Assembly (NCBI GenBank): GCA_043809315.1 | Contig: JAZDDX010000007.1 | Location: 1-64,000 of the forward strand | Reading direction: 5' to 3' | Length of the DNA: 64,000 bases | Source: Pseudomonadota bacterium | GTDB taxonomy: Bacteria; Bdellovibrionota_G; JALEGL01; DATDPG01 | Shown here: in pieces, positions 1 through 64,000 of the stretch | Layout: each line of letters begins with the position of its first letter | How positions within the stretch are numbered: the first letter of the stretch is position 1 | Translations under genes and position numbers: made by a program | The notes under the pieces: model-generated | Databases searched by the model: none | Seen by the model: the letters and a program-made list of their open reading frames with translations, nothing else | What the model was told of the DNA's origin: nothing

Positions 1-2
1 CC

Positions 3-242
3 TACAACAAGGTCTTTGCAGCGCTGGGGCTGCCCGTACGATCTACTCACACGCTGCGTCACACATTCGCCACGCTCTACACGGAGCAGACGCGAAACCG
101 TATGGCGACCCAGGGCGTGTTGGGGCACTCATCGTCGAGCATGACGGATCGCTACGCAAAGCCGACGCTGAAAGCGCAGCGGGACTCGATGGAGGACTTC
201 CTCGTCGGGAAAAGTAGGCCGGTCTCAGAAAGTAAACCGTAA
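3..242 (+). CDS. Tyrosine recombinase/integrase, C-terminal part (truncated by window start)
   Basis: Hand translation from base 3: YNKVFAALGLPVRSTHTLRHTFATLYTEQTRNRMATQGVLGHSSSSMTDRYAK...*. Shows HxLR, LGH and the catalytic Tyr; homologous to the integrase at 36900-38141. Not in the ORF track. Confidence 0.9.
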   Translation, partial: YNKVFAALGLPVRSTHTLRHTFATLYTEQTRNRMATQGVLGHSSSSMTDRYAKPTLKAQRDSMEDFLVGKSRPVSESKP

Positions 243-258
243 AGAGATGAAACGAGCT

Positions 259-278
259 GTTCCACAAAGTTCCACAAA
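259..278 (+). repeat. Tandem 10-bp repeat GTTCCACAAA x2, putative integrase arm sites
   Basis: Starts 72 nt from the tRNA 3' end, the same spacing as at 15316, 18340 and 38147. Confidence 0.7.
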
Positions 279-330
279 ACGCCCTTCGGGAGCTCTCGAT
301 CTTCGTGATTTCAATGAGTTAGAAAAAAAA

Positions 331-420
331 TGGCGGAGAGAGAGGGATTCGAACCCCCGATACCCTTACGGGTACACCTGATTTCGAGTCAGGCGCCTTC
401 AACCACTCGGCCATCTCTCC
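331..420 (-). tRNA. tRNA-Ser(CGA)
   Basis: Reverse complement folds as a cloverleaf with long variable arm; anticodon arm CCTGA-CT CGA AA-TCAGG; GGTTCGAATCC; CCA end. Confidence 0.95.
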
Positions 421-901
421 GCTTTTCGGCCCTGCGCTCCTTGAAAAAATCTTTCAGGAGCTGGGCGCACTCAAACTCACATACGCCGGAAACGATCTCG
501 ACCTCGTGGTTCAGGCCGAGAATCTTCCGGTGCTTCGAAACGAACCGGAGCGCCCCCCCTTTGGGGTTGGCACAACCGTATACGACCCGCTTGATCCGCG
601 AAAGGGATATGGCTCCCGTGCAGAGGAGGCACGGCTCCACCGTGACGTACATCGTCGCGGTCTCGAGCCTCCAACTCTCGCACATCTCCGCCGCGTGCCG
701 GATCGCCAACACCTCGGCATGCGCCGTCGGGTCGTTCCGCTCCTCCCGGGCGTTCCCACCGGAGGAGTACAACTCCCCGTCGATCACGACGATCGCGCCG
801 ACCGGAACTTCCCCCGCAACCGCGGCCTCTTTGGCCCGGCGGATGGCAAGAGACATATAATAGGCGTCGGAAAGCGGCGCTCTTTTGTCGGACTCGGTCA
901 T
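389..901 (-). CDS. tadA: tRNA adenosine(34) deaminase
   Basis: GEVPVGA, DPTAHAE and EPCxxC deaminase motifs; next to tRNA-Arg(ACG). Confidence 0.92.
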   Translation of the reverse strand: MTESDKRAPLSDAYYMSLAIRRAKEAAVAGEVPVGAIVVIDGELYSSGGNAREERNDPTAHAEVLAIRHAAEMCESWRLETATMYVTVEPCLLCTGAISLSRIKRVVYGCANPKGGALRFVSKHRKILGLNHEVEIVSGVCEFECAQLLKDFFKERRAEKRRDGRVVEGA

Positions 902-909
902 AATCAGAA

Positions 910-986
910 TGGTGCGCCCTGGGTGATTCGAACACCCGACCCCCAGATTCGTAGTCTGGTGCTCTATCCAGCTGAGCTAAGGGCGC
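910..986 (-). tRNA. tRNA-Arg(ACG)
   Basis: GCGCCCTTAGCTCAGCTGGATAGAGC...CCAGA-CT ACG AA-TCTGG...TTCGAATC...ACCA. Confidence 0.95.
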
Positions 987-1082
987 GGAATCAGGGTCGG
1001 TTCCTTACTCAACGCGGGATATAATGTAAAGGGAAAATCTGGATCTGCTCCGCATCCCATCTTATGATTTGAGGAGTTGAAC

Positions 1083-1286
1083 GTGTTGAATAGAAAGGGA
1101 TTTACGCTTCTCGAGCTGATGATCGTCGTGGCAATCATCGGGATCCTGAGCGCGGCGTTCATCTCGGCCGGGCCGAATCCGCTGGCCGTTCCGGCCGCGG
1201 TGAAGTCGACGGCGAACTGGTCGGACGACTCGTGGGGAGAGGTCGTCGGCGGATCGGGTATTTACAAAGTGAACGAGGTCGATTGA
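1083..1286 (+). CDS. Short type IV pilin-like protein (possibly internally deleted)
   Basis: Prepilin site RKG|FTLLELMIVVAIIGIL; RBS GAGGAG before a GTG start; mature length only about 61 aa. Confidence 0.7.
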   Translation: MLNRKGFTLLELMIVVAIIGILSAAFISAGPNPLAVPAAVKSTANWSDDSWGEVVGGSGIYKVNEVD

Positions 1287-1621
1287 TTACACCCTGGGGA
1301 GAATGGAACGTCCTCTTCGAGGGCCCTTCCTACAAAGTCAAACGGATTACCGTGAACCCGGGTCACCGCCTCAGCTATCAGCGGCACCTTCACCGGAGGG
1401 AGCACTGGATGATCGTCGAGGGGAGCGGAATCATGACTCTCGACGGCCGCTCTTATGAAGTCGCCTCGGGGCAAACGGTCGACATTCCGATCGGTACTCC
1501 TCATCGAATCGCCGGCGCGGGAACAGAGCCCCTGGTCTTCATCGAGATCTGGAGCGGAAACTCCTGCGACGAGGAGGATATTATCCGCCTGGAGGACGAC
1601 TACGGGCGGACCGGGAAGTAA
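1283..1621 (+). CDS. Phosphomannose isomerase type II cupin domain protein
   Basis: PWG...KVKRITVNPGHRLSYQRH.HR.EHW...EEDIIRLEDDYGR; start uncertain. Confidence 0.85.
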   Translation: MITPWGEWNVLFEGPSYKVKRITVNPGHRLSYQRHLHRREHWMIVEGSGIMTLDGRSYEVASGQTVDIPIGTPHRIAGAGTEPLVFIEIWSGNSCDEEDIIRLEDDYGRTGK

Positions 1622-2192
1622 CGAACCGCGATCCGGCGACCGCAAATCGATACGGCCATTCCACCCCGCGCGTGATCCCGATCCGTGCGGTCGTTTCGAA
1701 TTCAACCGGTTCGTGATTTCGCCCATCGCAAATCCAGAGAGGTTTTTGCCCCAGGGCGTTTCCGTTCAACCGTCGACCGATTGAAAGCGCCTGCGTGAGC
1801 TTGCCGGGGCCCGAGGCAAGCTCCTCGAGTTTCGTCCGATTCCGCCGCCGTTGCATGACGCCGATCCCTTCGATCGGCTCCAACGCACGGATCAGGACGG
1901 CGCTCGCCTCCCCTTCCCTTCCGGTCACGACGTTCACGCAAAAGTGAGTGCCGTAAGTGAAGTAGACGTAGGCATGCCCCGGCGGGCCGAACATCACTTC
2001 ATTGCGCGGGGTTTTTCCGCGATAGGCATGGGAGGCGGGATCCTCCGATCCCAGGTATGCCTCGACCTCCACGATCCGTCCCGCCGTGACAACGCCGTTC
2101 CGTTCCCGGCAGAGGATTTTTCCAAGAAGCTCCGGCGCGACCTTCAACGCACTACGGGCATAGAACCGTTTGGGGAGCGGATGGTTTTTCAT
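1581..2192 (-). CDS. mpg: DNA-3-methyladenine glycosylase (AAG/MPG family)
   Basis: C-terminal part of ORF 1581-3527: GRIVEVEAYLG.EDPASH, GHAYVYFTYG, AVLIRALEP, GPGKLTQAL, RIGI; ATG at 2192. Confidence 0.9.
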   Translation of the reverse strand: MKNHPLPKRFYARSALKVAPELLGKILCRERNGVVTAGRIVEVEAYLGSEDPASHAYRGKTPRNEVMFGPPGHAYVYFTYGTHFCVNVVTGREGEASAVLIRALEPIEGIGVMQRRRNRTKLEELASGPGKLTQALSIGRRLNGNALGQKPLWICDGRNHEPVEFETTARIGITRGVEWPYRFAVAGSRFVTSRSARSRPPGG

Positions 2193-2231
2193 TTTAGGAG
2201 CCGCAATTATATATGAGTATATTCCCTCCGC

Positions 2232-4040
2232 ATGCCCCTCCGGCAACTTTGGCTCGGATTGGTCCCGGTCGTGCTGGCTTTCATCGCGGCAGCACCGAGC
2301 GTCAGCTACGAGTTCGCGGCGGATGACGGCCTGTTGATTCTCGAGAACCGGGACGTTCAATCCCTCCGGAACGTTCCTTCTCTTTTCCACAAAGATTTCT
2401 TCGAACGTTCCATCGTAGGGCTTCCTACGAGAGGTGAGATCGGTTACTACCGGCCGCTCACCAAAGTCTCCTTCGCCATCGATTGGTTTGTTTGGGGGAG
2501 AAACCCTTTCGGGTTTCATCTGACCAATGTGTTGCTGCACGGAGTTGCGGCGTTTCTCGTCTTCTGGCTTGCCCTCGCCCTTCCCCTGAGCATGGAAGGA
2601 GCGCTGATCGGTTCGATCCTGTTCGCGCTCTACCCATCGCACCCCCAGGCCGTGGCTCTCATCAACGCCCGATCGGATCTCCTCTGCGCGATCGGCGCCT
2701 TGTTTGCGTGTTTCGGAACCGTCCGGAGAAGCTGGCCGGTCGTCGTTATGGGAACACTCCTGGCCGCCGGTTCCAAGGAGACCGGCTTGATCGTTCCCGG
2801 CCTCGTCGGGTTGCTCCTTTTCGTACGAGAGGGTCCCGTCCGGACGAATCTCCGCCTCTTGTACAGCTCGTGTGTTTCGGTCGCCGCCTACCTCGTCGTT
2901 CGTCATCTCGTTCTCGGTCCGGCGTTCCCGAAACCGCCGGCATCCTCCAGCGGGACCTCCGGCTCCTGGTTCCTTCTTTCGGGGAAATCCCTGGGAGCCC
3001 ACCTCTATGCTCTGGCCGGGCTGGACACCTCCGGTCTTTCGTTGATTCTCCTGCCTCGCAACTGGACGGACCCTTTCGTTTGGGTCTCCTGGCTCGTCGT
3101 CTTGATCTTCATCGCGGTTTGGTTTCGATGCGCGGTCCGACGAGAAGTTCCGGGGTTTGTGCTGTTTTGGGTGATCGGGGGATTCCTTCCTCTGTTGGCG
3201 GTTCGAAATATTCATGTCCCGTACTCCGGGGTGATCATCGCGCTGCACGAGCGCTGGACGTACCTTCCAAGTATCGGGATTTCGCTGACCATCGGGTGGC
3301 TTCTGGGACGACAGCCGATCTCTCGTCGGATTCAATGGCTCGGCATCGCAACCGCATTGATCTTGGTCGGTGTGTATTGGACCCGAATGTCGTCCTATGC
3401 GTCCGATCGATCGATGGAACGGGCGGAGCTCGAAGTCTTGCAACAGGCTCCGTTTGAGACGCTTCCCGGCCCGTTTCAAGCTAAGCGACTGGGGATGGAA
3501 GGAGTCCAGGCTGCCCTGGGAAATCATTTCGATGTCGCGGCCGAACGATTATCGGAGGCTCTGACCCTGGAGCCCGACAATCCTTACTACCAGCAGAATC
3601 TGGGGACCGTCCTGATGCAGCAGGGGGATCTCCCCCGAGCGATCATTCTGCTGCGAAAGTCTCTCGCACCCAAAAAGATCGGAACCGCCGGAGGGATCGA
3701 CACGTTCACCGTCGACGACGGTCAATCCCGCGGACGACCCGAACGGTACGCGCTGTTGGGAGAGGCGTTGCGCCGCGCAGGGGATCTTTCCGCATCGACC
3801 GCCGCGCTCGAAATGGCTCACGAAGGGGATCCGGCCAACGCCAAGTACGCGCTGAATCTGGCCGTCGTGTTGGCGGTGCAGAGACGTTGGGAGGAAGCCA
3901 AGAGGTATTATCGAACCGCTCTATCGCTCAAACCGTGTTACCCCCTTGCGTTGATCGCCCTTCAAGAGATCGGTCGGATTCAGAAAAACGAGACGCTGAC
4001 GAGCTTCACTCGCGAAACCATGAAAGCTTGCGGGCCATGA
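2232..4040 (+). CDS. Multi-TM GT-C-like (TMTC-type) membrane protein with C-terminal TPR repeats
   Basis: DD motif, YYRPL, GFHLTNVLLH, HP.AV..I..RSDLL, SKE, ERWTYLPS; TPRs at the C-terminus. Confidence 0.8.
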   Translation: MPLRQLWLGLVPVVLAFIAAAPSVSYEFAADDGLLILENRDVQSLRNVPSLFHKDFFERSIVGLPTRGEIGYYRPLTKVSFAIDWFVWGRNPFGFHLTNVLLHGVAAFLVFWLALALPLSMEGALIGSILFALYPSHPQAVALINARSDLLCAIGALFACFGTVRRSWPVVVMGTLLAAGSKETGLIVPGLVGLLLFVREGPVRTNLRLLYSSCVSVAAYLVVRHLVLGPAFPKPPASSSGTSGSWFLLSGKSLGAHLYALAGLDTSGLSLILLPRNWTDPFVWVSWLVVLIFIAVWFRCAVRREVPGFVLFWVIGGFLPLLAVRNIHVPYSGVIIALHERWTYLPSIGISLTIGWLLGRQPISRRIQWLGIATALILVGVYWTRMSSYASDRSMERAELEVLQQAPFETLPGPFQAKRLGMEGVQAALGNHFDVAAERLSEALTLEPDNPYYQQNLGTVLMQQGDLPRAIILLRKSLAPKKIGTAGGIDTFTVDDGQSRGRPERYALLGEALRRAGDLSASTAALEMAHEGDPANAKYALNLAVVLAVQRRWEEAKRYYRTALSLKPCYPLALIALQEIGRIQKNETLTSFTRETMKACGP

Positions 4041-4116
4041 CCCGTTGACCCAGAAAAATCTTCATAGTCTCCGGAGTAAGGTCGTTTTTAAGTCACTGAA
4101 AAGACAGGGGTTTGTC

Positions 4117-4132
4117 TGGCATGCGGGGTGCA
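4117..4132 (+). promoter_or_regulatory. Putative sigma54 (-24/-12) promoter
   Basis: TGGCATGCGGGGTGCA fits GG-N10-GC; ends 13 nt before the ATG at 4146. Confidence 0.55.
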
Positions 4133-4145
4133 GGCATTCTCTTCA

Positions 4146-5759
4146 ATGACCTCTCGTCGGAGCAGTCCCCTCTTTTTCGTAATTCTCGCTCTCTGGATAA
4201 CCCTGGGCCACGCGTCGGCCGCTACATATTACGTGTCGACCTCCGGAAGTGATTCCAACTCTGGAACCGAATCACTGCCGTTCAAGACGATTCAGAAAGG
4301 GGTGAATGTCGCCGTTGCCGGGGACTCGGTTTACGTGCGTGGCGGAACCTACCATGAGGCGGTGATGTTCGGCCGGTCAGGGGAGGAGGGGAAACCGATC
4401 ACGCTGGCCGGGTACCCCGGCGAACGGCCGCTCTTGGACGGCGAATACACCCTGCCGGGAGGGGCGATCGTAGATACCGATCCGAAGACCGGGAACACGA
4501 CCGTGTCGCTCCCGATGATCCATTTCGCCACGTACAGCTACATCGTCGTCCGGAACTTTGAGATCGCCCGGTCGCACGGGGCCGGCATTTACGCCTCGTC
4601 GCACGACAACCTGATTGACGACGTCTGGGTGCGCGAGGTCCGCACGAGCGGGATCAACCTCTACAACTGCCAGCGAAACACCGTGCGGAACAGCCGGATC
4701 TCCGAGAGCGAGAACTGGGCCCCGTACCCCCGCTCCGCCTCCACCCTGAACTGGGGGGGCGGTCTTTCGGCGTGGGGCTGCACAGACGGCCGCTTCGAGG
4801 GGAACACCGTCTTCCACACCTGGGGAGAGGGGATCATCATCATGGGGGCGGAGCGGTTCGTCATCGAGGACAACGTTTCGTATGACAATTTCGGCCTGCA
4901 GATCTACAGCGAGCACTCCGCCTATGTCACGATCGCAAGAAACCTCGTCTACAACACGGGGGATCCTGTCTATCTCCGAGACGGGAATCCTTCCGAAGGG
5001 ATCCTGATCGCCGACGAGGTGGGGATGGATCAACACTTTCCGAACATCTACACGCACGACATCCAGGTGCTGAACAACTTCGTCACGGGGGGAATGTATA
5101 ACTTCAACTGGGCCGGGAACCTGAACGGCAGCACGCGGTGGTGCTGGGAACCGGGCGATCCTGGGGGGCTCGCCAACTCCGTCATCGCGAACAACACGTT
5201 CGTCAACGCCCGCGGGATCGCCTACGACCCGACCGGGATCCGGATCGACGGGGGGGTTCATACCAACGCCCGGTTCGAAAACAACATCATCGTTCAGGAG
5301 ACCGGGACCATCGCCGAGATCTTCAACGACCCGAACCTTCATTTCTCCAACAATCTCTGGTCGCGGACGCCCTCTACGAATGCGTCCAGCCCGAACGATG
5401 TCATCGGCGATCCTCTGCTTGCGAAGACGGGACCGACGGGACCGGGGGAACTTCTTCCCGATTATTTCAAGTTGCTCGTGAACTCCCCCGCCATCGATCA
5501 CGCCAAGGTGATCTCCGAGGTGACGGGAGACTATTTCAAACACCTTCGGAGCACTTCGCCCGATATCGGGGCGCACGAGTACGGAGCGGCTGAGGAAGAT
5601 CCGTCGCCGACGGTGCCACCGAGCGCACATTCATCCGGCGGATCGGGTTGCGCATCGAAGAGTGAACCCAAAGAAGGACTCTGGGTCTTCTGGACGGCTG
5701 TCCTGATGATCCTTTGGCGGAGAGGGCGAAAATCGCCGAATTCGGAAAAGATTTCATAG
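4146..5759 (+). CDS. Secreted right-handed beta-helix (DUF1565/pectate-lyase-like) protein with Cys-TM-basic C-terminal anchor
   Basis: Signal peptide; YYVSTSGSDSNSGTESLPFKTIQ; beta-helix repeats; SPAID and PDIGAHE; ends GGSGC...TM...RRGRK. Confidence 0.8.
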   Translation: MTSRRSSPLFFVILALWITLGHASAATYYVSTSGSDSNSGTESLPFKTIQKGVNVAVAGDSVYVRGGTYHEAVMFGRSGEEGKPITLAGYPGERPLLDGEYTLPGGAIVDTDPKTGNTTVSLPMIHFATYSYIVVRNFEIARSHGAGIYASSHDNLIDDVWVREVRTSGINLYNCQRNTVRNSRISESENWAPYPRSASTLNWGGGLSAWGCTDGRFEGNTVFHTWGEGIIIMGAERFVIEDNVSYDNFGLQIYSEHSAYVTIARNLVYNTGDPVYLRDGNPSEGILIADEVGMDQHFPNIYTHDIQVLNNFVTGGMYNFNWAGNLNGSTRWCWEPGDPGGLANSVIANNTFVNARGIAYDPTGIRIDGGVHTNARFENNIIVQETGTIAEIFNDPNLHFSNNLWSRTPSTNASSPNDVIGDPLLAKTGPTGPGELLPDYFKLLVNSPAIDHAKVISEVTGDYFKHLRSTSPDIGAHEYGAAEEDPSPTVPPSAHSSGGSGCASKSEPKEGLWVFWTAVLMILWRRGRKSPNSEKIS

Positions 5760-5810
5760 TTTTCGAGTGGCCCGACCCACCTATCTGCTTGACATCATTG
5801 GGTTTTGACC

Positions 5811-5826
5811 TGGCACGGCTCCTGCT
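5811..5826 (+). promoter_or_regulatory. Putative sigma54 (-24/-12) promoter
   Basis: TGGCACGGCTCCTGCT, close to consensus TGGCAC-N5-TTGCW; just upstream of the GTG at 5841. Confidence 0.6.
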
Positions 5827-5840
5827 CTGAATATCTCCCT

Positions 5841-7406
5841 GTGAGCCTCTTCCGCCCCATCCCACTCCTGGCCGCGGTTCTGGCTTTTTCTGTTTTCGTG
5901 AATTGCGGCTCCGATCCTGTCGCCAGCATCGATCGTGGCCTCACCACGACCACCCCGACCCCCACCCTTCGGCCGATCATCACGGTGACCCCGAACCCGA
6001 CCCCGACGCCGTTCCCGTCGGGCGGGACAGCGACGCCTACCCCTCGCGCGACCAGCACACCGAGACCGACGGCTACACCGACCCCGACGTCGACCCCCTG
6101 CACTGGATGCACACCGACCCCGACCCCAACGCCGAGACCGACGGCCGTTCCGGGATCTCTCTGGGTTACGGCTTACATCGACCAAATGGCGGCGGGATGT
6201 TTCTCCGGTTCGATGGGCGGCTGGTGGACCCCCGAGTATTGCTACGCCTCCGCGAACGACATCCCGTGGGACACGTTCAGCCACCTGGTCTACATCGGCT
6301 CGGACATCGATTCGAACTATCTGACCAGCACCAGCGCGCTTTTGAACGGGACCGACCACCTAAGCGCCGCTGCTCTCGCCACCGCAGGGCACGCACACGG
6401 AAAACCGGTCCTACTGAGTTTGTTGGCCAACGGAAACACGAACGGGATCAACGCCGCCAAGAACGACCCCAATACACTCGTGAATGATGCTCTGGCCGTC
6501 ATTCTCGCCAATCATTTGGACGGCGTCGATATCGACATCGAGAACGGCAGCGACGGCGGGTGGAGCCTGGTGAATGTTGCGGGGGACAAGGAGGCGATGA
6601 TCAGTCTGATCACCAAGATGCGGACCGCGTTCAACGGGCACAACGCCTTTTACGACGTCACCAAGCCGCTGATCATCACCTGCGCCGGGAGCGCCTGGGA
6701 CGCGAAGCTCTGGGCTGACCCGGCCGTTCACGCGCAGGTCGATCAGGTGAACTTGATGACGTACGGAATGGCCAGCGTGGGTCAGGGGAAGGCCTGGCAT
6801 CACAACGCCGTAAAAAGCCGGAATGCAAGCGGGGTGATCTTCGCACGTGATACCGGCGGAAACGAACTCCCGAGCATTCAATCGGCCTGGGAGATCTTCA
6901 AATCCCGCGCCGCATCGAACGGCTACGGCTCGTTCAACCACCGGATGCTCGGCGTCGGGATCGGAACCTACGGAAGCGGAACGAGCGGCGGAGTCTTGGC
7001 CTCCGACCACCTCAAGGGGATCACCGCCCCCTATCAGGTTTGGTCCACGGCCCCCGCATTCCCGAGCAGCTACTGGTTCACATTCTTCCACACCTGGTCG
7101 CTTTCTCAGATCACGTCCCGGATTCTGGATTTTCACAACTCCTCTGAGATCCTCTATGACACGCAGGCCAAAGCCCCCTATCTGTCGCTCGGTTCGACGC
7201 CGTCCGACGCCCAGTTCATCTCATTCATGAACGGGGAGGAGGCGGCCGATTTCGCGCAGTATTTGAAGGACGAGGGGATGGGGGGCGGGATCGTCTTTCA
7301 ATTGGGATACAGCCACTTGACCGCCACGAACAAGAGCACCGGCGCTGCACGCCCGGACCGCGATCCGTTCATGCGCGCGCTCAAGATGGCGGCCGGAATT
7401 CAGTAA
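5841..7406 (+). CDS. GH18 chitinase-like lipoprotein with Pro/Thr linker
   Basis: Lipobox-like VNC; long PT repeat; catalytic DGVDIDIE; NLMTY; YD..AKAPYL; GMGG. Confidence 0.85.
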   Translation: MSLFRPIPLLAAVLAFSVFVNCGSDPVASIDRGLTTTTPTPTLRPIITVTPNPTPTPFPSGGTATPTPRATSTPRPTATPTPTSTPCTGCTPTPTPTPRPTAVPGSLWVTAYIDQMAAGCFSGSMGGWWTPEYCYASANDIPWDTFSHLVYIGSDIDSNYLTSTSALLNGTDHLSAAALATAGHAHGKPVLLSLLANGNTNGINAAKNDPNTLVNDALAVILANHLDGVDIDIENGSDGGWSLVNVAGDKEAMISLITKMRTAFNGHNAFYDVTKPLIITCAGSAWDAKLWADPAVHAQVDQVNLMTYGMASVGQGKAWHHNAVKSRNASGVIFARDTGGNELPSIQSAWEIFKSRAASNGYGSFNHRMLGVGIGTYGSGTSGGVLASDHLKGITAPYQVWSTAPAFPSSYWFTFFHTWSLSQITSRILDFHNSSEILYDTQAKAPYLSLGSTPSDAQFISFMNGEEAADFAQYLKDEGMGGGIVFQLGYSHLTATNKSTGAARPDRDPFMRALKMAAGIQ

Positions 7407-7418
7407 CAGAAAACAAGA

Positions 7419-7441
7419 TGGCGGAGAGGGCGGGATTCGAA
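7419..7441 (-). repeat. att direct repeat: copy of the tRNA-Ser(GGA) 3' end
   Basis: TGGCGGAGAGGGCGGGATTCGAA, identical to 18412-18434. Confidence 0.9.
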
Positions 7442-7712
7442 AAACCCGTCCCCAACGCCGCGGCATCGTTACGGAAATGAATAACATCAAACCGTTACGC
7501 TTCAAAGACTGCCGCCCATTACCATGAATTCCCGCCTGTAACCGTCCGCGTGTTCCGCAAATGTTCCGCAAGATGCTTATCTCGAGGTTTGAGTTGATCG
7601 TTCAATCACCCACTGTAGGAGAGTGAGTGACTTCTTTCAGTGGTTTCGGCCCCGCGCGCACGCAAAAACCTGAAGAGTTTGGGGCATCTTCTGGTTTTTG
7701 GGTCTCCGGTCA

Positions 7713-7782
7713 AAAATCCCCACCCCCCGCCCTCCACGAGGAATAAGTGGAAAGAGAGAGGCAGTCGGGGGGTGGGGATTTT
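7713..7782. repeat. 17-bp perfect inverted repeat (hairpin)
   Basis: AAAATCCCCACCCCCCG (7713-7729) pairs with CGGGGGGTGGGGATTTT (7766-7782); a second IR at 7663-7676/7687-7700. Confidence 0.8.
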
Positions 7783-7831
7783 CTCCTACGACCTGCGCGC
7801 GGGGCCGGGGTCCAGACGGAGGGGAGGAAAT

Positions 7832-8488
7832 TCAATAAATAAAGGGGAAGAGCCGTTTGGTATGGGATTGGTAAGTCGCGTACTGCTCCCCAAACTTGGC
7901 TGCCAACGCCGTTTCTTCTGCGCCGATCCGCTTGGAATAGGCATACAGAAGGACCGGCCAGGCGACGAGCGAGCAAAGCGGAACGTCGAGAAGAAATGGA
8001 AGAAAGCCCCAGAAAAGGATCGCGCCGGTGTAGCTCGGATGCCGAATATTTCGGTATACACCGTGTTGGATCAGTTGGTGCCCGTCTTGCGTCACAACAG
8101 CGGCTGTGAACCATCTTCCAAGCGTCCGGATGGCAACAACGCGGAAGATCATTCCGCCCGTGGTGAGGATAGCGCCGACGATCGAAAAGGGATCGGCACA
8201 AGGCGGCGAATCGCGGAGTCGCCGATCCCACAGATAAACTCCATACGAAAGCGCGCAGACGAAGTACGCGGCGACCTGCAGGATCAACAGCGTCGAACGG
8301 TCTTCGTGGGTTGCCTGTTCCTTCCCAAGCTTGGCGTAGCGAAGATCTGGTTGGCTTCCGATCAGGACGACGCCGAGGACAAAAAAGAGCCAGAAACGCC
8401 AGTCGATCAGAGGGGTTCGAACGAAGATCGCAGGGATCCCAAGAAGAAGCGCCGGGATGAAGACGGCTTTGAGCCACCTGGGAAGCAC
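7832..8488 (-). CDS. Isoprenylcysteine carboxyl methyltransferase (ICMT/Ste14) family membrane protein
   Basis: TLGRWF...HQLIQHGVYRNIRHPSYTG...RIGAEE..L..KFGEQY..Y...TKRLFPFIY. Confidence 0.88.
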   Translation of the reverse strand: MLPRWLKAVFIPALLLGIPAIFVRTPLIDWRFWLFFVLGVVLIGSQPDLRYAKLGKEQATHEDRSTLLILQVAAYFVCALSYGVYLWDRRLRDSPPCADPFSIVGAILTTGGMIFRVVAIRTLGRWFTAAVVTQDGHQLIQHGVYRNIRHPSYTGAILFWGFLPFLLDVPLCSLVAWPVLLYAYSKRIGAEETALAAKFGEQYATYQSHTKRLFPFIY

Positions 8489-8553
8489 GGGAGAACTCTA
8501 TCTTATTGTGATCGTTGGGAAAAGAAGATACACAGACGATGGAGGGCGACTCA

Positions 8554-11500
8554 ATGTCTGCCGGTGTGACTGATCTCTTTTCCGCGAGTTTCTTTGCGAA
8601 CGCCGCCCTCTTTTCCCGTCGAGAAATCACGACGATCGGGAAACAGACCGAGATTCAAAAATTCTTCAGCCGCCTGTTCGTGGAGGATCCGTCCATCAAG
8701 ATCTCGCTCCTCAAGAACGGGATGGTCACGGAAACCACGATCTCCGCCGTACAAGGGCCGGAATTCGTCGAAGGAGTTCGGACCACTACGGAAAAAAAGG
8801 GTCCATTCTCCGTCGTGCTTCGTTGTCTCAACGAGGTCTATATCTTCGAACTCGGCGGGCCGGAAAGCGGCCTTCCGGAAAGGATCTACAAGGTCCACCG
8901 GCGGTTTTCCGATCGGTACTCGACGGGGGAGTTCAGCATAACGGCGAAGCTGCGCGACCCGAAGGGCAACTCCTTTTCAGGGAAATTGGTCGATTATTCC
9001 GACCGAGGATTTGGTTTTCTCTGCCCGACCGAGGCGGAGCAGGTTCCCCTTTTGGAGGAGATCGAGGCCGAGATCGCCGGCCAAGCTCCAGTAACTTTCA
9101 AGGGGGAGGTTGCGCATCTCACGGCAGACCCCGGGAAGAAGGATGTCCGGGTCGGTCTTCGGCTCACCCGCGCGGCCGATCCGTCGGCGCTCGCGGATTT
9201 CCAGCGTTCCCTTCTTCCGAAGCTTTTCCCGGCCGTCCGGGAGGCGCGTTCCGACGCCGATTTCGACCGCGTGGCCGATCTCCTCACCGTGATGGCGGGG
9301 GTGGCGCGTCTTCCTAACCGCGCCAACCTGATCGCTCTCTGGAAAAGCCTCGGCCAGGGTCCGGATCGCCCGGCCGAGGTCTTTCTCGAACAGCGCGCAG
9401 GAAAATCCGTCGCAACGATGACGGCCGCGCAGGTTTATTCCCGGACTTGCTTTCTCCACACGTTCGCCATCGAAAAGAAGGAGGCGTTCGCCCTCCCCGT
9501 CGAGATGTTCCATCGGATGCGGGATTTCGCCATGCGGGAGAAGGGAGCGGAGTTCGTCTGCGGGATGTGGCCGGCGGGGCACCGCTTCATGGAGCGGTAC
9601 TACGCCGAATTCGTCCGGCGCGATTTCGATCCGGCCGACCACCATTTCGAGACGGTGGAGGTGACAAGATTCACCTCTTCGGGGAATGGGAAGCGGAGTC
9701 CCAGGTTCGATGTCGCGACGGCGACCCGGGAGGAGGAGGCTACGGCCTGGGAGACGATCCGATCGACAGCTAGCCCGGTCCTGTTCGAAGCCGCCGACTG
9801 GGGAGAGAAAGATCTGTCGCTCCAGAAAGTCGGGGAGGCTTATCGGAAAGCGGGCCACCTCCGAAGCCGGGAAATCGTGGCGCTACGGGAGAAAGGGAAG
9901 CTCCTGGCCTTCGCGACGGTCGAATATTCGTCCGGCGGCGCGGGGGTTTTCGGCCTGGCGAACAGCTTCCGGATCTATTTCTGCGAGGGATCGGCGGTCG
10001 AGCAGCCAGCCATCGGGACCGCATTGATCACCGATGTGTTGGGACGGTACGCCGATCGGAAGATCCCGACCGGTTGTCTTTACGGAAACGAAAAGTTGGA
10101 TTGGCTCAAGGGGATTCCTGGGTTTGAAGCGGCTCTCGGCTCGGTGTCTCTTTGGATCGTGCGTCGGACACGGGCGAAGGCGTTTTTGCGACACCTGGAG
10201 CGGGTCAACTGGGAGCTTAGCCTGTTCCGCGGCGGCAAAACGCGGGTCCGCCCTTCCCTTCTCCAAGCGTTCGATTACCAGTCCGAACCGTTCAAACCGC
10301 GGAAGTGCATGCGACTGGAGGATGCGGCCGGGGTGGATGGAGTCTCGGGACGTCTGAAACGGGCGGGGGAGTCGGCCTGCCCGGTGCGCCTGGCGAACCT
10401 CGATACGTACGGCGCTTGTTTGATCCCGGAACAGCCGTTCAATGTGGAAGTCGGCGACGACTTCACGCTGGAGCTCAAGCTCGGGAATGCCCCTGAGATG
10501 ACGCTACAAGCGTTGGTGCGGTTTTCCGAGTCGCGGATCGCGCCCGGATTTCAGGCCCAGGCATTGGTGATTGGAATCGAATTCATCGGCGCTCCAATTG
10601 GCCATCTCGAAAGCATTCGCGACTTTGTGTTTTCACGCTTGAATCCAGAGGTTAAGTTGTTTTGCGCTGGCGATTTTGACCCCTTAGCTGAGTTGTTGCA
10701 ACGATCCAAATATCTCGACTACTTTGAATCCACCGATCATGAACGGATTATTCGAGAGGCAAAGCCAACTTTCGACGCGATCAACAAGCTTTACCCTGAT
10801 TTAGCGCGAGTCACCGTTCTTCGTTCGGATCGACTGGTCATTGGAAGTCATTCCTTCTTTCGAATGAACTCGCGAACGTGGCAGCTCCATCAATTAGCCG
10901 TTGATCCCGATTTGTCGCTTTACAAGAAAAAGATACCGACAAAGATCATCCTTCAAAGCACTTTTGAATATCTTTGCCTCGATCCAAGGATTGAGTACTT
11001 CGTCACGTATTTCAACGACGATGCAGCCATAGCTCGGGCCTATTTTGAAGCGGGGCAGAGTCACCACAATGCACGTGATGTGGCATTCGTGCCGACCAGG
11101 TGGACGCCTATCGAGCATATTGACGCCGCTCGCCCCCCTATCGCGTCTCGCAGCGCAGAGGCCACTTCCGAGGAGGTGGCTGCGATTTCTGACTATTTGA
11201 CGGCGATTGTTCCAAAACTTGAATATGAATCTCTTGAGTATTCGGACCCACTGCTTCGCAAATTCTTGAAACAGTGGACCAGTGAACCGATTGATCGTGT
11301 GAGGAAGGTTTTTGTTGCGCGGGACAAGAAAGGCGAAATTCGGGTATTTGTGCTCGCTAATCTATGTCCCCCTAGCCTAAACTTTCTTGGGGTGCTCGAT
11401 AATTTTCGTCTCTTTGAGGTGCCCTGGTGCAACGTCGACACGCGGCAGATGCGCCTAGATCTTGTTTCTCACACGCTCGACTACTATAAAAAGGCCGGCC

Positions 11501-11691
11501 GGGAACGGGCGTACTTTGAGATGGATGAACGTGATCCGGCAGACTACTCAGCTATCGGAATCAGCCCGGTTGGCCGAACCTGGAGACTAATTGCAAACAA
11601 GAGTGCCTTTCTGACAGCCCTTCAATTCTTCCTGGGCCGATACGGCCGACTCGAAGAGCGATTGATAGCGCAAGAGGGTAAGGGAAGATGA
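8554..11691 (+). CDS. Large protein with two tandem [PilZ + GNAT-like] modules
   Basis: PilZ1 RRFSDR/DYSDRG, PilZ2 RKCMR/NLDTYG; duplicated segments YSRTCFLHTFAI and NSRTWQLHQLAV; RBS GGAGG before 8554. The GNAT fold is an inference. Confidence 0.65.
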   Translation: MSAGVTDLFSASFFANAALFSRREITTIGKQTEIQKFFSRLFVEDPSIKISLLKNGMVTETTISAVQGPEFVEGVRTTTEKKGPFSVVLRCLNEVYIFELGGPESGLPERIYKVHRRFSDRYSTGEFSITAKLRDPKGNSFSGKLVDYSDRGFGFLCPTEAEQVPLLEEIEAEIAGQAPVTFKGEVAHLTADPGKKDVRVGLRLTRAADPSALADFQRSLLPKLFPAVREARSDADFDRVADLLTVMAGVARLPNRANLIALWKSLGQGPDRPAEVFLEQRAGKSVATMTAAQVYSRTCFLHTFAIEKKEAFALPVEMFHRMRDFAMREKGAEFVCGMWPAGHRFMERYYAEFVRRDFDPADHHFETVEVTRFTSSGNGKRSPRFDVATATREEEATAWETIRSTASPVLFEAADWGEKDLSLQKVGEAYRKAGHLRSREIVALREKGKLLAFATVEYSSGGAGVFGLANSFRIYFCEGSAVEQPAIGTALITDVLGRYADRKIPTGCLYGNEKLDWLKGIPGFEAALGSVSLWIVRRTRAKAFLRHLERVNWELSLFRGGKTRVRPSLLQAFDYQSEPFKPRKCMRLEDAAGVDGVSGRLKRAGESACPVRLANLDTYGACLIPEQPFNVEVGDDFTLELKLGNAPEMTLQALVRFSESRIAPGFQAQALVIGIEFIGAPIGHLESIRDFVFSRLNPEVKLFCAGDFDPLAELLQRSKYLDYFESTDHERIIREAKPTFDAINKLYPDLARVTVLRSDRLVIGSHSFFRMNSRTWQLHQLAVDPDLSLYKKKIPTKIILQSTFEYLCLDPRIEYFVTYFNDDAAIARAYFEAGQSHHNARDVAFVPTRWTPIEHIDAARPPIASRSAEATSEEVAAISDYLTAIVPKLEYESLEYSDPLLRKFLKQWTSEPIDRVRKVFVARDKKGEIRVFVLANLCPPSLNFLGVLDNFRLFEVPWCNVDTRQMRLDLVSHTLDYYKKAGRERAYFEMDERDPADYSAIGISPVGRTWRLIANKSAFLTALQFFLGRYGRLEERLIAQEGKGR

Positions 11692-14600
11692 TGACTGCGA
11701 CTTTAGCAAGCAGGATCCGACTTGGCTTTACCTGGCTAGCGATCGGTCTGGCGGCTCTTTCATCTCCGCCAGCCCATGCCGGTCAAAATATCGACCGACA
11801 CGGTTTGTTCCAATCGTTACCCTCGGCAGTCCGTTATCATGAAGGGGATTCAACGGCCTGGAAAGACCCTGCTTTCGACGATCAGTCATGGCCGCAAGTC
11901 AAGATCCCAGCGGATTTGAACTTATCCAAAGCGAACTCGGACGGACGCTACTGGTATCGAATCACATTCGTTGGCTTTCACGACGATATGCGCGATCCAG
12001 CTGTGTTTCTCGGTCAGATTGCCGATATCGACGAGACTTATCTAAATGGATGCCACATTGGGCAGACCGGTGATTTCTATCCCCACGGAAATGCACCCCT
12101 TCATCTGAACCGTATCTATCGAATTCCTGAAAAGTGCTTTTTCAAGGGCGGTCGCAATGTTCTGGCGATCCGTGGGCAAAGCATTTGGGGCCTGCATGCA
12201 GGAATCTACAAGGGACAGGCAGGGATTGGGGAGTATCGCGCATTCAAGAGGGCTGCTGATCGAGACTATTTTTTCGGAACAACCCTCAGCCTTCTGATGG
12301 CGTTTTTCAGTATCGTAATGGGTCTTTACCATCTGTTTCTTTATTTCCGGCTGCCGGTCAAGCGAGCTAATCTTCTGTACTTCTTCTTCTCCCTGACGAG
12401 CAGCTATTTCATGGTCTCTTTGGGCCTTAAGACGGTCGAATGGTTCAGTAGCCCAATCTTAGTGATTCGACTTCACGCCCTCGCTGGCATCGCAACCATC
12501 ATGCTTCTTCACGTCTATTGTCTGATCGCCACAAAGAGATCGTACAGACGATTTGATTATGGGCTCTTTGCTTTGAACGCGTTGGTCTTCCTGGCCATCC
12601 TGGTACCAGGGAACTATCATCGCGTATATGGGATCTTCAACGGTTGGTACCCGATCGTATTGGTCTCGCTCGTTTATCTAGCCACAATATCCATTCAAGC
12701 GGTTCATCACGGCAGACGAGACCTCTTGTTTTTGGCCAGTGCGCTGGTCTTTGGCTTTGGAACGGCTTTTCTCGATGTCTTATACGGACTTGGAATTGTT
12801 AAGTTCGGCCAGGTATCGGCGGTCGGATTCTTTGTACTCAATCTAGGAATCATGTTCTCGCTTGCCTATGAATTTACCGGCGCTTATCTCAACGTGGAGC
12901 AGAAGGTCGCGGACCGTACGCAGGATTTGGCCATCGCCAATGAACATCTCCGCGATCTGGAAAAGATGAAGGCGAAGTTCTTCACGAACGTCTCGCACGA
13001 TTTCAAGACACCTCTTGCGATCGCCTTTTCGCACATCGAGGAAGCCCGAAGGCAAGCCAGCGAGGCGATCCGGGCCCCCTTGGAAGGGGCCGGGAACGCC
13101 CTCAACAAGCTCCTGGGAATGGTGACCGACCTCCTCGACACCATGCGGGCGGATTCGGGAGCATTAAAGCTCCGCTGGGAAACCGCTTCGCCGGCCGATC
13201 TCGTCCGTGTCTGGGCCTCTTCCTACAACTCCCTTTGCGCCCAAAAGGGGCTCGCGCTCGACGTTCAAATCGATGTGCCGGACACACTCAGGATCCCCCT
13301 CGACGTTGCGAAAATAGAACGGGTCTTTGCAAACCTGATGTCGAACGCCATCAAATTCACTGACTCCGGGTCGATCCGCGTACGGGTTCGGAGCAACGCC
13401 GCCAACATTCATTTCGAGATTTCCGACTCCGGCCCCGGAATCCCGAAGGAGGAACGCGAAAGAATCTTCGATCGGTTCTACCAGGGGTTCAACACGGCGC
13501 TGCGGGACCATGGTGGTTCGGGGATCGGCCTCTCGTTCGTCAAGGATGTCGTTGACGCCCACAGTGGAAGAGTCTGGGTCGACGAAGCCAAGCCATCAGG
13601 GAGCACCTTCACCGTCGCGCTTCCGATCGCTCAGGATGTCGAGATCACCGGCGAGCATAGGATCAGCGGCGACGACCTCAGATTGATCCCCCCCAAGGGA
13701 TCGGTCGACGTCCCCTACCCTCCCTCGGAGCCTCCCATTGTCGACCCGAAGCGCCCGAAGGTCCTGGTCGTCGAGGACAATCCGGAGATCGCCCAAGCCC
13801 TTTTCAATTCCCTGCGGAACGACTTCGTCCTCTATTTCGCGCCGAACGGCGCCGAGGCGATTAAGATTCTCGGACGGACCCGTCCCGACGGGATCCTCAC
13901 CGACCTCATGATGCCGGTGATGGATGGAACCGAACTCTTGAAAAAGCTCCGCTCGGAACCGAAGTGGAAAGGAATCCCCGTCGTGATCCTCTCCTCCAAA
14001 GGGGAAGACGACGACATCGTCGAGCATTTGAAGCTCGGCGCTCAGGATTACGTTTCCAAACCGTTCCGCAGAGACGTCCTGATCGCTCGGCTAAGCGCCC
14101 AGATCGAGCGCCGGAGATTGTTCGAACGCCTTTTGAACGCTGACAAGATGGTGACCATGGGGCTTCTTTCGTCCGGGATTTCACACGAGTTACGGAACCC
14201 GTTAGGCCAGGCCCAGACAAGCGTCGCCTTTGTGACGGCGACCGTCCGTGCAGCGCCAGAGACGCCGCCCAAGTTGGTGGCGGCGGCCGAACTTGCCGAG
14301 CGCGCCATCACCCGGATGCGTGGCATCGTCGAAAGCATGCGCGGTTTCGCCTCGGGGTCCCAGCAACGAGGGGAGTTGAACCTCAAGGAACTAATCGAAG
14401 AGGCCGTCACGCTCGTGGCGGGGAAGGCCAAAAAGAGAGGGGCGCAGGTCACCGTGATGCGGGCCGACCCTGTCAAACTCCTGGGATACTCGACCCTCCA
14501 CCAGGTTCTGGTGAACCTTCTCGACAACGCGATCGACGCCTGCGAGGAGTTCAAGGGGGAGATCGGCATCTCCTGCGAGCAAACGAACGACGGAAGCCGG

Positions 14601-14873
14601 ATCACGGTCAAGGACAACGGCTCGGGAATCCGCCCCGATGTCCTGCCGCATATCTTCGATCCATACATGACGACCAAACCGCCGGATCAGGGGACCGGCC
14701 TCGGGCTCTTCATCGTCCGGCAGATCGTCGAGCTCCAACATGGCGGAAAGATCTCCGTCGACTCCACGATCGGACGGGGGGCCCTCTTCTCGGTTGAGCT
14801 CCCGGCCGAGGCGCCCGTTATGGAGGTCGAGGGGGTCAAACTCTTTCACGGCTACGACTTGGGCGTGAGCTGA
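11688..14873 (+). CDS. Hybrid sensor histidine kinase: sugar-binding jelly-roll + 7TM (DISM-like) + HisKA/HATPase + REC + second HisKA/HATPase
   Basis: WKDPAFDDQSW, LGQIADIDETYLNG; about 7 TM helices; SHDFKTPL/NAIKFT/DSGPGI; VVEDN..DLMMPVMDG; SHELRNPL/NAIDA/GTGLGL; ATGA overlap with the upstream gene. Confidence 0.9.
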   Translation: MMTATLASRIRLGFTWLAIGLAALSSPPAHAGQNIDRHGLFQSLPSAVRYHEGDSTAWKDPAFDDQSWPQVKIPADLNLSKANSDGRYWYRITFVGFHDDMRDPAVFLGQIADIDETYLNGCHIGQTGDFYPHGNAPLHLNRIYRIPEKCFFKGGRNVLAIRGQSIWGLHAGIYKGQAGIGEYRAFKRAADRDYFFGTTLSLLMAFFSIVMGLYHLFLYFRLPVKRANLLYFFFSLTSSYFMVSLGLKTVEWFSSPILVIRLHALAGIATIMLLHVYCLIATKRSYRRFDYGLFALNALVFLAILVPGNYHRVYGIFNGWYPIVLVSLVYLATISIQAVHHGRRDLLFLASALVFGFGTAFLDVLYGLGIVKFGQVSAVGFFVLNLGIMFSLAYEFTGAYLNVEQKVADRTQDLAIANEHLRDLEKMKAKFFTNVSHDFKTPLAIAFSHIEEARRQASEAIRAPLEGAGNALNKLLGMVTDLLDTMRADSGALKLRWETASPADLVRVWASSYNSLCAQKGLALDVQIDVPDTLRIPLDVAKIERVFANLMSNAIKFTDSGSIRVRVRSNAANIHFEISDSGPGIPKEERERIFDRFYQGFNTALRDHGGSGIGLSFVKDVVDAHSGRVWVDEAKPSGSTFTVALPIAQDVEITGEHRISGDDLRLIPPKGSVDVPYPPSEPPIVDPKRPKVLVVEDNPEIAQALFNSLRNDFVLYFAPNGAEAIKILGRTRPDGILTDLMMPVMDGTELLKKLRSEPKWKGIPVVILSSKGEDDDIVEHLKLGAQDYVSKPFRRDVLIARLSAQIERRRLFERLLNADKMVTMGLLSSGISHELRNPLGQAQTSVAFVTATVRAAPETPPKLVAAAELAERAITRMRGIVESMRGFASGSQQRGELNLKELIEEAVTLVAGKAKKRGAQVTVMRADPVKLLGYSTLHQVLVNLLDNAIDACEEFKGEIGISCEQTNDGSRITVKDNGSGIRPDVLPHIFDPYMTTKPPDQGTGLGLFIVRQIVELQHGGKISVDSTIGRGALFSVELPAEAPVMEVEGVKLFHGYDLGVS

Positions 14874-14874
14874 C

Positions 14875-15309
14875 ATGAAAACCCGACCGCTTCGAGTTCT
14901 GGTTCTGGACGATGAGATCGACAATATCCGGATCTTGGAGGTCGTCCTCGGTGAGAGGTGGAAGATCCGAGGGATCACGGATGTCGACGATCTGTACCAG
15001 GGGCGGGTCCGTCTCGAGGATTATGACGTTCTCTTTCTCGATCTCGTTCTGGTGGCATCCAAGGACTGGCAGGTGACCCCAACAGGCCCGGATCCGAAAT
15101 TGGGATACCAGGTCCTCCAGTGGGTGACCCACAAGATCAAGGGGTACCCGGTCGTGGTCCTAAGCGCCGCCCTGAACGAAGAACGCTTGAAGATGTTCCA
15201 AGAGGCCGCGGCAAAGAATGTTCTTTGTGTCCCGAAACCTGCGGACCTTCATGCGCCCGAATTCCAGGAGATGGTCGAAAGGTTCGTCGCTTCCGTTCCG
15301 AGAAACTGA
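14875..15309 (+). CDS. Single-domain response regulator
   Basis: VLVLDDE, FLDL (phospho-Asp), VVLSA, KP. Confidence 0.8.
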   Translation: MKTRPLRVLVLDDEIDNIRILEVVLGERWKIRGITDVDDLYQGRVRLEDYDVLFLDLVLVASKDWQVTPTGPDPKLGYQVLQWVTHKIKGYPVVVLSAALNEERLKMFQEAAAKNVLCVPKPADLHAPEFQEMVERFVASVPRN

Positions 15310-15387
15310 CGTCCCGGTCCGCAAAGTTCCGCAAATCAGGATCTTGAGACGTTCAACCCGAATGATTTCCAGGACTTAAAATTTTTT

Positions 15388-15403
15388 TGGCGGAGAGGGC
15401 GGG
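15388..15403 (-). repeat. att direct repeat (B/A junction): tRNA-Ser(GGA) 3' end copy
   Basis: TGGCGGAGAGGGCGGG, identical to 18412-18427. Confidence 0.88.
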
Positions 15404-15908
15404 GATCTAATCCGCGCCTCGTAACCACTCCAAGAAAAAGGACAATACTGTCACATCAATAGGATGTCGATTCGACATCTCATCCGAGCACATCGGTTTA
15501 CACGGATTCACAGGGTCACCTGTTACCGAAATGTTACCGCAATCAATCATTCCCCTCCTCCACCCCCTGCTCCTGTTTGTTGGCAACGAAAAGGCGGAGA
15601 GAACTCAAGCTGAAATACACGATTCCCACGCAGTTCTTTCAGAGTTCACTGGAAAGAACTCCGTAGGAACTCAGGTCAAAACGATAAGTGTTCAAATCCA
15701 CACCTCAAAGGACGGGCCCCTGGAACTTTTTCCTCTCGCATTTTCCGCCGACCACGCCCCCCCTACCATGTAAGAAAGTGATTTGGGGGGTCGTGGTCGG
15801 TGCAAGAATGCTCGTGGTTTGGGTAAGGGGCACGAAGGAGCTCTGTGATTCAAGAATAGGGTCTTCAGGTTGATAGAAGTTGGATAGTTTTGCCGATGGT
15901 TTGAAGTT
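15404..15908. repeat. About 500-bp non-coding element backbone, paralogous to about 29020-29557
   Basis: Shared blocks such as AACTTTTTCCTCTCGCATTTTCCGCCGACCAC, GTGGTCGGTGCAAGAATGCTCG and GGTCACCTGTTACCGAAATGTTACCG. Confidence 0.9.
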
Positions 15909-16749
15909 CGTCCCAGGCCTGAATAAAGCGGAAATGTTCAAAGTCGTTCGATCTCAGTACGGGGCGGAGATCGGTTGTTGTTTGTCGCTCGAATTCGAGA
16001 TGCCGGGCTTCGCTAACGTCGATTGGCGGAGTCCCCGGTATGGCCAGCTTCTTCAAGACGAGTTCACGGAAGCTTTCTGCCTCGATATCGAAGAGCTTCG
16101 AAGTCAGCGCTCGGTGGATGTCGTAAAGGTCCCGAATGGCCGGCGTTTCCCGCGTAAGTGCTGCCCGCAGCTTTTCTGCATAGGCCTCCTGCCTTGAGAG
16201 AGCTGTGGCCGTGAATGGCTCGATTACTGGCTTTTGACGGAACGGATCTTGAAGGAGGGTTTTCAGGTTCTGCGGCCTTGGTTCAAACACCTTTTCCCGC
16301 AACCCCACCTGAAACAGGAGGGTTTGAGGTTCCGGCCCAAGGATCGAGCGATACTCCAGAATCCCGTTGTATTGCTGAGATTCATTGGACCCCCTTAGGT
16401 CTTCCCGGACCTTCACTCCGGGTATCCGCTCGGGCAGATCTGAAAAGATCGCCTTTGGTTGTCCGGCCAACTTTTTTCTCTCCGCGCGTTTGGTTTCGTC
16501 CCGAACGGAGATCGAAAAATCGAGGTCCTCGCTCAGCCGGGAAAAGTCCGTGTACGCCTTGTTGAGAAGAGTTCCTCCCTTGAACACAAGGGAAGTTTCC
16601 AAGGTTTCATACACAACCTTAAGAACGACGGAGCAGAAATAATCTTTTTCGATCAGTTCTGGAGCGAATTTCTCGTTTGCGGCGGTGGAAGAAACGGCCG
16701 AACGGAAGAACTCCGTATCCTCATGTGGCCAGGGCTGGGATTTCACCAT
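15865..16749 (-). CDS. AbiEii-family nucleotidyltransferase toxin (type IV TA)
   Basis: IEKDY, LVFKGGTLLNK, RLSEDLDF, AEKLRA, RDLYD. Confidence 0.9.
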   Translation of the reverse strand: MVKSQPWPHEDTEFFRSAVSSTAANEKFAPELIEKDYFCSVVLKVVYETLETSLVFKGGTLLNKAYTDFSRLSEDLDFSISVRDETKRAERKKLAGQPKAIFSDLPERIPGVKVREDLRGSNESQQYNGILEYRSILGPEPQTLLFQVGLREKVFEPRPQNLKTLLQDPFRQKPVIEPFTATALSRQEAYAEKLRAALTRETPAIRDLYDIHRALTSKLFDIEAESFRELVLKKLAIPGTPPIDVSEARHLEFERQTTTDLRPVLRSNDFEHFRFIQAWDELQTIGKTIQLLST

Positions 16750-17554
16750 TTACAATTACCCCCCACTTACGGTCCAAAAATCCCCGCGCGGGTTTCCCGG
16801 GAATCAGAGGAATCAAGGATGTTGCCCGAGGAATCGCCGCTCGGAGTTTGTTCAACCATCGTGGATTCACCTTCAGTGAATCCAGGACATAGCCCAGGCG
16901 ACGTTTCGTGCCAACGTTTCCATAGGCAAGGGTCATTTCAACGAGTTTCCGTATTGTGTTTCGATCACTCTGCTTGCTGGCTATCCAGCTATATGCACGA
17001 GGTATGGTCCCGAAAATTTCGTAGTCATAAACGGCGTCCAGGAGCGTGCGTGGAAGTGAACTTATGGAGATGCTGATCGGTGTGCCGGTTTCGGTTGTGA
17101 TTGAAAAGAGTTCGTCGCCGCCGAGACGTTCCGGGGCAACTCGAATAAAAACAAAGCTCAGGCCTGCGATCGTTCTTTTGCCCGAAAGCACGGTGTTGAA
17201 AACGGTGATTTCGTTCGGTACTTGGGTTTCAAGGCTATACCTTTGGAACGCCGCCATTCCCGTTACTTGGTACTTGGCGCTTTGTTCCTCCATTAGTGCG
17301 ACCAGGATTCGGTACGGAGAGGGAAGCCACCTACCACCCGCTGGGATTCCATTGGGGACGAGATAAAGGCCCCGTCTCACCTGAATAAGCAGCCCTTTTC
17401 GACCCATGTTGCGAAAGAGATTGGCCTCCTGGATTCGGGTAAGGCCCAGCGCCTGGACGAGATCCCCCGTTCGAACCTTTTCGGTCCGTTTCACCTGTAC
17501 CCAGGACAGAAATCGGGTCTCCAGGGAGCCGAGCTTCAGTGAGTTAGACTTCAT
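16721..17554 (-). CDS. AbiEi-family antitoxin/transcription regulator
   Basis: KGLLIQVRRGLY, A...YSLETQVP, RTLLDAV, RRLGYVL, WGVIVN; overlaps abiEii. Confidence 0.85.
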   Translation of the reverse strand: MKSNSLKLGSLETRFLSWVQVKRTEKVRTGDLVQALGLTRIQEANLFRNMGRKGLLIQVRRGLYLVPNGIPAGGRWLPSPYRILVALMEEQSAKYQVTGMAAFQRYSLETQVPNEITVFNTVLSGKRTIAGLSFVFIRVAPERLGGDELFSITTETGTPISISISSLPRTLLDAVYDYEIFGTIPRAYSWIASKQSDRNTIRKLVEMTLAYGNVGTKRRLGYVLDSLKVNPRWLNKLRAAIPRATSLIPLIPGKPARGFLDRKWGVIVNGEIPALAT

Positions 17555-17667
17555 TGTATATTAGTATATTCGTCTATTAAACGAATTACAAGATATAGCA
17601 TGTATTCACGGACACAAAGTTCGACACGTCACGTAGACATAGATATGAGGTTGATAGATCAAAAAGA

Positions 17668-18330
17668 GTGGAAGAAATGGAACAAAATAGCTCCAGGAAC
17701 GGTCTTTCGCGTTGGCAACGGCTCGGAGCTGTTGCGGGTGGAGCAACGGCATTGATTCTTGGAGTCTCCTATACCCTCTTCGGCGCATATACAGCCGGAA
17801 ACGCCATCGGCACGGTAACAATTCTTATCTTTGCGGTAGTTCCTTCTGCCGTGATTTCGTCGGTTGTCGGGACATTGGGAGGTTGGAGTGTTGCCACCAT
17901 AGCCTGGGTTTGTTACCGAATCTTCCGACGAGATTTTAGCAATCAAGAACGATTAGAATTCAAATGGCTTCAGGTCGCGGTTGCTATCGTAATAGCCGTC
18001 GTTCTTGTTCTGGGAGCCATGCGAGTTCAGGATGACTTGAGGTGGCAACGTATCGCAGCATCCAAGACATCTACAGAACGTGAACTACGAGATTCGTATC
18101 AAAGGGCACTCTCAGGGACTTCTCTGGAAGATCAAATCTTCATTACCGTGTTTAGTGTGTTGTTTCCCGGTTCCATGTCACACCAAGAACCGTATCAAGA
18201 TCGGGGAATCATGTTCAATCTTGCTGATAATCCCAATTGCCCGAAAGACGTCTTGTTGGAAATGACTAGATCCAATGATCCTCGAATCCGATCCCGCGCA
18301 GAGGCAAAAGCCGGAACAACTTCGAAGTAG
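17668..18330 (+). CDS. Hypothetical membrane protein (3 TM, C-terminal HEAT-like LAxNPNCP repeat)
   Basis: Hydrophobic N-terminal half; LADNPNCPKDVL; sits where island C has its integrase. Confidence 0.65.
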   Translation: MEEMEQNSSRNGLSRWQRLGAVAGGATALILGVSYTLFGAYTAGNAIGTVTILIFAVVPSAVISSVVGTLGGWSVATIAWVCYRIFRRDFSNQERLEFKWLQVAVAIVIAVVLVLGAMRVQDDLRWQRIAASKTSTERELRDSYQRALSGTSLEDQIFITVFSVLFPGSMSHQEPYQDRGIMFNLADNPNCPKDVLLEMTRSNDPRIRSRAEAKAGTTSK

Positions 18331-18411
18331 GGAAGACCTGTTACCGTTTGTTACCGAAACGGTGTTTTGGGTAGTTGCGATCTGAATGTTTTCAGGGAGT
18401 TAAAACTTTTT

Positions 18412-18505
18412 TGGCGGAGAGGGCGGGATTCGAACCCGCGAGACGCTGTTTAGGACGTCTACCCGCTTTCCAGGCGAGCTCCTTCAACCACTCGGACACC
18501 TCTCC
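18412..18505 (-). tRNA. tRNA-Ser(GGA)
   Basis: GGAGAGGTGTCCGAGTGG...CTCGC-CT GGA AA-GCGGG, long variable arm, TTCGAATCC, CCA. Confidence 0.95.
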
Positions 18506-18557
18506 GCAAGAGTCGACCGCGTCTTGTTACGTGAAATAGGTCGGGTCGACAAGTTGA

Positions 18558-19196
18558 TCAGATGTACTTCTCGATCGTCTTCAGGATGTCGATCCGGTCG
18601 ATCAGATCGGTGATGTAGTCGAGGCGGTCGCTCTCGAGAACGAGCGTCGGCGATCGCTTGTACGAAGCGAACCAGCTTTCGTAGAGGCGGTTGAGCGCCC
18701 GGAGATAGGTGACCGGGATCTGCTGCTCCTCCGGGCGGGCCCGGATCTTGATCCGCTTCCGGATCGTCCGGATCGAAGCTCGCAGATAGATGAGGAGGTC
18801 CGGCGGCTCGATCGCCCGGAGCGCCGTCTGATAGAAGTCCTGGTACAGCCCCCAGTCCCGCTTGTTGATGAACCCGCGCTGGTGGAGATTCGCCGCGAAG
18901 ATCTCGGCGTCCTCGAAGATCGTCCGGTCCTGGACCACCGTCTGGCGGGTCCGCCGCAGATCGAGATCCTGGTGGATCCGAAACTTCTGGGTGAGGAAAA
19001 AAAGCTGGGAGTGGAACGCCCAGCGTTTCATGTCGGCGTAAAAATCGACCAGGAAAGGGTTCCGCGCGTTCGGCTCGAAGAACGGCTCCACCTCGTACGT
19101 CCGGCAGATGAAATCGACGAGCGTACTCTTGCCGCACCCGATGTTTCCGGCAACAGCGATGTATGTCGGACGGCCCAAGCCGGACCAGTAAACCAC
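18558..19196 (-). CDS. Deoxynucleoside kinase
   Basis: IAVAGNIGCGKST P-loop, QDRTIFED, PDLLIYL; start uncertain. Confidence 0.9.
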   Translation of the reverse strand: MVYWSGLGRPTYIAVAGNIGCGKSTLVDFICRTYEVEPFFEPNARNPFLVDFYADMKRWAFHSQLFFLTQKFRIHQDLDLRRTRQTVVQDRTIFEDAEIFAANLHQRGFINKRDWGLYQDFYQTALRAIEPPDLLIYLRASIRTIRKRIKIRARPEEQQIPVTYLRALNRLYESWFASYKRSPTLVLESDRLDYITDLIDRIDILKTIEKYI

Positions 19197-19379
19197 AACC
19201 CACGCGAATCGGACAGTCTCCCCCTTGCCACCCCCGCCCCGGCGTGAGAGTCATGGGCTGTCAGGCTGATAAAAACTCCCGTGAACCGGACGAATGACCT
19301 CGAAATCCGCGACACAGTCCCGCTTCTGGTGATACCTTTGGCGTCGAACTTGAGCGCGTGATGAAGCGCCCATCGGCAT

Positions 19380-21011
19380 GTGATGATATTCCATCGTCAT
19401 CGTCTCACCGCCATAGCGTTCTTCGTCGGACTGACCCTTCTTTCATGTTCCAGAACCCAAGAACTCAAGAACGAATTGAACGTCTCCGTGTCCGGGGAGA
19501 TCAAATCGTTGGACCCGGCGCAGGCGACGGATGTTTATTCGCTCGACGCGCTCCAGCAGGTGTTCGAGGGGTTGTACGAGTTCGACTACCTCGCGCGGCC
19601 GTACCGTGTGCATCCGCTTCTGGCCGAATCGGATCCGGTGATTTCGGACGGAGGGAAAGAGTACCGGTTCAAGATCCGTGAGGGGATCCGTTTCCAGGAC
19701 GATCCGGCGTTCGGCGGAAAGCCCCGGTTCTTGAAGGCCTCCGATTTCGTCGATTCGTACAAGAGAATCTTCGATCCACACCTCGCCTCGCCGAACCGTT
19801 GGGCGCTCGCACGGGTCGCCGATCTTTCGGTCCCCGACGATCGGACGCTCGTCATCCGCCTGACGCGCCCCTGGCTCCGCTTCCCATACGCACTCGCGAT
19901 CCCGGCGTTGGGGGTGATGGCTCGCGAGGTAGTGGAGAAATATGGCCCGGAGATCGTCTCCCATCCGGTCGGGACGGGACCGTTCGCGCTCAAGGAGTGG
20001 GTCCGGGGACAACGTCTCCGGTTCGTCCGGAACCCGACCTACTGGGGCGGGATTTCCACGCCCCCTCTTCCGCTCGTGAACCAGCTCACGATTTCGATCT
20101 TCAACGAGACGCAACCCCGCTGGCTCAACTTCCTGAAAGGAAACCTCGATCTCGTGCCGATCCCGACCGAGGCGTATTCCTCCTCGATCCGGGATCGGCA
20201 GTTGTCGGAGGAGTTGGCTGCCAAACGGGTCCATCTCGATCGATCGGACCGCCTCATGATTGCGTACCTCGCGTTCAATCTCGACGACCCCGTGATTGGG
20301 AAGAACCTGACCCTTCGGCGCGCGATCAGCCAGGCGATCAACCGTGCGGCGAAGATCGAAGTGGTCGATAACGGACGGGGAACGGTGGCCAACGGGCCGA
20401 TCCCTCCCGGCCTGTTCGGATTCGATCCCTCCCTCAGAGATCCGAACGGCTACGATCCCGAGGGGGCGCGCAAATCGATCGCCAAGCTCGGAAAGAAGAT
20501 CCCGGAACTCTATTACGACCGCGCTGAAAACCCGTATCAGCGACACATCTTCGAGCTGATCGCGGGGGACCTCGCGAAGATTGGAATCACTCTAAAACCC
20601 CGGAGTTGGACCTTTCCGCAACTGCTGGAGCGGATCAACCGACGCGACTTTCAGATGGCCTACCTCGAGTGGGTCGGTGACTACCCCGATCCGGAGAATT
20701 TCCTCCAGCCGCTCTGGGGAGGGAATGTCGGGGGTCAGAACCGAGCCGGGTTCAGAAACGCGGAGTTCGACGCCCTGTATGAAAAAGTGCGTGATTTACC
20801 GGACGGCTCTGAACGTCTCACGGTCATTCGGAAGATGAATGAGATCCTCCACGCGAACATCCCCTGGGTTTTCTTGAACTACGGCGTCGACTATTTTCTC
20901 CATCACGATTGGGTTCAGAACTACCGGCGGAACCAGATGGCCACCGGTTCGTACAAGTACGTCGGCGTCGATCTCGAGAAGAAGAAAGCCGCGCTACCGC
21001 TTCTGAAGTAG
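19380..21011 (+). CDS. ABC transporter substrate-binding lipoprotein (family 5, OppA/DppA-like)
   Basis: Lipobox LLSC; SLDPAQ, PVGTGPF, LRRAISQAINR, DYPDPENFL. Confidence 0.9.
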   Translation: MMIFHRHRLTAIAFFVGLTLLSCSRTQELKNELNVSVSGEIKSLDPAQATDVYSLDALQQVFEGLYEFDYLARPYRVHPLLAESDPVISDGGKEYRFKIREGIRFQDDPAFGGKPRFLKASDFVDSYKRIFDPHLASPNRWALARVADLSVPDDRTLVIRLTRPWLRFPYALAIPALGVMAREVVEKYGPEIVSHPVGTGPFALKEWVRGQRLRFVRNPTYWGGISTPPLPLVNQLTISIFNETQPRWLNFLKGNLDLVPIPTEAYSSSIRDRQLSEELAAKRVHLDRSDRLMIAYLAFNLDDPVIGKNLTLRRAISQAINRAAKIEVVDNGRGTVANGPIPPGLFGFDPSLRDPNGYDPEGARKSIAKLGKKIPELYYDRAENPYQRHIFELIAGDLAKIGITLKPRSWTFPQLLERINRRDFQMAYLEWVGDYPDPENFLQPLWGGNVGGQNRAGFRNAEFDALYEKVRDLPDGSERLTVIRKMNEILHANIPWVFLNYGVDYFLHHDWVQNYRRNQMATGSYKYVGVDLEKKKAALPLLK

Positions 21012-23246
21012 AGAAAGCTCCTCGATCAGATTCGGAGCCCTCCCCTTTCTGATTAGATATTCGAGTACCGGCCGATCGAGGGTGTTGATCGGTGGCTTTC
21101 GGAAGTTGAGAGCCTCCGCCACCGCACGTTCGTCCAGAAGGCGATGGGAAAGAAACTGGTCGACGGTCTGGATCCGATAGGGGGTCGTCACAGGGGAAGG
21201 ACGTTGACGCATCCGTTTCTCGATCTTCTTTCGATCGAGGGGGGGGTCTCGATCGCTCCCGAAGAAGAAGAAATAGGGGGCTTCCGGCGTCGTCCAAACC
21301 GAAAGATGAGGGTAAACGCTCTGCAAACTCGATAGCGCCGAAAAAAATGCGGCGGCGTTGATGTGTGCCGGGAAGGCCCAGAAGATGATCATCCCCCCCG
21401 GCCGCAGTTTCTTCCGGACGATCTCCACGAACTCCCGCGTGTAGAGGCGGGCGGCACTCGGCAGTTTCGGAGTGAACGCGGTCACGGCGACCACGTCGTA
21501 GGTCTGAGAAGTATATTTGAGGTAGTTGAAGCCGTCGTCGACGACCACGCGAACTTTCGGGGAATCCAGGACGTGGTCGTTGTACGAGGCGAACAGGGTC
21601 CGCCCCGCGACGACCGCCTCCTCCATGATCTCGATGATGTCGACATTCCGAACCGCGGGATTCCGCGCGAAGTGGGAGGCGGTGGCGCCGGCCCCGAAAC
21701 CGATTACGGCGACCCGTTCGGGAGCCGGATGGAGAAGGAGCGGAAGATATGCGCTCATCTCGCCGTTCGCCGCCTGTTTCGGGGCGGCCCCTCCGGACCA
21801 GATCCCCCCCATCCGGATCCGGATCCCATCCTCTATTTGAAATGCCAAGTAGATCCCCGAGCGGTCTTCTCCGTAATAAAGAACGGGCCGGTTATCCAGA
21901 TTCATCAGCTTCACCAGAATCTTTCCGGGGCTTACGAAAAGAATTCCGAACAGCCCCAGAAGAACGGCCCCGGCAACGACCGGGGAACGGGGCAACCTCT
22001 TCTGTCGCCATTCCGAAACCAATAGAGCCAGGCCGAGACTAATCCCAAGAACCACCATCCCTTTGATGGTCCGCTCGCTTCCGATCGACGGGATCAGGAG
22101 AAATCCGCACACCAGCGGACCGAGGACTCCGCCGATCGTGTTGATCGCATACGCACGCCCCACCGATCCCCCAACGGCTTTCCAGGTCGAGGTGACCAGA
22201 GAACACGACAGAGGGAATGAATATCCGAACACGAGAGCGGGAATCCCGACCAGAAACGCCGCCTTGGCCGCCTCGTTGAGAAGGAAGTTCCACGGAATCC
22301 AGAGCTGCGCGAAGAGGCGATTCCAAGCGAGAAGCCAAAACAGACAGTAGACACTCGCCGCCACGACGATCTGCAGGATCCCCAAGGCGGCGGTCTTGTT
22401 CGAAAGACGGCGCTCGGTCTTCGCATGGAGGAATCCCCCTCCGGCGATCCCTCCCAGGAATACCGCGAGAACGATCGTAAACGACTTCATGTCCATCCCG
22501 GAGGGGAAGATGAAGGCGAGAACACGCGTCCAGATCAACTCGTACGAAAGAGCGGTGAAGCCAGAGATGAAAATGACGGACAGCAACAGTGCGGATGCAG
22601 GCGGTCTGGGTTCGTCGGTTCGAACGGCGGGTTCCACGGATTCCTTGGAACGCATTTGATGGAGAAGGAGTGCGATCCCGGCGATTACTAGATTGGTCGC
22701 GCAGGCCAGGTGAAGGGTGTAGCGAACGCCCAAATATCTCAACAGGAGGAACCCGGTTAGAATCGTACCCCCCATTCCTCCCAGGGTGTTGATGCCGTAG
22801 ATCAACCCGAGCGTACGATCGGTTTCTTCCGGACGTCGGACCATCGCCCGAACGACGACGGGGAATGTGGCCCCCATCAAGAAGGTGGGAATCAAGATGG
22901 CAAATCCGCTGATCGTGAACCGCGTGAGGAGAAGACGAAGGGAGGTTGGATCTCCCGATGCATACAGCGACGCGATCCAAGGCTCAAAGACATTCAGAAG
23001 AAAGGGAACGAAGAATGCCGACACTCCGATCGCCGCTTCGACGCCGGCGTAAAAGAGCAGCGGACGGCGGACACGGTCGGCGACGTTGCCAAAAACAAAA
23101 GAGCCGAGCGCGAGCCCCCCCATGAAGACGGCGACCACGACCGCCACCGCCTGCGTGGAGTCGCCGAACAGGACGGAGAGCATCCGCCCCCAAACGAGCT
23201 GATACGCCAGAGCGCTGGCGCCGGAGAGAAAGACAAGGGTCAGCAC
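20994..23246 (-). CDS. Fused MFS-like/spermidine synthase membrane protein
   Basis: SG..ALAYQLVW, GATFP, YGINTLG repeats; VIGFGAG, DDGFNYL SAM-binding domain. The GTG start at 23246 lies just past the att copy. Confidence 0.88.
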   Translation of the reverse strand: MLTLVFLSGASALAYQLVWGRMLSVLFGDSTQAVAVVVAVFMGGLALGSFVFGNVADRVRRPLLFYAGVEAAIGVSAFFVPFLLNVFEPWIASLYASGDPTSLRLLLTRFTISGFAILIPTFLMGATFPVVVRAMVRRPEETDRTLGLIYGINTLGGMGGTILTGFLLLRYLGVRYTLHLACATNLVIAGIALLLHQMRSKESVEPAVRTDEPRPPASALLLSVIFISGFTALSYELIWTRVLAFIFPSGMDMKSFTIVLAVFLGGIAGGGFLHAKTERRLSNKTAALGILQIVVAASVYCLFWLLAWNRLFAQLWIPWNFLLNEAAKAAFLVGIPALVFGYSFPLSCSLVTSTWKAVGGSVGRAYAINTIGGVLGPLVCGFLLIPSIGSERTIKGMVVLGISLGLALLVSEWRQKRLPRSPVVAGAVLLGLFGILFVSPGKILVKLMNLDNRPVLYYGEDRSGIYLAFQIEDGIRIRMGGIWSGGAAPKQAANGEMSAYLPLLLHPAPERVAVIGFGAGATASHFARNPAVRNVDIIEIMEEAVVAGRTLFASYNDHVLDSPKVRVVVDDGFNYLKYTSQTYDVVAVTAFTPKLPSAARLYTREFVEIVRKKLRPGGMIIFWAFPAHINAAAFFSALSSLQSVYPHLSVWTTPEAPYFFFFGSDRDPPLDRKKIEKRMRQRPSPVTTPYRIQTVDQFLSHRLLDERAVAEALNFRKPPINTLDRPVLEYLIRKGRAPNLIEELSLLQKR

Positions 23247-23262
23247 CGCAGCAATCCTACCA

Positions 23263-23279
23263 TGGCGGAGGAGGAGGGA
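23263..23279 (-). repeat. att direct repeat: tRNA-Ser(TGA) 3' end copy
   Basis: TGGCGGAGGAGGAGGGA, identical to 29003-29019 and 38219-38235. Confidence 0.8.
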
Positions 23280-23366
23280 GGCTTTAAGAAGACCGAACAG
23301 TTTTTGTTGCAATGCAATAATCGCGGAGTTAGGTTCCGTTTCGATTTCTTCTTCAGGAGGTTGTTG

Positions 23367-25548
23367 ATGAAACGGAGTCTCCTTTTCGCAATTCTTTTCC
23401 TGATCCCTGCCCAGGTCCGAGCCGACGCGATGTATCTCCCGATCAAGGGGCAGATGCCCCTCGAGGAGATGAAGCGGATCGGGTTGACCGTTCCGCCGGA
23501 ACGGATCGAAGCGCTGGTGAAAACGGCCGTGGGTGTGCTTCAGTGGCCGAGCGGAGGCTGCACGGCAACGTTCCTCTCGAAGGACGGCCTGCTCGGGACG
23601 AACTCTCACTGCGCCGATTTCTGCGCCTCCGCGATTCAAGCCGAGTCGCTCAAACAGAAGGGCCCCCACTCGGACCTCGTCACGGAAGGGTACGTTGCGG
23701 CGAACGAGGGTCAGGAGATCGTATGCCCGAACTACGAGTTCCGCGTCCCGTTCGAAGTCCAGAACGTCTCGAAACAGTTCGCGGACCTGGAACGGAACCA
23801 AGACTTGAGCCCCAAGGAATGGGCGGAGAAGGTCCGGTACCGAAGGGAGGAACTCCGGGAGAAGTGCCGGGGGAGTTCGAAAGAGATCGTCTGCGACGTC
23901 GTCCGGATGAACACCGGGGCGAAACCGTACGTCCTATATAAATACCGCCGGTACACCGATCTCCGCCTGGTTTGGTTTCCGCCGGACGTGATCGGCGAGT
24001 TCGGAGGGGAGACCGACAATTGGGAATACCCGCGCCACACGGGAGACTTCAGCTTCCTGCGCGTCTACCAGGGGAACCAACCGTTCCGCCCGGCGACATA
24101 CGCCCGCGCTTCCGCCTCAGGCATCAAGCCCGGCGACCCGCAGTTCATCCTCGGATACCCGGGGGCCACGCAACGGAACATCACATCGTTCGAAGTGGAG
24201 TGGATGGCCAAACAAAATCTGCCTCTCATGGGGGACGTCTCCCAGACGCTGATGGACACTTTGATGTCGATCTACCCGAACCCGCAACAAGGACCGTACG
24301 GGAACGCCTACCGCTACCTGGCGAACTTCGCCAAGAACTTCCCGCGGAAGGCGGAGATGATACGGACATCGAATGTCGTCGCCGAGAAACGGACGGAGGA
24401 GGAGACGGTTCGCGATCGCGCGAATCTCGACCGCCTGGGTACGATTTTCCACGATCTCTACAGCTATTATCCGACAATATTACTTTCTCACGTTCCTGAC
24501 CGGGCGGACCTTCCCCGTCAAGAGCTTCGTAGCCGCCAACTACATCTACCAATGGAGTACGCAGCCGCCGGACGACAAGGATCGGGGGGACGAGCGTTTC
24601 AAGAGCTGGAACAAGGCGAACATCGAGTCACAGATCCGGAAGTCTGACAATTACGGGACGCTCGAGGGGGAGAAGGTCTTGATGGCCAAGTATTTCGAGA
24701 TGGCCGCTTCGAAATCGATCCGGATTCGGGCGTTCGACAAGCTCGCGGAGAAAGCCCGGGAGATGCCGGGATCGGGATCGATCTACGAAAAGATGGCGGA
24801 TCGGCTCTACTCCAACGCGTACACGATAGCGGCCAACGACACCCCCAACGAACGGACCCGGGCTTCGGACGTGCGAATGCGGATGTTCCATTACTTTTCC
24901 CCGGCTTCCGTGGAGGCCTCGGGGGACACGCTCGTGGAATTCGCGGTCGACGTGGTCAAAGAATTGGAAGAGATGCGTTCCGGCGTGGCGGAAGCGTTCG
25001 CCTACGAGAAGGATCGCGTGAACTATCTTCAGAATCAGGCGATGGGGGTCAAATACCCGGATGCCAACGGGACGGTTCGTTTCGTGGTCAGCACCGTGCA
25101 AAATGAGTACGAGCCGGTCTACAAGACCGGGACCTTCCCGTTCGTGACCACGCTCAGCAGCATGGTCGCGCGGGATCGGTTCGTGACGAAGGGGCCGGAC
25201 GCGGAGCTGTTCGTTGTCCCCGAGATCCTCAAAAAGGCGGTGCCGTGGCTCATGACGTACCGGTCGAGGTGGTACTACGACCTGAGTGTCGGGAACATCC
25301 CGATCAACTTCATCACGCACCACGTGATCACCGGCGGGATGTCCGGGAGCAGTGTCTTCGACAACAAAGGAGAGGTGGTGGGGTTCGCCTTCGACGGAAC
25401 CCCCGAATCGATCCTGGACGACGTCTGGCTTCACCCCGCGTCGCGCGCGATCATCCTAGATATGCGCTTCATCGGATTCCTGGGGAACGTGGCGTTTCCC
25501 GCGGCCAAGCGCGTGATCCGGGAGATGGGGCTTCCGGTCGACCGGTAG
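23367..25548 (+). pseudogene. S46 family dipeptidyl peptidase (DPP7/DPP11-like), split by a +1 frameshift near 24474
   Basis: GGCTATF, TNSHC, FGGETDNWEYPRHTGDF in ORF 23262-24647; YPDAN.T.R, ITGGMSGS, AFDG in ORF 24373-25548. Confidence 0.85.
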
Positions 25549-25565
25549 CAATTCGGACTCGACGC

Positions 25566-26627
25566 TTATTTAAAATGCTTGTCGAGCAGCGCTTGATCGC
25601 GCTCACCATCCGGAGTTTTACTCTCGCGGGGTGGACAGATATCGGCCACTTCTTTCAGGATCGCCACTCGCTCCGACGCAAACCACCCGTCGTTGAGTTG
25701 AATCCCGAACCTCCGTTCCAGCAACCGGAAATAGGGAGAGGAAGCAACCACCCATTCAGGACTATCTAAATACTTGAGAAGCTCCTGATACGCCTCCTCA
25801 TACGCCTCCTCCTGACGGTTCAATTGATTATCCAGGACGGAATCTGCTAGATGACGCGTCTTTTCCTTCTGCCCTCGTACGAAATTGCCCAGCTTCTGGA
25901 CCATCATTCGGTTCACAGCGTCGTGAGCCAAGTCAAACGAATACGAAATTCTTCCCAAGGGATCTTTTTTCGGGGCTGGATCCTTGACGTAAAACGGAAG
26001 AGACTGAACGAAGTGAAGCATGGTTACCATATCGGAAAACGTCTCCAGATTCGTGAAATCCACCCTAGAGACCGCTTGTTCGATCAATCCGTGGATTTTC
26101 TCGTACATCTTTTCCCAGCCGATCGGCTCCCCATTCCAAAGATATTTTTCGTTTAGAGCCTGTTCCTTCGGCATCGGAAACGGGAACGGATGTTCGGCAG
26201 ATTCGATCTTGAAAACTCCCCCGATGGCATCCTGAAATTTCACGACCCCAACTTTCTTTTCCTCGGCCGCAACGCGGAGTAGCTCCATCGTGTGTTTGGC
26301 AACAGGATATCCCTGCCTTCCAATCACCTGGAATTTCCAAAAATCTTTTTTCCCGGCGAGAAAGTCTCTGCGATCGAACTCAAAATAGATTTCAACGTGG
26401 TGGGCATAGATATGGTCCTCCACCCCCAACCCCCACTTATTCTTTTCTCCGATCACGACGTCACTCTTGCCGGGATCCAGAAGAAGCGTCAGCCGTCCGG
26501 AGAGAACCTCGGGCAGCAGCGATTGGATTTCCTCCTCGTCATCCGGAGGAGAAAACGTTGCAGCGGTCCCCGTCTGTACCATGGGCCCGGCCAACAAGAT
26601 CGAGATCCAAAGAACTTGGTTTTTCAT
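25566..26627 (-). CDS. Hypothetical secreted protein
   Basis: Signal peptide MKNQVLWISILL..., RBS GGAGG; no recognised motif. Confidence 0.65.
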   Translation of the reverse strand: MKNQVLWISILLAGPMVQTGTAATFSPPDDEEEIQSLLPEVLSGRLTLLLDPGKSDVVIGEKNKWGLGVEDHIYAHHVEIYFEFDRRDFLAGKKDFWKFQVIGRQGYPVAKHTMELLRVAAEEKKVGVVKFQDAIGGVFKIESAEHPFPFPMPKEQALNEKYLWNGEPIGWEKMYEKIHGLIEQAVSRVDFTNLETFSDMVTMLHFVQSLPFYVKDPAPKKDPLGRISYSFDLAHDAVNRMMVQKLGNFVRGQKEKTRHLADSVLDNQLNRQEEAYEEAYQELLKYLDSPEWVVASSPYFRLLERRFGIQLNDGWFASERVAILKEVADICPPRESKTPDGERDQALLDKHFK

Positions 26628-26653
26628 GTTCGCAAACCCTCCCCGTCTTTCCT

Positions 26654-27538
26654 TCATGGGATTCTGTACCCAATTCCAACTCTTGTGTCGGAGGAAGAAT
26701 AGTCGTAGCCCGGGCCGGGTCGACTGATCTGGAGAAACTGTCGGTTCCAGGTAAAAGAAATCGCCCAATCCTTCAAAATCAGATCGGCTCCGGCGGTCAC
26801 ACTAGCCATGTCATAGCCGTACGAAAAAAGCGGCTGTCCAAGACCCCAATACCCTCCGGCGTCAAACCGGAAGTCGACCACTCTCGCCCGCACATGAATA
26901 TTTTCGGCAAATCGAATCAGCGGCGTCATCCCCACCCTCACTCCAATCACATGCATTCCCTGCACGTTCTGCCGTTTCCGTTCTTCGTCTTTCCACTTGA
27001 GATACTGGTATCCGAGAGCTTCGACGGCCACCCAAAGGAAGTCTTTCGCTCCTTCCATCCCAACCCCCCCTTCAATCGCACTGATTCGAAAGGACTCCTT
27101 ATCGGCCAGTGGAAGGCTCTTTTGGTATGTGACGGGGGCCACTTTGATCCAGGAAAGAAAATCCCGGCTCAACCCGTTTTTCTCATAAATGTAGGGCTCG
27201 AACTTGACGTTAGCAGCAACGACTCCCAGCGCGCCGTTTTCCCCTCTGCCGAGAGATAGATCCCCCGACACACGAACCAGGCTTTCCACAATTCCTCGTT
27301 TGCCCACCTCCGGTAGGCCAAGGAATTGCATCCGAAGAAAGAGAGGTTTTTCCCCCGTCTGAAAGTGTTGAATCCCGGCTTGAACCTGCATCTCCTGAAC
27401 CGGAAGTCCGTTTTCAGAGAGCGGGGCCGGATAAACCGAAAAAGAAGGATTGCCTGGGATCTGAGCTGCGGCCGTCTGGATTAACCAACAAGAGAGAAAG
27501 ACGATCCAAAAAAACGCGGGGACGAGGTTTCTTTTCAT
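26654..27538 (-). CDS. Hypothetical secreted, probable outer-membrane beta-barrel protein
   Basis: Signal peptide; amphipathic beta strands; C-terminal RVGIGYRIP. Confidence 0.6.
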   Translation of the reverse strand: MKRNLVPAFFWIVFLSCWLIQTAAAQIPGNPSFSVYPAPLSENGLPVQEMQVQAGIQHFQTGEKPLFLRMQFLGLPEVGKRGIVESLVRVSGDLSLGRGENGALGVVAANVKFEPYIYEKNGLSRDFLSWIKVAPVTYQKSLPLADKESFRISAIEGGVGMEGAKDFLWVAVEALGYQYLKWKDEERKRQNVQGMHVIGVRVGMTPLIRFAENIHVRARVVDFRFDAGGYWGLGQPLFSYGYDMASVTAGADLILKDWAISFTWNRQFLQISRPGPGYDYSSSDTRVGIGYRIP

Positions 27539-27692
27539 ATTCCCTCCCGACTTTATGTGCGCACTTCGGTCCCCTCTACCAGCAGGACAGTAACGCAATG
27601 CGACTTACCGCGGTGAGTGCTCCCTGTCAAGGGTGGCCCGAGATCGTTCCCGAGGGGGATTCCCGTGTAATCTTGTGGCGCTAGAAAGATTT

Positions 27693-27717
27693 TGGCAGGG
27701 GAGGAGGGATTCGAACC
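27693..27717 (-). repeat. Degenerate tRNA 3'-end copy (att scar)
   Basis: TGGCAGGGGAGGAGGGATTCGAACC, 23/25 identical to the tRNA-Ser(TGA) 3' end. Confidence 0.75.
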
Positions 27718-27736
27718 AGCCTGACAGCCGCGATTG

Positions 27737-27771
27737 AAAAAACCCCCGCGCCGCCCGGGGCGGCGCGGGGG
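27737..27771 (-). terminator. Rho-independent terminator for the protease gene
   Basis: 13-bp GC stem CCCCCGCGCCGCC/GGCGGCGCGGGGG followed by U6 on the minus strand. Confidence 0.85.
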
Positions 27772-27795
27772 AGGCTGTTTTAGATCACAGACCGC

Positions 27796-28869
27796 TTACT
27801 GCGCTACAATGGTGTCGGTCAGAATCACCCTGACCTTCTTCCCCTCCACCTTATCCGGAAGGCCGTCAGGACGCTGCCCTCGGGGCGATTCCACGTACAG
27901 AACGATCGCCGCCTCGACCGGGTTGTCCTCCGCCGCTCCGACGCCGACGCCCAAGACACCGGGATGGAGGAAAAACTCATTTTCATGGCGCTCTTTGATC
28001 CGTTTCGCTTCATCCACGTCGCTCTCGCCGGGCGTGACCCCTTGGAAGGCCGCCGCCATCGGCTCGATCCCGGCCAGGGTGGTGCCACCGCAGTTGTTCC
28101 CCGCAAACAAGAAGGTGTGGCTGTTCTTTACAAACGCGTTCACGACGTCCTGGATCGGGTTGTAGATCGTCGTGGAGTTGCTCCCGGCGTACAGAAGGCC
28201 GACCGGATTAGGGGTTCCGTCGTTCGATACTAGGAGCGAGCCCGAATCCCCCCCCGCGCTCATGTTCCCGGTCGCGATCTGGTTGGTATACAGGACGTTG
28301 AACTTCTTCCCTTTTCCGCAGCCCTGTTGGTACTGGATCTGGACCGTCATGCTGATCGACTGCACCGTGCCGGTCGTGAATCCGGTCGTGCGGCCGCTCT
28401 TCATGACCGGAAGCCCGATCGTTGCGGCCTGGATGTTGGAGCAAGGAACACCGACATCCAAGATCGTCCCGCTGGAATCCACCATGCCGGAACGCGCTTT
28501 CGAGAGAGCCGCATCCACGTTGGCTCCCAGGGGAATCACGTTGCCGATGAAGTCGCCGACGATGTTGCCGGTGGCGCGGCAGGAGCTGTCGATGAGGCCG
28601 GGTTGGAGCGTGTCCTCACCGGTCGCGGCGGCTCCCGAGCGGGCCAGGATGTGGTTGTTGCTCAGGATATGAAGCATGCCGTCATACAGCACGGCCGATC
28701 CGAGCGTTCCACCGCAACAAAACGCCTTGCTGCTGTCGTTCGCGCTTCCGCCCGATGTTCCCATCTTGACGGGCGGGGTTTGTTTCACTTGGTGCTGTGG
28801 GCCGCTGTCCGCAAATACCAAGCTGGTTGTGAAGAGAAGAAGAAGGGGTAAAGCTCTGAGAGGGTTCAT
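27796..28869 (-). CDS. Secreted trypsin-like (S1) serine protease
   Basis: Signal peptide; GTLG, LSNNH (His), VDAA (Asp), KSGRTTG, GGDSGS (Ser). Confidence 0.85.
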   Translation of the reverse strand: MNPLRALPLLLLFTTSLVFADSGPQHQVKQTPPVKMGTSGGSANDSSKAFCCGGTLGSAVLYDGMLHILSNNHILARSGAAATGEDTLQPGLIDSSCRATGNIVGDFIGNVIPLGANVDAALSKARSGMVDSSGTILDVGVPCSNIQAATIGLPVMKSGRTTGFTTGTVQSISMTVQIQYQQGCGKGKKFNVLYTNQIATGNMSAGGDSGSLLVSNDGTPNPVGLLYAGSNSTTIYNPIQDVVNAFVKNSHTFLFAGNNCGGTTLAGIEPMAAAFQGVTPGESDVDEAKRIKERHENEFFLHPGVLGVGVGAAEDNPVEAAIVLYVESPRGQRPDGLPDKVEGKKVRVILTDTIVAQ

Positions 28870-29002
28870 CGCTCTCCTCCATGGCGAAGGTTATCGAAAA
28901 AAAACCAGAGGCTGAACCGGCCCTTTACCACAGATCTTCCGAAACAAAAACCTCCCCGCCGCTTCCGTTCGGCCGAATGATTCCGAAGACTTAAAGAAGT
29001 GT

Positions 29003-29019
29003 TGGCGGAGGAGGAGGGA
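29003..29019 (-). repeat. att direct repeat (distal end of island C)
   Basis: 17-bp identity to 38219-38235. Confidence 0.9.
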
Positions 29020-29662
29020 AGCAGTCCCGCCCTTCGTAACTACGCCAACAAAAAGGAAAATACTTTCCGATCAGCAGGATAGCAATTCCTCAATATCATC
29101 CGATTACATCGGTTCACACGCATTTACAGGTCACCTGTTACCGAAATGTTACCGTAACCGATCATTCCCCTCCCCCACCTCCACCACCTTTTCGCTGGCG
29201 ACAAACGGCGGAGAGGAAACAAAAGCTGAATTGCGCTTCCAACCTTCTTCCGAGGGAGTTCCCTTCGGGTTCCTACGGGGTTCTTTCACAGTTCACTGGT
29301 AGGAACTCCGAAAGAACTCTGGCCAAAACAACAAGTGTCTGAATTCACAAATCAAAGAACGTGCCCCGGAAACTTTTTCCTCTCGCATTTTCCGCCGACC
29401 ACACCCCCACTACCATGTAAAAAAATGATTTTTGGGGTTGTGGTCGGTGCAAGAATGCTCGAGGGGTGGTTGGGGGCACGAAGAGAGATTTGGGATTCAA
29501 GAATGAGGTCTTTGGGTTGATAGAAGATGGAGAGTTTGGTTGATGGTTTGATGTTGGGAAGAGGCAAGGTGAGGGTGGACGTGTTCGGGGTTGGTCGGTC
29601 TCCGGAAAACGGCTGTTTACTATATTCGCTAAATTCGTTATATTATCTAGTGTAGTAAAGTT

Positions 29663-30253
29663 ATGAAAACGTCACCCCGGGAAAGACTGCTAACGTTTCT
29701 GAGCCGGAACGACTTCGCCACCCTCAAGGAGGCACATGCCTTCGGGGTCAGCAAGATGACCCTTTCCCACATGGTTCGAGGGGGGGTGCTCCACCGCCCG
29801 GCCAAACGCATTTACACAACCAAGACAGGTTGGCTGGCCGATCCCCTGCGGCGATATGCCCCCGCCTGCACCCTGTACGCTGATGCCGTGGTCTGCGGAG
29901 TATCGGCACTAGCCTATTACGATCTGACCGACGAAGAGGAAAAGAAGATCTGGCTCGCGTTTCCCCAGCACCATCGGATCGTCAACCAGGAGTACCGGCT
30001 GACCTACCCCAGCGGCCCGTCATACACCCTGGGTGTTACCCGGCATACGGTCGGCAATCGGGAGGTGCGCATTTACAGCCCAGAGAAGAGCGTGGTGGAC
30101 GCGTTCAAGTATCTTCCGATTGATGTTGCTCACAAGGCCGTTCGGGCTTACCTCAAGCGGAAAGACAGGGACCTCGACAAGCTCTCGAAATATGGCAAAC
30201 AGATGCGAAAGCCGCTGGATGATATTCTCACGGTACTTCTTTCGGATGAGTAG
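29663..30253 (+). CDS. AbiEi-family antitoxin
   Basis: N-terminal wHTH; SALAYYDLTD, IYSPEKSVVDAF; upstream of abiEii. Confidence 0.85.
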   Translation: MKTSPRERLLTFLSRNDFATLKEAHAFGVSKMTLSHMVRGGVLHRPAKRIYTTKTGWLADPLRRYAPACTLYADAVVCGVSALAYYDLTDEEEKKIWLAFPQHHRIVNQEYRLTYPSGPSYTLGVTRHTVGNREVRIYSPEKSVVDAFKYLPIDVAHKAVRAYLKRKDRDLDKLSKYGKQMRKPLDDILTVLLSDE

Positions 30254-30256
30254 CCC

Positions 30257-31105
30257 ATGACGACCAACGCCGAAAGCATTCGGGCCAAGCTCCTGACTGT
30301 CTCCAAAGAGAAGAAGATCATCTTCCAGGATCTGCTGAACCGCTATGGAGCGGAACAGTTCTTGGCGCGACTTTCGGCGTCCCGATATGTGGAACGTTTT
30401 ATCTTCAAAGGCGGATCGCTTCTTACCTACCTGATCGAGTCTGACCGCCGAACCAAGGATCTCGATTTTTCTGTTCTCAGGATCGGCCACGAGGTTGAAA
30501 AGGCTCTCGAGGTCATCAAAAAGATCTTGGGAATCACCCTCGACGACGGGCTGACCTGGCTTTCTCCTCAAGGGGCGCCGCTACGCCACCCGGAGTTGGT
30601 TTATCCGGGCCTACGGATTAAATGCCCATTCAAGCTGGGCACGGCAAAAGGGATGGTTCGAATGGACCTGGCGGCTGGAGATCTCGTCGAACCCAGGAAG
30701 ATCTTTCTCGCAAGAATTCGTTACCGAGGCAAACCGCTGATCGGACCGGATTTTTCCATTATGGCTTACCCGCCTGAAACGATCTTCGCCGAGAAGATGC
30801 AAATCGCCGTCAAGCGGGGCGGCCAAAATACGCGAATGAAGGATTACTACGATCTGTTCAAACTCGCTCAGTCAAAGACTCTGGAGCCGTCTCTTCTTCG
30901 GCGCAGCATTGAGCGAACTTTCAGCAAACGCACCACAACGTTCACGACCACCTTGGACCTGAGCGACGAGAATTTGAAGAAGTTGCAGGTTTACTGGTCT
31001 GCGTATCTCCGAAAAATGACCATCACCGATGCGCCCGGAGCATTGAGGGAGGTTGTTCGCTTGGTTAACCGCCTATTAGAGGCGATTCACAAAGATGAAC
31101 GATAG
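30257..31105 (+). CDS. AbiEii-family nucleotidyltransferase toxin
   Basis: SIRAKL, FIFKGG, RRTKDLDF, YPPETIFAEK, NTRMKDYYD. Confidence 0.9.
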   Translation: MTTNAESIRAKLLTVSKEKKIIFQDLLNRYGAEQFLARLSASRYVERFIFKGGSLLTYLIESDRRTKDLDFSVLRIGHEVEKALEVIKKILGITLDDGLTWLSPQGAPLRHPELVYPGLRIKCPFKLGTAKGMVRMDLAAGDLVEPRKIFLARIRYRGKPLIGPDFSIMAYPPETIFAEKMQIAVKRGGQNTRMKDYYDLFKLAQSKTLEPSLLRRSIERTFSKRTTTFTTTLDLSDENLKKLQVYWSAYLRKMTITDAPGALREVVRLVNRLLEAIHKDER

Positions 31106-31142
31106 ACTCGAACTTGCTATCCAACCGCAAAGAAATCTTAGG

Positions 31143-31832
31143 TTAAACTGGGGCAAAAAACTGTCTCCAGCTCAGGTAGGCCCCAACGACCAAGAAGGTG
31201 ACTCCCGTGATCTGTTTCCCCCATCGCTCGAGCCGGCCAAGGATGTCGAGCACCCTTCCGACGTAGTTCGCGCCGAAAGCGAGAAGAGTTGCGACCATGA
31301 CAACGGGCAAGGCCGTTCCAATCCCGAATAGCGTCGGAAGAATCACCGGCGACTGATTCGTGATCGCCAGAGGGATCAGGCTGCCGAAATAAAGTCCGGC
31401 GGACACCGGACAGAAAGAGAGACCAAAGATGAATCCCAGGAAGCCGATACCCCATAACCCCCATGCCTTGGCTCTATGAAAAGATCTCTCGCCCAGACTC
31501 CAGGAAGGGAGGGGAATTCGAATCCACCCGAGGACGATGAGACCGATGACAAAAAGCAACGGACCGAGAACCTGGTTCATTCGTCGTTGGAGAAACCATG
31601 CGACTGGGGGAATCTGAAGCAGGCCCGCAACAAGGAACGCTCCAAGGAGGACATATGCTGCGGCACGCCCCAGAGTGTAAATGAGCCCGCTGACGAAGAT
31701 CCTTTTTGAGGAGGTCACCTCACTCCCAATAAAGGAGATCGCTGCAATGTTGGTTGCCAGCGGGCACGGACTGATGGAGGTCAGAATCCCCAACCAGAGC
31801 GCCGTGACCGCGCCGACAAGGGCTGTGATCAA
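31143..31832 (-). CDS. DsbD/CcdA-like membrane protein (ArsG-like)
   Basis: LGILTSISPCPLATNIAAIS, LSFCPVSA; TTG start overlaps the upstream stop. Confidence 0.75.
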   Translation of the reverse strand: MITALVGAVTALWLGILTSISPCPLATNIAAISFIGSEVTSSKRIFVSGLIYTLGRAAAYVLLGAFLVAGLLQIPPVAWFLQRRMNQVLGPLLFVIGLIVLGWIRIPLPSWSLGERSFHRAKAWGLWGIGFLGFIFGLSFCPVSAGLYFGSLIPLAITNQSPVILPTLFGIGTALPVVMVATLLAFGANYVGRVLDILGRLERWGKQITGVTFLVVGAYLSWRQFFAPV

Positions 31833-32311
31833 GAAGGACCCTCCAGATACTGCCGCACCTCTGCAACGACGTATTGTTTGTAAGCATTCTCGTCCCGCAC
31901 AAGCTCCCAAATCTTCGCCAGGCTTTTCCACCGTTTCTGCGTCCCATTGTCCACATCCGCAACCACAAGCGACTTCGTGAAGAGCTGGTAATCCTTCACA
32001 AAGTGTTCGTTTCCCCCGTCTTCAACGTTGATCGCCTGCCAGACCAGATTTCCGTTCTTCATCTCCTTACCGAAGTTCTCCTGAATCGCCTCGCGGGCGA
32101 GGTTTTCCAGCTTGTGACATGTGACGCATCGTAGGGAACCGTGGAAGTAATAAACGCGGACAAAGTGTGCCTGGACAGGAATCTTGGGAGCATTCGATTG
32201 CGCCGCGGTTTGGGGTAGCTCCGTCCGTTTCGGACGCTGGCCCACCAAGAAAAAGGCGATCCCCAAAACGAGCAAGACGGTCGTCTGAAAAACAATGTCT
32301 TTTCGACTCAT
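31829..32311 (-). CDS. Periplasmic thioredoxin-like protein (ArsF-like)
   Basis: N-terminal anchor; VYYFHGSLRCVTC; NEHFVKDYQL.TKSL. Confidence 0.75.
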   Translation of the reverse strand: MSRKDIVFQTTVLLVLGIAFFLVGQRPKRTELPQTAAQSNAPKIPVQAHFVRVYYFHGSLRCVTCHKLENLAREAIQENFGKEMKNGNLVWQAINVEDGGNEHFVKDYQLFTKSLVVADVDNGTQKRWKSLAKIWELVRDENAYKQYVVAEVRQYLEGPS

Positions 32312-32727
32312 TCCAATTCCTTTCCGGTCAGCCGTTCTTGGCAACCGACGTCGCGCAGAACCGTCTCCATCCGCTCTACAACGGCATCGACGTGGGAGCG
32401 GACCACCGGGGTTTCCCCCTTGACCATACCCAGGTTTGTCAGGCGAAGGTGGCGCACTTCGGCAAAGCCTTTTTGTTCCAGCAGGGTGCGGGCGCAATCC
32501 TTCTCGCACCCGTCGATCGCCGCGATCGACTCGGCCCCTCGGGCAGCATCCAGGTACATTGGAATTCCGGCACCAATCGCCGCGAGGCAACCGAGACGAA
32601 CTTTTTCATGGCGCCCCAGAGCCCGACCGGCCTGATCGGCGATCGCCCCCAGATTCGATGCTCCCGAGCATACGTACAAAAGTGTGACTGCGGTGCCTCC
32701 GCACGAACAGGTCGTCCCACCAGCCAC
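32308..32727 (-). CDS. DGC-domain putative zinc-binding protein
   Basis: CSGASNLG, GCLAAIG, AIDGCEKDCA. Confidence 0.85.
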   Translation of the reverse strand: MAGGTTCSCGGTAVTLLYVCSGASNLGAIADQAGRALGRHEKVRLGCLAAIGAGIPMYLDAARGAESIAAIDGCEKDCARTLLEQKGFAEVRHLRLTNLGMVKGETPVVRSHVDAVVERMETVLRDVGCQERLTGKELE

Positions 32728-32729
32728 GT

Positions 32730-32978
32730 TTATTTCTTTGCCGCTGCGTTCATCAGCCATGTCACGATCTCCGATGTTTCCGGAATTCTCCCGGCCGATT
32801 TCACCTCGCCGTCCACCACGAGCGCGGGCGTCATCATCACGCGGAATTTCATGATGTCAGCCATGTTCTCCAATTTTTCCAGCTCCACCGTCAACCCCGA
32901 GGCCGCCACGGCTTTCTCAGTCTCCGCGTACAGCTTCTTGCACTTTGTGCATCCCGGTCCCAATACCTGGATCTTCAT
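32730..32978 (-). CDS. Small redox-active thioredoxin family protein
   Basis: MKIQVLGPGCTKC...VMMTPALVVDGEVKSAGRIP. Confidence 0.9.
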   Translation of the reverse strand: MKIQVLGPGCTKCKKLYAETEKAVAASGLTVELEKLENMADIMKFRVMMTPALVVDGEVKSAGRIPETSEIVTWLMNAAAKK

Positions 32979-32986
32979 CGTTCCTC

Positions 32987-34441
32987 CTATAAGAGAATGT
33001 TAAACACATATCCGACCACTATGATTCCCGCGCCCACGACGGCTGCGAATGTCACAATGAGCGGAACCTTCAGAACTTTACGTAAAATGATCATCTCCGG
33101 CAGCGACAGGCCGATGACCGACATCATGAATGCCAAGGCCGTGCCCAACGCCGCCCCCTTACCCAACAGCGCCTGCACCACGGGAATGATTCCGGCTGCA
33201 TTGGAATACATGGGAATGCCGATCAGGACGGCGAGCGGAACCGACCACCAGGAATCCTTGCCCATGATGGAAGCCATGAAGTCTTGCGGCACATAGCCGT
33301 GAATCCCAGCACCCACTGCAATACCGGCCAACACGTAGGGCCAGACTCTTCCGACGATCTCTTTGACGGCGTCGCGCCCGAACCTCGCGCGGTCCTCCCA
33401 AGTCACGTTGGTTTCGGCTCCAACAGAAGCTGGTTGTCCCGCGTCGTCCGTCGTCCGATAGACCCATTCCTCGACCCACTTTTCCAAGTGGAGTCTTCCG
33501 ATGACCCACCCGGCTACCATCGCAATGGCTAGGCCGGTACCGAGATAAAGTGCGGCGACCTTCCAGCCAAATAGGCCGAACAGGAGCACCAGCGCCACCT
33601 CGTTGACCATGGGAGCGGAGATCAAGAAGGAAAACGTCACCCCTAGCGGCACCCCGCTGGTCACGAAGCCGATAAAGAGCGGCACGGCGGAGCAGGAGCA
33701 GAACGGCGTCGGGATGCCTAAAATCGCAGCCAGAACATTGCCAACGGCCTCCCGTTTTCCGACCAGGATCCGGCGCGTGCGTTCCGGCGTGAAAAACGAC
33801 CGCAAAACCCCCACTCCGAACACAACCAAGGTGAGCAGCAGGACTACCTTTGGAGCCTCGAATACAAAAAACTCCACGGCAGCGGCTATGTGGCTGCCTG
33901 AAGACATGCCGAGCATCTGGTACGTGAAGAACTTTGAGAAAACCTCAAGATGTCGGTAGACCGCCCACCACACAACGACACCAAGACAAATGAGGAGTAC
34001 CTGAAGCCATCGTCGTGGTGGTTGGTCCTTAGTCGTAAGGAACGCTTCGATGCGGCGGCGTAGCTCGTCCCGTGTCTTTCGGAAAGCGTTGAGCCGATCC
34101 TCTTCCGAGCCTGTCACAGCTGCCGGATCGGGGAGCCCCCAATGGAGACGGCGGGCATTTCCCAGGAATACGGGGCACTCCTCTTCGGCGCACAGGGTGA
34201 TGACCGTATCGACCTCACCGGTGGGTACCTCCGCAACAGCTTTGGAACGATGACCCGAAATATCAATCCCGATCTCCCGCATAATGGTGATGGCTTCCGG
34301 GCGGACAGCGGTCGGCCTCGATCCAGCGGACCAGACTGGAACCGAGGAAGGCAAAATGGAACGTGCAATTCCTTCCGCCATTTGGCTCCGGGCCGAATTC
34401 GCCACGCAAAGGAAAAGGATTCGAGATTCCCGCTCAGTCAC
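32987..34441 (-). CDS. Fusion of thioredoxin-coupled arsenate reductase (ArsC) and ArsP-family permease
   Basis: N-terminal [32 protein letters not shown]-terminal [30 protein letters not shown]. Confidence 0.88.
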
Positions 34442-35528
34442 AGGTAGCGCACCTCACGGATTCGACTTTGGCCTTGTCCGACGGGAAGTAACGTGACCGG
34501 AGCCGGAGCGCGACGTTCACCAAGCCGATCAATACTGGCACTTCGACCAGGGGACCGATTACCGCCGCAAAGGCCGCCCCGTGATTGATGCCGAACGTGG
34601 CGATAGCCACAGCGATGGCCAGTTCGAAATTGTTCGATGCCGCGGTGAAGGAAAGGGTTGCCGATTGACCATACGTCGCACCCACCTTCTTGCTCATGAA
34701 GAAGGAGACGAAGAACATGACGACGAAGTAGATGAGGAGCGGGATCGCAATCCGCACCACATCGAACGGGAGTTGCACGATGTACTCCCCCTTGAGCGAG
34801 AACATCACGACGATGGTAAAGAGCAGGGCAATGAGCGTGATCGGGCTGATCTTCGGAATGAACTTTTCGTGATACCAAGTCTTGTTCTTCCACTTGATCA
34901 GCACAAAGCGCGTCGTCACCCCCGCAAGGAATGGAATCCCCAGGTAGATAAAGACGCTCTTGGCGATCTCTCCGATGGTCACATGGACCGCCACGCCCTT
35001 GAGGCCGAACCAGGTCGGCAGCACGGTGATGAATACGTAGGCGTAGACCGAAAAGAAGAGAACCTGGAAGATCGAGTTAAACGCCACCAGACCCGCGCAG
35101 TATTCGGTGTCGCCGTCCGCCAGATCATTCCAGACGATGACCATAGCAATACACCGCGCCAAGCCGATCATGATCAACCCGACCATGTACTCGGGCTTGT
35201 CATGCAAGAAGAGAACGGCGAGACCGAACATCAGAATAGGTCCTACGACCCAGTTCTGAACCAAAGAGAGTGAAAGGACTTTCACATTCTTGAAGACCGG
35301 CCCCATGTCCTCATAACGGACCTTGGCTAGCGGCGGGTACATCATAAGAATAAGGCCGATGGCAATTGGTATTGACGTGGTTCCAACACTAAGACGGTTT
35401 AGCGCCGGAACGACACCAGGAACCAAATAGCCGAGAAACACCCCGAATCCCATCGCAAGAAAGATCCAGAGCGTGAGGAAACGATCTAAGAACGAAAGTG
35501 CTGCAAAAGCTCCTGATTTCACTCTCAC
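34434..35528 (-). CDS. acr3: Arsenite efflux transporter Acr3
   Basis: [53 protein letters not shown]. Confidence 0.95.
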
Positions 35529-35980
35529 TTTACCCTCCCTGCATCCGCAGACTGCCTAATCGGCTTTGTCGTTCCGCTCTCAAAACAGTCAAGAACCCTG
35601 CAACAGGTTGCTGAAAGGTCTCTCGCTTCGACCGTTGCGGACAATTTTCTGAGCGAAGCCCTTATGCGTTTAAGGTCCCGGATCTTTGCTTCCACCTCAA
35701 CCAGCTTTGCATCGGCCGTTGTTTTCAAATCCCCGCAGGTTCCCCTGGGGCTTACGTTGAGTTCCAGAAGTTCCTTGATCTCCTTCAACGTGAATCCAAG
35801 CTCTTGGGCCCGCTTAACGAACTCGATTCTCCGGCTGTCATCCGGAGCATATTGCCGGTATCCGGTGCCTTTGGACGGTTTTCGGATGATCCCCTTTCGC
35901 TCGTAGAAACGGACCGTTTCCACGCCGACGCCGGATTGTTTTGCTAGATCACCAATCGTGAACTTTCGGCCCGAAGACAT
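35525..35980 (-). CDS. MerR-family metal-responsive transcriptional regulator
   Basis: [36 protein letters not shown]; Cys82, Cys126, Cys127, Cys132. Confidence 0.92.
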
Positions 35981-35986
35981 GGCCGA

Positions 35987-36018
35987 ATGTTACACCCCGT
36001 ACTAAGGTACGGAGTCAA
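35987..36018 (-). promoter_or_regulatory. MerR-type promoter/operator
   Basis: Minus strand TTGACT-CCGTACCTTAGTACGG-GGTG-TAACAT: 20-nt spacer containing a CCGTAC/GTACGG dyad. Confidence 0.88.
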
Positions 36019-36102
36019 GAGGTCAAAACAAAGACATTGGATGTATCGACAATAAAAAGTCAGTTCGATTCGATAGAAATCAAAGAATTGCGACCGTCAT
36101 TC

Positions 36103-36807
36103 TCACTTCCGTCGGATTCCTTTGAAAAATTCCCTTCGTCGGTGTTTTTCAGTTTCCTGAAAAGCTTCCAACGATTTGAGAAAGGTTTCGCCAAAGCGTT
36201 TCTGGAGCGCCTCGTATACGAGTTTTTCGTGGAGTGCCCCGACACTCAGATGCAATTCGTTCGCTAACTGCCGCACGAAAGAGCTGATTTCCCGGCTATG
36301 GTACCGAGCGATCCCAATCAAAGCCGGCTTCTTCGTGTAATCGAGACGCTTCGCCCTGCCCTGATTCTGCGGCTTCTTCTTACGACGTACATAGACCTCG
36401 GGAGGATTCTCCAGCTCATCAACCAATACCCTTCGAATCACTTCGGAAAGACTGACCGCGTTCTTCTTTGCAACCCCTTCCAATTGACCTTGGGTCCGTT
36501 CATTGATAACCACCCGTAAATTCACGGTCTTATTCTGATTTGACCATTGAGGAGATGGGCCCTTGGGAAGTGATTCTCCCCATCTCATCCCCGTTTCATG
36601 ATCGACCAGGGTTGCATAGATAAACTCCGTGATCGTCTCCCCATAATCCAGCGCTCTCTCACCGAGCGCATTCCGGAATTCCGGCTCCAGCCGAAGAGTC
36701 ATAAAGAGCTTCCGTATGAGCGCGGTGGATAGGCTTGGAAGGATCTGAGTCCGCCGAAGAACCAGGTAATCGGAAAAAGTTGGCTTTTCCTTGGGTGCCC
36801 CCGTCAC
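36103..36807 (-). CDS. Hypothetical protein with ribbon-helix-helix-like segment(s), divergent from the integrase
   Basis: LRVVINERTQGQLEGVAKKNAVSLSEVIRRVL. Confidence 0.55.
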   Translation of the reverse strand: MTGAPKEKPTFSDYLVLRRTQILPSLSTALIRKLFMTLRLEPEFRNALGERALDYGETITEFIYATLVDHETGMRWGESLPKGPSPQWSNQNKTVNLRVVINERTQGQLEGVAKKNAVSLSEVIRRVLVDELENPPEVYVRRKKKPQNQGRAKRLDYTKKPALIGIARYHSREISSFVRQLANELHLSVGALHEKLVYEALQKRFGETFLKSLEAFQETEKHRRREFFKGIRRK

Positions 36808-36899
36808 AGACCCATAAATCTAAAGGAATTCAAGGAGATGCACAATGCACAGAGTACAGACTCTTGTGGCCTTGCATTCGATCTATCGTGGCCGTATGT

Positions 36900-38141
36900 A
36901 TGACTCATAAATACATGCACCTAGTTCGACGAGAGATTGCAACTCGACCCCCGAAAGAGCGGTGGATTCGAATCCATAACCACCCAGGAATTGCCCGCCT
37001 GGAGAAGTGGAACCCTGTTTTAAAGCGATGGATCGATCCACGCCATGATGCCTACTGCCGCCTGAAGGTATTTTGCGCCTACCGGCGAATACGCGTCCTA
37101 GGCAAGAGCACACTCCAAAAGAAGCACTTCCAAACTATTCGCGAAGCCAAAGCCTGGCGGCTGGAGGCCAATCCCGAGCCGACAGCTCGCAAGGCGATCC
37201 AGGTAACGGTTGGGGACGCGATCGAAGGGTGGAGGGAGTGGTCCAAACCTCCAAGGTTTCGAAAGACTTCCTGGCTTCAATACGCCAAAGACGTTCGCCA
37301 CGCGGAGTCCCTCAAAGATGCCCCGATCGAAGGACTGACTGCACAGGATATTGACCGCTGGCTCCAGCACCTCAAAGATCCGTCATATCCCAAACAGAAG
37401 ACACGGGTGTCGTTCGAACGCGAGCTCAGCACACTTCAGACGATCTTCCGATGGTATCGGGAACGTCGAAATGAGAAGTTTCAGCACCCGATCCTGGCCC
37501 GACACAGGCAGGACTCGTACTTTCGGGATCCTCCCCTCGGGGGCATCGAGGTTCTCTCCGCCCATCAGGCGGAGGAATTCTTCGCCCGAATCTCCGCCAG
37601 ACATTCACCCGTCTTTCAGCGGACCGCGGCCCTACAACTCTTCGCCGGCTTACGAATCGGCGAGGCGTGCGGTCTTTATTGGGATTGCGTCGATTTCGAA
37701 GGAAGAACAATCACGGTTCGTCGGTCGTGCATTTGGCCCCAGCCTGCGATGAGGGCAGAGATCCAGGACACGACCAAGACCAGCTCGGTCCGAAGCATCC
37801 CGATCGTAGACCGCCTCTACGATCTTATAGTGACATGGAAAGCCGAAGACGGAGAGATGGAGATCGTCTGCCATAAGGCCGGGCGGCTGATCCGGCGGAA
37901 TACCGTGGCCGGAGCCTACGGGAAGGTGTTCCGACAGCTTGAACTTCGGGTCAAGAGCGTCACCCACATTCTCCGCCGGACGTTTGCCACCCTTCACGCC
38001 GAACAGACCCGAGACCTGGCTGCCACTCAGGCGCTCCTGGGACATACTGACATTCAGACGACGCAGATTTACGCGAAGGTAACAGATGGAGCCGTAAGAA
38101 GGTCGATGCCTGATTTCGCGTTCGGCCGGAGAAAATCCTGA
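36900..38141 (+). CDS. Tyrosine recombinase/integrase
   Basis: AGLRIGEACGL, TKT, HILRRTFA, LLGH, TTQIY; start uncertain. Confidence 0.93.
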   Translation: MTHKYMHLVRREIATRPPKERWIRIHNHPGIARLEKWNPVLKRWIDPRHDAYCRLKVFCAYRRIRVLGKSTLQKKHFQTIREAKAWRLEANPEPTARKAIQVTVGDAIEGWREWSKPPRFRKTSWLQYAKDVRHAESLKDAPIEGLTAQDIDRWLQHLKDPSYPKQKTRVSFERELSTLQTIFRWYRERRNEKFQHPILARHRQDSYFRDPPLGGIEVLSAHQAEEFFARISARHSPVFQRTAALQLFAGLRIGEACGLYWDCVDFEGRTITVRRSCIWPQPAMRAEIQDTTKTSSVRSIPIVDRLYDLIVTWKAEDGEMEIVCHKAGRLIRRNTVAGAYGKVFRQLELRVKSVTHILRRTFATLHAEQTRDLAATQALLGHTDIQTTQIYAKVTDGAVRRSMPDFAFGRRKS

Positions 38142-38218
38142 GACCTGTTACCTTTTGTTACCTTAATGGTGTTTTGGGTGAGTGTGATCTGAATGTTTTC
38201 AACTGGTTAAGAATTTTT

Positions 38219-38310
38219 TGGCGGAGGAGGAGGGATTCGAACCCCCGATACGAATCTCTTCGTATGCCGGTTTTCAAGACCGGTGCCTTCAACCACTCGG
38301 CCACTCCTCC
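38219..38310 (-). tRNA. tRNA-Ser(TGA)
   Basis: GGAGGAGTGGCCGAGTGG...CCGGT-CT TGA AA-ACCGG, long variable arm, CCA. Confidence 0.95.
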
Positions 38311-38446
38311 GCTACCCACGGTTTTATCAGGACCACCCGAAAATGACACCTCAGCCGGACCCCGCCGAGCCGCCAGGTTCGCGGCGCCGGGGGCCGACCC
38401 CCGCCCCATTGCATTGCGTTACGAATGTGGTAAATCGACTTCTATT

Positions 38447-38947
38447 ATGACCTACTCTCGTACCCTTCTCGTGATTGCGATTCTCTCGATGGCCGGAACC
38501 GCGGCTGCCGCGGATTGCTCGTACCGGCTCCGCGCCGCCCCCGAAAAATTCTGGAGCCTCGATAACCGGAAGCACGACGCGCCGAACGATGCGCCTTGGA
38601 AGACCGAGAAGGACACGGGGCTTCTCGGCTGCATGAAGCTCGCTGCCGTAGATTACGCGGATAAACTCGGAACGAAGAAAGGCGATCTCACGATCGGCGC
38701 CATCGACTTCAAATGGGAGGGGGACAACGTCACTTGGACCGGCTGGATTCTCAAGAACACGGAGGGGCGGAGCAAGGCCGTGAAACCGTGTCTGACTACC
38801 GAGTTGCAGGGGATCCTCGACACCCTCTTCCAGTACTCCGAACAGACCGGCTACAGTGGGCTCGACTGCGCGGACTGGCTCAGCTGGGTTCAGACTTACA
38901 GCGGCATCGGCGACGTTCTGATCGAAATTACCGCCAAGCCGAAATAG
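38447..38947 (+). CDS. Hypothetical secreted protein
   Basis: Signal peptide MTYSRTLLVIAILSMAGTAAA; 4 Cys. Confidence 0.65.
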   Translation: MTYSRTLLVIAILSMAGTAAAADCSYRLRAAPEKFWSLDNRKHDAPNDAPWKTEKDTGLLGCMKLAAVDYADKLGTKKGDLTIGAIDFKWEGDNVTWTGWILKNTEGRSKAVKPCLTTELQGILDTLFQYSEQTGYSGLDCADWLSWVQTYSGIGDVLIEITAKPK

Positions 38948-38951
38948 ACGC

Positions 38952-40232
<1,281 letters not shown>

Positions 40233-43232
40233 TCACCACTCCTGTTCCAGCTTGCGGATGACTTCCTCGATATCCTCGCGTTCCTTCGATTGCGGATCGA
40301 GCTTCAGATATTTCCGGAACGCGAGAATCGCCGCTTTTTTCTGACTGATCTCCCGGTAGATGAAGCCGAGCAGCTTGTACGGCTTCGGGTTGTCCGGGTC
40401 GGCGGCCTGCGCCTGTTTGTAATACCTCATCGCCAGGTCCCGGTTCTGCCCCTCCTCCGCAAGGAGCCCCATCCCGACGAAAGCATCCGCGGCTCTCGGG
40501 TCGATCTTGATCGTTGCCTCGAAAAATTTCTTCGCCAGCTTCAGCTTCTCGTCGTTCCGGTACGACTCGGCCAGTTTCAGAAGAAGGGAGGCGTTCCGGG
40601 GATCGATCTTCCGCGCACGTTCGTAATACTCGGCGGCATTCCCGTACATGTTCTTGCCCGTATAAAAATCCCCCAGCGCCAGCATCGGGTCGATGAACTT
40701 CGGATCGAACTTGACCGCGTTCTCCATCGCCTTCTCGGCGTTCGGGAGGTCGTTCCGGTAGATGTGCGTGATCCCCAGGTGGTAGTAGGCCTCCGCGGCC
40801 TCCGGCCGGGTCGCCAGAGCTGCGTTCAGGGACTCGAGGCTTGCCTCGAGATCGCCGACCCCCCGCCAGGCGATCCCCAGATTGAACTTGGTCGGGTAAT
40901 ACCCCGCCTTGTACTTCGACGCCTCCTGAAGCTCGGCGATCGCCTCTTGAAACGCCCGCTGATCGATCAGGACTTCCGCAACTTTGGCCCTGGTAGCGTA
41001 GTCCTTGGGGCGCATCTCCAGGACCTTCCGATAGGTTTCCAGCGCTTTCGTGTACTCCTTTCGCTTGTGCTGGAGCTCTCCCAGAGCCACCTGCGTATCG
41101 ACGCGGGTCGGGTCGATCGCCAGCGCCTTCTGGAAATAACTGGAAGCCTGATCGATCTTTCCGATCGCCAGATATGTTTTTCCCAGGTTCGCAAGGACCG
41201 AGACGTTGTTCGGGTCTTCCTGCTCCCCGGCTTTGAACTCGGTCAAAGCTTCGTCCCATCTTCGGGTCGCGAGCAACACCGATCCCATCGCGTCGTGAGC
41301 CCGCACCGACTTGGGGGATAAGGCAAGCGCTGAGCGAAGCTGGGTCTGGGCCATGTTGAAGTTATCCTTTTCGGCGTACAATTCCCCCAGAACGATCATC
41401 GAATCGATATGCCGGGGGTCGGTCTTGAGCGCGTTCTCGAGTGAGGTGACCGCCTCGTCGACACGGCCCAATTTTCTCTGGGTAAGCGCCAGCTGGTACA
41501 GCGCCTCCACGCTTCCCGGGGCCTTCTCCACCGCTTTCGTCCCCTCGATCAGCCCCTCCTCTGGTTTCCCCGCTTCCCGCAACGCCCGTCCCAGGAACAT
41601 TATGTACTCCGGCGTGTCGGGAGAAAGAGAACAGATCCGGCTGAACTGCGCGGCTGCCTTGTCGAACTCGTTCCGTTCCAGGTAGAGCTGGCCGAGATGA
41701 AACCCGTTTGCATGGTTGACCGGGTCCTTTTCGATCGCCGCTTCCATCGCCGTGATCGCTCCGGCGATGTCTTTCGTCGCCTCGGCGATCTCCGCCAGAT
41801 AACGCCAGGCTCTCCCGAGATCGTAGTTCCCCAGGGTCGTTGATTTGGTCTTGACGAGCGCCTCCAGCCCGGCACGCGCTTCATCGACCTTTCCGCGGAT
41901 TGCGTACGTCAAACGCCAGAGTTCCACCTCGGACCTCGGGTGGGGCAGCGATCCGGAAACCAATCCCCGCAAGATCTCCTCCGCGGCATCCGCTTTCCCC
42001 TGCTGCAGATCAACCACCGCAAGGGAATATTTCGCTCTCGGGGCGGCCGGGTTCGCTTCGACCGCACGGCCGAACTCCTGCGCGGCGTTTTCCCAATCCC
42101 CTCGGGCGATCGCGATCTCCCCGAGCAGCGTGATCGTGTCGACATCTTTCGGATTGAGGGTCAGTGCCCTTCGGGCGAGTGACTCGGCCTGCGCCAGCTG
42201 ATTGAGCGACAGAGCCCCTCTAGCCCGGGCACGGACTGTCTCGAGGATCCCGGGATGGTACTGCTCGCTCTGTTTGAGGAGATTCTCCGCCCGTTTTCTC
42301 GATTCAGTGTCGAGCGACTTGTCCCGCATCAGGAAGAGCGTCTCCGCGAGCCGGGCATCGGTCGGGCTGTTCCGCGGATCGGTCTTCAGGATCTCCTCGA
42401 ACTCCGAGACCGCTTTTCGGTAGTCTTCCTGGCGATCGGTGACGAGAAACGCCGAGGCCGCGACATATTTCTGGTTCAATTGTTCGAGCACGCGCGCGTT
42501 GGGGGGTTCGTATCCGTCCGCCGCCTTCTGGCTGAACTTGAAGCCGAAGAACCCCGCCGGCGTGAACCGCGCCATCACGACGGCGGCCAGCGCGATCACA
42601 CCGATCGCCGCCGGAACCGCGACTTTGACCGCTTTCGGCAGCTTGAACTTCCGTTGTTTGTATTCGATCCCCAGACCCGATTCGAGGGCCTCGCCGCTTT
42701 CCGCCGCCTCTTCTTCGGAGACCATGGGACCTTTTCCCGACACTTCGGCGAAGAGATCCTCCAGATCCTGGGCCGGCTGGCTCGGCGTCGTCACGGGGGA
42801 AGGGGACCGCTCGACGCGAGGAGGTGGAGGTGGCGCGGCTTTCGTCACCGGCTGGGCCGGGGCAGCCGGTCTCGGCGGCGTCTTCGGTTTGGCGGCGTCT
42901 TCGGTCTCTTCCGGCAGGAAATCGTCGAACAGATCCTCGATCGTCTGTTCCTTAGGGGCAGGAGGTGGGGCCGCCTTTGTCTCGGGAGGCGGGGAGATGG
43001 CCGGTTCGGACGGAGGGGCCGAAGCCTCCGGAGTCGGGGCTTTCGTGGCTTCGTCGAAGAGGGCGTCGAAATCTCCGAGAAGCTTGTCGTCCGTTTTTGG
43101 ATCCGCCGCGATCGGTTCCGTCGGGATCGGTTTTCCCGGCTTCGGTTTCGGTTCCGTTTTCTTGTCCTGCTGGGACGGAGTCGGATTCCCCTTGTCGTCT
43201 TCGAGCTCAAAAAACTCGTCGAAATCGCCCAT
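40233..43232 (-). CDS. Membrane-anchored TPR-repeat protein with acidic Pro-rich N-terminus
   Basis: Low-complexity N-terminus, one TM helix, many TPR repeats. Confidence 0.85.
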   Translation of the reverse strand: MGDFDEFFELEDDKGNPTPSQQDKKTEPKPKPGKPIPTEPIAADPKTDDKLLGDFDALFDEATKAPTPEASAPPSEPAISPPPETKAAPPPAPKEQTIEDLFDDFLPEETEDAAKPKTPPRPAAPAQPVTKAAPPPPPRVERSPSPVTTPSQPAQDLEDLFAEVSGKGPMVSEEEAAESGEALESGLGIEYKQRKFKLPKAVKVAVPAAIGVIALAAVVMARFTPAGFFGFKFSQKAADGYEPPNARVLEQLNQKYVAASAFLVTDRQEDYRKAVSEFEEILKTDPRNSPTDARLAETLFLMRDKSLDTESRKRAENLLKQSEQYHPGILETVRARARGALSLNQLAQAESLARRALTLNPKDVDTITLLGEIAIARGDWENAAQEFGRAVEANPAAPRAKYSLAVVDLQQGKADAAEEILRGLVSGSLPHPRSEVELWRLTYAIRGKVDEARAGLEALVKTKSTTLGNYDLGRAWRYLAEIAEATKDIAGAITAMEAAIEKDPVNHANGFHLGQLYLERNEFDKAAAQFSRICSLSPDTPEYIMFLGRALREAGKPEEGLIEGTKAVEKAPGSVEALYQLALTQRKLGRVDEAVTSLENALKTDPRHIDSMIVLGELYAEKDNFNMAQTQLRSALALSPKSVRAHDAMGSVLLATRRWDEALTEFKAGEQEDPNNVSVLANLGKTYLAIGKIDQASSYFQKALAIDPTRVDTQVALGELQHKRKEYTKALETYRKVLEMRPKDYATRAKVAEVLIDQRAFQEAIAELQEASKYKAGYYPTKFNLGIAWRGVGDLEASLESLNAALATRPEAAEAYYHLGITHIYRNDLPNAEKAMENAVKFDPKFIDPMLALGDFYTGKNMYGNAAEYYERARKIDPRNASLLLKLAESYRNDEKLKLAKKFFEATIKIDPRAADAFVGMGLLAEEGQNRDLAMRYYKQAQAADPDNPKPYKLLGFIYREISQKKAAILAFRKYLKLDPQSKEREDIEEVIRKLEQEW

Positions 43233-43252
43233 GATTCGGAAAGTTATCCCTC

Positions 43253-44122
43253 CTAGAAGTAGAGCTCAACGTTTGCTGCGTATACTTCGCTCGTCGGGTT
43301 GAGACGCTCCGAGAACGCGAAGACCAGCGACACTTTCGGACCGACCAACGCCGCACCGACCGCGTAAAAGTTGTTGTCGCGCACACGGTCGAGACCGAAT
43401 CCGCCACGCAGGAAAACCCCCTCCGTCGCTCGCAGTTCAGCGCCAAAATAGCCGTTCATCCCGTTCGCCCGGTCGGTGGCGAAATCTTTCTCCAGGTCGA
43501 TCGCCAGGCGCGCGTAGGGCGGAAGCGTGAGCCCGATCCCAACGCCGAGAATCGTCGGAAACTCCTTCCGATTCCCGCCCTGGATCACGTTCTGCCCGGT
43601 CAACGCAAAGGAGACCATCGGGATCGGCTTGATCAGCAGGCCGAGATCGCCGTCGATTCCGCTGGGACTGTCCTGGAACGCGGAGTTGACGCTCGTGAAG
43701 TACCCCTTGGTGGTCGCGCCGATGAAGAGAAGATCGTCGAAGGTCATCGCCGCCCCAAGTGTGACCTGCTGAACCGTCGTGCCGATCCCTCCGATCGTCG
43801 GGTTGTCGCGGTCGTACGAAACCCCGACCGCCATCCCCGGAATCGCCTGCCCGTCGACCACCGAGGCACCAATCACGGTCGAATGGGTCACTCCCACATG
43901 CGCGTATTCCCCTCCCATCCCGACGGTCCCCTGCCGTTGCGCCATTCCGGCCGGGTTATAGAGGATCGCCGCGTTCCCATCGGCCAGTGCCCGATACGCG
44001 CCGGCAAAGCTCAGCTGGATCCCCTTGAGCATAATGCCGCGAGTCCAGTCGACGGTCTGGGGAGTCTGCGCCGAAGAGAGGGCCGGAACCAAGAGAAGGA
44101 GGAGAAGAACCGAACGTCGCAA
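43253..44122 (-). CDS. Outer-membrane beta-barrel protein (PorV/FadL-like)
   Basis: GAY.ALADG.AAILYNPAGM; FLRGG; C-terminal YF. Confidence 0.7.
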   Translation of the reverse strand: MRRSVLLLLLLVPALSSAQTPQTVDWTRGIMLKGIQLSFAGAYRALADGNAAILYNPAGMAQRQGTVGMGGEYAHVGVTHSTVIGASVVDGQAIPGMAVGVSYDRDNPTIGGIGTTVQQVTLGAAMTFDDLLFIGATTKGYFTSVNSAFQDSPSGIDGDLGLLIKPIPMVSFALTGQNVIQGGNRKEFPTILGVGIGLTLPPYARLAIDLEKDFATDRANGMNGYFGAELRATEGVFLRGGFGLDRVRDNNFYAVGAALVGPKVSLVFAFSERLNPTSEVYAANVELYF

Positions 44123-44123
44123 A

Positions 44124-44912
44124 TCAGTTCCCCGAGAGGAGTTCCGCACAGGCGCCCGCCAACTCCCGCATCTCCTTCTGGGCATCCCCTGTGGCGGGAA
44201 TCCGCTTCGTTTTCTCCAGAACGAACGTATTCCGGTCTTTTCCCAGGAACTTGATCTGGAAGAAGCGGTTCGCTCCGACGGGGCTCGACACCTTCCCGAC
44301 GAACAATCCATCCAGGCGATTCGCCTGAATCACTTTTCGGATGCTTTCGGGCGACTCGATCGTGGCTCCGCCCGCCGCGACCCCCCCGATCACCTTGAAC
44401 TTGCCGGCGGTCTGGATCGCCGACGAGAAGGCCGAAAACAACCCCTGCCCGAACGTGTCGCGAGGATCGGACCCGAAAAACGGAAGAACTGCGATCCGCG
44501 TGTATTTCACATGGCGCTTCGACGGTGGGGAATAGACCGTCTGCTCCGCGATCTGTGATTCGGTCGTCCCGGAAGCACCCGCGCCACCGCTCACTTCGTG
44601 ATACTCCCGATACCGCTGGACGTTCTTGCTCTCGATCCAGCCGATTCCGGCGTCGTCGCCGGCCGCTCGTGAGATCCGGACCCACCCTTTCTTCTTCGTC
44701 TTCGGGTGGGTGATGATGAAGATCTTATCCCCGACCCCGAGGCGGTCGGCGAGGAGCGAGCCGTCGTCGGCGGTGATATCGACGTTCGGCGCCGTGATCA
44801 ATCCGGGAACCACATCCGGTTCCTCCTGGGCCCCGGCGGTCGGAATCACCGCCAGCGTCAGAAGAGCGGTCACCCCGAGGACAAAGGATACGGTTCGAAT
44901 CATTCTTTCCAT
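44124..44912 (-). CDS. Hypothetical secreted protein (SH3-like + alpha/beta domain)
   Basis: Signal peptide; GWVRI...GWI; RIAVLPF. Confidence 0.6.
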   Translation of the reverse strand: MERMIRTVSFVLGVTALLTLAVIPTAGAQEEPDVVPGLITAPNVDITADDGSLLADRLGVGDKIFIITHPKTKKKGWVRISRAAGDDAGIGWIESKNVQRYREYHEVSGGAGASGTTESQIAEQTVYSPPSKRHVKYTRIAVLPFFGSDPRDTFGQGLFSAFSSAIQTAGKFKVIGGVAAGGATIESPESIRKVIQANRLDGLFVGKVSSPVGANRFFQIKFLGKDRNTFVLEKTKRIPATGDAQKEMRELAGACAELLSGN

Positions 44913-45307
44913 TCCAACGTCTCCCCGGCTTTCATTTGATGGGACACGAGCACGTCTTTGATGAACTCGGCATCGTACGGAACGTCGCGACCGAGAACCC
45001 GCCGGTGACATTTGTCACACGTGAGAGCGATATACGCGGGCTGTTGCGGCGCCCGGACCATCTCGAAGTGCCCTTCCTCCAAGTCTTCCGCCCACGGATT
45101 TCCCCGGTGGCAGGTGTCACACCGGTAGTTGTGATTCCGCGCAATCGGTTTCTGATAGATGTGGCAGGGGAGACAGACCCGCTCGCTCCCCCAGAGTTTT
45201 TCCGCTTTGTCTTTGTCTCCCGTCGGTCCCGCTTTGCTGCACGAGAAAACGAGCGCGCTTCCGGCCACGAACGCAAAAACCACAAGCCATCTGTTTCTTC
45301 CCGACAT
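44900..45307 (-). CDS. Small triheme cytochrome c lipoprotein
   Basis: Three CxxCH motifs (CLPCH, CDTCH, CDKCH); lipobox FSC. Confidence 0.8.
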   Translation of the reverse strand: MSGRNRWLVVFAFVAGSALVFSCSKAGPTGDKDKAEKLWGSERVCLPCHIYQKPIARNHNYRCDTCHRGNPWAEDLEEGHFEMVRAPQQPAYIALTCDKCHRRVLGRDVPYDAEFIKDVLVSHQMKAGETLEWKE

Positions 45308-45416
45308 GATGAACGCTAACCCTCCGGGTTGACGGGGGAAAGCTTAACAAATCCAGTGGAAAGATGCCCAACGAAAAAGTCGGCGCGTGATATACTTCCG
45401 ATCCGTACCCATTCGC

Positions 45417-47030
45417 ATGGAGCCGCACGAAACGACGTACCCATGCCCGCACTGCGCGGAAGCGATCCAGCGCCAGGCGGTGAGCTGCCGGTTTTGCGGG
45501 AGGGACGTCGTCTGGAACGTCTCGATCTCGCGCAAACCGCCACCCGCCTCCTTGCCCGCCGTCTTGAAGGAGCTGTTCGAGCGGATGGGAAAGAAGCGGT
45601 TCCCCAGCTACGGCTCGATGCGGAAGATCGCCGAGCTTCCGGATCACGTCCTCCTGACCGGCCTGAGCCGCGAAGAGGCGGAAACCGCGGGAACGATCCT
45701 CTCCGCAGGCGGAGGGGGGGCCCGCCTCGACCTCGACCGGACCGAGTTCATCACCCCCCCCGAGCCGCCGAAGAAAAAGCGCCCTGCGGTGCAGTTCCTC
45801 ATCGCGGCAGCCGCCCTGATCTCCTGCGCGGCGTTCTTCTTTCTTCGGAAACCACCGGTGATCCCCTCTTCCCCTCCGCCCGTCCGAGAAGTGCCAGTCA
45901 TCCTCGAACCTCTCGTTCCCACAAAAGAGGAACCCAGCGTGCCCCCTTCGGCCAAAGAGGATGTCCAGAAGCATCTGAAGTCGCTCATCGAGGCGACCGC
46001 CACGCTTTCGGGAAACGGCGTGACCGGGTCGGCGTTCTTCATTTCGTCCAGCGGGTATCTCATCACCAACAACCACGTGACCGAGCGGATGCGGAACATC
46101 TCGGTGCAAACCTCGGATGGGGTGACAAGACCCGGCCAGCTCGTCCGCTCCGATCCCCGCCTCGACCTCGCCCTCGTCAAAGCGGACGGGGGCCCCTACG
46201 CCGTCCTGAAGCTCGGCGACGCAACGGTCCTGGAACAAGGGGAAACGGTCTGGACGATCGGAGCCCCGCACGGCCTCTCGTTCACCGTGACCCGCGGGAT
46301 CGCCAGCTTCATCGGACGAAACGTGAACGGCCGGGCTTTCATCCAGGCCGACGTTGCGATCAACCCCGGGAACTCCGGAGGTCCGATGATCAACGAACGG
46401 GGAGAGGTGGTCGGGATCAACAACTTCATCGTCTCGAACGCCGTGGGTCTGAACTTCGCGATCCCGATCAATTACATCCACATGGGGTCCGATTCGATCG
46501 CGAACGACATCATCCCGATCCAGCCGGATAACGCCGTGATGGCGAAGTGGCGATCGTACACGAACGGGGATTCGAGAGCATCCGCGCAAGCCCGGACGGC
46601 GGACGAGCCGGTGACCGACGAGCTCCAACGTCTGGTGCAACGGTCGAGCGAACTCCAAACACAATTCAATCAGAAGAAGAGTCAAAGGGAGAAGACGATC
46701 GCCCGCTTTCAATCCCAGTTGACGGAGCAACAACAACGCTACCAAGGGGGGGGAGAGACGATCTCCCAGGAGACCGCCCGCGGCGCCCAGGTTCGAAACC
46801 TGACCCAGCAGCTGCTGAAGGAGCAGATCGCCCTGGCGGACGAGATGCTCGAGTATTGCGGCCAGCAGGAATCTCTTCTAACCGAGATCCGGAACTCGGC
46901 TGGCGGGGATCCGCTCTCCGAACAGGCATCGGCCCAGATCGGCAAGATCCGAGAGCTCCGTACCGCGACGGAAAGTTCCAAGAACAAGATCCTGTCCGAT
47001 CTCCGGGACACGCAGGAGCAGATGTACTGA
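45417..47030 (+). CDS. Zinc-ribbon + TM + trypsin-like (S1C) protease + coiled coil
   Basis: CPHC..CRFC; ITNNHV, DLAL, INPGNSGGP; no PDZ domain. Confidence 0.85.
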   Translation: MEPHETTYPCPHCAEAIQRQAVSCRFCGRDVVWNVSISRKPPPASLPAVLKELFERMGKKRFPSYGSMRKIAELPDHVLLTGLSREEAETAGTILSAGGGGARLDLDRTEFITPPEPPKKKRPAVQFLIAAAALISCAAFFFLRKPPVIPSSPPPVREVPVILEPLVPTKEEPSVPPSAKEDVQKHLKSLIEATATLSGNGVTGSAFFISSSGYLITNNHVTERMRNISVQTSDGVTRPGQLVRSDPRLDLALVKADGGPYAVLKLGDATVLEQGETVWTIGAPHGLSFTVTRGIASFIGRNVNGRAFIQADVAINPGNSGGPMINERGEVVGINNFIVSNAVGLNFAIPINYIHMGSDSIANDIIPIQPDNAVMAKWRSYTNGDSRASAQARTADEPVTDELQRLVQRSSELQTQFNQKKSQREKTIARFQSQLTEQQQRYQGGGETISQETARGAQVRNLTQQLLKEQIALADEMLEYCGQQESLLTEIRNSAGGDPLSEQASAQIGKIRELRTATESSKNKILSDLRDTQEQMY

Positions 47031-47032
47031 AG

Positions 47033-47665
47033 ATGCCGAGAAGGAAACGTAAAGAGGTTGAAAAGAGCGTGTTTCACACGCTCCAAGGGTTCGCGAAGAC
47101 ATTGGAGGCCAAGGACCAGTACACCGCGGGACACTCCGGTCGCGTGGTGCTCTACACGTCGATGATCCTGGACGGACTTGGCCTCAAAGGGATGGATCGG
47201 GACCTTCTTCTCGAAGGGGCCGCGATGCACGACATCGGCAAGCTCTGCCTCGACCTCTCGGTCTTGAACTCGCCCAAACCGCTCAACCCGGAGCAGGTGG
47301 AACTGTTCCGTTCCCACCCGGTCCGCGGCCGCGAAATCCTGGAGCCGATCACGTTCCTGAACGATCTGATCCCGATCGTCTACTCCCACCACGAGTATTT
47401 CGACGGAAGCGGCTATCCGGAAGGGTTGAAGGGGGAAGAGATCCCGCTGGAAGCCCGCGTGGTCGCGGTGGCAGACAGCTACGACGCGATGACCAGCGCC
47501 CGCTCCTATCGCCGGGCGATGAAACACGTAACGGCGGTCCGGGAATTGACCCAGGGGAGCGGAACTCAGTTCGACCCGGAGATCGTGACCGTCTTCCTCG
47601 CCCAGATCGAGGGCTACCTCCATGACAGCGAGATTTCCAGGCTCTTGAACCACATCCCGACATAG
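47033..47665 (+). CDS. HD-GYP domain phosphodiesterase
   Basis: KDQYTAGHS.RV, HDIGK, HHE.FDGSGYP, VADSYDAMTS. Confidence 0.9.
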   Translation: MPRRKRKEVEKSVFHTLQGFAKTLEAKDQYTAGHSGRVVLYTSMILDGLGLKGMDRDLLLEGAAMHDIGKLCLDLSVLNSPKPLNPEQVELFRSHPVRGREILEPITFLNDLIPIVYSHHEYFDGSGYPEGLKGEEIPLEARVVAVADSYDAMTSARSYRRAMKHVTAVRELTQGSGTQFDPEIVTVFLAQIEGYLHDSEISRLLNHIPT

Positions 47666-47700
47666 TTGCAACCGTACCGACGCATCATTAGAGTCGCGGC

Positions 47701-49056
47701 GTGGTCCGTTCCCGTTCCCAGTTCGTCTGCCAACAGTGCGGCTCCACCTCCGCCAAGTGGTACGGTAAGTGTCCCGAGTGCCAGGCGTGGAACAGTTTCG
47801 TCGAGGAGGTGGTTTCGTTCACCCCCTCCAAGGGGAACAACCGCTCGGTCTCGGGCGACACCCATCCCATGCGCCTGAACGAAATCAACGACGAGCGGAT
47901 CCCGCGGATCGCGCTCCCGTTCCCGGAACTGAACCGCGTTCTCGGGAACGGACTCACTCGCGGATCGGTGGCGCTTTTGGCCGGCGACCCCGGAATCGGG
48001 AAGTCGACGCTTCTCCTCCAATTGCTCGGGGAGTTGGGACGGAAGGAGGGCCCGCCCCTTCTCTACGTCTCGGGGGAGGAATCGGCCCGGCAACTCCGCC
48101 TCCGATCGGAACGTCTCGGCATCGACGGAAGTAGGATCTTCGTTCTCGCCGAGACCGATCTCTCGGAGATCCTGGGACGGATCGAGGAACTCAAGCCGGA
48201 GATCGTCGTCATCGATTCCGTGCAGACGCTCTATTGGCCGGAGCTCGACTCGGTGCCGGGAAGCGTGAGCCAAGTGAAGGAGGTTGCCGATCGGTTGATC
48301 CGTCTGGCGAAACAGCGAGACTTCACGGTCTTCTTGGTCGGGCACGTGACGAAGGATGGGAGCATCGCAGGACCGATGGCGCTCGAGCATCTGGTCGATA
48401 CCGTCCTCTACTTCGAAGGGGAGCGGGGACAGCCGTACCGGATCCTGCGCGCCGCGAAGAACCGCTTCGGACCAACCGACGAGATCGCGGTGTACGACAT
48501 GCACGAGGAGGGGCTCAAAGAGGTCTTGAACCCCTCCGAGCTCTTCCTGCGGGACCGTCCGATCGCCACCCCGGGGACCGTCGTCTTCCCCGCGATGGAG
48601 GGATCGCGCCCGCTCCTCGTCGAGATCCAGGGGTTGGCGACCCGGAGTTCGTACGGTGTCCCGCTCCGAGCTTCCGTCGGATTTGACAAAAACCGTCTCA
48701 CGATGCTGCTGGCGGTACTCGAGAAGCGGGCCGGCCTTCATCTCTCGGGGGAGGATGTCTACGTCAACGTCGTGGGGGGGGTCCGGATCACCGAGCCGGC
48801 GGCCGATCTCGCGGTTGTTGCTGCGGTGGTCAGCTCTTTCCTCGGCAAGGTCTTCCCGAACGACTCGGTGATCTTCGGTGAGGTGGGGCTCGCGGGAGAG
48901 ATCCGCGGAACCAGCCGTTTCGAACTCCGGATGAAAGAAGCCTTGAAGCTCGGCTTCCGCTCCGCATTCGCGCCATCGACATCGGAAGCCCGGGGAGGCT
49001 CTCTGCGACTTGTTCCGGTCAAGTCGGTCGGCGAACTCGTTGACTCCCTCCGATAA
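47701..49056 (+). CDS. radA: DNA repair protein RadA
   Basis: C4 zinc finger, GDPGIGKST, KNRFG, GEVGLAGE. Confidence 0.97.
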   Translation: MVRSRSQFVCQQCGSTSAKWYGKCPECQAWNSFVEEVVSFTPSKGNNRSVSGDTHPMRLNEINDERIPRIALPFPELNRVLGNGLTRGSVALLAGDPGIGKSTLLLQLLGELGRKEGPPLLYVSGEESARQLRLRSERLGIDGSRIFVLAETDLSEILGRIEELKPEIVVIDSVQTLYWPELDSVPGSVSQVKEVADRLIRLAKQRDFTVFLVGHVTKDGSIAGPMALEHLVDTVLYFEGERGQPYRILRAAKNRFGPTDEIAVYDMHEEGLKEVLNPSELFLRDRPIATPGTVVFPAMEGSRPLLVEIQGLATRSSYGVPLRASVGFDKNRLTMLLAVLEKRAGLHLSGEDVYVNVVGGVRITEPAADLAVVAAVVSSFLGKVFPNDSVIFGEVGLAGEIRGTSRFELRMKEALKLGFRSAFAPSTSEARGGSLRLVPVKSVGELVDSLR

Positions 49057-49089
49057 CGGGGCAAGATAGACGCAACCTAGGGAGGATTT

Positions 49090-49683
49090 ATGCTCTACGT
49101 CGTCCTCATTCTTTTGGGTCTCTTCGTCGTCGCCATCCTCTATGTCGTCGGGATCTACAACCGGCTCGTGAGCCTCCGAAACCAGTTCAAGAACGCCTTC
49201 TCCCAGATCGATGTTCAGCTCCGTCGCCGGTACGACCTGATCCCGAACCTCGTCGAAACAGCGAAGGGGTACATCAAGCACGAACGCCAAACGCTTGAAG
49301 CGGTAATCTCGGCTCGGAACAGCGCCGTGACCGCCAACCAGAAGGTGGGGGCCAACCCGGCCGACGCTTCGGCGGTCAAGGGGCTTCTCGGCGCCGAGAC
49401 CGTTCTCTCCGGGGCGTTGACCCGCTTCTTCGCCCTCGCCGAAGCGTACCCCGATCTCAAAGCGAACCAAACGATGATGCAGCTCTCCGAGGAACTCACG
49501 TCGACCGAGAACAAGGTGGCGTTCGCCCGGCAGGTATATAATGATGCCGTGATGTCGTACAACACGGCGATCGAGATGTTCCCGAACGTCCTGATCGCGG
49601 GGCCGTTCCAGTTCGGCGCGGCGCAGGCATTCGAGATCCAGAACGAGGCGGAGCGAGTCGCCCCCAAGGTTTCGTTCGGATAA
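49090..49683 (+). CDS. lemA: LemA family protein
   Basis: IDVQLRRRYDLIPNLV, EAYPDLKAN. Confidence 0.95.
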   Translation: MLYVVLILLGLFVVAILYVVGIYNRLVSLRNQFKNAFSQIDVQLRRRYDLIPNLVETAKGYIKHERQTLEAVISARNSAVTANQKVGANPADASAVKGLLGAETVLSGALTRFFALAEAYPDLKANQTMMQLSEELTSTENKVAFARQVYNDAVMSYNTAIEMFPNVLIAGPFQFGAAQAFEIQNEAERVAPKVSFG

Positions 49684-49689
49684 GCCGGC

Positions 49690-51525
49690 TTGAATTTCTT
49701 CGAGCGCGAAGAGCGGTCCCGAAAAAAGACCCGATGGCTCGTCGTTATCTACGCCATCGCGGTTGCTCTGATTCTCGCCGCCGTCTACTCCGCCCTTCGA
49801 ATCACCTACCTCTTCATGGAGATTCACCACGGACACAGCTCGGAACTCCCGGACTTCCGATTCTTCGATCCCCGCTTTTTCGCCTGGACCGCCGCGGGAA
49901 CCCTGGCGGTGATCGTCGTCGGGAGCCTGGTCAAGATCTCCGCCCTCTCGGATGGCGGGAGCGCCGTCGCCGAGGATCTGGGGGGGACAAAGATCGAGCC
50001 GAACACCCGGGATCTGGATGAAAAGAAGCTCCGGAACGTCGTGGAGGAGATGGCGATCGCTTCGGGGTTGCCAGTTCCCGAGATCTTCGTCCTCACGAAC
50101 GAGCCGGCCATCAACGCCTTCGCGGCCGGGTTCACCCCCAAAGACGCAGCGATCGGCGTCACTCGCGGCACGATGATGAAGCTCAACCGGGATGAGCTCC
50201 AAGGGGTGATCGGCCACGAGTTCAGCCACATCTTAAACAGCGACACGCGCCTGAATCTGCGTTTGACCGGTCTTCTCGCTGGAATCTTCTTTCTCTCCCA
50301 GATCGGGTACGGGATCCTCCGAGGAAGTGGACGGTCCAAGGGGGGAGCACCGATCGGTCTTTTGGGATTTCTCCTCCTTGTGATCGGCTACATCGGCGTC
50401 TTCTTCGGCCGGTTGATCCAGGCCGCCGTCAGCCGCCAGCGGGAGTTTCTGGCGGACGCCTCCGCCGTGCAGTTCACACGAAATCCGGGGGGGATCGTTT
50501 CGGCGCTCCGGAAGATCGGGGGGGAGGCGGGCGGGTCGTTCCTCAAGGATCACCACGCATCCGAGTTCTGTCACATGACCTTCGCAACGGCGATCGGCTC
50601 CCGTCTCATGGCCCTCTTCGCCACGCACCCTCCCCTCTCCGAACGGATCCGCGCGATCGATCCGACGTTCCGGGGGGAAGTGACCGATCTGCCGGAGTAT
50701 CTGGAGACGGAGAAGATGCAGACGGCTACGCTCCTCGCTTCGGCCGGGCATTCCTCGGCGAAGAATCTTTCGGATGCCTCGACCGTCCTTGCGTCTCGTC
50801 CTCCTTTCATCGAAACGGCGCTGACCGATCCGATCGGGGCACGCTCCGTCGTCTACGCGCTGGTCGCGGCGGAGGGAACCGATTCCGCCCGCTTGGCCGA
50901 AATCGTAACGTCGAACGATCGCGCCGCGGCCGGACGTTTGTCGGAAGTTCAAACCGGCCTCGCCTCCTGGGCGAACCGGGACCGCCTTGCGATCTTGAAC
51001 CTCGCGATTCCGGCGCTTCGGCGCCTGTCGCCGGCGGAAATGATTTCGCTCCGAACGACGCTGGAAAAACTCGTCCGCGCGGACGGGAAGGTCAGCACGT
51101 TCGAGTACCTGTTGGTGAAGTCGCTCGAGCGCTCCTTGAAAAGTCGCGTGGGATCACCGGACCGGGGGAGAATTTCGTTCCGCACGTTGGGGCCGATCGA
51201 ATCGAAAGCGGCCAACCTTCTTGCTTTCTTGGCGCACAGCGGATCGGACCAGACGGCTTCGGTCGAGACCGCTTATCGGAATGGGCTCAAGCGACTGACC
51301 CGCAACATGTACCCGGTCCTGCCGAAAGAGAACTGCGACGCTCAAACTCTTCACGACAGTCTGGAACCGCTGGCGAACGCTGCGCCTCTCTTGAAACAGG
51401 AACTTCTCGAGGCGTGCGCCGCCACCGTCGAAACGGACGGGAAGGTGACGAGATCGGAGGCGGAACTCCTCCGCGCCGTCGCCGACACCCTCGGCGTTCC
51501 GTTACCACCGCTTCTGACAATGTAG
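49690..51525 (+). CDS. M48 family (HtpX-like) zinc metalloprotease
   Basis: INAFAAG, HEFSH, SRQREFLAD, ATHPPL. Confidence 0.92.
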   Translation: MNFFEREERSRKKTRWLVVIYAIAVALILAAVYSALRITYLFMEIHHGHSSELPDFRFFDPRFFAWTAAGTLAVIVVGSLVKISALSDGGSAVAEDLGGTKIEPNTRDLDEKKLRNVVEEMAIASGLPVPEIFVLTNEPAINAFAAGFTPKDAAIGVTRGTMMKLNRDELQGVIGHEFSHILNSDTRLNLRLTGLLAGIFFLSQIGYGILRGSGRSKGGAPIGLLGFLLLVIGYIGVFFGRLIQAAVSRQREFLADASAVQFTRNPGGIVSALRKIGGEAGGSFLKDHHASEFCHMTFATAIGSRLMALFATHPPLSERIRAIDPTFRGEVTDLPEYLETEKMQTATLLASAGHSSAKNLSDASTVLASRPPFIETALTDPIGARSVVYALVAAEGTDSARLAEIVTSNDRAAAGRLSEVQTGLASWANRDRLAILNLAIPALRRLSPAEMISLRTTLEKLVRADGKVSTFEYLLVKSLERSLKSRVGSPDRGRISFRTLGPIESKAANLLAFLAHSGSDQTASVETAYRNGLKRLTRNMYPVLPKENCDAQTLHDSLEPLANAAPLLKQELLEACAATVETDGKVTRSEAELLRAVADTLGVPLPPLLTM

Positions 51526-51538
51526 ATGTAGAAAAAAG

Positions 51539-51847
51539 TTACGAACCGCTCGGGTTCGATGCGCCGGCGGCCCGGTGATCGACGATCTCTTTGAGCTCTT
51601 TCCCGACTTTGAAGAACGGGAGTTTCTTGGAACGCACTTCGACCTTGTCCCCCGTCTTCGGGTTCCGGCCGACGTACGGCTTATAATGTTTCACTTTGAA
51701 GCTTCCGAAGCCGCGGATCTCGATCCGGTCTCCGGCTTTCATCGCTTCCGTCATGGAGTTGAAAACGTGATCGACGATCGACTCGGCCTGCTTCTTTGAC
51801 AGCTTCCCTTGCTCGGCCAGTTTTTCGATGAGATCGGACTTGGTCAT
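51539..51847 (-). CDS. ihfB: Integration host factor beta subunit
   Basis: MTKSDLI, RIEIRGFGSF, GRNPKTG, FFKVGKEL. Confidence 0.85.
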   Translation of the reverse strand: MTKSDLIEKLAEQGKLSKKQAESIVDHVFNSMTEAMKAGDRIEIRGFGSFKVKHYKPYVGRNPKTGDKVEVRSKKLPFFKVGKELKEIVDHRAAGASNPSGS

Positions 51848-52018
51848 CGGTCGGCTCCTTACGGGCGGATCAGGCTCCTCGAATTCACTAATTAAATCGG
51901 CATTTTGTAATGCCGCACTGAAGACTATTCTAGCCTAACACCTTGAAATTACGAAAGGAAATTCCGTACCCCGGACACAATCCGGCGGTCGCGCGCAAGT
52001 TGCTGAAATTACGGTGCT

Positions 52019-53266
52019 TTACTGATTCATCGAATCGAGGAACTCCTCGTTCGACTTCGTTTTCGTGAACTTGTCGAGCAGGAATTCCATTGCATCGACA
52101 CCGTTCAGCGGTTGCAAAAGCTTCCGCAAAATCCAAACGCGGTTCAACACCGAGTCGGAAAGAAGGAGCTCTTCCTTCCGCGTTCCCGACTTGTTGATGT
52201 CGATCGCCGGGAAAATTCGCCGGTCGGCCAGTTTTCGGTCGAGGTTGATCTCCATGTTGCCGGTTCCTTTGAACTCTTCGAAGATCACCTCGTCCATCCG
52301 CGAGCCGGTGTCGACCAGCGCCGTCGCGACGATCGTCAGGCTCCCGCCCTCCTCGATGTTCCGCGCGGCTCCGAAGAATCGCTTCGGGCGGTGGAGCGCG
52401 TTCGAGTCGACACCACCCGAGAGGATCTTCCCCGACGGGGGGACGACGGAGTTGTAGGCGCGAGCGAGGCGCGTGATCGAGTCGAGAAGGATCACGACAT
52501 CTTTCTTGTGTTCGACCAGCCGTTTGGCTTTTTCGATCACCATTTCCGCCACTTGGACGTGTCGTTGCGCCGGCTCGTCGAACGTGGAGCTGACGACCTC
52601 CCCTTGGACGGTCCGTTCCATATCGGTCACTTCCTCGGGGCGTTCGTCGATCAGAAGAACGATCAGGACCACTTCCGGGTGGTTCGCCGTGATCGACTTC
52701 GCGATGTTCTGCAGGATGATCGTTTTCCCGGCGCGCGGCGGGGAGACGATGAGGCCTCGTTGCCCTTTCCCGATCGGGCACAAGAGATCCATGACCCTCG
52801 TCGTGTATTCCTTGCCGTTCGATTCGAGTTTGAGCCGTTCATTCGGGTAGAGGGGGGTTAGGTTGTCGAACAGGATCTTGTCCCGCGCGACGTCGGGGGC
52901 ATCGAAGTTGACCGAGTCGACCTTCAAGAGGGCGAAGTACCGCTCGGAATCTTTCGGGGGACGGATCGTCCCTTTGATCGTGTCGCCGGTCCGTAAGTTG
53001 AACCTGCGGATCTGCGAAGGGGAAACGTAGATGTCATCCGGCCCGGGGAGGTAGCTGTAGTCCGGAGCCCGGAGGAACCCGAAGCCGTCCGGCAGGATCT
53101 CGAGAACCCCTTCCGCCTCGATCGCGCTGTCGGTCTGCGAAGCGGCCTGGAGGATCGCGAAGATCAGCTCCTGCTTCCGCAGCCCCGCCGCGTTCTCGAC
53201 GTTCATCTCCTTGGCGAGAGCCGCCAGGTCGTTGATTTTTTTCTCTTTCAGTTCTCGTAGATTCAT
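52019..53266 (-). CDS. rho: Transcription termination factor Rho
   Basis: [37 protein letters not shown]. Confidence 0.98.
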
Positions 53267-53412
53267 AAAACCCCCAAGGGACACCCAAGACCGGAGCCGG
53301 TTACCGCGAAGACATCAAGTCGTTGTCGAATGCCGAAGCTTGCTGGCTGGGTGCTGCTAGATGCGCGCGGATCATGCCACGGACGTGCCGCGTGTCAAGC
53401 GGCCAGCTCAAT

Positions 53413-53489
53413 TGGTCGGGGCGACGGGATTTGAACCAGCGACCTCTTGGTCCCGAACCAAGCGCTCTACCAGGCTGAGCTACGCCCCG
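53413..53489 (-). tRNA. tRNA-Pro(CGG)
   Basis: CGGGGCGTAGCTCAGCCTGG...CTTGG-TT CGG GA-CCAAG...TTCAAATC...CCA. Confidence 0.95.
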
Positions 53490-53630
53490 ACCGTCCTTGA
53501 AGAAGAAAGGGCAATGGTTTCGCAACCCTGCGCCAGGCCCCTTTCAAGGGAACGGGACACTAAACAATTCGCCCCCCGACGTAAACAGGTTTCTCGGGTC
53601 GGCTCCCCCCTGTGATAGAATCGCCGTCAT

Positions 53631-54494
53631 ATGAGGTTTTCCGCCGCGCCGTACCGGATCCTCGCCGTTGCGGCCCTTTTCCTGGTTGTCTCCCCTCTCT
53701 TTGCAGCCGGATCGAAGTCGTCCGACCCCAAGCCGGGCGAAGCCGGCGACTATCTCGAGGCGGTCACGCGTGCCAAAGAGATGGAGGTGGGCGATCAGAT
53801 CGACCTCTGGCGCCGCTTCCTCGACAAGCATCCGCAGACCTCGTTTCGGGACGAGATCGAGGGAAACATGCGGAATCTGGACGAGCTTTTGACCGAAACC
53901 GATCCGATCCGGAAGCGGGAGCAGAAAGATTCGGACCGGTATCTCCGGGCGGTCGAGTTCTCGCGGAAGATCCCGACCGACGATCAGATCGATCTCTGGG
54001 AACAGTATCTGGAGGAGCGTCCGAACACGATGTACCGGAAGGAGATCGTGCAACGCCTCGAGGAACTGCGTGCCAAACAACCGAAGACGAAGCCGCAGCC
54101 GGCGCCGGGAAAACCCTCCGCGGCGGTCGGACCGGTCGCGAAGCCGGCTGAAATCCCGATCAACCCCCGACTGCCGTTCAAGGACAAACAGACGGCGATC
54201 CTACTTGGGACGTTCCCCGGCCTCATCGTGCCGGGACTCGCGCACTGGTACACAAAGGACTATGTGATTGCCGGAACGTTGACCGGCCTTCGAGTCGGCG
54301 GATTGGCGATCGGGATCCCGGGGATCGTCGGCGGGAACAAGGTCATGATCGCGGCCGGTGCGATCATCGCGGGGTTCAGTTACCTCTTCGACGTGGCCGA
54401 CGCGCCGTACGCCGTCGACCGGTACAACGAGGATCTCGAGCAGAAAGCGAAGAGTTCGCCCGGGATGTCGGTCAGCTTCTCATTTCGGTTTTGA
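53631..54494 (+). CDS. Hypothetical exported/membrane protein with internal duplication
   Basis: Repeats DQIDLWRRFL and DQIDLWEQYL; C-terminal hydrophobic segments. Confidence 0.65.
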   Translation: MRFSAAPYRILAVAALFLVVSPLFAAGSKSSDPKPGEAGDYLEAVTRAKEMEVGDQIDLWRRFLDKHPQTSFRDEIEGNMRNLDELLTETDPIRKREQKDSDRYLRAVEFSRKIPTDDQIDLWEQYLEERPNTMYRKEIVQRLEELRAKQPKTKPQPAPGKPSAAVGPVAKPAEIPINPRLPFKDKQTAILLGTFPGLIVPGLAHWYTKDYVIAGTLTGLRVGGLAIGIPGIVGGNKVMIAAGAIIAGFSYLFDVADAPYAVDRYNEDLEQKAKSSPGMSVSFSFRF

Positions 54495-55220
54495 GGCCGG
54501 GGCCGGTTCCTTCACCAGCTGGTCCAGCAGCTCCGTCAGTCGGTCATCCTTCATCAACGCCTCGACCTTTTCGTTTTTCGCAAGCTCGTCGAAATCGCCG
54601 GTCCGAACCGCTTCGACGAACTTTTTTTCGTCGAGCGCCCCTTTGAGGTCGTATTGGGAGAGGATCTTTTCGATCTGATCTGATCGCGCAAGCCGTTCCG
54701 CCTGCTTCGGATCGATCATCGTCGTCCGGAGACGGCGCATCCGCTCCAGCATCGCCTGTTTCCCCATCGGGTTGTGTTTCGCCGCGAGTTGAAAGGCGCG
54801 GCTTTCCGGAAGTTTCGGGAACCAACCCCGGACCTGTTCCGACGGAATCAGGGCGAGAAAGCACAGAACAATCGCCAGGATCGCGGCCGTCTTCAGTGCG
54901 CCAAAGATCGCCCCGCCGAGACGGTTGACCGTTCGGAATGCCTTCACCCGACCGACTACCGCCTTCTCGATGCCGTATCCGATCAAGCGGCAGGCGAGAT
55001 AAATCGCCACCCCGACGAAGAAGATCGAGACCTTCTCCGCCATGAACTTCGAACACCCGAGCTGCCCCTGGACGAAACCGGCGGCCAACCGCCCCCATCC
55101 GGGAGCGAGAAGATAGGCCGCCACGAGCCCCAGAATCCCCATGATCTGGCTGACAATGCCGCGGATCAGGCCGAAGACCGCCGAGACCCCAATCAACCCG
55201 AGAATGATGCCGTCGACCAT
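54480..55220 (-). CDS. cvpA: CvpA family protein
   Basis: D.II...G..RG; NRLGGAIFG.LK. Confidence 0.8.
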   Translation of the reverse strand: MVDGIILGLIGVSAVFGLIRGIVSQIMGILGLVAAYLLAPGWGRLAAGFVQGQLGCSKFMAEKVSIFFVGVAIYLACRLIGYGIEKAVVGRVKAFRTVNRLGGAIFGALKTAAILAIVLCFLALIPSEQVRGWFPKLPESRAFQLAAKHNPMGKQAMLERMRRLRTTMIDPKQAERLARSDQIEKILSQYDLKGALDEKKFVEAVRTGDFDELAKNEKVEALMKDDRLTELLDQLVKEPAPASKPK

Positions 55221-55228
55221 GGAATGCC

Positions 55229-56687
55229 TCAGTACGTAAACGCCACGAAGAGGGTGTCCTGCCCCCTCTTGAGCAGAAGGAGGACGGAGTCCCCTTTCTT
55301 GAGTCCGGAGATCGCGGAGAGATACGAGGCGCGGCTCTCGATCGGCTTCCGATTCACCTCGAGAATCAGATCCCCCCGACGGATCCCCTTCGCCCCCGCC
55401 GCACCGTTCGCATCGACCGCGACGACCGCGGCTCCTTTCTCCGTTCCGGGGAGATCTTTCACCAGAAGCCCCAGCTTGTCTTTGTCGGTCGGTTCCGGCG
55501 TCCCCTTTTCCGCCTCCGGATCCTCGAGCTTCGCAATCTCGACCGCGAACGTCTTCCTCTCCCCGTCGCGGATCACGACCACCTGCGCTTTTTCCCCGAT
55601 CTTCGCGTCGGCGACCGCCGCCGGAAGCTCATGCCAATCCTTGATCTCCCGCTCCTTGAATCGGACGATCACGTCCCCCGTCTTGATCCCCGCCTTGAGC
55701 GCCGGGGAGTTTTTCGCGATGTCCGACACCAACGCGCCGCTGGCGCCGGGAAGTTTGAGCGCCGTCGCCGCTTCCGGCGTGACTTTCTGGATCACGACTC
55801 CGAGCCAACCGCGGACGACTTTCCCGCTCTCTCGAAGCTTGAGCAAGACGTTCTTCGCCAGATTGATCGGGATCGCGAATCCGATCCCCTGCCCCGATGC
55901 GACGATCGCGGCGTTGATGCCGACCACCTCGCCCCTCAAGTTGAGAAGCGGCCCTCCGGAATTCCCGGGGTTGATCGACGCGTCGGTCTGGATGAACTCG
56001 TCGTACGGCCCCACCCCGATCGTCCGCTCCTTGGCGCTCACGATCCCCTGCGTCACCGTGTGCGAGAGACCGAACGGGTTCCCGATCGCGACCACCACCT
56101 CTCCCACCTTGAGTTCGTCCGAATCGCCCAGAATCACACTTCGGAGCGGTTTGGGACTTTCGATCTTCAAGAGCGCGACGTCGGTTTTCGGATCCCGGCC
56201 GATCACCTTCGCTTTGAGTTCCGACTCGTCGTGAAGGATCACCTTGATCTCGTCAGCGCGTTCCACCACGTGATTGTTCGTCACGACGTATCCCTCGGCA
56301 TCCAAAATGAACCCCCGAACCGAGACTCGACTGGCGGATCTCCTCCTGCGGCTCCCGGTTCGGAAGGCCGAAGAAACGGTCGAAGAAATCGTCCCCGAAG
56401 AGATCCCCCGGGTTCTCCATCCGGGGCTTCGGTCTCCCGCCGCGGTTCCCGAACGGCATCGGGAAGATCCCTCCGTGGGGGTTCTTGATCACCTGCACGG
56501 TTGAGACGTTCACCACCGCCTCGTCCACCTTTTCCGCGACCCGGATGTACACATCGGGGCTCAACGCCTTCAGATCGACGTTCACCCGTTCGTTCGGACG
56601 GTCCTTCCCCTCGACCCAGAGAGGGGATTCCGCCGAGACAATTCCGGAAACGGAAATGAGCAGTGCCGCAAGCCAAAGATATCGCAT
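55229..56687 (-). CDS. degP: Do/DegP serine endoprotease with 2 PDZ domains; apparent frameshift at 56312-56316
   Basis: N-part AVVNVST...SLGSG (ORF 56253-56687); C-part TNNHVV, DVAL, INPGNSGGP (ORF 55229-56305); one extra G in a G5 run. Confidence 0.85.
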
Positions 56688-56742
56688 GAGATCCTCTACT
56701 TTCCGGCGTCTGGATTAACCGCCGGGGGGTGAAAGTCAAGTC

Positions 56743-58245
56743 TCAGGTTCGGGATTCACGGGTCAGACCGTACTTCTCTACCTTTCCGATCAGCGTCGCC
56801 CGACAGATCCCGAGTTCCCGCGAGAGTCTCGACTTATTCCAGCGGACGCGGCGCAACCCCTCGAGGAGGACTTGTCTCTCGACCTGTTCCAGCGTGTCCC
56901 GTAAGCGCCCCCCGAGTTTGAGTTGTGTCGAAGGTCCGGTCGACGCCAGGACCGGTACCGAAAGCATCTCATGCTCGATCACTCGTTTGCGCGCGGCCAT
57001 CACCATCGCCCGCTGCACTTCGTTCTCCAGCTGCCGGACATTTCCTGGCCAGTTGTAGGCGACCAACGCGTCCATCGCCTCGTCCGCGAACTGCTTTTCC
57101 CGGTCGACATCCGTGTGCGCATACTTTTTGAGAAAATGGTCCGTCAAAAGAGGGATGTCGGCCCGGCGCTCGCGCAGGGCGGGAACTTGGATGTTGATGA
57201 CGTTGATCCGGTAGAACAGGTCCTCGCGAAATCTCCCCTCGTCCACCATCTTCCGAAGATCCCGGTGGGTCGCCGCGATGATCCGGACATTCACTTTCTT
57301 CGGCTGCGTCCCTCCGACGGGAGTGAACGTCCCGTCCTGAAGGAACCGCAACAGCTTGACCTGGAGTGTTGCGGACATCTCGCCGACCTCATCCATGAAG
57401 AACGTCCCGCCGTCGGCCACCTCGAACAACCCCTTCTTGTCCCGGATCGCTCCCGTGAACGATCCCTTCACGTGCCCGAACAGTTCGCTCTCCAGGAGAT
57501 TCTCGTTGAACGCGGAACAGCTCTGCGACACAAACGGCCGCGCCCGCCGCAAGGAGTTGAGATGGATCGCTTTCGCCACCATCTCTTTGCCGGTCCCGTT
57601 CTCCCCCTGGATCAGGAGCGTTGATTCGCTTTCCCCCAGTTTGTCCAAGAGATGGTAGAGCCTCTGCATCGCGGGAGCCCGGCCGACGATGTCGTGAAAC
57701 CCGTGGCGGTCGACCCAGGCGTTATCCAGCCCGCCCGTTCCCCGTTGATCCGCCAGCTCGCCGTGATAGCGGCGGATCTCGCCGAGCCCAAAATTGACCA
57801 GCTCGAAGAAGTACCGGAGTTCCGTCGGTGATAGAAAAGAAGCGTCGGCCCGCGACGTGGGTTCGGTCGCGAAACTGCTCGACACGAGCGCCCCGACGAT
57901 CCGCCCCTCCAACAGGAGGGGCGCAGCCAGCGTTTTGAGCCCACCGCGACAGATCTCGAACAGACCCCCGCGCGGATAGTTCCCGAGAGAAAGCTTTTCT
58001 AGGATCTCGCCGACTCCCCGTCCATGGCCGCGTTCCGCTTCACTCTCTCCGCTGAGACAGATATGGCAGACCGGGTTGCATCCGGCGCGATCGGACTCCC
58101 AGTCCGGATCGAGCACCAACCCATCCAGATCGACGAGACACAGGTCCAAGCGCCACAGGCGCCGGACCAGATCCCGAAGACTGAGAACGGTTTTGAGATT
58201 CCGATACGACTCCACCAAACGATGGGCCGCGTCTTGTTTTGCCAT
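56743..58245 (-). CDS. Sigma54-dependent enhancer-binding protein with PocR-like N-terminal domain
   Basis: GENGTGKE, ESELFGHVKGSFTGA, FREDLFYR, WPGNVRQL, Fis HTH. Confidence 0.9.
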   Translation of the reverse strand: MAKQDAAHRLVESYRNLKTVLSLRDLVRRLWRLDLCLVDLDGLVLDPDWESDRAGCNPVCHICLSGESEAERGHGRGVGEILEKLSLGNYPRGGLFEICRGGLKTLAAPLLLEGRIVGALVSSSFATEPTSRADASFLSPTELRYFFELVNFGLGEIRRYHGELADQRGTGGLDNAWVDRHGFHDIVGRAPAMQRLYHLLDKLGESESTLLIQGENGTGKEMVAKAIHLNSLRRARPFVSQSCSAFNENLLESELFGHVKGSFTGAIRDKKGLFEVADGGTFFMDEVGEMSATLQVKLLRFLQDGTFTPVGGTQPKKVNVRIIAATHRDLRKMVDEGRFREDLFYRINVINIQVPALRERRADIPLLTDHFLKKYAHTDVDREKQFADEAMDALVAYNWPGNVRQLENEVQRAMVMAARKRVIEHEMLSVPVLASTGPSTQLKLGGRLRDTLEQVERQVLLEGLRRVRWNKSRLSRELGICRATLIGKVEKYGLTRESRT

Positions 58246-58429
58246 TCGGTTTTCCCCCTGACCCGAAAGGACCCTTCCTGCTGTATAGGCCTTTCGCTTT
58301 CGGCGTGTCAATCGGTCGGGTCTTGACGCAGATAACGCGTTGTGTTATATAGCCGGCACAGTGAGTGACTGGACCAAACGGCTTAAAATTATTGACTTTT
58401 TCATGATTCGGGGGTATTAAGCGACTACT

Positions 58430-58846
58430 ATGGCATCGTTCCGAGAACAGCAATCCCAAGAACGTTTCGAAAAGCGGAAAATCCCCCGTTTCCCGGTCCA
58501 GCTTCCGGTCGAACTCGGGTATGGCGGAGAGGATCTCGCATCGATCTGCACCAACTTGAGCTCGGAGGGCGTTTCGATCGAGACCGCATGTCAGATCTCG
58601 GTCGGAGAGCGTCTTTCCATCCGGGTTACGATCGCACCGGAAGAGGATCCGCTCCGGATGATGGGACAGGTGATCTGGAAACGGGAAATCGGGGCGGTCA
58701 CTACCGACGCAAAGCCGATTCACGAGATCGGGGTCCGCTTCCTCCGTCCGCTCCCCTCGCCTTGGAAAACCCAGAACGAGCCGGAATACTCTGCCGATCC
58801 CACCGGGGAGGAGGAGATTCCCGAGCTTCCTCCGATGCCCCTCTAG
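58430..58846 (+). CDS. PilZ domain protein
   Basis: KRKIPR, NLSSEG. Confidence 0.85.
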   Translation: MASFREQQSQERFEKRKIPRFPVQLPVELGYGGEDLASICTNLSSEGVSIETACQISVGERLSIRVTIAPEEDPLRMMGQVIWKREIGAVTTDAKPIHEIGVRFLRPLPSPWKTQNEPEYSADPTGEEEIPELPPMPL

Positions 58847-58852
58847 AAGGAC

Positions 58853-59278
58853 ATGAGAACGGCGAGCCAAGAAGATTTTTATCTGAACCGCCGAGGCGGA
58901 CTGCGGGTCGATTTTCGCCACGCAATCCGGTTCCAGTCGAACCCCGACCGGCGGTTCCAGCTTGCGCACGCCATCACACAGAACCTCTCCCTCCGCGGGA
59001 TGCAGGTCTTGAGCGCCACCATCCTGGATTCCCGAAAGAAGTTTGAGGTCTGGATCCCGATCGACGGAACGACCGTCATTCCGGCCATCGCCCGGACCGA
59101 ATGGATGACCGTCGAGGACACCCTCGCCGATTCACCCTACTGGGTGCGCGGAGGGCTGTCGCTGGCGTTCCCGAAAGAGAAAGATCGGAAGCTTTACGTG
59201 GAAACCGTCCTCAAGCGCGTCGACATCGATCGTCTCAAGAAAGAGGCCGAGAGCTCCAAAGTCGGTTTCGTGTTTTAG
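58853..59278 (+). CDS. PilZ-like domain protein
   Basis: NRRGGLR, NLSLRG. Confidence 0.7.
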   Translation: MRTASQEDFYLNRRGGLRVDFRHAIRFQSNPDRRFQLAHAITQNLSLRGMQVLSATILDSRKKFEVWIPIDGTTVIPAIARTEWMTVEDTLADSPYWVRGGLSLAFPKEKDRKLYVETVLKRVDIDRLKKEAESSKVGFVF

Positions 59279-59296
59279 CTGGAATCGCGGTTCGCT

Positions 59297-59866
59297 CTAT
59301 TTAACCGAAACTTTCTTCATCTCGATCCGGTCGAGCGGATTGTCGTTCGAGTCGCGTTTCACGGCGACGATCTTGTCGGCGACGTCCAGCCCCTCGGTCA
59401 CGCGGCCGAAGACCGTGTACTGACGGTCGAGAAACGGCGAATCGTTCACGACGATGAAGAACTGGCTCCCGGCGCTGTTCGGATCCTGCGAGCGGGCCAT
59501 CGAAACCGCACCGCGGCTGTGCCGCTCGGGGTTAAACTCCGCCGGAATCATGTACCCGGGCCCTCCCCGGCCGTGCGTCGAGCGATCGGCGTTCTTGGAG
59601 TTCGGATCCCCTCCCTGAATCATGAACCCGGGAATGACCCGGTGGAACGTTGTCCCGTCGTAGAAACATTCGTTGGCAAGCTTCTTGAAATTGGCGACCG
59701 TTTTCGGCGCCACACTCGGGAGAAACTCGATAACGATTTTTCCCATCGAGGTTTCGAGGACCGCCGTGTTCCCGTCGTTCGGGGTTTTCATGGTCGAACA
59801 CTCCTTCTTGGTACAGGCGCCGAGGAACAACATGGCAACGAGAATTGTAAGTACAGATGATTTCAT
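59297..59866 (-). CDS. Cyclophilin-type peptidyl-prolyl isomerase (lipoprotein)
   Basis: FHRVIPGFMIQGGDP, SAGSQFFI, YTVFGRV. Confidence 0.95.
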   Translation of the reverse strand: MKSSVLTILVAMLFLGACTKKECSTMKTPNDGNTAVLETSMGKIVIEFLPSVAPKTVANFKKLANECFYDGTTFHRVIPGFMIQGGDPNSKNADRSTHGRGGPGYMIPAEFNPERHSRGAVSMARSQDPNSAGSQFFIVVNDSPFLDRQYTVFGRVTEGLDVADKIVAVKRDSNDNPLDRIEMKKVSVK

Positions 59867-59882
59867 CGTGATGATGGGAACG

Positions 59883-60128
59883 TTAGTTTTCTGGACGACT
59901 CTGTTTGTACAGGTCTCGGAGCTGTTTTAAAAGTCGTTCGCGTCGTTCGGTTTCCGCAGGGGAAAGATGGGTTTCTTTGACCTGCTGCACTTCGGGGCGT
60001 TTCGTCCGGGTCTCCGCCTGAACCTGCGCTGGAATCTGAGACGAAATCAATACGATTCTCGCGGCACGGGCGATCTCCGCGCAAAAGACCCCGGAAAGCA
60101 GGAGGAGAATGCCGAAAGCATTTCTCAT
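59883..60128 (-). CDS. Small hypothetical exported protein
   Basis: Signal-like N-terminus; fills the gap in the operon. Confidence 0.4.
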   Translation of the reverse strand: MRNAFGILLLLSGVFCAEIARAARIVLISSQIPAQVQAETRTKRPEVQQVKETHLSPAETERRERLLKQLRDLYKQSRPEN

Positions 60129-60206
60129 GATCGCGTTATAACTCTTTCGGGCTGTTGGAGTAAAGGCCTGGCGCCCCACGTCTAACTTATTGAAATAACA
60201 ACGGCA

Positions 60207-60842
60207 TTAAACGACGGAGGGGGAGGCTAATTTGAGAAAATTGTTCAAGCCCCGGGTAGCCAGGAATGAATTTCCCTGTTTCTCCATTCCGAGGGTGGAG
60301 GTGCATTCAGGGCCGTAGTGGTGGCCCGGGCAGAGGATGAGGGAGTCGTCCAGCTGACGGATCTTCTGGAAGCTTTCGAACAGCTCCTTGGCGCTTCCCC
60401 CCGGAAGATCGGTTCGGCCACAGGCACCTACAAAAAGCGTATCCCCCGTCAGGAAGTTCTCTCCCGCGATGAGACAGACCGAGCCGGCGCTGTGCCCGGG
60501 GGTGTGGATCACGGAGACGGAAATCTCGCCGATCGAGATCGTTCCCCCCTCGTACGGGCGGATCTTCGTCCGAAGGTCCTTGAGCCAGAAGCTTTCCGCC
60601 GGATGTGCGTAGACCTCCGCCCCCGTGGTCGATGCCAGCTCGTCGACGCCGTTCGCATGATCCGGGTGCCCATGGGTCAAGAGAATCCGCGTGATGCGAT
60701 AGCCGTCGTCCTCGGCGGCCTTGATGATCCGCTTCACATCCCAGGCCGGATCGACGACCGCCGCGGTCTTCGTTGCGGGATCCCCGAGCAGGTAGACGAA
60801 GTTGGCCATCGGCCCGATTTCCATCTGTTTCAAATGGAACAC
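60207..60842 (-). CDS. MBL-fold metallo-hydrolase (glyoxalase II-like)
   Basis: THGHPDH, HTPGHS, TGDTLF, PGH. Confidence 0.92.
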   Translation of the reverse strand: MFHLKQMEIGPMANFVYLLGDPATKTAAVVDPAWDVKRIIKAAEDDGYRITRILLTHGHPDHANGVDELASTTGAEVYAHPAESFWLKDLRTKIRPYEGGTISIGEISVSVIHTPGHSAGSVCLIAGENFLTGDTLFVGACGRTDLPGGSAKELFESFQKIRQLDDSLILCPGHHYGPECTSTLGMEKQGNSFLATRGLNNFLKLASPSVV

Positions 60843-60863
60843 GCTCTCCGTATACTCCTTCCG

Positions 60864-61325
60864 ATGCTTGAGAAGAACCTAACGAAGCATATCGAGACTT
60901 CCAGCGCCCTCTGGATTCCGTTCCGGCTCGAAGGGATCGAGTACCTCCCCCTTCGTACCGACGTGGACGAGCGAAGAGGAACGTTTCTGTTTCGGATGCC
61001 GGCCGGGACCACCTACCCGCGCCACCGCCACCCCGCGGGGGAGGAGATCCTGGTCCTCAAAGGGGAAATGATGGCAGGGGAACGGAGACTCAAAGCGGGG
61101 GATTTCCTTTATTCCCCCCCGGCCTCGGTTCATGAACTGATTACCAAAGAAGGGTGTGTCTTTCTCGAGATCCTTCCGGAGCCGATGCAGGTGCTGTCGA
61201 CGATGACGATCGATGAGATCGAATCGATTCCGGACATCGCGGAATCAGGAGGGGCGCCGGCAAGCGACGAGCCGTTCGATCCTTCCTTACGCGAGATCCC
61301 GACGGAGGAAGAACCAAAAGCGTAA
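60864..61325 (+). CDS. ChrR-like cupin domain protein
   Basis: YPRHRHPAGEEILVLKG, GDFLYSPPASVH. Confidence 0.8.
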   Translation: MLEKNLTKHIETSSALWIPFRLEGIEYLPLRTDVDERRGTFLFRMPAGTTYPRHRHPAGEEILVLKGEMMAGERRLKAGDFLYSPPASVHELITKEGCVFLEILPEPMQVLSTMTIDEIESIPDIAESGGAPASDEPFDPSLREIPTEEEPKA

Positions 61326-61327
61326 GT

Positions 61328-62287
61328 TCAGAGCGGAAGGGAGATCACCGTCGCCGGGATCGCCCGTGCGGCGGAGATGACCGTCAGTTCCGTGCCGGGC
61401 TCGAACACCGCCCGGGGAAGCATCGCGAGCGCGAGACGCGAACCGAGTTTCGGCGATTCGCAAAGGCTCGTGATTCTACCGACCTCCTCTGCCCCGGAAT
61501 GAACGGGACACCCGACCGCGGGCCCGTCCTCTCCACCCGGAATCGCCAACCCCATCATCCGCCGCGCGACGTTGTTCCCGCGCGCGCGGAGCCGGGCGAT
61601 CAGCTCCTGTCCCAAAAAGCATCCCTTCGTGTACGAAACGTACGCCTCGAGTGAAGGGATCTCGGGAAGGAGGTTCTCCTCGGCGAAATCGATCCCGTTG
61701 ATCGCCTCTCCCGCTTCGATCCGTAGAGCGTCGAACGCCTCCGGGCCGATCATTCGAATCTCGGCCGCCGAACATATTCCAGGGAAATTCACCCCGTGCT
61801 TAACGTAGATCTGAAACGTCAGATCTACCGGAGTCGCGAGAGCCAGCACGCACGCGGAACCCGTACCAACAGGAAATTCACCACAAGCACCGCTCCCCGG
61901 CGAAGCCGGGAAGAGTTCCCGGGCCGTGGGCCCCAAGAGCGTCCAGACCTCGAGATCCGGAAGACCGGAGATCGCAACATCATCGGCAATGACATGTTTT
62001 TCGAGGATCTCCCGAAGTTTCTCTTTCTCGGAACTCCCGGTTTCGATCCAGAAAAGATCCCCCCGATTCAGGATTCGGAGAACCGCGCGGATCCTCCCTT
62101 TGGCGTCGAGCAAACAAGCGGGGAGATGATGGCCGACGGGAAGTCTCTTGACGTCGTTGGTCAACATCGCCTGAAGAAAACGGGTCCGGTCGTTCCCGGC
62201 GACCGCGAGAAGCGCCCGATCGCGGCGCTCGAACAACGCCGCGCGCTCGGTCGCCCATCGATATTCGTCGTGAAAGCGGGATGACAT
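61328..62287 (-). CDS. ygfZ: Folate-binding protein YgfZ
   Basis: FLQAMLTND; KGCFLGQE signature. Confidence 0.9.
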   Translation of the reverse strand: MSSRFHDEYRWATERAALFERRDRALLAVAGNDRTRFLQAMLTNDVKRLPVGHHLPACLLDAKGRIRAVLRILNRGDLFWIETGSSEKEKLREILEKHVIADDVAISGLPDLEVWTLLGPTARELFPASPGSGACGEFPVGTGSACVLALATPVDLTFQIYVKHGVNFPGICSAAEIRMIGPEAFDALRIEAGEAINGIDFAEENLLPEIPSLEAYVSYTKGCFLGQELIARLRARGNNVARRMMGLAIPGGEDGPAVGCPVHSGAEEVGRITSLCESPKLGSRLALAMLPRAVFEPGTELTVISAARAIPATVISLPL

Positions 62288-62341
62288 GGGGAGCGGGTTT
62301 CTGTATATAGCACCCCCATTTCGGGGGCAATCGGCCCACAC

Positions 62342-62986
62342 ATGCGAACCCTGGATCTCATCATCTTCGACCTCGACGGCACGCTGGTCGATTCCCGTCT
62401 CGACCTGACCCACTCGGTCAACGCGGCTCTCCGAGATCTCGGTCTCCCGCTCAAGACACCGGAACAGATCATCGGAATGATCGGAAACGGCACGCGGGCT
62501 CTGGTGGAGCGCGCCGTCGGAGGGGAGCGACAACAGTTCGAGCGAGCCTTTTCGATCTTCACAAAAGATTACGGCGAACACCTCCTCGACCACACGAAGC
62601 TCTACCCGGGCGCGCGTGAAGCACTCGCACGCCTCGAGGGAAAGAAGTTGGCGGTGATGAGCAACAAGCGTCAGCGCTTCTGTGATGCGATCCTTCGCGG
62701 ACTCGACGTGGACCGACTCTTCGCGATGATCCAGGGCGGGGATGCGCCGCACGGAAAAAAACCGAACCCGGCGCCTCTTCTCGAGATCGCGCGTCGACTC
62801 GGTGTCCCGCCCGCGCGGGCATGCATGGTCGGGGACAGCCCCGTCGACGTCGCGGCGGGGAAGGCCGCAGGAATGCGGACCGTGGGCTTAACCGAAGGGT
62901 TCACGCCCGCCGGCCAGATGGCAACGACAGGGGCCGATCTCCTCCTTTCGACAATTGCCGGCCTATCTCAAGCCTCAATTCCATAA
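62342..62986 (+). CDS. gph: HAD hydrolase, phosphoglycolate phosphatase-like
   Basis: FDLDGTLVDS, SNK, KPNP, MVGDS.VD. Confidence 0.85.
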   Translation: MRTLDLIIFDLDGTLVDSRLDLTHSVNAALRDLGLPLKTPEQIIGMIGNGTRALVERAVGGERQQFERAFSIFTKDYGEHLLDHTKLYPGAREALARLEGKKLAVMSNKRQRFCDAILRGLDVDRLFAMIQGGDAPHGKKPNPAPLLEIARRLGVPPARACMVGDSPVDVAAGKAAGMRTVGLTEGFTPAGQMATTGADLLLSTIAGLSQASIP

Positions 62987-63515
62987 GATCTCCGGAAAAC
63001 CATATCTGAAGCTGTGTGGGGCATGATGTCGTCGAAATCCCATGAATTTATAAGGGCATAAGCAAGGTGCGGTTGGGTAACCATCTTGTTCCAAGGCTCC
63101 GGGCGGCAGTCGGCGGAGCAACCGACAAGGCCGGGAAGCGCCGCCCTCCGCGCCGCCCCCCCACGGCTTATGCATTTCTCGGCCCCAACAACGGCAAACA
63201 CCCGTCGAATCCACGACTTACGAAAATCGTCACGCGCCACCCTAGGCTCTACATATTGATTAAGCGTTCCTTAATGGACTAAATCGATTCTCTTTAGTTT
63301 CCTCTTGAATCTCGAAAAGAAGTGGCAATAACGTAGGGGCGAGCACGTTGCCATACACTACTGGCAACACTACCAAGACAGACCTTCGGGTTGTGCGCTT
63401 CGGTGTCTCGGACGACGGTTCCGCGGGTGGGATTTTCGTTTCGTGAATGTGGAACGGTGGGATGTAGAGGGGGAGCAGAATGGGCGTGGATGTAGTAAAG
63501 GGGAGCAACGGACAC

Positions 63516-64000
63516 ATGCAGCCGCACATCACCAAGAATCCGAGAACCCGCAAGGAAGCGCGCGGGACCGGCCTGACCTTCACACGCTATTTCACCCAGA
63601 GCGGCGTCCATCCGTTCGACGACATCGACTGGGAAACGCGCGAAGCGACGATCACCAACGAGAAGGGGGAGGTCGTTTTCTCGCAAAAAGGGATCGAGGT
63701 CCCGAGATTCTGGTCGGCGCTCGCCACGAACGTCGTCGTTTCGAAGTATTTCCGGGGACCGCTCGGGACGCCGCAACGGGAACGATCGGTCAAGCAGCTC
63801 ATCGGCCGCGTCGCGGACACGCTCGCCGAGTGGGGGCGCAAACAGAACTATTTCGCGACGGAAGAGGATGTCGTCGCGTTCCAGAACGAACTGACCCATC
63901 TCCTGGTCCACCAGAAGATGGCGTTCAACTCCCCCGTCTGGTTCAACGTCGGGATCGAAAGACAACCGCAGTGCTCGGCCTGCTTCATCAACTCGATCCA
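63516..64000 (+). CDS. nrdJ: Vitamin B12-dependent ribonucleotide reductase (5' part, runs off window)
   Basis: Hand translation MQPHITK...RYFT..GVHPFD.IDWE...WS.LATNVVVSKYF...FNSPVWFNVG...PQCSACFINSI; RBS AGGGGAG. Not in the ORF track. Confidence 0.93.
   Translation, partial: MQPHITKNPRTRKEARGTGLTFTRYFTQSGVHPFDDIDWETREATITNEKGEVVFSQKGIEVPRFWSALATNVVVSKYFRGPLGTPQRERSVKQLIGRVADTLAEWGRKQNYFATEEDVVAFQNELTHLLVHQKMAFNSPVWFNVGIERQPQCSACFINSI

Follow-up and report, generated by a model that had tools for sequence, protein, structure and literature searches.

The DNA analysed here, a stretch of 64,000 nt referred to as the window, carries integrative islands at three tRNA-Ser genes (Table 1). The islands are bounded by cores that are partial copies of the tRNA-Ser 3' end, 16-26 nt being copied across the family, and between the cores lie short tandem repeats of two dialects, GTTCCRCAAA (type 1) and TGTTACC (type 2). 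The source assembly, that of an uncultured bacterium, comprises 2,422,068 bases and is 96% complete. Its contig C17 adds three further islands (D1, D2 and D3) at tRNA-Ser(GCT) as well as the far end of island 0, so that all four tRNA-Ser genes are occupied and eight att-bounded segments are present in the assembly. Tandem arrays stand at three of the four genes, with at least 16 nt in common among the cores of every array, and 8 nt are common to all four tRNA-Ser ends. Within their arrays, A and D1 are tRNA-proximal and adjoin the intact tRNA, a position that marks the latest insertion in the accretion model (PMC5704250). D1 directly adjoins D2, which bears an integrase and carries replication genes. 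In D2 an ISL3 insertion separates the integrase-side arm from the core, D3 has lost its tRNA-side arm, and the Ser(TGA) array ends distally in a decayed remnant without arm repeats, in which a type-1-like spacer box precedes 29003 (compared by eye with the tRNA-side end of B). Arms are thus not kept by default, since neither this remnant nor D3 has a tRNA-side arm.

Table 1. Features of the tRNA-Ser islands (window coordinates unless a contig is named)
Feature	Position	Strand	Description
int0 (island 0)	3..242	+	C-terminal 79 aa of tyrosine integrase, cut by start of contig C7 (= window start)
P arm of island 0	259..278	+	GTTCCACAAA x2, 72 nt before core
tRNA-Ser(CGA)	331..420	-	attachment target of island 0
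Island 0 far core and arm	start of contig C17	reverse	
Island B	7419-15403		GTTCCGCAAA repeat dialect, tRNA-Ser(GGA)
Far core of B	7419..7441	+	23 nt, identical to Ser(GGA) 3' end
P' arm of B	7551..7572	+	TGTTCCGCAA(A/G) x2, 11-bp period, 132 nt after core
Conserved non-coding three-way hairpin	7640..7815	.	far end of type-1 islands; two terminator-like hairpins inside GC stem
B cargo	7832..15309		four genes, no recombinase (Pfam, six-frame searches)
ICMT-like (B)	7832-8488	-	Pfam
PilZ protein (B)	8515-11691	+	1058 aa
7TMR-DISM hybrid histidine kinase (B)	11688-14873	+	1061 aa
Receiver-like protein (B)	14875-15309	+	144 aa
P arm of B	15316..15335	+	GGTCCGCAAA GTTCCGCAAA, 72 nt before core, 7 nt after last cargo stop
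Core common to B (tRNA side) and A (far side)	15388..15403	+	16-nt Ser(GGA) 3'-end copy
Island A	15388-18427		TGTTACC repeat dialect, tRNA-Ser(GGA)
P' arm of A	15521..15542	+	TGTTACCGAAA TGTTACCGCAA, 133 nt after core
A cargo	15865..18330		three ORFs, no recombinase (Pfam, six-frame searches)
AbiEii (A)	15865-16749	-	
AbiEi-like (A)	16721-17554	-	
Membrane ORF (A)	17668-18330	+	220 aa, occupies usual integrase position
P arm of A	18339..18359	+	TGTTACCGTT TGTTACCGAAA, 72 nt before core
tRNA-Ser(GGA)	18412..18505	-	target of A+B array
Decayed remnant, far end of Ser(TGA) array	27693..29002		degenerate core copy 27693-27718
Gene in remnant	27796-28869	-	
Far core of C	29003..29019	+	17 nt, identical to Ser(TGA) 3' end
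P' arm of C	29136..29157	+	TGTTACCGAAA TGTTACCGTAA, 133 nt after core
C cargo	29663..35980		arsenic-resistance-like cluster and AbiEi/AbiEii (Pfam)
AbiEi/AbiEii (C)	29663-31105	+	
intC (island C)	36900..38141	+	413 aa from ATG at 36900; PF00589 E 1.5e-21
P arm of C	38146..38165	+	TGTTACCTTT TGTTACCTTA, 5 nt after intC stop; GTTACC unit starts 72 nt before core
tRNA-Ser(TGA)	38219..38310	-	target of island C

Judged by sequence identity, the islands have end modules in common while their cargo differs. Between B and D1, identity is 82% across 459 bp of the far end and 79% across 89 bp on the tRNA side, against only 34-39% for their proteins; the ends of A and C are 76% and 82% identical, and no similarity between their cargoes is detectable at E 1e-3. 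Further cargo of C includes a DsbD_2 permease, DGC-domain and thioredoxin-like proteins, an ArsP-LMWPc fusion, an ACR3-type (SBF) transporter and a MerR regulator. The membrane ORF of A has no similarity to intC and gives a weak Atlas lead to LRV repeats (score 0.88). A block orthologous to the B cargo lies beside polA in the relative G001, without att sites, and throughout the order this operon family is found on the chromosome in several copies (14 of 17 genomes); a B-type operon was near neither arms nor tRNA-Ser in 11 loci of relatives and six paralog loci (G004, G003, G000). This distribution counts against the reading of B as a mobile element. The hairpin at the far end of the type-1 islands has fold z-scores of -5.4 (+ strand) and -7.3 (- strand), shows compensatory changes in an alignment of B, D1 and island 0, and contains stops in all frames.

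Geometry and dialects of the arm repeats

On the tRNA side, a two-copy repeat with a 10-bp period starts at 259, 15316, 18340 and 38147, each time exactly 72 nt before the core (331, 15388, 18412 and 38219). On the far side the period is 11 bp and the repeats start at 7551, 15521 and 29136, which is 132, 133 and 133 nt after the cores at 7419, 15388 and 29003; across the family, C17 islands included, this offset is 132-134 nt inside the far core. The coordinates bear out the fixed geometry of 72 and 132-133 nt that a sequence-only reading had claimed for four elements, and extend it to C17. Both repeat types that it described are present, and they are confined to island ends throughout the assembly: with both strands searched, the type-1 tandem has six matches and the strict TGTTACC tandem five, all 11 at island ends and none elsewhere in the 2.42 Mb. 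A looser pattern gives one extra match, on contig C24 at 99751. In the window, TGTTACC-N3-4-TGTTACC matches four times (0.00 expected, 100 shuffles) and the CCGCAAA tandem twice (0.00 expected, shuffles). Tandem Repeats Finder listed four of the seven window repeats (259, 7551, 15521, 38146); the other three come from direct reading and pattern search.

As had been claimed, the dialect of A matches that of island C; the integrase of C is intact. The corresponding claim for B and island 0 holds in part: a type-1 repeat is common to both, but the match is one fixed base short, because all four island 0 repeats read CCACAAA, and those of B and D1, eight in total, without exception CCGCA. This difference could change specificity; in relatives, both one-base variants accompany their own integrases.

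The integrases and their relatives

By alignment, intC has every catalytic residue (R, K, HxxR, H and Y), and these residues are invariant in 13 of 13 sequences. The structure model of intC (pLDDT 84.6) has its best fold matches in the integrases of Tn1549 (E 1.7e-11) and lambda (full length). The int0 fragment matches PF00589 (E 2.4e-8) and is 53% identical to the intC C-terminus; a search of the assembly did not recover its N-terminal part. Among named Atlas neighbours of the N-terminal 96 residues, 22 of 30 carry PF02920, the Tn916 integrase DNA-binding domain, and the remaining neighbours shown carry arm-DNA-binding families. Fold searches with this domain were weak (best Z 4.1; AP2/GCC-box domains Z 3.1-3.8), Foldseek gave no match at E 1e-3 or better, and no Pfam arm-binding family reaches significance in intC. 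Against integrases from other phyla, long matches are 21-38% identical, and only short C-terminal segments exceed this. We interpret the recombinase as a lambda/Tn916-like tyrosine integrase with a predicted extra N-terminal DNA-binding domain. The likeness to the lambda and Tn916/Tn1549 enzymes lies in the catalytic residues, the modelled two-domain core fold, the additional beta-sheet-plus-helix domain whose nearest Atlas neighbours carry arm-binding families, and direct repeats in both arms that are distinct from the core. Unlike those systems, the present islands show no more than two visible repeats in each arm, always 72 or 133 nt from the core; their integrase lacks a significant Pfam arm-binding family, and Pfam recognises no excisionase-like gene in any island.

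The sequence-only reading pointed to related genomes as a place to look for the arm and core geometry, and it is present there. In the relatives compared, which belong to other genera, 17 of the 20 integrase loci listed have a direct repeat of two copies in the interval from the integrase 3' end to the tRNA; its period was read as 10 bp in 14 of the 17, and its distance to the tRNA end is 72-75 nt in the five where it was counted, whose targets are tRNA-Leu, Ser and Asp. One far end in G005 has its repeat 133 nt after the core. In the tree, intC and intD2 form a group with an integrase of G003 that has TGTTACCA repeats (support 95/93), and the two GTTCCRCAAA integrases form another (86/75). 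By this comparison, repeat sequence tracks integrase clade in the relatives, the pattern expected of arm-type sites. The islands are not fixed in relatives: tRNA-Ser 3' flanks with island geometry number none of four in G004, none of four in G003 and two of four in G001.

Islands without an integrase

As claimed earlier, A and B are integrase-less: none of the ten six-frame PF00589 matches in the genome falls inside either, and the sole six-frame PF00239 match is on C16. By both searches A, B and D1 have no recombinase in any of the six frames, and no integrase remnant is detectable; in each of them another gene ends 7-29 nt before the tRNA-side arm. The helper and satellite relationship put forward in the sequence-only reading gains a third integrase-less island in D1, at tRNA-Ser(GCT), while its novelty was overstated, such elements having already been named CIMEs (PMC5704250).

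How might such islands move? We hold, with moderate confidence, that the region represents one family of site-specific integrative islands at tRNA-Ser 3' ends, in which A, B and D1 are non-autonomous, CIME-like members served by cognate integrases. An att site would comprise a core, an arm repeat pair at 72 nt on the integrase side and a second pair at about 133 nt on the far side. The two dialects accompany two integrase clades; the integrase N-domain would bind the repeats, and crossover would take place within the 8 nt common to the four tRNA-Ser ends. A, B and D1 consist of cargo framed by both arm pairs and both cores at exact spacing and, having complete recombination sites but no recombinase, they probably rely on the enzyme of a relative. 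Most likely they were inserted by the cognate integrase of another family member and may still be excised by one, which could be supplied in trans by a different tRNA-Ser locus or become available once a relative has landed alongside.

Alternatively, the three islands could be dead remnants, now fixed, which lost their own integrases after arrival so recently that the arms are still intact. Integrase loss is the standard proposed origin of CIMEs (PMC5704250), decay is visible in the arrays themselves (the 27693-29002 remnant, the arm loss of D3, the ISL3 insertion in D2), and the assembly has no integrase next to G-dialect arms, the exact repeat variant of B and D1. However, this scenario, which we consider rather unlikely, needs three independent clean losses, each leaving another gene close before an untouched arm and no remnant in the six-frame search. 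Moreover, two of the three (A and D1) are tRNA-proximal and presumed youngest, and the decayed neighbours show that arms go when elements decay.

A further alternative is movement in cis only, as for a classical CIME: an integrase-bearing relative lands alongside and the pair excises as a composite by its outer sites, no trans action being needed. We know of no reason why a diffusible enzyme of the lambda type should be restricted to its own locus. In addition, the A+B array is without any integrase and its members differ in dialect, so that an A+B composite would have a type-1 arm at its far end and a type-2 arm on the tRNA side. Thus exclusive movement in cis appears improbable, even though arrays with common cores stand at three of the four tRNA-Ser genes, D1 lies directly beside D2, and CIME-ICE tandem mobilisation in cis has been observed in streptococci (PMC5704250). 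It is more doubtful still, to the point of being very improbable, that the repeats are not integrase arm sites and serve as operators of another regulator or persist as relics without a role in recombination. Their binding by the integrase is a prediction, the fold match for the N-domain is weak, and the exact 20-mer GTTCCRCAAA x2 is also present in 30 unrelated stretches of metagenome sequence, none with a family integrase and one near tRNA-Ser. Against this stand the fixed core offsets at both ends, the placement of the repeats immediately behind the integrase stop in different genera and at different target tRNAs, the co-variation with integrase clade and the absence of the tandems elsewhere in the genome.

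Relation to known elements

CIMEs lack an integrase but retain attL and attR, and they stand in tandem arrays; they and tandem accretion are described for ICESt1/ICESt3-related elements of Streptococcus thermophilus, newer arrivals inserting at the site containing the end of the gene (PMC5704250). A, B and D1 resemble them in their attL/attR bounds, the lack of integration genes and the tandem position, together with related elements, at a target gene's 3' end. They differ in bearing no trace of a deleted integrase, in the A+B array of two integrase-less elements of different dialects with no integrase-bearing partner, and in belonging to a family that spans four isoacceptor genes. This family shows no conjugation genes, so any derivation from an ICE or IME would be hypothetical. 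The probable dependency on a relative's enzyme is of a known kind, here in a very tidy form. Integron gene cassettes are promoter-poor, cargo-only units with a recombination site, moved by an integrase encoded elsewhere. They offer a functional analogy only, with no sequence or structural relation to the present islands, and differ in site type and mechanism, the integron attC folding as a single strand. The tandem islands of Islander are similarly bounded by a tRNA gene and the 3' fragment displaced from it, crossover falling in the T-stem/acceptor region; among 3919 islands there are 125 tandems of at least two and four of at least three (PMC4383910). In Islander a tandem member is counted only if it carries its own integrase, unlike the members of A+B, so that arrays of this kind would be merged or missed. 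Tycheposons of Prochlorococcus are likewise small cargo islands that enter tRNA genes via tyrosine integrases; tandem insertion occurs in some cases, and some tycheposons contain replication genes (10.1101/2020.12.28.424599), a feature also of D2.

Island anatomy at the tRNA-Ser genes

Eight att-bounded segments lie across all four tRNA-Ser genes of the assembly (2.42 Mb, 44 contigs), and integrase genes are found in three of them, island 0, island C and D2. In the window, which is made up of the first 64 kb of contig C7, copies of the tRNA 3' end, which we call cores, start on the plus strand at 7419, 15388 and 29003. The tandem repeats of the tRNA side start exactly 72 nt before the cores at 331, 15388, 18412 and 38219, and those of the far side begin 132-133 nt after the cores at 7419, 15388 and 29003. 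The sequence-only reading had described four elements with the same end geometry; both offsets were recovered when re-measured for all the repeats it listed, and the anatomy proved richer than first stated. Shuffles of the window give an expectation of 0.00 matches to either tandem. Across the whole assembly the type-1 tandems (GTTCCRCAAA-like, n = 6) and the strict TGTTACC tandems (n = 5) all sit at island ends, and a looser repeat pattern adds one match, on contig C24.

Positions of the islands and tRNA-Ser genes (window coordinates, or contig C17 where given)
Feature	Position	Strand	Repeats	Remarks
Island 0				ends at tRNA-Ser(CGA); truncated by the start of contig C7, not by window choice
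tRNA-Ser(CGA)	331-420	minus		ARAGORN
Island B	7419-15403		GTTCCGCAAA	
Island A	15388-18427		TGTTACC	
tRNA-Ser(GGA)	18412-18505	minus		ARAGORN
Island C	29003-38235			
tRNA-Ser(TGA)	38219-38310	minus		ARAGORN
D3	C17 32986-42890		far arm TGTTACCC	no tRNA-side arm
D2	C17 42890-59703		GTAACC/GCAACC form	integrase 69% identical to that of island C
D1	C17 59703-66840		GTTCCGCAAA-type, at -72 and +134	no integrase
tRNA-Ser(GCT)	C17 66840-66933			

On contig C17 each of D1, D2 and D3 starts at a core copy. Island 0 has its far end at the beginning of this contig, in reverse orientation, with a Ser(CGA) core copy and GGTCCACAAA/GTTCCACAAA 133 nt inside. The 72-nt arm-to-core spacer of D2 contains an ISL3-family insertion sequence (about C17 58390-59690; about 8390-9690 of the fetched locus L103) whose transposase has DDE_Tnp_ISL3 and Zn_ribbon_ISL3 domains and which is flanked on both sides by the 8-mer GGACTTAA, an 8-bp target duplication; it probably disables the tRNA-side site of D2. 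A degenerate Ser(TGA) core at 27693 delimits a 1.3-kb remnant with a type-1-like tRNA-side spacer from which the repeats are gone. A 17-nt match to the Ser(TGA) core at 23263-23279 falls exactly on the start codon of a peptidase S46 ORF; no arm repeat is seen near it, and it may be a chance match within GAG-rich sequence or may mark a former outer limit of the Ser(TGA) array.

Other conserved elements accompany the island ends. The box GAATGATTTC, followed after about 6 nt by TTAAA or close variants, stands 10-30 nt before the core (window 15340-15387, 18370-18411 and 38175-38218; relatives' loci L082-L100) and is common to both repeat dialects and to relatives that target other tRNAs. Some 60 nt past the far core comes a second conserved box, ATCAAACCG then T/A, TAGC-like. 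Both are candidate core-type or host-factor sites. The type-1 far ends hold a non-coding three-way hairpin (window 7640-7815; C17 about 59925-60100; C17 about 500-690, reverse strand) in which a GC-rich outer stem encloses two A-tract/T-tract hairpins; the versions in B, D1 and island 0 differ by compensatory base changes. In an Rfam scan of 1-39000 tRNAs alone passed and the far-end hairpin matched no family; a bidirectional terminator block is one possibility, a structured DNA/RNA element another.

The integrase family and its predicted arm-type sites

The catalytic residues R252, K293, H356, R359, H382 and Y391 are invariant in all 13 aligned members of the family of intC, the intact integrase of island C (36900-38141), and int0, the C-terminal integrase fragment of island 0 (3-242), has the HxxR, H and Y portion of this set. 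The intC model (pLDDT 84.6) yielded 41 Foldseek matches at E 0.001 or better, among them Tn1549 Int (6emy, E 1.7e-11) and lambda Int (1z1g, E 2.0e-9). The 87-aa N-domain, modelled as five strands and a helix (pLDDT 82.8), gave no Foldseek match at E 0.001 or better, and a VIA search was weak (best Z 4.1), with AP2/GCC-box domains at Z 3.1-3.8; AP2-like domains presumably have the same fold as the arm-binding domains of lambda and Tn916. PF02920 (Tn916 integrase DNA-binding) is present in 22 of the 30 named Atlas neighbours of the N-domain (top score 0.96), and the remaining neighbours shown belong to Arm-DNA-bind families. Members of the family at E 1e-20 or better were found in eight of the 41 genomes searched, this one included. 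Against the genome collection intC found 153 relatives; the 80 kept all come from other phyla, with identities of 21-38% over long matches and higher values only across short C-terminal segments, and none of them helped to trace the geometry. With the integrase alignment as query, viral contigs held no close relative, the similarity being generic and mostly in the catalytic part (23-36% identity for matches of >85 residues, higher only over 42-52-residue stretches).

The search of related genomes for the arm/core geometry that had been proposed from the sequence alone extended the geometry to other members of the family. Of the 20 loci inspected, 17 show a two-copy direct repeat in the interval from the integrase 3' end to the tRNA (it is unclear or not applicable in L084 and L098); a 10-bp period was read in 14 of these 17 repeat-bearing loci, and the distance from repeat to tRNA end is 72-75 nt in the five counted (L082, L095, L087, L086 and L097). 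The repeat of L092 is farther from its tRNA, and a far end in the relative G005 has an offset of 133 nt. Among the target tRNAs are those for Leu, Met, Pro, Ser and Asp; repeat sequences vary from integrase to integrase. In a tree of 13 sequences, 6 of whose 10 inner branches are unresolved, intC, the D2 integrase and a G003 integrase with TGTTACCA repeats form one group (support 95/93), and the two GTTCCRCAAA integrases fall together (86/75). Given the fixed offsets and the co-variation with integrase clade, we read the two-copy repeats as arm-type sites, predicted to be bound by the N-domain.

In the genome under study, a distant family integrase, 29% identical to intC, is found at tRNA-Asp(GTC) (L097; contig C23, 7888-9238) with its own repeat, two copies of CGCTGGGTA, placed 72 nt ahead of the tRNA end, so that the geometry is not confined to tRNA-Ser here. 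A G003 tRNA-Ser with a GGGCGGG acceptor (L260; contig C8, about 5900-6005) is preceded by a two-copy, cagtattccgaattctgtatt-like repeat of about 24 bp, which might mark an end of some other element type. On an unrelated metagenome contig (L153, 5907-6106, re-oriented) three GTTCCACAAA-like repeats lie 109 nt from the 3' end of a tRNA-Ser(GCT); no family integrase is present in the 5.9 kb upstream, and a second core copy was not found.

Integrase-less islands as dependants or debris

B carries genes for an ICMT-like protein, a 1058-aa PilZ protein, a 1061-aa hybrid histidine kinase and a receiver-like protein, and D1 has the same four-gene arrangement. The cargo of A is an AbiEii/AbiEi pair and a 220-aa membrane ORF, and C holds AbiEi/AbiEii and an arsenic-resistance-like cluster besides intC. 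Pfam detects cargo families only in A, B and D1. Six-frame searches of the genome gave ten matches to PF00589, none of them inside A, B, D1 or D3, and a single match to PF00239, on contig C16 and outside A, B and D1. In these three islands the arm begins 7-29 nt past the stop of the last cargo gene; the integrase genes of islands 0 and C end at this same position. The 220-aa ORF of A was considered as a decayed integrase and rejected (BLASTP against intC, E 0.022 over 66 aa; PF00589 signal absent). A small excisionase in the conserved 300-400 bp beyond the far arms was likewise discarded, as stops occur in all frames in both dialects.

For A, B and D1, dependence on another island's integrase has to be weighed against decay. 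The mechanism put forward in the sequence-only reading for A and B, excision in trans, would be plausible. Dependence is favoured by the retention of both arm pairs at exact spacing in islands whose decayed neighbours lost theirs, by the absence of any integrase remnant, and by the location of A and D1 beside an intact tRNA, the position taken as the newest insertion under the accretion model (PMC5704250). It is favoured also because the end modules are common and the cargo is not: B and D1 share 82% identity across 459 bp of the far end and 79% across 89 bp on the tRNA side, with 34-39% between their proteins, and the ends of A and C are 76% and 82% identical with no cargo match. The conserved sequence of the far ends is, in addition, non-coding. 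A further argument is that the islands are not fixed in relatives. Flank synteny was uninformative, with no homologue of the left flank (GH18) in five genomes and the right flank (SBP) not beside a tRNA-Ser in G004 or G001, so the tRNA-Ser 3' flanks were inspected directly; the geometry is present at none of four in G004, none of four in G003 and two of four in G001. In G004 the integrase search, too, found no family member at E 1e-20 or better.

Other observations weaken dependence. int0 is a 79-aa fragment, and its N-terminal remainder, queried with four relatives' integrases, is absent from the assembly. The repeats of island 0 all have A where those of B and D1 all have G, and the A-variant and G-variant repeats each have their own integrases in relatives. 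The earlier matching of integrase-less islands to integrases by arm code therefore stands for A, which shares TGTTACC with C, and falls one base short for B and island 0. No excisionase was recognised by Pfam in 21 proteins, mostly small ORFs, and the D2 site is disrupted by ISL3. 

Matches to the repeats also occur elsewhere. The TGTTACC pair of G001 appears to be part of a separate element, which sits at tRNA-Phe and has a distant integrase; a TGTTACC site in G003 resembles a far end, and the 20 kb fetched there reach about 10 kb into the island and contain no integrase; G012 has a further match. The exact 20-mer of two GTTCCRCAAA copies occurs in 30 metagenome stretches, none with a family integrase and one (L153) near a tRNA-Ser(GCT), at 109 nt; it is uninformative on integrase-less relatives.

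Relation to known elements and origin of the cargo

Integrase-less islands of the A, B and D1 kind are already known. CIMEs (PMC5704250) have no integrase, retain attL and attR and stand in tandem with related elements; they are considered to originate by decay and to move with a neighbour. A, B and D1 resemble them in retaining attL and attR (cores and both arm pairs) and in lacking integration and transfer genes. An origin by decay from an ICE or IME is possible; A, B and D1 show no integrase remnant, and conjugation genes are unseen in every family member. Tycheposons (10.1101/2020.12.28.424599) are similar cargo islands at tRNA genes that encode their own recombinase. Such a site-specific recombinase at a tRNA gene, usually joined by a replication module, is found in D2 (integrase with Phage_rep_O-like and Replic_Relax proteins) and not in A, B or D1. 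The lack of an own integrase also sets these three apart from phage satellites (PICI/P4-like), which have one besides genes for exploiting a helper phage, such as packaging, capsid redirection, primase or repressor modules, and Pfam finds no phage structural or packaging families in A, B, C or D1. Keyword searches of the literature, which are not proof of absence, returned no described arm-dialect-matched integrase-less islands spread over isoacceptor tRNA genes.

What are the implications of these islands? Islander (PMC4383910) reports tandems of tRNA islands and demands one integrase per member; finders of this type merge or miss integrase-less islands, which are usually dismissed as debris. 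Here, dialect-coded complete att sites, decayed neighbours as internal controls and a matching, intact integrase one locus away make a clean, testable case of recombinase sharing. If sharing is true, the mobile gene pool of such genomes would exceed what integrase counts suggest, and the choice of isoacceptor site would be set by the core of the element, not by the enzyme. The integrase family together with the 72/133-nt geometry could be a search key for island ends in a poorly known phylum.

The four-gene operon of B (ICMT-like, large PilZ-type, 7TMR-DISM hybrid kinase, receiver-like) forms a multi-copy family across the order; 14 of the 17 genomes in the phylum set have it, frequently more than once. 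Its closest counterpart is a syntenic block in G001 (L123, contig C104), with proteins 33-63% identical, located between a small gene and polA and devoid of core or repeats. The flanks of that locus map to contig C16 of the genome under study (L130, 76000-90000), where the block is absent; in G002, G003 and G004 polA is far from every kinase copy or on another contig. Neither a tRNA nor a type-1 or TGTTACC tandem lies within the 1.5-kb flanks of 11 relatives' operon loci, and six paralog loci show no tRNA-Ser and no such tandem, with a tRNA-Phe in one of the six. The polA-side copy in G001 and the empty locus here lead us to regard this as an ordinary operon of the lineage that has moved and, in the genome under study, lies between att ends. 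The same pair of loci, an operon beside polA in a sister genus and an empty site here, is cited for a bolder proposal that we consider unlikely: the four tRNA-Ser genes would form a shared docking platform on which a few dialect-reading integrases shuttle operon-sized, cargo-only cassettes between isoacceptors via the eight nt that all four tRNA ends have in common, and could pick up ordinary chromosomal operons. If true, this would be an integron-like cassette economy on lambda-type att sites instead of a set of decaying islands.

Several other genes in the window were noted. The peptidase S46 gene at 23262-25548 is split into two overlapping ORFs, 23262-24647 (profile positions 5-338) and 24373-25548 (positions 381-697); the split reflects a frameshift, pseudogene formation or misassembly. 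In a 935-aa ORF at 20994-23801 an MFS transporter domain is joined to a spermidine/spermine synthase domain. Just outside island C (window 38219-40229), about 640 bp separate tRNA-Ser(TGA) from the gene for seryl-tRNA synthetase (38952-40229, minus). Between tRNA-Ser(CGA) and tRNA-Arg(ACG) (window 389-986) is a tadA-like gene for a tRNA adenosine deaminase (389-901, minus); tRNA-Arg(ACG) is the usual substrate of TadA-type enzymes.

Follow-up and report, generated by a model that had tools for sequence, protein, structure and literature searches.

The window analysed here is a 64,000-nucleotide stretch of DNA from G000, a Bdellovibrionota genome of 2.42 Mb in a 44-contig assembly. It harbors a signalling operon in which an ICMT-like gene is divergent from a gene encoding a PilZ-tandem-GNAT protein (gene A), followed by a 7TMR-DISM hybrid kinase gene (gene B) and a small receiver-like gene. 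The features are:

7832..8488, minus strand: ICMT/PEMT-family membrane methyltransferase gene, 218 aa, divergent from gene A (Pfam)
8515..11691, plus strand: gene A, open reading frame of 1058 aa from a TTG, with PilZ and predicted tandem-GNAT folds twice over (N-region; PilZ1, aa 129-224; X1, aa 235-590; PilZ2, aa ~596-690; X2, aa ~700-1056)
10300..10584, plus strand: predicted PilZ2 beta-barrel of gene A (AF2 strands to model residue ~95), the last part of normal GC before the block
10573..12896, plus strand: low-GC3 block, covering X2 of gene A and the signal peptide, periplasmic domain and seven helices of gene B
10612..11682, plus strand: X2, the predicted C-terminal tandem-GNAT-fold module of gene A (Foldseek and VIA on the AF2 model)
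11688..14873, plus strand: gene B, 1061 aa, with sensor, HisKA-HATPase, REC and second kinase (Pfam)
11826..12233, plus strand: predicted periplasmic beta-sandwich, gene B aa 47-182 (AF2 pLDDT 90.1; Foldseek)
12234..12896, plus strand: seven-helix membrane domain of gene B (AF2 helices 183-419)
14875..15309, plus strand: small receiver-like gene, 144 aa, 1 nt past gene B, the last gene of the module

Three paralogous pairs of A-like and B-like genes are found in G000, and two or three in each relative within its Bdellovibrionota family. The methyltransferase gene, which scores 61.8 bits with Pfam ICMT (cut-off 24; E 8.3e-17), is conserved beside the module, with homologues adjoining the A-like gene in G001_C104, G007_a and G000_C17 by tblastn, and in G000_C35 and G009_a by Pfam. 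A plus-strand open reading frame over the methyltransferase DNA (7640-8569) looks spurious. The last gene matches Pfam Response_reg under the cut-off (E 5.7e-4), and a homologue lies directly 3′ of the B-like gene in six of the 14 loci searched by tblastn. The collection copy of gene A (P0003) has 1050 aa, starting 8 codons downstream, while that of gene B exists only in an 851-aa form with its start inside the block.

The PilZ match of gene A (PF07238; E 1.9e-10; 41.4 bits against a gathering threshold of 22.5) comprises two stretches, the best at aa 129-224, and the family profile matches the solved PilZ proteins VCA0042 and YcgR. PilZ domains bind c-di-GMP through the motifs RxxxR and [D/N]xSxxG. 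Judged by its residues, PilZ1 appears to retain both (R130-R134 and D160-S162-G165); PilZ2 appears to keep RxxxR (R596-R600), with Asp replacing Ser in the second motif (N628-D630-G633), and R596, R600 and G633 are invariant. HMMs of X1 and X2 each match both halves of the protein. The AF2 model of aa 596-1058 has a pLDDT of 93.1, and Foldseek matches to its X2 part included VipF (6wqc; E 8.7e-11), 7q3a, 2wpw and NMT, those to VipF, MAB_4324 and the clavulanate tandem GNAT ranging from 8.7e-11 to 2e-9. VIA gave Z 15.6 to 9emd (rmsd 4.0, 269 aligned) and Z 14.4 to 2wpx, over model residues 116-440. X2 is thereby predicted to comprise two consecutive GNAT folds of the tandem-GNAT type. A Pfam search of gene A at E<=0.1 gave no GNAT (Acetyltransf_1) match, this family being matched only in the paralog G000_C35 (E 1.5e-5; 25.7 bits against a cut-off of 20.7). 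The acyl-CoA pyrophosphate loop of GNATs, Q/RxxGxG/A, lies between strand 4 and helix 3, and this motif is absent from both GNAT halves in all 20 modules aligned. As such, membership of the GNAT fold stands, but catalysis with acyl-CoA appears doubtful. X2 is the best conserved part of gene A, with 36% identity between families against 17-19% elsewhere.

Gene B contains 7TMR-DISM_7TM (aa 207-394; 38.1 bits against a cut-off of 29), HisKA (428-491; E 3.2e-15), HATPase_c (539-648; E 6.5e-59), REC (692-802; E 8.4e-26) and HATPase_c_5 (937-1025) domains, and an NCBIfam search gave no equivalog above its cut-off. The best Foldseek matches of the modelled beta-sandwich are the N-terminal domains of GH2 glycosidases (E 5.6e-7; ~157 columns; rmsd 2.9), and the periplasmic domain looks, in its predicted fold, like a sugar-binding domain. 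This GH2-N-like sandwich may be of the DISMED2 type; no DISMED match was listed in the Pfam search. The Pseudomonas 7TMR-DISM hybrid sensor kinases RetS and LadS consist of a periplasmic beta-sandwich, seven helices and a kinase with receiver domain(s). Gene B follows the same order of sandwich, helices, kinase and receiver; unlike RetS and LadS, however, it carries a second kinase module after the receiver and is paired with PilZ-GNAT, ICMT-like and small receiver-like genes.

A low-GC block at 10560-12890 had been noted in a preliminary description of this DNA, whose GC counts per 60-nt line were exact in all seven cases (41, 43, 26, 21, 26, 26 and 40). Maximum-likelihood change points of GC3 fall at codon A686 (676-691) and codon B403 (388-428), corresponding to 10573 and 12896 and thus 13 nt and 6 nt from those boundaries. 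The 2dlnL of this fit was 107, against a maximum of 14 when it was repeated on codon permutations (n=20). Total GC is 0.499 in 10560-12890, against 0.608 in the remainder of gene A and 0.605 in that of gene B. GC3 is not uniform across the two genes, at ~0.52-0.54 (0.54 in the fit) inside the block and ~0.75-0.76 (0.76) outside, and fourfold sites at residues common to G000 and its relative G001 have a GC of 0.46-0.49 inside and 0.78-0.81 outside; the drop lies at synonymous sites. Among 7747 overlapping 2.4 kb windows of the genome, only 0.05% have a GC of <=0.505, which puts the block in the lowest-GC class for segments of this length. As described previously, the 5′ edge coincides with the end of the PilZ2 barrel in the AF2 model and the 3′ edge with the end of helix 7 (Pfam 7TM, 207-394, and the AF2 model of gene B), with both reading frames open across the block.

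Two general causes of this composition were rejected. When GC3 is regressed on GC1+2, the residuals of the block's 100-codon windows rank in the lowest 0.2-2%, which argues against amino-acid composition. Membrane coding likewise fails, with GC3 values of 0.78 in the TM segments and 0.73 in the soluble C-termini of the genome and a mean difference of -0.005 over 37 proteins. The outliers among these 37 membrane proteins with a soluble tail are the three paralogs only. The exported domain and the seven helices account for half of the block, and its coding strand is T-rich, with an AT skew down to -0.31. Selection on mRNA or translation speed might produce this, if slow codons aided insertion of the receptor into the membrane or if an AU-rich message served in targeting or decay. 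Such selection is nevertheless quite improbable, given that GC3 is not lowered in the membrane domains of this genome, that ~370 codons of the block encode a cytoplasmic domain of the upstream gene and that several pairs have no block. We consider it extremely unlikely that the block is an assembly chimera, made by linking contigs from two populations through conserved sequence during metagenome assembly: the assembly is in 44 contigs and the 3′ edge lies where conserved kinase sequence starts, but both frames are open, the proteins fold with a pLDDT of 90-93 and the same pattern is found at three G000 loci and in G001, G003 and G004, the last of these being one chromosome record of 2.92 Mb.

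Within the gene B family the sensor and kinase trees are strongly incongruent, as the preliminary description anticipated for segments inside and outside the block. G000_C17 and G002_C35 share 75% identity in the kinase and 25% in the sensor, G004_a and G004_c 66% and 21%, and G002_C150 and G003_C3 62% and 23%, with a sharp switch at residues ~385-400 in all three pairs. In AU tests, whose clades were chosen with the trees and identity tables already in view, the sensor data reject the three kinase-similar pairs (p 2.5e-8, 1.1e-6 and 1.0e-9) and the kinase data reject the sensor clade S_a (dlnL 298; p 0.029). Closest relatives share 46-57% identity in the sensor and 31-61% in the kinase; among the four closest, G000 and G001 have the highest kinase identity (61%) and the lowest sensor identity (49%; p-AU 0.043).

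A replacement can be observed directly between the syntenic loci of the congeners G009 and G007, whose flanking genes are 74% and 84% identical. Their hybrid kinases share ~88% protein identity from residue ~387 (80.7% DNA identity over 2008 nt), while the sensors joined to these orthologous kinases are ~20% identical, and in four comparisons of the two genomes the identity switches at residues ~387-393. Upstream of the kinase, G009 carries an ICMT-like gene and a double-module A gene, and G007 an FAD-binding gene, such that the replaced unit comprises the entire A gene and the ICMT-like gene. Sensor and kinase halves have thus repeatedly exchanged partners, in every case at the end of helix 7, where the motif AYLNVEQKVxDRTxDL at the end of the membrane domain forms the recurrent recombination junction of the family. 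Shuffling of sensor domains among paralogous histidine kinases is a general phenomenon, and paralogous kinases with unrelated input domains imply recombination near the membrane/kinase border. Beyond this, the junction is mapped here to ~10-20 residues in seven comparisons, congeners included, the sensor is accompanied by the upstream enzyme gene when it moves, and this unit bears a compositional mark. The joint exchange of both domains by recombination, as proposed in the preliminary description, is supported at the 3′ edge by tree conflict and a sharp switch; at the 5′ edge, within gene A, the conflict is only borderline (p-AU 0.056 and 0.034, for clades named post hoc).

Inheritance of the GNAT gene follows the sensor rather than the kinase. 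All five S_a sensors adjoin a double-module A gene and both S_x sensors an X1-type A gene; the expected co-variation is borne out by Spearman coefficients of 0.67 for GNAT against sensor and 0.22 for GNAT against kinase, and the N-terminal regions of A follow the same groups. Such co-inheritance requires no functional tie, since adjacent DNA stays linked under any single junction. The staphylococcal agr variable region comprises the 3′ part of agrB, agrD and the 5′ part of agrC. Similarly, the present stretch runs from the end of one gene into the sensor-coding 5′ part of the kinase gene after it, with a history unlike that of the conserved kinase part. The preliminary description suggested an agr-like communication system, in which the GNAT-like module would make a putative signal sensed by the adjoining receptor, maker and receptor being exchanged together; the ICMT-like methyltransferase might take part in making such a signal. 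The co-inheritance of enzyme gene and sensor with swapped kinases, the two or three parallel paralogous sets per genome and the conserved neighbouring membrane methyltransferase would fit such self-signalling, but the first is expected from linkage alone. Furthermore, the ATG of gene B overlaps the stop of gene A by 4 nt (ATGA, 11688-11691), leaving no room for a precursor peptide gene as in agr, and no exporter, peptide gene, AgrB-type membrane peptidase or AgrC-type receptor is present, A consisting of PilZ and GNAT-fold parts and B being of the 7TMR-DISM type. The sensors diverge faster than the kinases, yet the enzyme-like X2 varies least within A, whereas the agr region is hypervariable. 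Considering also the missing CoA loop motif in either GNAT half and the apparently sugar-binding outer sensor domain, the agr-like content falls away and self-signalling is improbable.

The GC3 step recurs in paralogs and relatives. Among 15 pairs from seven genomes, kin being non-independent, sensor GC3 is below kinase GC3 in 13 (Fisher p<0.005 in 9/15) and significantly above it in none. A junction-centred low-GC3 block outperforms all 20 permutations in seven of the 13 co-oriented pairs, while in an eighth, G000_C17, the best fit is a high-GC3 kinase segment instead. Of the seven blocks, five have their 3′ edge no more than ~20 codons from where helix 7 ends; the 5′ edge is the start of the last tandem GNAT in four and the gene start in two. 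The steps of the paralogs are -0.02, -0.09 and -0.20 in G004 and -0.03, -0.22 and -0.10 in G003; both G002 pairs, G003_C3 and G004_a are stepless, stepped paralogs being present in G003 and G004. In the 32% GC genomes the step is also downward (-0.05 and -0.04), at values that are not significant.

The same kind of block in the G001 ortholog and in two paralogous G000 pairs contradicts the single exchange event that had been envisaged. Had a segment been imported once, long ago, by an ancestor shared by G000 and G001 and been ameliorating ever since, the block would lie at nearly the same site in both orthologs, as observed. However, their RpoB proteins are 76% identical and synonymous sites are saturated, with fourfold-site matches no better than composition predicts (inner segments 0.24 observed against 0.25 expected, and 0.21 against 0.25; rpoB 0.37 against 0.35), so that GC3 would long since have equilibrated, which excludes such an event; with the non-overlapping support intervals of the G000 and G001 edges and the same pattern in paralogous loci, we regard it as very improbable.

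A steady local equilibrium, in which a co-adapted GNAT and sensor unit recombines little, for instance where divergent alleles are maintained in a population, must also be weighed. Low recombination would render GC-biased gene conversion or weak selection for GC-ending codons less effective, and GC3 would sink to an AT-biased mutational equilibrium. Such a force would also give a consistently downward step, as seen in 13/15 pairs with no significant reversal, and is favored by the greatest effects occurring in the highest-GC genomes, by both edges lying at domain borders in several independent pairs, and by a block common to G000 and G001 despite fourfold saturation and with no step in identity between the two. 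Gene-conversion effects reported in bacteria are, however, much smaller than the 22-point drop, and the stepless G002 pairs, G003_C3 and G004_a stand against other, stepped paralogs in the same genomes. We consider this explanation unlikely, even though higher GC3 has been reported for recombining bacterial genes (PMC4450053).

We propose, with a probability of about 0.5, that the block marks a two-domain unit with its own history within a modular signalling operon, composed of the last tandem-GNAT module and the 7TM input domain. The preferred mechanism, at roughly even odds, is import of an AT-rich segment by replacement from an AT-richer relative, separately in each lineage. Crossovers would lie on the left at the border between the PilZ2 and GNAT domains and on the right at the conserved junction of helix 7 and kinase; imports would have occurred separately in the G000 lineage, the G001 lineage and the paralogs, recently enough for synonymous sites to be still short of host GC3. 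The donor would be an AT-richer relative, most of the order being of 33-38% GC; the loci of three other families (f3, f4 and f5) are in this range, so most possible donors are AT-richer. Separate events of this kind are suggested by the unequal steps among paralogs of one genome, by the differing edges of the G000 and G001 blocks, and by the pairing of highest kinase with lowest sensor identity between these two genomes. A search of 5.8 billion clusters and 1.84 billion representatives found no donor, the best inner-segment matches being 55-61% identical. Against import, the G000/G001 alignment has no identity step at either block edge and similar identity inside and outside the block (61% vs 58% in A, 49% vs 61% in B), as expected from plain vertical descent. 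The 5′ edge is also without clear tree conflict, and in the one directly seen replacement the whole A gene moved.

By analogy, c-di-GMP on the PilZ domains would gate an acyl-transfer activity working with the adjoining receptor, which would sense an external ligand, perhaps a carbohydrate, and feed a phosphorelay. In mycobacterial cAMP-gated GNAT protein acetyltransferases a cyclic-nucleotide-binding domain is fused to a GNAT, placing acyl transfer under second-messenger control (cited in PMC8316039). Gene A likewise fuses a putative messenger-binding domain to a GNAT fold, differing in that this domain is PilZ, not cNMP-binding, and the GNAT a tandem. PixB of Myxococcus xanthus (two PilZ domains and a GNAT acetyltransferase domain), compared by description only, shares the fusion of PilZ to a GNAT-type domain. 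It affects a signalling pathway and has been shown to bind c-di-GMP in vitro; RxxxR is retained in its PilZ domains and the second-motif Ser is missing, as in PilZ2 of gene A (PMC8316039). Unlike PixB, gene A has a tandem GNAT without the CoA loop motif and the PilZ and GNAT unit is duplicated in one protein. PixB may share an operon with two downstream genes (PMC8316039); the neighbour of gene A is a 7TM hybrid kinase.

The compositional block lies across the boundary between two genes of a four-gene module, the members of which are as follows.

7832-8488, minus strand: ICMT-family membrane methyltransferase gene, divergent from gene A
8515-11691, plus strand: gene A, encoding a protein with two PilZ domains (Pfam) and tandem GNAT modules
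11688-14873, plus strand: gene B, encoding a 7TMR-DISM hybrid histidine kinase (Pfam)
14875-15309: receiver-like gene, directly after gene B

The preliminary description had placed a low-GC block at 10560..12890 on the strength of seven hand counts of GC per line, all of which are exact on recount. This interval has a GC content of 0.499, while the remainders of genes A and B stand at 0.608 and 0.605, respectively, and the means of the window and of the source genome (G000) at 0.582 and 0.597. The drop is carried by the third codon positions, and the GC3 profile along both genes, proposed earlier as a check, is stepped rather than uniform (~0.52 in the block versus ~0.75 beyond). A two-change-point fit sets the edges at codon 686 (676-691) of gene A and codon 403 (388-428) of gene B (2dlnL: 107; highest of 20 permutations: 14), corresponding to positions 10573 and 12896, within 13 and 6 nt of the original estimate. 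The block thus covers the last tandem-GNAT module of gene A (X2; the first is X1) and the part of gene B encoding the sensor, here taken as the protein up to the end of helix 7, the remainder being the kinase. Equally AT-rich 2.4 kb windows make up 0.05% of the 7747 overlapping windows of the genome. An artefact of amino acid composition was rejected, as the drop remains when only fourfold sites are considered, at residues shared with the ortholog in the related genome G001 (GC 0.46-0.49 in the block, 0.78-0.81 outside). A general membrane-protein effect was likewise rejected, with a mean difference of -0.005 across 37 G000 proteins with at least four helices and a soluble tail, among which the paralog of gene B on contig C35 and gene B itself are the two extremes and the paralog on contig C17 ranks fifth. 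An initial search of the whole genome for GC3 steps within genes was discarded, most of its hits stemming from over-long N-terminal extensions made by a naive ORF caller; the negative GC12/GC3 correlation may carry the same artefact. A search for flanking repeats found none, apart from two short matches of 14-16 nt, and an Rfam search of 7300-15600 gave no match.

Pfam and NCBIfam identify nothing in gene A beyond the PilZ domains. The AF2 model of residues 596-1058 (pLDDT: 93.1) comprises a PilZ barrel and, after it, a tandem GNAT fold matching VipF in Foldseek (E: 8.7e-11), as well as MAB_4324, the clavulanate tandem GNAT and N-myristoyltransferases, while VIA structural comparison gave Z values of 15.6 and 14.4. 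Since an HMM built from either half of gene A matches both halves, the protein consists of a PilZ plus tandem-GNAT unit present twice. X2 is its best-conserved part (36% between families versus 17-19% elsewhere), and the Q/RxxGxG/A loop is absent from both GNAT halves in 20/20 aligned modules. Among studied proteins, gene A comes closest to PixB of M. xanthus, which combines two PilZ domains with a GNAT domain and binds c-di-GMP (PMC8316039). The first 420 residues of gene B (AF2 pLDDT: 90.1) form a signal helix, a β-sandwich resembling the sugar-binding N-domains of GH2 enzymes (Foldseek) and seven helices. ICMT-family homologues adjoin the A-like gene at five other loci, and a receiver-like homologue lies immediately 3′ of the B-like gene in 6/14 related loci searched. 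The conserved module would link c-di-GMP to a phosphorelay in Bdellovibrionota; a literature search found no description of this combination of a membrane methyltransferase with PilZ-tandem-GNAT, 7TM hybrid kinase and small receiver proteins. A plus-strand ORF at 7640-8569 is probably spurious, its translation being rich in Arg, Lys, Gly and Pro, and the real gene there is the minus-strand ICMT-like one.

The protein family is rare, a search of 1.84 billion representatives giving 197 proteins at E<=0.001. Two scans of metagenome contigs (with alignment A1 and protein P0006) found no relative and a scan of genome contigs returned the G004 locus only, so that the DNA comparisons rest on seven genomes. 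One metagenome protein of 462 aa (P0009), 45% identical to gene A residues 622-1050 and beginning at a conserved MRLE motif, may be a stand-alone form of the second PilZ domain with X2, or alternatively a truncated gene call.

The AT-rich block is not unique to this locus. Double-module A genes stand beside a B gene in five of the 15 species genomes of the order in the collection, and two further paralogous pairs occur in G000 itself, on C35 and C17. The G001 ortholog (60% identity) has a block from A731 (716-766) to B332 (302-387) in its own numbering, with a GC3 of 0.56 versus 0.70 (2dlnL: 44). A search with the sensor part located 14 places across five genomes of the family, each of which has two or three. 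GC3 was compared between sensor and kinase in 15 assembled pairs, excluding the partial locus G002_C100, which is truncated at the end of its contig. The sensor has the lower value in 13 of them (Fisher p<0.005 in nine) and a significantly higher one in none. When the divergently oriented pairs G002_C150 and G004_c are also left out, a low block centred on the junction exceeds every permutation in 7/13 pairs; of these seven, five have the 3′ edge near the end of helix 7 and four have the 5′ edge where the last tandem GNAT begins. At 712 aa, the B gene of G003_C5 is short, and its branch is very long.

Recombination at the 3′ edge of the block is strongly supported. The sensor and kinase trees of 15 B-like proteins disagree, and three pairs with kinases 62-75% identical have sensors only 21-25% identical, with a sharp step at residues ~385-400. 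For clades chosen after seeing the data, the AU test rejects these three pairs on sensor data (p: 2.5e-8, 1.1e-6 and 1.0e-9) and the sensor-defined clade on kinase data (dlnL: 298; p: 0.029). For the nearest relatives, three of them metagenome proteins, sensor identity is 46-57% and kinase identity ranges from 31 to 61%. The clearest case is that of the congeners G009 and G007 (RpoB: 96%), in which syntenic loci are flanked by genes 74% and 84% identical. Their hybrid kinases share 80.7% DNA identity over 2008 nt and ~88% protein identity from residue ~387, whereas the sensors are ~20% identical. Upstream of this kinase, G009 carries an ICMT-like gene, a double-module A gene and a sensor of the S_a clade, while G007 carries a FAD-binding gene and another sensor. 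At these loci (L015, G009:C2, 2698-11952; L051, G007:C12, 3619-11004), the hybrid kinase and a second, shorter 7TM kinase have reciprocally different sensors, sensor S1 belonging to the short kinase of G009 and to the hybrid kinase of G007, and an S_a-like sensor being arranged in reverse. The block provides a clean natural example of the rebuilding of two-component sensors, with the crossover pinned to within a few residues where the last membrane helix ends, a junction reused repeatedly, even between congeneric species. Two paralogous B-like genes of G004 (L014 and L047), with kinases 66% and sensors 21% identical, show a small excess of fourfold-site identity (0.34 versus 0.27 expected), which may reflect intragenomic gene conversion.

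The enzyme-like gene upstream always accompanies the sensor, and by sequence comparison goes with it rather than with the kinase. S_a sensors adjoin double-module A genes in 5/5 cases and sensors of the S_x clade adjoin single-module X1-type genes in 2/2 (HMM E: 1e-56 to 1e-60), and the N-terminal PilZ regions of the A-like proteins group as the sensors do. Identity matrices correlate between last GNAT and sensor (Spearman: 0.67) more than between GNAT and kinase (0.22) or sensor and kinase (0.15). Adjacent DNA stays joined under a single recurrent junction, however, and co-inheritance alone is therefore no proof of a functional tie. Support for recombination is weaker at the 5′ edge: trees of gene A residues 121-685 and 686-1058 (ten proteins) have the main split in common and conflict only among the four closest relatives, with post hoc AU p values of 0.056 and 0.034. 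The recombination proposed in the preliminary description is supported at the 3′ edge and borderline at the 5′ edge.

The AT-richness itself has several candidate causes. G000 and G001 have RpoB proteins 76% identical, and their fourfold sites match no better than composition predicts, whether in the block, outside it or in rpoB. Local GC3 would be expected to have reached equilibrium over such a distance, and a block in both genomes therefore requires independent later events or a local force that persists. A single ancient import was rejected on these grounds and is very improbable. We favour repeated replacement, at a probability of about one half, in which the AT-rich segment would have been brought in time and again from AT-richer relatives. 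The replacement process is seen directly at the sensor/kinase junction in this family; the size of the drop matches other low-GC islands of G000, such as the AbiE pair at 15865-17554; the steps vary among paralogs of one genome and are missing in both G002 pairs; the block edges differ between G000 and G001; and loci of three other families have 33-38% GC. Against replacement, protein searches, including those of the 1.84 billion representatives, found no donor segment, G000 and G001 show no identity step, and the GC3 step is always downward. The main rival, considered unlikely, is that forces favouring GC are persistently weakened here, in a co-adapted segment that recombines little. Selection on codons or mRNA fits worse and is highly unlikely, and an assembly error, which also fits worse, is the least probable cause.

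It was further considered that the four genes could, as a self-contained system, both produce and perceive a signal under c-di-GMP gating. In this reading, a small molecule carrying acyl and methyl groups would be synthesised by the PilZ-tandem-GNAT protein together with the ICMT-like membrane methyltransferase and sensed by the adjoining seven-helix receptor, with two or three orthogonal channels per genome. Maker and receptor input would be swapped as one specificity cassette onto an interchangeable kinase chassis, leaving the AT-rich block as the footprint of exchange or of long-kept alternative alleles. Synthesis of a signal by gene A is possible, and the modelled sugar-binding appearance of the receptor suggests that the ligand is external. 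The reading as a whole is improbable. The analogy with the agr specificity cassette drawn in the preliminary description survives in geometry alone, as no agr component is present here. If enzyme and receptor are functionally matched, they would constitute a signalling pair of a new kind; if not, the locus still documents modular recombination at a finely mapped junction.

Gene callers are probably led astray by the compositional step, as at 11688-12320. The gene B protein in the collection has only 851 aa and its G001 ortholog (L013, 6619 onward) 915 aa, both starts lying inside the block, while the full ORFs (1061 and 1080 aa) are conserved and predicted to fold well. Recurrent GC3 steps within genes, as here, are a practical warning about public gene calls. 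A second low-GC stretch (15301-18900; GC 0.52), directly 3′ of the receiver-like gene, holds the minus-strand AbiEii toxin/AbiEi antitoxin pair, and other G000 stretches with GC <=0.52, among the 14 lowest, are probably islands (C22, 27-52 kb; C23, 2-10 kb; C17, 131-138 kb). Upstream of the module, 4128-7406 encodes a right-handed β-helix protein and a GH18-family glycosidase, which, alongside the sensor's sugar-binding-like domain, hint at a link with carbohydrates.

Follow-up and report, generated by a model that had tools for sequence, protein, structure and literature searches.

The As(III)-responsive members of the ArsR/SmtB family (R773 ArsR, AfArsR, CgArsR and SpArsR) are encoded by the first, autoregulated gene of ars operons and act as repressors that are released from DNA by As(III). 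Their sensing sites are clusters of cysteines, placed differently from one lineage to another. AfArsR uses Cys95, Cys96 and Cys102, which form a CCx5C motif (PMC11868830; PMC11672702). MerR-type proteins, by contrast, are described in PMC11672702 as staying bound to DNA and activating by DNA distortion, and the same source gives as the mark of a MerR-type promoter an operator dyad lying within the promoter, with 19–20 bp between the −35 and −10 elements. ZntR, again as described there, carries two adjacent cysteines (a vicinal CC) in its metal-binding loop, and a further Cys opens its helix 5 (PMC11672702). A full-text search of the published literature returned no MerR-family arsenic sensor in the texts that it reached. 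The locus described here is an ars operon headed by a MerR-family gene, and its ars-linked homologues in many bacteria point to an undescribed activator-type arsenic sensor.

An ars operon headed by a MerR-family gene

The window is a 64,000-nucleotide stretch of DNA from a Pseudomonadota bacterium (GCA_043809315.1 JAZDDX010000007.1:1-64000). On its minus strand, from 36018 to 31143, a MerR-type promoter is followed by seven overlapping or tightly spaced genes, called from ORFs and from Pfam and NCBIfam profile matches judged against the curated cut-offs of the models:

35525..35980, minus strand: MerR-family regulator, 151 aa (Pfam MerR_1 and MerR-DNA-bind)
34434..35528, minus strand: acr3 arsenite efflux transporter (TIGR00832, 456 bits; cut-off 283)
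32987..34441, minus strand: fusion of an LMWP-type arsenate reductase (ArsC) and an ArsP-family permease (Pfam LMWPc and ArsP_1)
32730..32978, minus strand: ArsE/MTH895-family thioredoxin-like protein (TIGR00412, 102 bits; cut-off 62)
32308..32760, minus strand: DGC-domain protein (PF08859, 81 bits)
31829..32311, minus strand: ArsF-family protein (NF040494, 115.6 bits; cut-off 60)
31143..31832, minus strand: ArsG-family permease (NF040495, 263 bits; cut-off 200)

Neighboring genes overlap by 4–31 nt or are separated by a gap of 8 nt, in agreement with the tight coupling from merR-like gene to arsG-like gene reported in an earlier note on this DNA. The GTG start of acr3 overlaps the regulator stop codon (GTGA), the arsF-like ATG overlaps the DGC stop (ATGA), and the arsG-like gene likely starts at a TTG that overlaps the arsF stop, its longest ORF beginning at 31931. 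In the fusion protein, the LMWP arsenate reductase occupies residues ∼8–135 and the ArsP permease residues ∼185–481; the reductase part is assigned by its Pfam domain only, as it scores 115 bits against TIGR02691, under the cut-off of 174. An arsenite efflux transporter and an arsenate reductase are thus found under one promoter, and by their Pfam and NCBIfam families the operon products cover both inorganic and organic arsenicals.

The earlier note had placed a MerR-type regulator where ArsR would be expected, with no arsR or mer gene in the island, and had named control by a distant ArsR as a finding that would overturn its reading. Neither gene is present in the island, and the same holds for the genome: no canonical ArsR was found in the 2.42-Mb assembly (96% complete), where the only HTH_5 and HTH_20 matches are proteins that are not of the ArsR type. 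A profile search of the same genome gave no match to MerT and no MerA above cut-off (best match 356 bits versus 454). A second acr3, 84% identical, lies on another contig with neither the operator dyad nor a recognizable regulator beside it, so arsenic control in this genome is only partly explained.

A mer-like promoter with a 20-nt spacer

The promoter reads TTGACT, CCGTAC-CTTA-GTACGG, GGTG, TAACAT, TCGGCC and then the ATG at 35980, letter for letter as first written down. Its elements are:

36013..36018, minus strand: −35 hexamer TTGACT, which most of 80 related loci share in this position
35997..36012, minus strand: operator dyad CCGTAC-CTTA-GTACGG between −35 and −10
35987..35992, minus strand: −10 hexamer TAACAT, separated from the −35 by 20 nt and from the ATG by 6 nt

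With its dyad centered in a 20-nt spacer, this is a promoter of MerR type. This promoter holds the only copy of CCGTAC-N4-GTACGG in the 2,422,068-base genome, and of the 54 related loci in which a TAnnnT could be located, 53 have the same 20-nt spacing. The Tn21-type mer promoter from an E. coli plasmid, TTGACTCCGTACATGAGTACGGAAGTAAGGT, matches the window at 20 of its first 22 positions; the two share the half-sites, the TTGACT −35 and an over-long spacer, which is 19 nt in Tn21 versus 20 nt here. The likeness to a mer operator that was claimed earlier is therefore real, but it is not special to this locus, because the half-sites are conserved in nearly all relatives, mer- and ars-linked alike. 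The gene arrangement also differs, since merR of Tn501/Tn21 is divergent and the window regulator is the first gene of its operon. Gram-positive mer operons, too, typically begin with the regulator gene.

A close comparison comes from another genus (genome G001), where a regulator 87% identical to that of the window, with the same cysteine pattern and promoter layout, heads an operon of the same genes without DGC (84–85% DNA identity). This conservation bears on whether the regulator responds to metals at all. It could merely repress, or be a non-functional relic of a mer regulator, and the ars genes would then be transcribed constitutively or from promoters elsewhere; one promoter-like site does lie within the operon, at 32860–32833, and a 234-aa ORF on the same strand stops 85 nt short of the −35, from where read-through is conceivable. 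However, such internal sites are no commoner than expected by chance (1 versus 2.4 expected in a scan for 16–18-nt spacers, which missed the operon promoter itself), and the regulator stop overlaps the acr3 start. Moreover, the order with the regulator first, the spacer of 20 nt and the distance of 6 nt to the start codon have been retained in different phyla as well as in G001, which points to selection acting on the unit as a whole. We regard an unresponsive regulator as very improbable.

A MerR fold with an altered set of cysteines

The N-terminal part of the regulator is a MerR-type winged helix-turn-helix (MerR_1, PF13411, 70.9 bits; PF00376, 44 bits; both over cut-off) and is followed by a MerR-DNA-bind dimerization domain (PF09278, 71.3 bits). 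Among structures in the PDB, its sequence matches MerR (5crl, E 6e-23; ∼40% identity in a structure alignment), MerR of Bacillus megaterium MB1 (4UA1, E 3e-22), CadR, PbrR and CueR. An AlphaFold2 model (pLDDT 82.8, falling below 50 in the C-terminal 15 residues) retrieved CadR, MerR, PbrR and CueR in Foldseek with probability 1.00 and TM scores of 0.68–0.85, CadR being the best match. Pfam, the model and Foldseek agree on a long dimerization helix and a metal-binding loop, with a fold like that of solved MerR members. The modeled secondary structure places Cys82 at the start of a helix spanning residues 82–116, Cys126 and Cys127 in a loop, and Cys132 in a predicted short helix, 129–132.

These four are the cysteines of the protein. 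Alignment with Tn501 MerR (5crl) and Tn21 MerR bears out the pattern described in the earlier note: Cys82 and Cys126 align with cysteines of the mercury sensors, a Val stands at the position of Tn501 Cys117, and Cys127 and Cys132 are additional. The loop reads CCRVLDC and lacks His. Its vicinal pair and spacing resemble the CCx5C motif of AfArsR; the fold, however, is unrelated, and the protein contains no ArsR-type HTH.

The regulator fits none of the sensor classes compared here, and every match to an NCBIfam model falls under its cut-off. An Hg(II)-responsive MerR is not indicated: the TIGR02051 equivalog scores 120 bits versus 150.85 and PRK13752 92.8 bits versus 261, the Cys82/Cys117/Cys126 triad is incomplete, and Pfam and NCBIfam identify no mer gene in the operon. 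The MB1 protein, by comparison, has the Hg triad in its classical form and regulates mer genes. ZntR gives the best NCBIfam score and shares the vicinal CC layout, but its models also fall short (PRK09514 and TIGR02043; 121 bits versus 143, and 112.6 versus 168), and the loop differs from the CCx3Hx4C of ZntR in having no His. Because the ZntR and MerR scores are about equal and both under cut-off, a response to Zn, Cd or Hg is possible from sequence. Unlike ZntR, CadR and PbrR, the window regulator is not linked to a gene for a P-type ATPase or a cation-diffusion protein. Membership in ArsR/SmtB (PF01022 or PF12840) was rejected, as only MerR-family models match, even though the protein may have a sensing role like that of ArsR.

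Relatives with the added cysteines are linked to ars genes

We surveyed related regulators for their downstream genes and cysteines. Among 80 related species-genome loci, ars genes lie directly downstream of the regulator and on the same strand in 32 or 33, one locus being doubtful. These loci have at least nine different gene orders and occur in Bdellovibrionota, Nitrospirota, Acidobacteriota, Bacteroidota and other groups. Their neighbors include Acr3, ArsC, MIP channels and ArsE-ArsP, as well as ArsH (370 bits; cut-off 292), ArsM (272–360 bits; cut-off 263) and ArsI/CadI (146–153 bits; cut-off 116); no ArsR-type HTH was found among the ORFs scanned beside the ars-linked regulators. A further 80 loci came from metagenomes; in these, 79 regulators carry a classical C...CPILEAL tail, many with mer-type genes downstream, and the sole CRVLDCF regulator is followed by ArsI-like and MIP genes.

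Over the 160 loci, a CX4C or vicinal-CC signature accompanies ars genes in 31 cases and other genes in 6, versus 3 ars and 120 non-ars loci without it. The Fisher p of 1e-23 for this association is inflated by kinship, since the loci represent few evolutionary events: only three independent contrasts (starred branches) are available, which run the same way in 1.7 cases on average and never the opposite way (sign test p at least 0.5). The survey had been set as a test that could refute the earlier note, should the cysteine pattern prove not to be ars-linked, and its outcome favored the note. Relatives linked to P-type ATPase or mer genes have the plain triad without the CX4C signature. In the tree, at least two groups can be told apart among the ars-linked regulators (21 rows at 80/83 and 13 rows at 99/95), with no firm placement of these groups relative to one another or to Tn21 MerR. 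Since the tree is unrooted, mercury sensors might even derive from such arsenic sensors rather than the reverse.

One alternative is a sensor of other thiophilic species (Hg(II), Cd(II), Zn(II) or Pb(II)) or of general thiol/disulfide stress, which would switch on the ars operon within a wider response to soft metals. The 20 of 22 nucleotides shared with the Tn21 mer promoter/operator, the leading scores of ZntR and MerR, and the retention of Cys82 and Cys126 from the Hg site are compatible with it, as is the variety of cysteine sets among ars-linked members, which a loose thiol sensor might show. Against this, all curated metal-sensor models remain under cut-off, and the protein lacks both the Hg ligand Cys117 and the His of the ZntR motif, as that motif is given in PMC11672702. 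Furthermore, no mer genes were found in the genome, every gene of known family governed by the promoter is arsenic-related, and relatives divide by cysteine pattern, those with the signature being ars-linked and those with the plain triad being linked to mer or P-type ATPase genes. We consider such a sensor unlikely.

Which of the cysteine changes define the group is a separate matter. CX4C is present in 116 of the best 120 database homologues, and in 32 of 34 ars-linked regulators the loop and tail contain three or more cysteines. The pair Cys127 and Cys132 is accordingly the hallmark of the family, but the loss of Cys117, which the earlier note had counted as part of the same rewiring, is not: most members keep an equivalent, and it is lost only in the window protein and the three homologues nearest to it (4 of the best 120). 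No single triad is conserved among ars-linked regulators, seven lacking Cys82, six lacking Cys132 and the window group lacking Cys117. The binding site proposed below for the window protein is a guess, and the effector may differ among members.

The small Cys117-less subgroup raises the question of specialization for trivalent organoarsenicals (methylarsenite or aromatic compounds) rather than inorganic As(III), with binding mainly through the vicinal Cys126–Cys127 pair, as in the two-cysteine SpArsR. This subgroup has the vicinal CC, and the operons of the window and of G001 carry ArsP together with the ArsE, ArsF and ArsG families, which NCBIfam names for aromatic arsenicals. However, Cys126, Cys127 and Cys132 together with Cys82 would suffice for an AsS3 site, acr3 and arsC in the same operon serve inorganic arsenic, and 28 of the best 120 homologues combine CCX4C with the Cys117 equivalent, so the vicinal pair need not go together with ArsP and ArsEFG. 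An exclusively organoarsenical sensor seems to us quite unlikely.

A proposed model for activation

The best interpretation of the sequence data, and one that we consider likely, is that the regulator is a MerR-type activator, autoregulated and probably leaderless, with As(III) or trivalent organoarsenicals as its effectors. The results support the earlier view of a MerR activator re-specialized for arsenicals; that it activates, and that its effector is As(III), Sb(III) or an organoarsenical, we infer.

In the proposed mechanism, the regulator would control the whole acr3-arsCP-arsE-DGC-arsF-arsG operon, itself included. A dimer would sit on the CCGTAC-N4-GTACGG dyad between hexamers whose 20-nt separation is, we propose, too long for RNA polymerase and so makes the promoter weak. 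As(III) or a trivalent organoarsenical would bind to clustered cysteines of the metal-binding loop and of the short helix at the C-terminus, the candidates being Cys126, Cys127 and Cys132 (CCX4C), possibly with Cys82 of the partner subunit, and would convert the dimer to an activating form that underwinds the DNA and realigns the −35 and −10 elements. Transcription may begin with the A of the ATG or a neighboring base, so that the regulator mRNA would be leaderless, and the six downstream genes could then be translated by coupling.

The regulator would belong to a large, unnamed MerR-family branch that takes on the role of ArsR in many lineages. On balance, we lean towards viewing this widespread branch as a second, activator-type solution to arsenic sensing that replaces ArsR in Bdellovibrionota, Nitrospirota, Acidobacteriota and others. 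Its self-contained loop cluster (CX4C plus a third Cys; here CCX4C) would bind As(III) or MAs(III), convergently with the CCx5C of AfArsR, in a leaderless, positively autoregulated operon driven by DNA distortion.

Genomic setting

The operon lies within a putative island at ∼29020–38218, delimited by a direct repeat of the 17 nt at the 3′ end of a tRNA-Ser gene (38219–38235, repeated at 29003–29019). Other features of this region are:

36735..38141, plus strand: tyrosine integrase of the island (PF00589, 77 bits)
38219..38310, minus strand: tRNA-Ser(tga) (ARAGORN)
29663..31105, plus strand: AbiEi-like/AbiEii toxin–antitoxin pair within the island (AbiEii, 125 bits; AbiEi_4, 22 bits, under cut-off)

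The ars operon and its promoter

A single promoter precedes seven genes on the minus strand of the window, and the gene set that an earlier note had described as tightly coupled (merR-like, acr3, arsC-arsP, thioredoxin, DGC, arsF and arsG) was recovered in full by open reading frame analysis, Pfam and NCBIfam searches and a reading of the gene junctions.

Promoter elements and genes of the ars operon, in the order of transcription
36018-36013 (-), -35 hexamer TTGACT (sequence)
36012-35997 (-), operator dyad CCGTAC-CTTA-GTACGG, followed by GGTG (sequence)
35992-35987 (-), -10 hexamer TAACAT, followed by TCGGCC and then ATG at 35980 (sequence)
35980-35525 (-), MerR-family regulator, 151 aa (Pfam MerR_1, 70.9 bits; MerR-DNA-bind, 71.3 bits)
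35528-34434 (-), acr3 (NCBIfam TIGR00832, 456 bits, cut-off 283)
34441-32987 (-), LMWP-type arsenate reductase and ArsP-family permease in one fused ORF of 484 aa (Pfam LMWPc and ArsP_1)
32978-32730 (-), ArsE/MTH895-family thioredoxin (NCBIfam, 102 bits, cut-off 62)
32760-32308 (-), DGC-domain protein (Pfam PF08859)
32311-31829 (-), ArsF-family protein (NCBIfam, 115.6 bits, cut-off 60)
31832 or 31931 to 31143 (-), ArsG-family permease (NCBIfam, 263 bits, cut-off 200)

Successive genes meet at GTGA, an 8-nt overlap, an 8-nt gap containing GGAGG, a 31-nt overlap, ATGA and TTGA, and by these junctions the seven genes look like a single translationally coupled operon. Upstream, a 234-aa ORF on the same strand (36103-36807, -) ends 85 nt before the -35 hexamer; its one match, to DUF6290, is weak (22.7 bits, under the cut-off).

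The -35 and -10 hexamers of the operon promoter are separated by 20 nt. As expected from MerR-type spacing, the promoter was missed by a standard sigma-70 scan with spacers of 16-18 nt. The motif CCGTAC-N4-GTACGG occurs once in the 2,422,068-base genome, at this promoter. The resemblance to a mer operator that had been pointed out from the sequence proved to be close: the first 22 nt of the Tn21-type mer promoter of an E. coli plasmid, TTGACT-CCGTACATGAGTACGGAAG-TAAGGT, match the window at 20 positions. The two differ in that the mer promoter has a 19-nt spacer and a divergent merR, whereas the window has a 20-nt spacer and the regulator as the first gene of the operon.

The same arrangement, TTGACT-CCGTA(C/G)-N4-GTACGG-rGTg-TAnnnT with the regulator as the first gene, is found ahead of nearly all relatives, ars- and mer-linked alike. 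A TAnnnT was recognised in 54 related loci, 53 of them with a 20-nt spacer; 13 further loci had no TAnnnT in range and 13 no operator matched by the pattern. In 20 of 32 ars-linked rows the -10 is followed after exactly 6 nt by the first in-frame start codon, as in the window (35978-35992); three of these 20 are ambiguous GTGs within GGAGGTG. Because of this short distance, the regulator mRNA is probably leaderless. In the mer-linked rows with a -10 (n = 10) the start codon is 4-45 nt away, and several have GGAGG leaders. Among the species-genome loci (L010-L089), the left arm of the operator reads CCGTAC in the majority of ars-linked cases and CCGTAG in the majority of mer-linked ones, a difference that could serve as a discrimination position where both paralogues coexist.

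Cysteines and fold of the regulator

The regulator has cysteines at positions 82, 126, 127 and 132. Alignment with the Hg(II)-sensing MerR proteins of Tn501 (5crl, E 6e-23) and Tn21 matches Cys82 and Cys126 and places Val at the position of Cys117, in agreement with the claim that two cysteines of the Hg triad are kept, the third is replaced and Cys127 and Cys132 are extra. The AlphaFold model (pLDDT 82.8, with the last 15 residues uncertain) has a long helix at 82-116, a loop and a short helix at 129-132, and its Foldseek matches are CadR, MerR, PbrR and CueR. The protein passes no curated NCBIfam model, scoring 121 bits against a cut-off of 143 for ZntR and 120 against 150.85 for MerR.

Relatives of the regulator precede many different ars gene sets

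Of 2,309 candidates in a protein search, 2,248 were homologues at E ≤ 0.001; one homologue (P0013) is present in a cultured Bdellovibrio, judging by the source name. In the best 120 of the 2,248, a CX4C motif at the Cys127-Cys132 position is found in 116, the CCX4C form in 28, and the Cys117 equivalent is missing in four only, namely the window protein and the three sequences nearest to it (78-88% identity). Genomic contexts were covered for 161 loci, vs the 2,248 database homologues. From 568 confirmed relatives in the species-genome scan, 80 loci were retained; their neighbours were classified by tblastn with the window proteins and by Pfam and NCBIfam searches of 268 and 23 ORFs, respectively.

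In 32-33 of these 80 loci, ars genes lie directly downstream of the regulator in the same orientation. The higher count includes L012, with ArsI-like and MIP genes downstream, and L071 is doubtful, with ars genes only upstream and on the other strand. A survey of homologues for acr3 linkage and the CCx4C pattern, as had been suggested, thus supports the linkage to ars genes and finds CX4C common, but not the full CCX4C pattern. The gene orders, with R for the regulator, are R-acr3-arsC, R-arsC-acr3(-arsH), R-arsI-acr3-arsC, R-arsM-acr3-arsC, R-MIP-arsC, R-arsI-(arsC)-MIP, R-arsM, R-arsH and R-arsE-arsP. No ArsR-type HTH was found in the ORFs scanned beside the ars-linked regulators of the species-genome loci. 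The main weight of the argument lies here, in a regulator that persists, from phylum to phylum, ahead of a wide variety of ars gene sets.

Mer-type neighbours (MerT, MerC, MerB, HMA, a small thioredoxin or a pyridine-nucleotide oxidoreductase) are present in 17 of the 80 loci and a P-type ATPase in six, and 25 have no clear class. A small Thioredoxin_3 protein, together with MerC or MerT, often follows mer-type relatives (L019, L031, L041, L049, L050, L066, L086 and L087); in ars operons, members of this thioredoxin family go by the NCBIfam name ArsE.

A closely similar operon is in G001, a genome from the same family but a different genus. Its regulator is 87% identical with the same cysteines, its promoter has the same layout (TTGACC-N20-TATCAT-N6-ATG), and it heads the same operon, at 84-85% DNA identity, minus the DGC gene. 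In the window the DGC gene lies between arsE and arsF (32308-32760); it is missing from the otherwise syntenic G001 locus (L181). The arsC and ArsP parts, fused in the window, are adjacent in G001 as well (L181, 5005-4607 and 4576-3575). The scan of metagenome contigs gave no relative above 57% identity. A possible cultured example, the regulator on an arsenite-oxidiser plasmid (H9/H10, 45% identity, with an arsenate reductase nearby), was rejected because it carries the classical triad ACPGQGDIGTCTILEAL and lacks a recognisable dyad upstream.

A cysteine signature accompanies the ars context

Relatives linked to mer genes, ATPases or unclassified neighbours have a tail of the form ...AC.G.GP...CPILEALD with no Cys after it. 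In the ars-linked relatives the loop Cys is followed by a further Cys five residues on (C[RP]ILDCF), frequently together with GWKC or GKC at the C-terminus; the alternative is a vicinal CC at the Cys116/117 position. The classical tail is found in 79 of 80 metagenome-locus regulators, many with mer-type genes downstream; downstream of the sole CRVLDCF regulator among them (L095), the genes are ArsI-like and MIP.

Loop signature (CX4C or vicinal CC) and genomic context in 160 loci; the ars-linked count includes L152, a frame artefact
Signature present: 31 ars-linked, 6 not ars-linked
Signature absent: 3 ars-linked, 120 not ars-linked

Fisher's test gives p = 1e-23 for this association, a value inflated by kinship; correction for kinship leaves three independent contrasts only, and the sign test is not significant. 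Among the six signature-bearing loci that are not ars-linked, L012 and L017 fall in ars groups on the tree, the pattern match in L112, L120 and L169 lies away from the loop Cys, and L139, a locus without called neighbours, has a vicinal CC at the Cys116/117 position.

In the tree of 86 rows, a branch with 100/99 support splits 45 rows (16 mer, 23 unknown, 5 ATPase and the doubtful L071) from 41 that hold the remaining 32 ars-linked rows, including the window. Tn21 MerR falls on the ars-linked side with weak support. At least two groups of ars-linked rows are present, one of 21 rows (80/83) and one of 13 (99/95).

At least three cysteines in the loop and tail are found in 32 of 34 ars-linked vs 9 of 55 mer-linked proteins. 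The cysteine sets themselves vary among ars-linked proteins, Cys82 being missing in seven, Cys132 in six and Cys117 in the window group. L020, L022, L023, L026, L045, L065 and L079, all ars-linked, have T-G in place of Cys82 and four loop/tail cysteines, and the site in this subgroup must therefore lie within one subunit.

Other regulators and arsenic genes of the genome

Control by a distant ArsR would be an alternative to the MerR-family regulator. HTH_5 and HTH_20 profile searches of the genome, which is 96% complete, returned only weak matches, and these were rejected as ArsR candidates, one being a 353-aa protein with HTH, HATPase_c_2 and DUF4325 domains and the rest generic HTH proteins. 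MerT had no match, and the best match to MerA (356 bits) was under the cut-off of 454. The absence of arsR and mer genes reported for the island extends, for ArsR, MerT and MerA, to the searched genome. One further MerR_1 protein, on contig C8, is cysteine-free.

A second acr3, 84% identical, lies at C28:38635-39651, with neither the operator nor a recognisable regulator beside it. An ArsM-like methyltransferase (C42:16554-17330, 41% identity to a probe) and a free LMWP ArsC-like gene (C26:26475-26870) are also present.

Proposed mechanism and effector

The general MerR mechanism and the 19-20-bp spacer criterion are described in the available portion of PMC11672702, and we infer by analogy that both would apply to the window regulator. 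A MerR-type dimer would sit on the dyad of the over-spaced promoter; an arsenical bound by Cys126, Cys127 and Cys132, possibly with Cys82 of the partner subunit, would convert it to the activating form, and a transcript starting at the ATG would induce the whole operon, regulator included. As for the effector, the regulator may prefer organoarsenicals: the operon encodes ArsP and ArsE/F/G, and the protein has lost Cys117 and has a vicinal Cys pair, features that together make such a preference possible. SpArsR, with its two cysteines, is described in the available text of PMC11868830 as having such a preference.

According to the accessible part of that paper, ars operons are commonly regulated by ArsR proteins, for which three site types and a further, new one are distinguished. 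The available portion of the 2024 review PMC11672702 places As(III) sensors under ArsR alone and names Hg, Zn, Cd/Pb, Cu/Ag/Au, Co, Fe, Ni and redox signals as effectors of MerR proteins; in that of PMC10832572, the only mention of MerR is the Hg-sensing MerR2 targeting arsR. A full-text literature search found no MerR-family arsenic sensor, most subscription journals being outside its coverage, so that a prior description is possible. We rate the system as a known scaffold and a known operon type in a combination that is new to the literature searched, and widespread. If correct, a MerR-type arsenic sensor would extend the MerR repertoire to a metalloid, account for ars operon control in lineages without annotated arsR and provide a natural system for how a trigonal Hg(II) site becomes an As(III) site. 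For arsenic biosensors it would supply an activator-type part, whose background would be low and whose promoter would be silent without the protein.

A putative island at tRNA-Ser

A 17-nt direct repeat of the tRNA-Ser(tga) 3' end, at 29003-29019 and 38219-38235, delimits a putative island of 9.2 kb (about 29020-38218) that contains the operon. Two further features were identified within it by Pfam.

36735-38141 (+), tyrosine integrase
29663-31105 (+), AbiEi-like/AbiEii pair (type IV toxin-antitoxin), adjoining the end of the ars operon

Neither the integrase nor AbiE has a tblastn match within 16 kb around the G001 operon. The tRNA-Ser 3'-end motif TGGCGGAGGAGGAGGGA is present in four copies that are 80-100% alike (23263-23282, 27693-27712, 29003-29022 and 38219-38238), and the two leftward copies point to earlier or tandem integration events at this tRNA.
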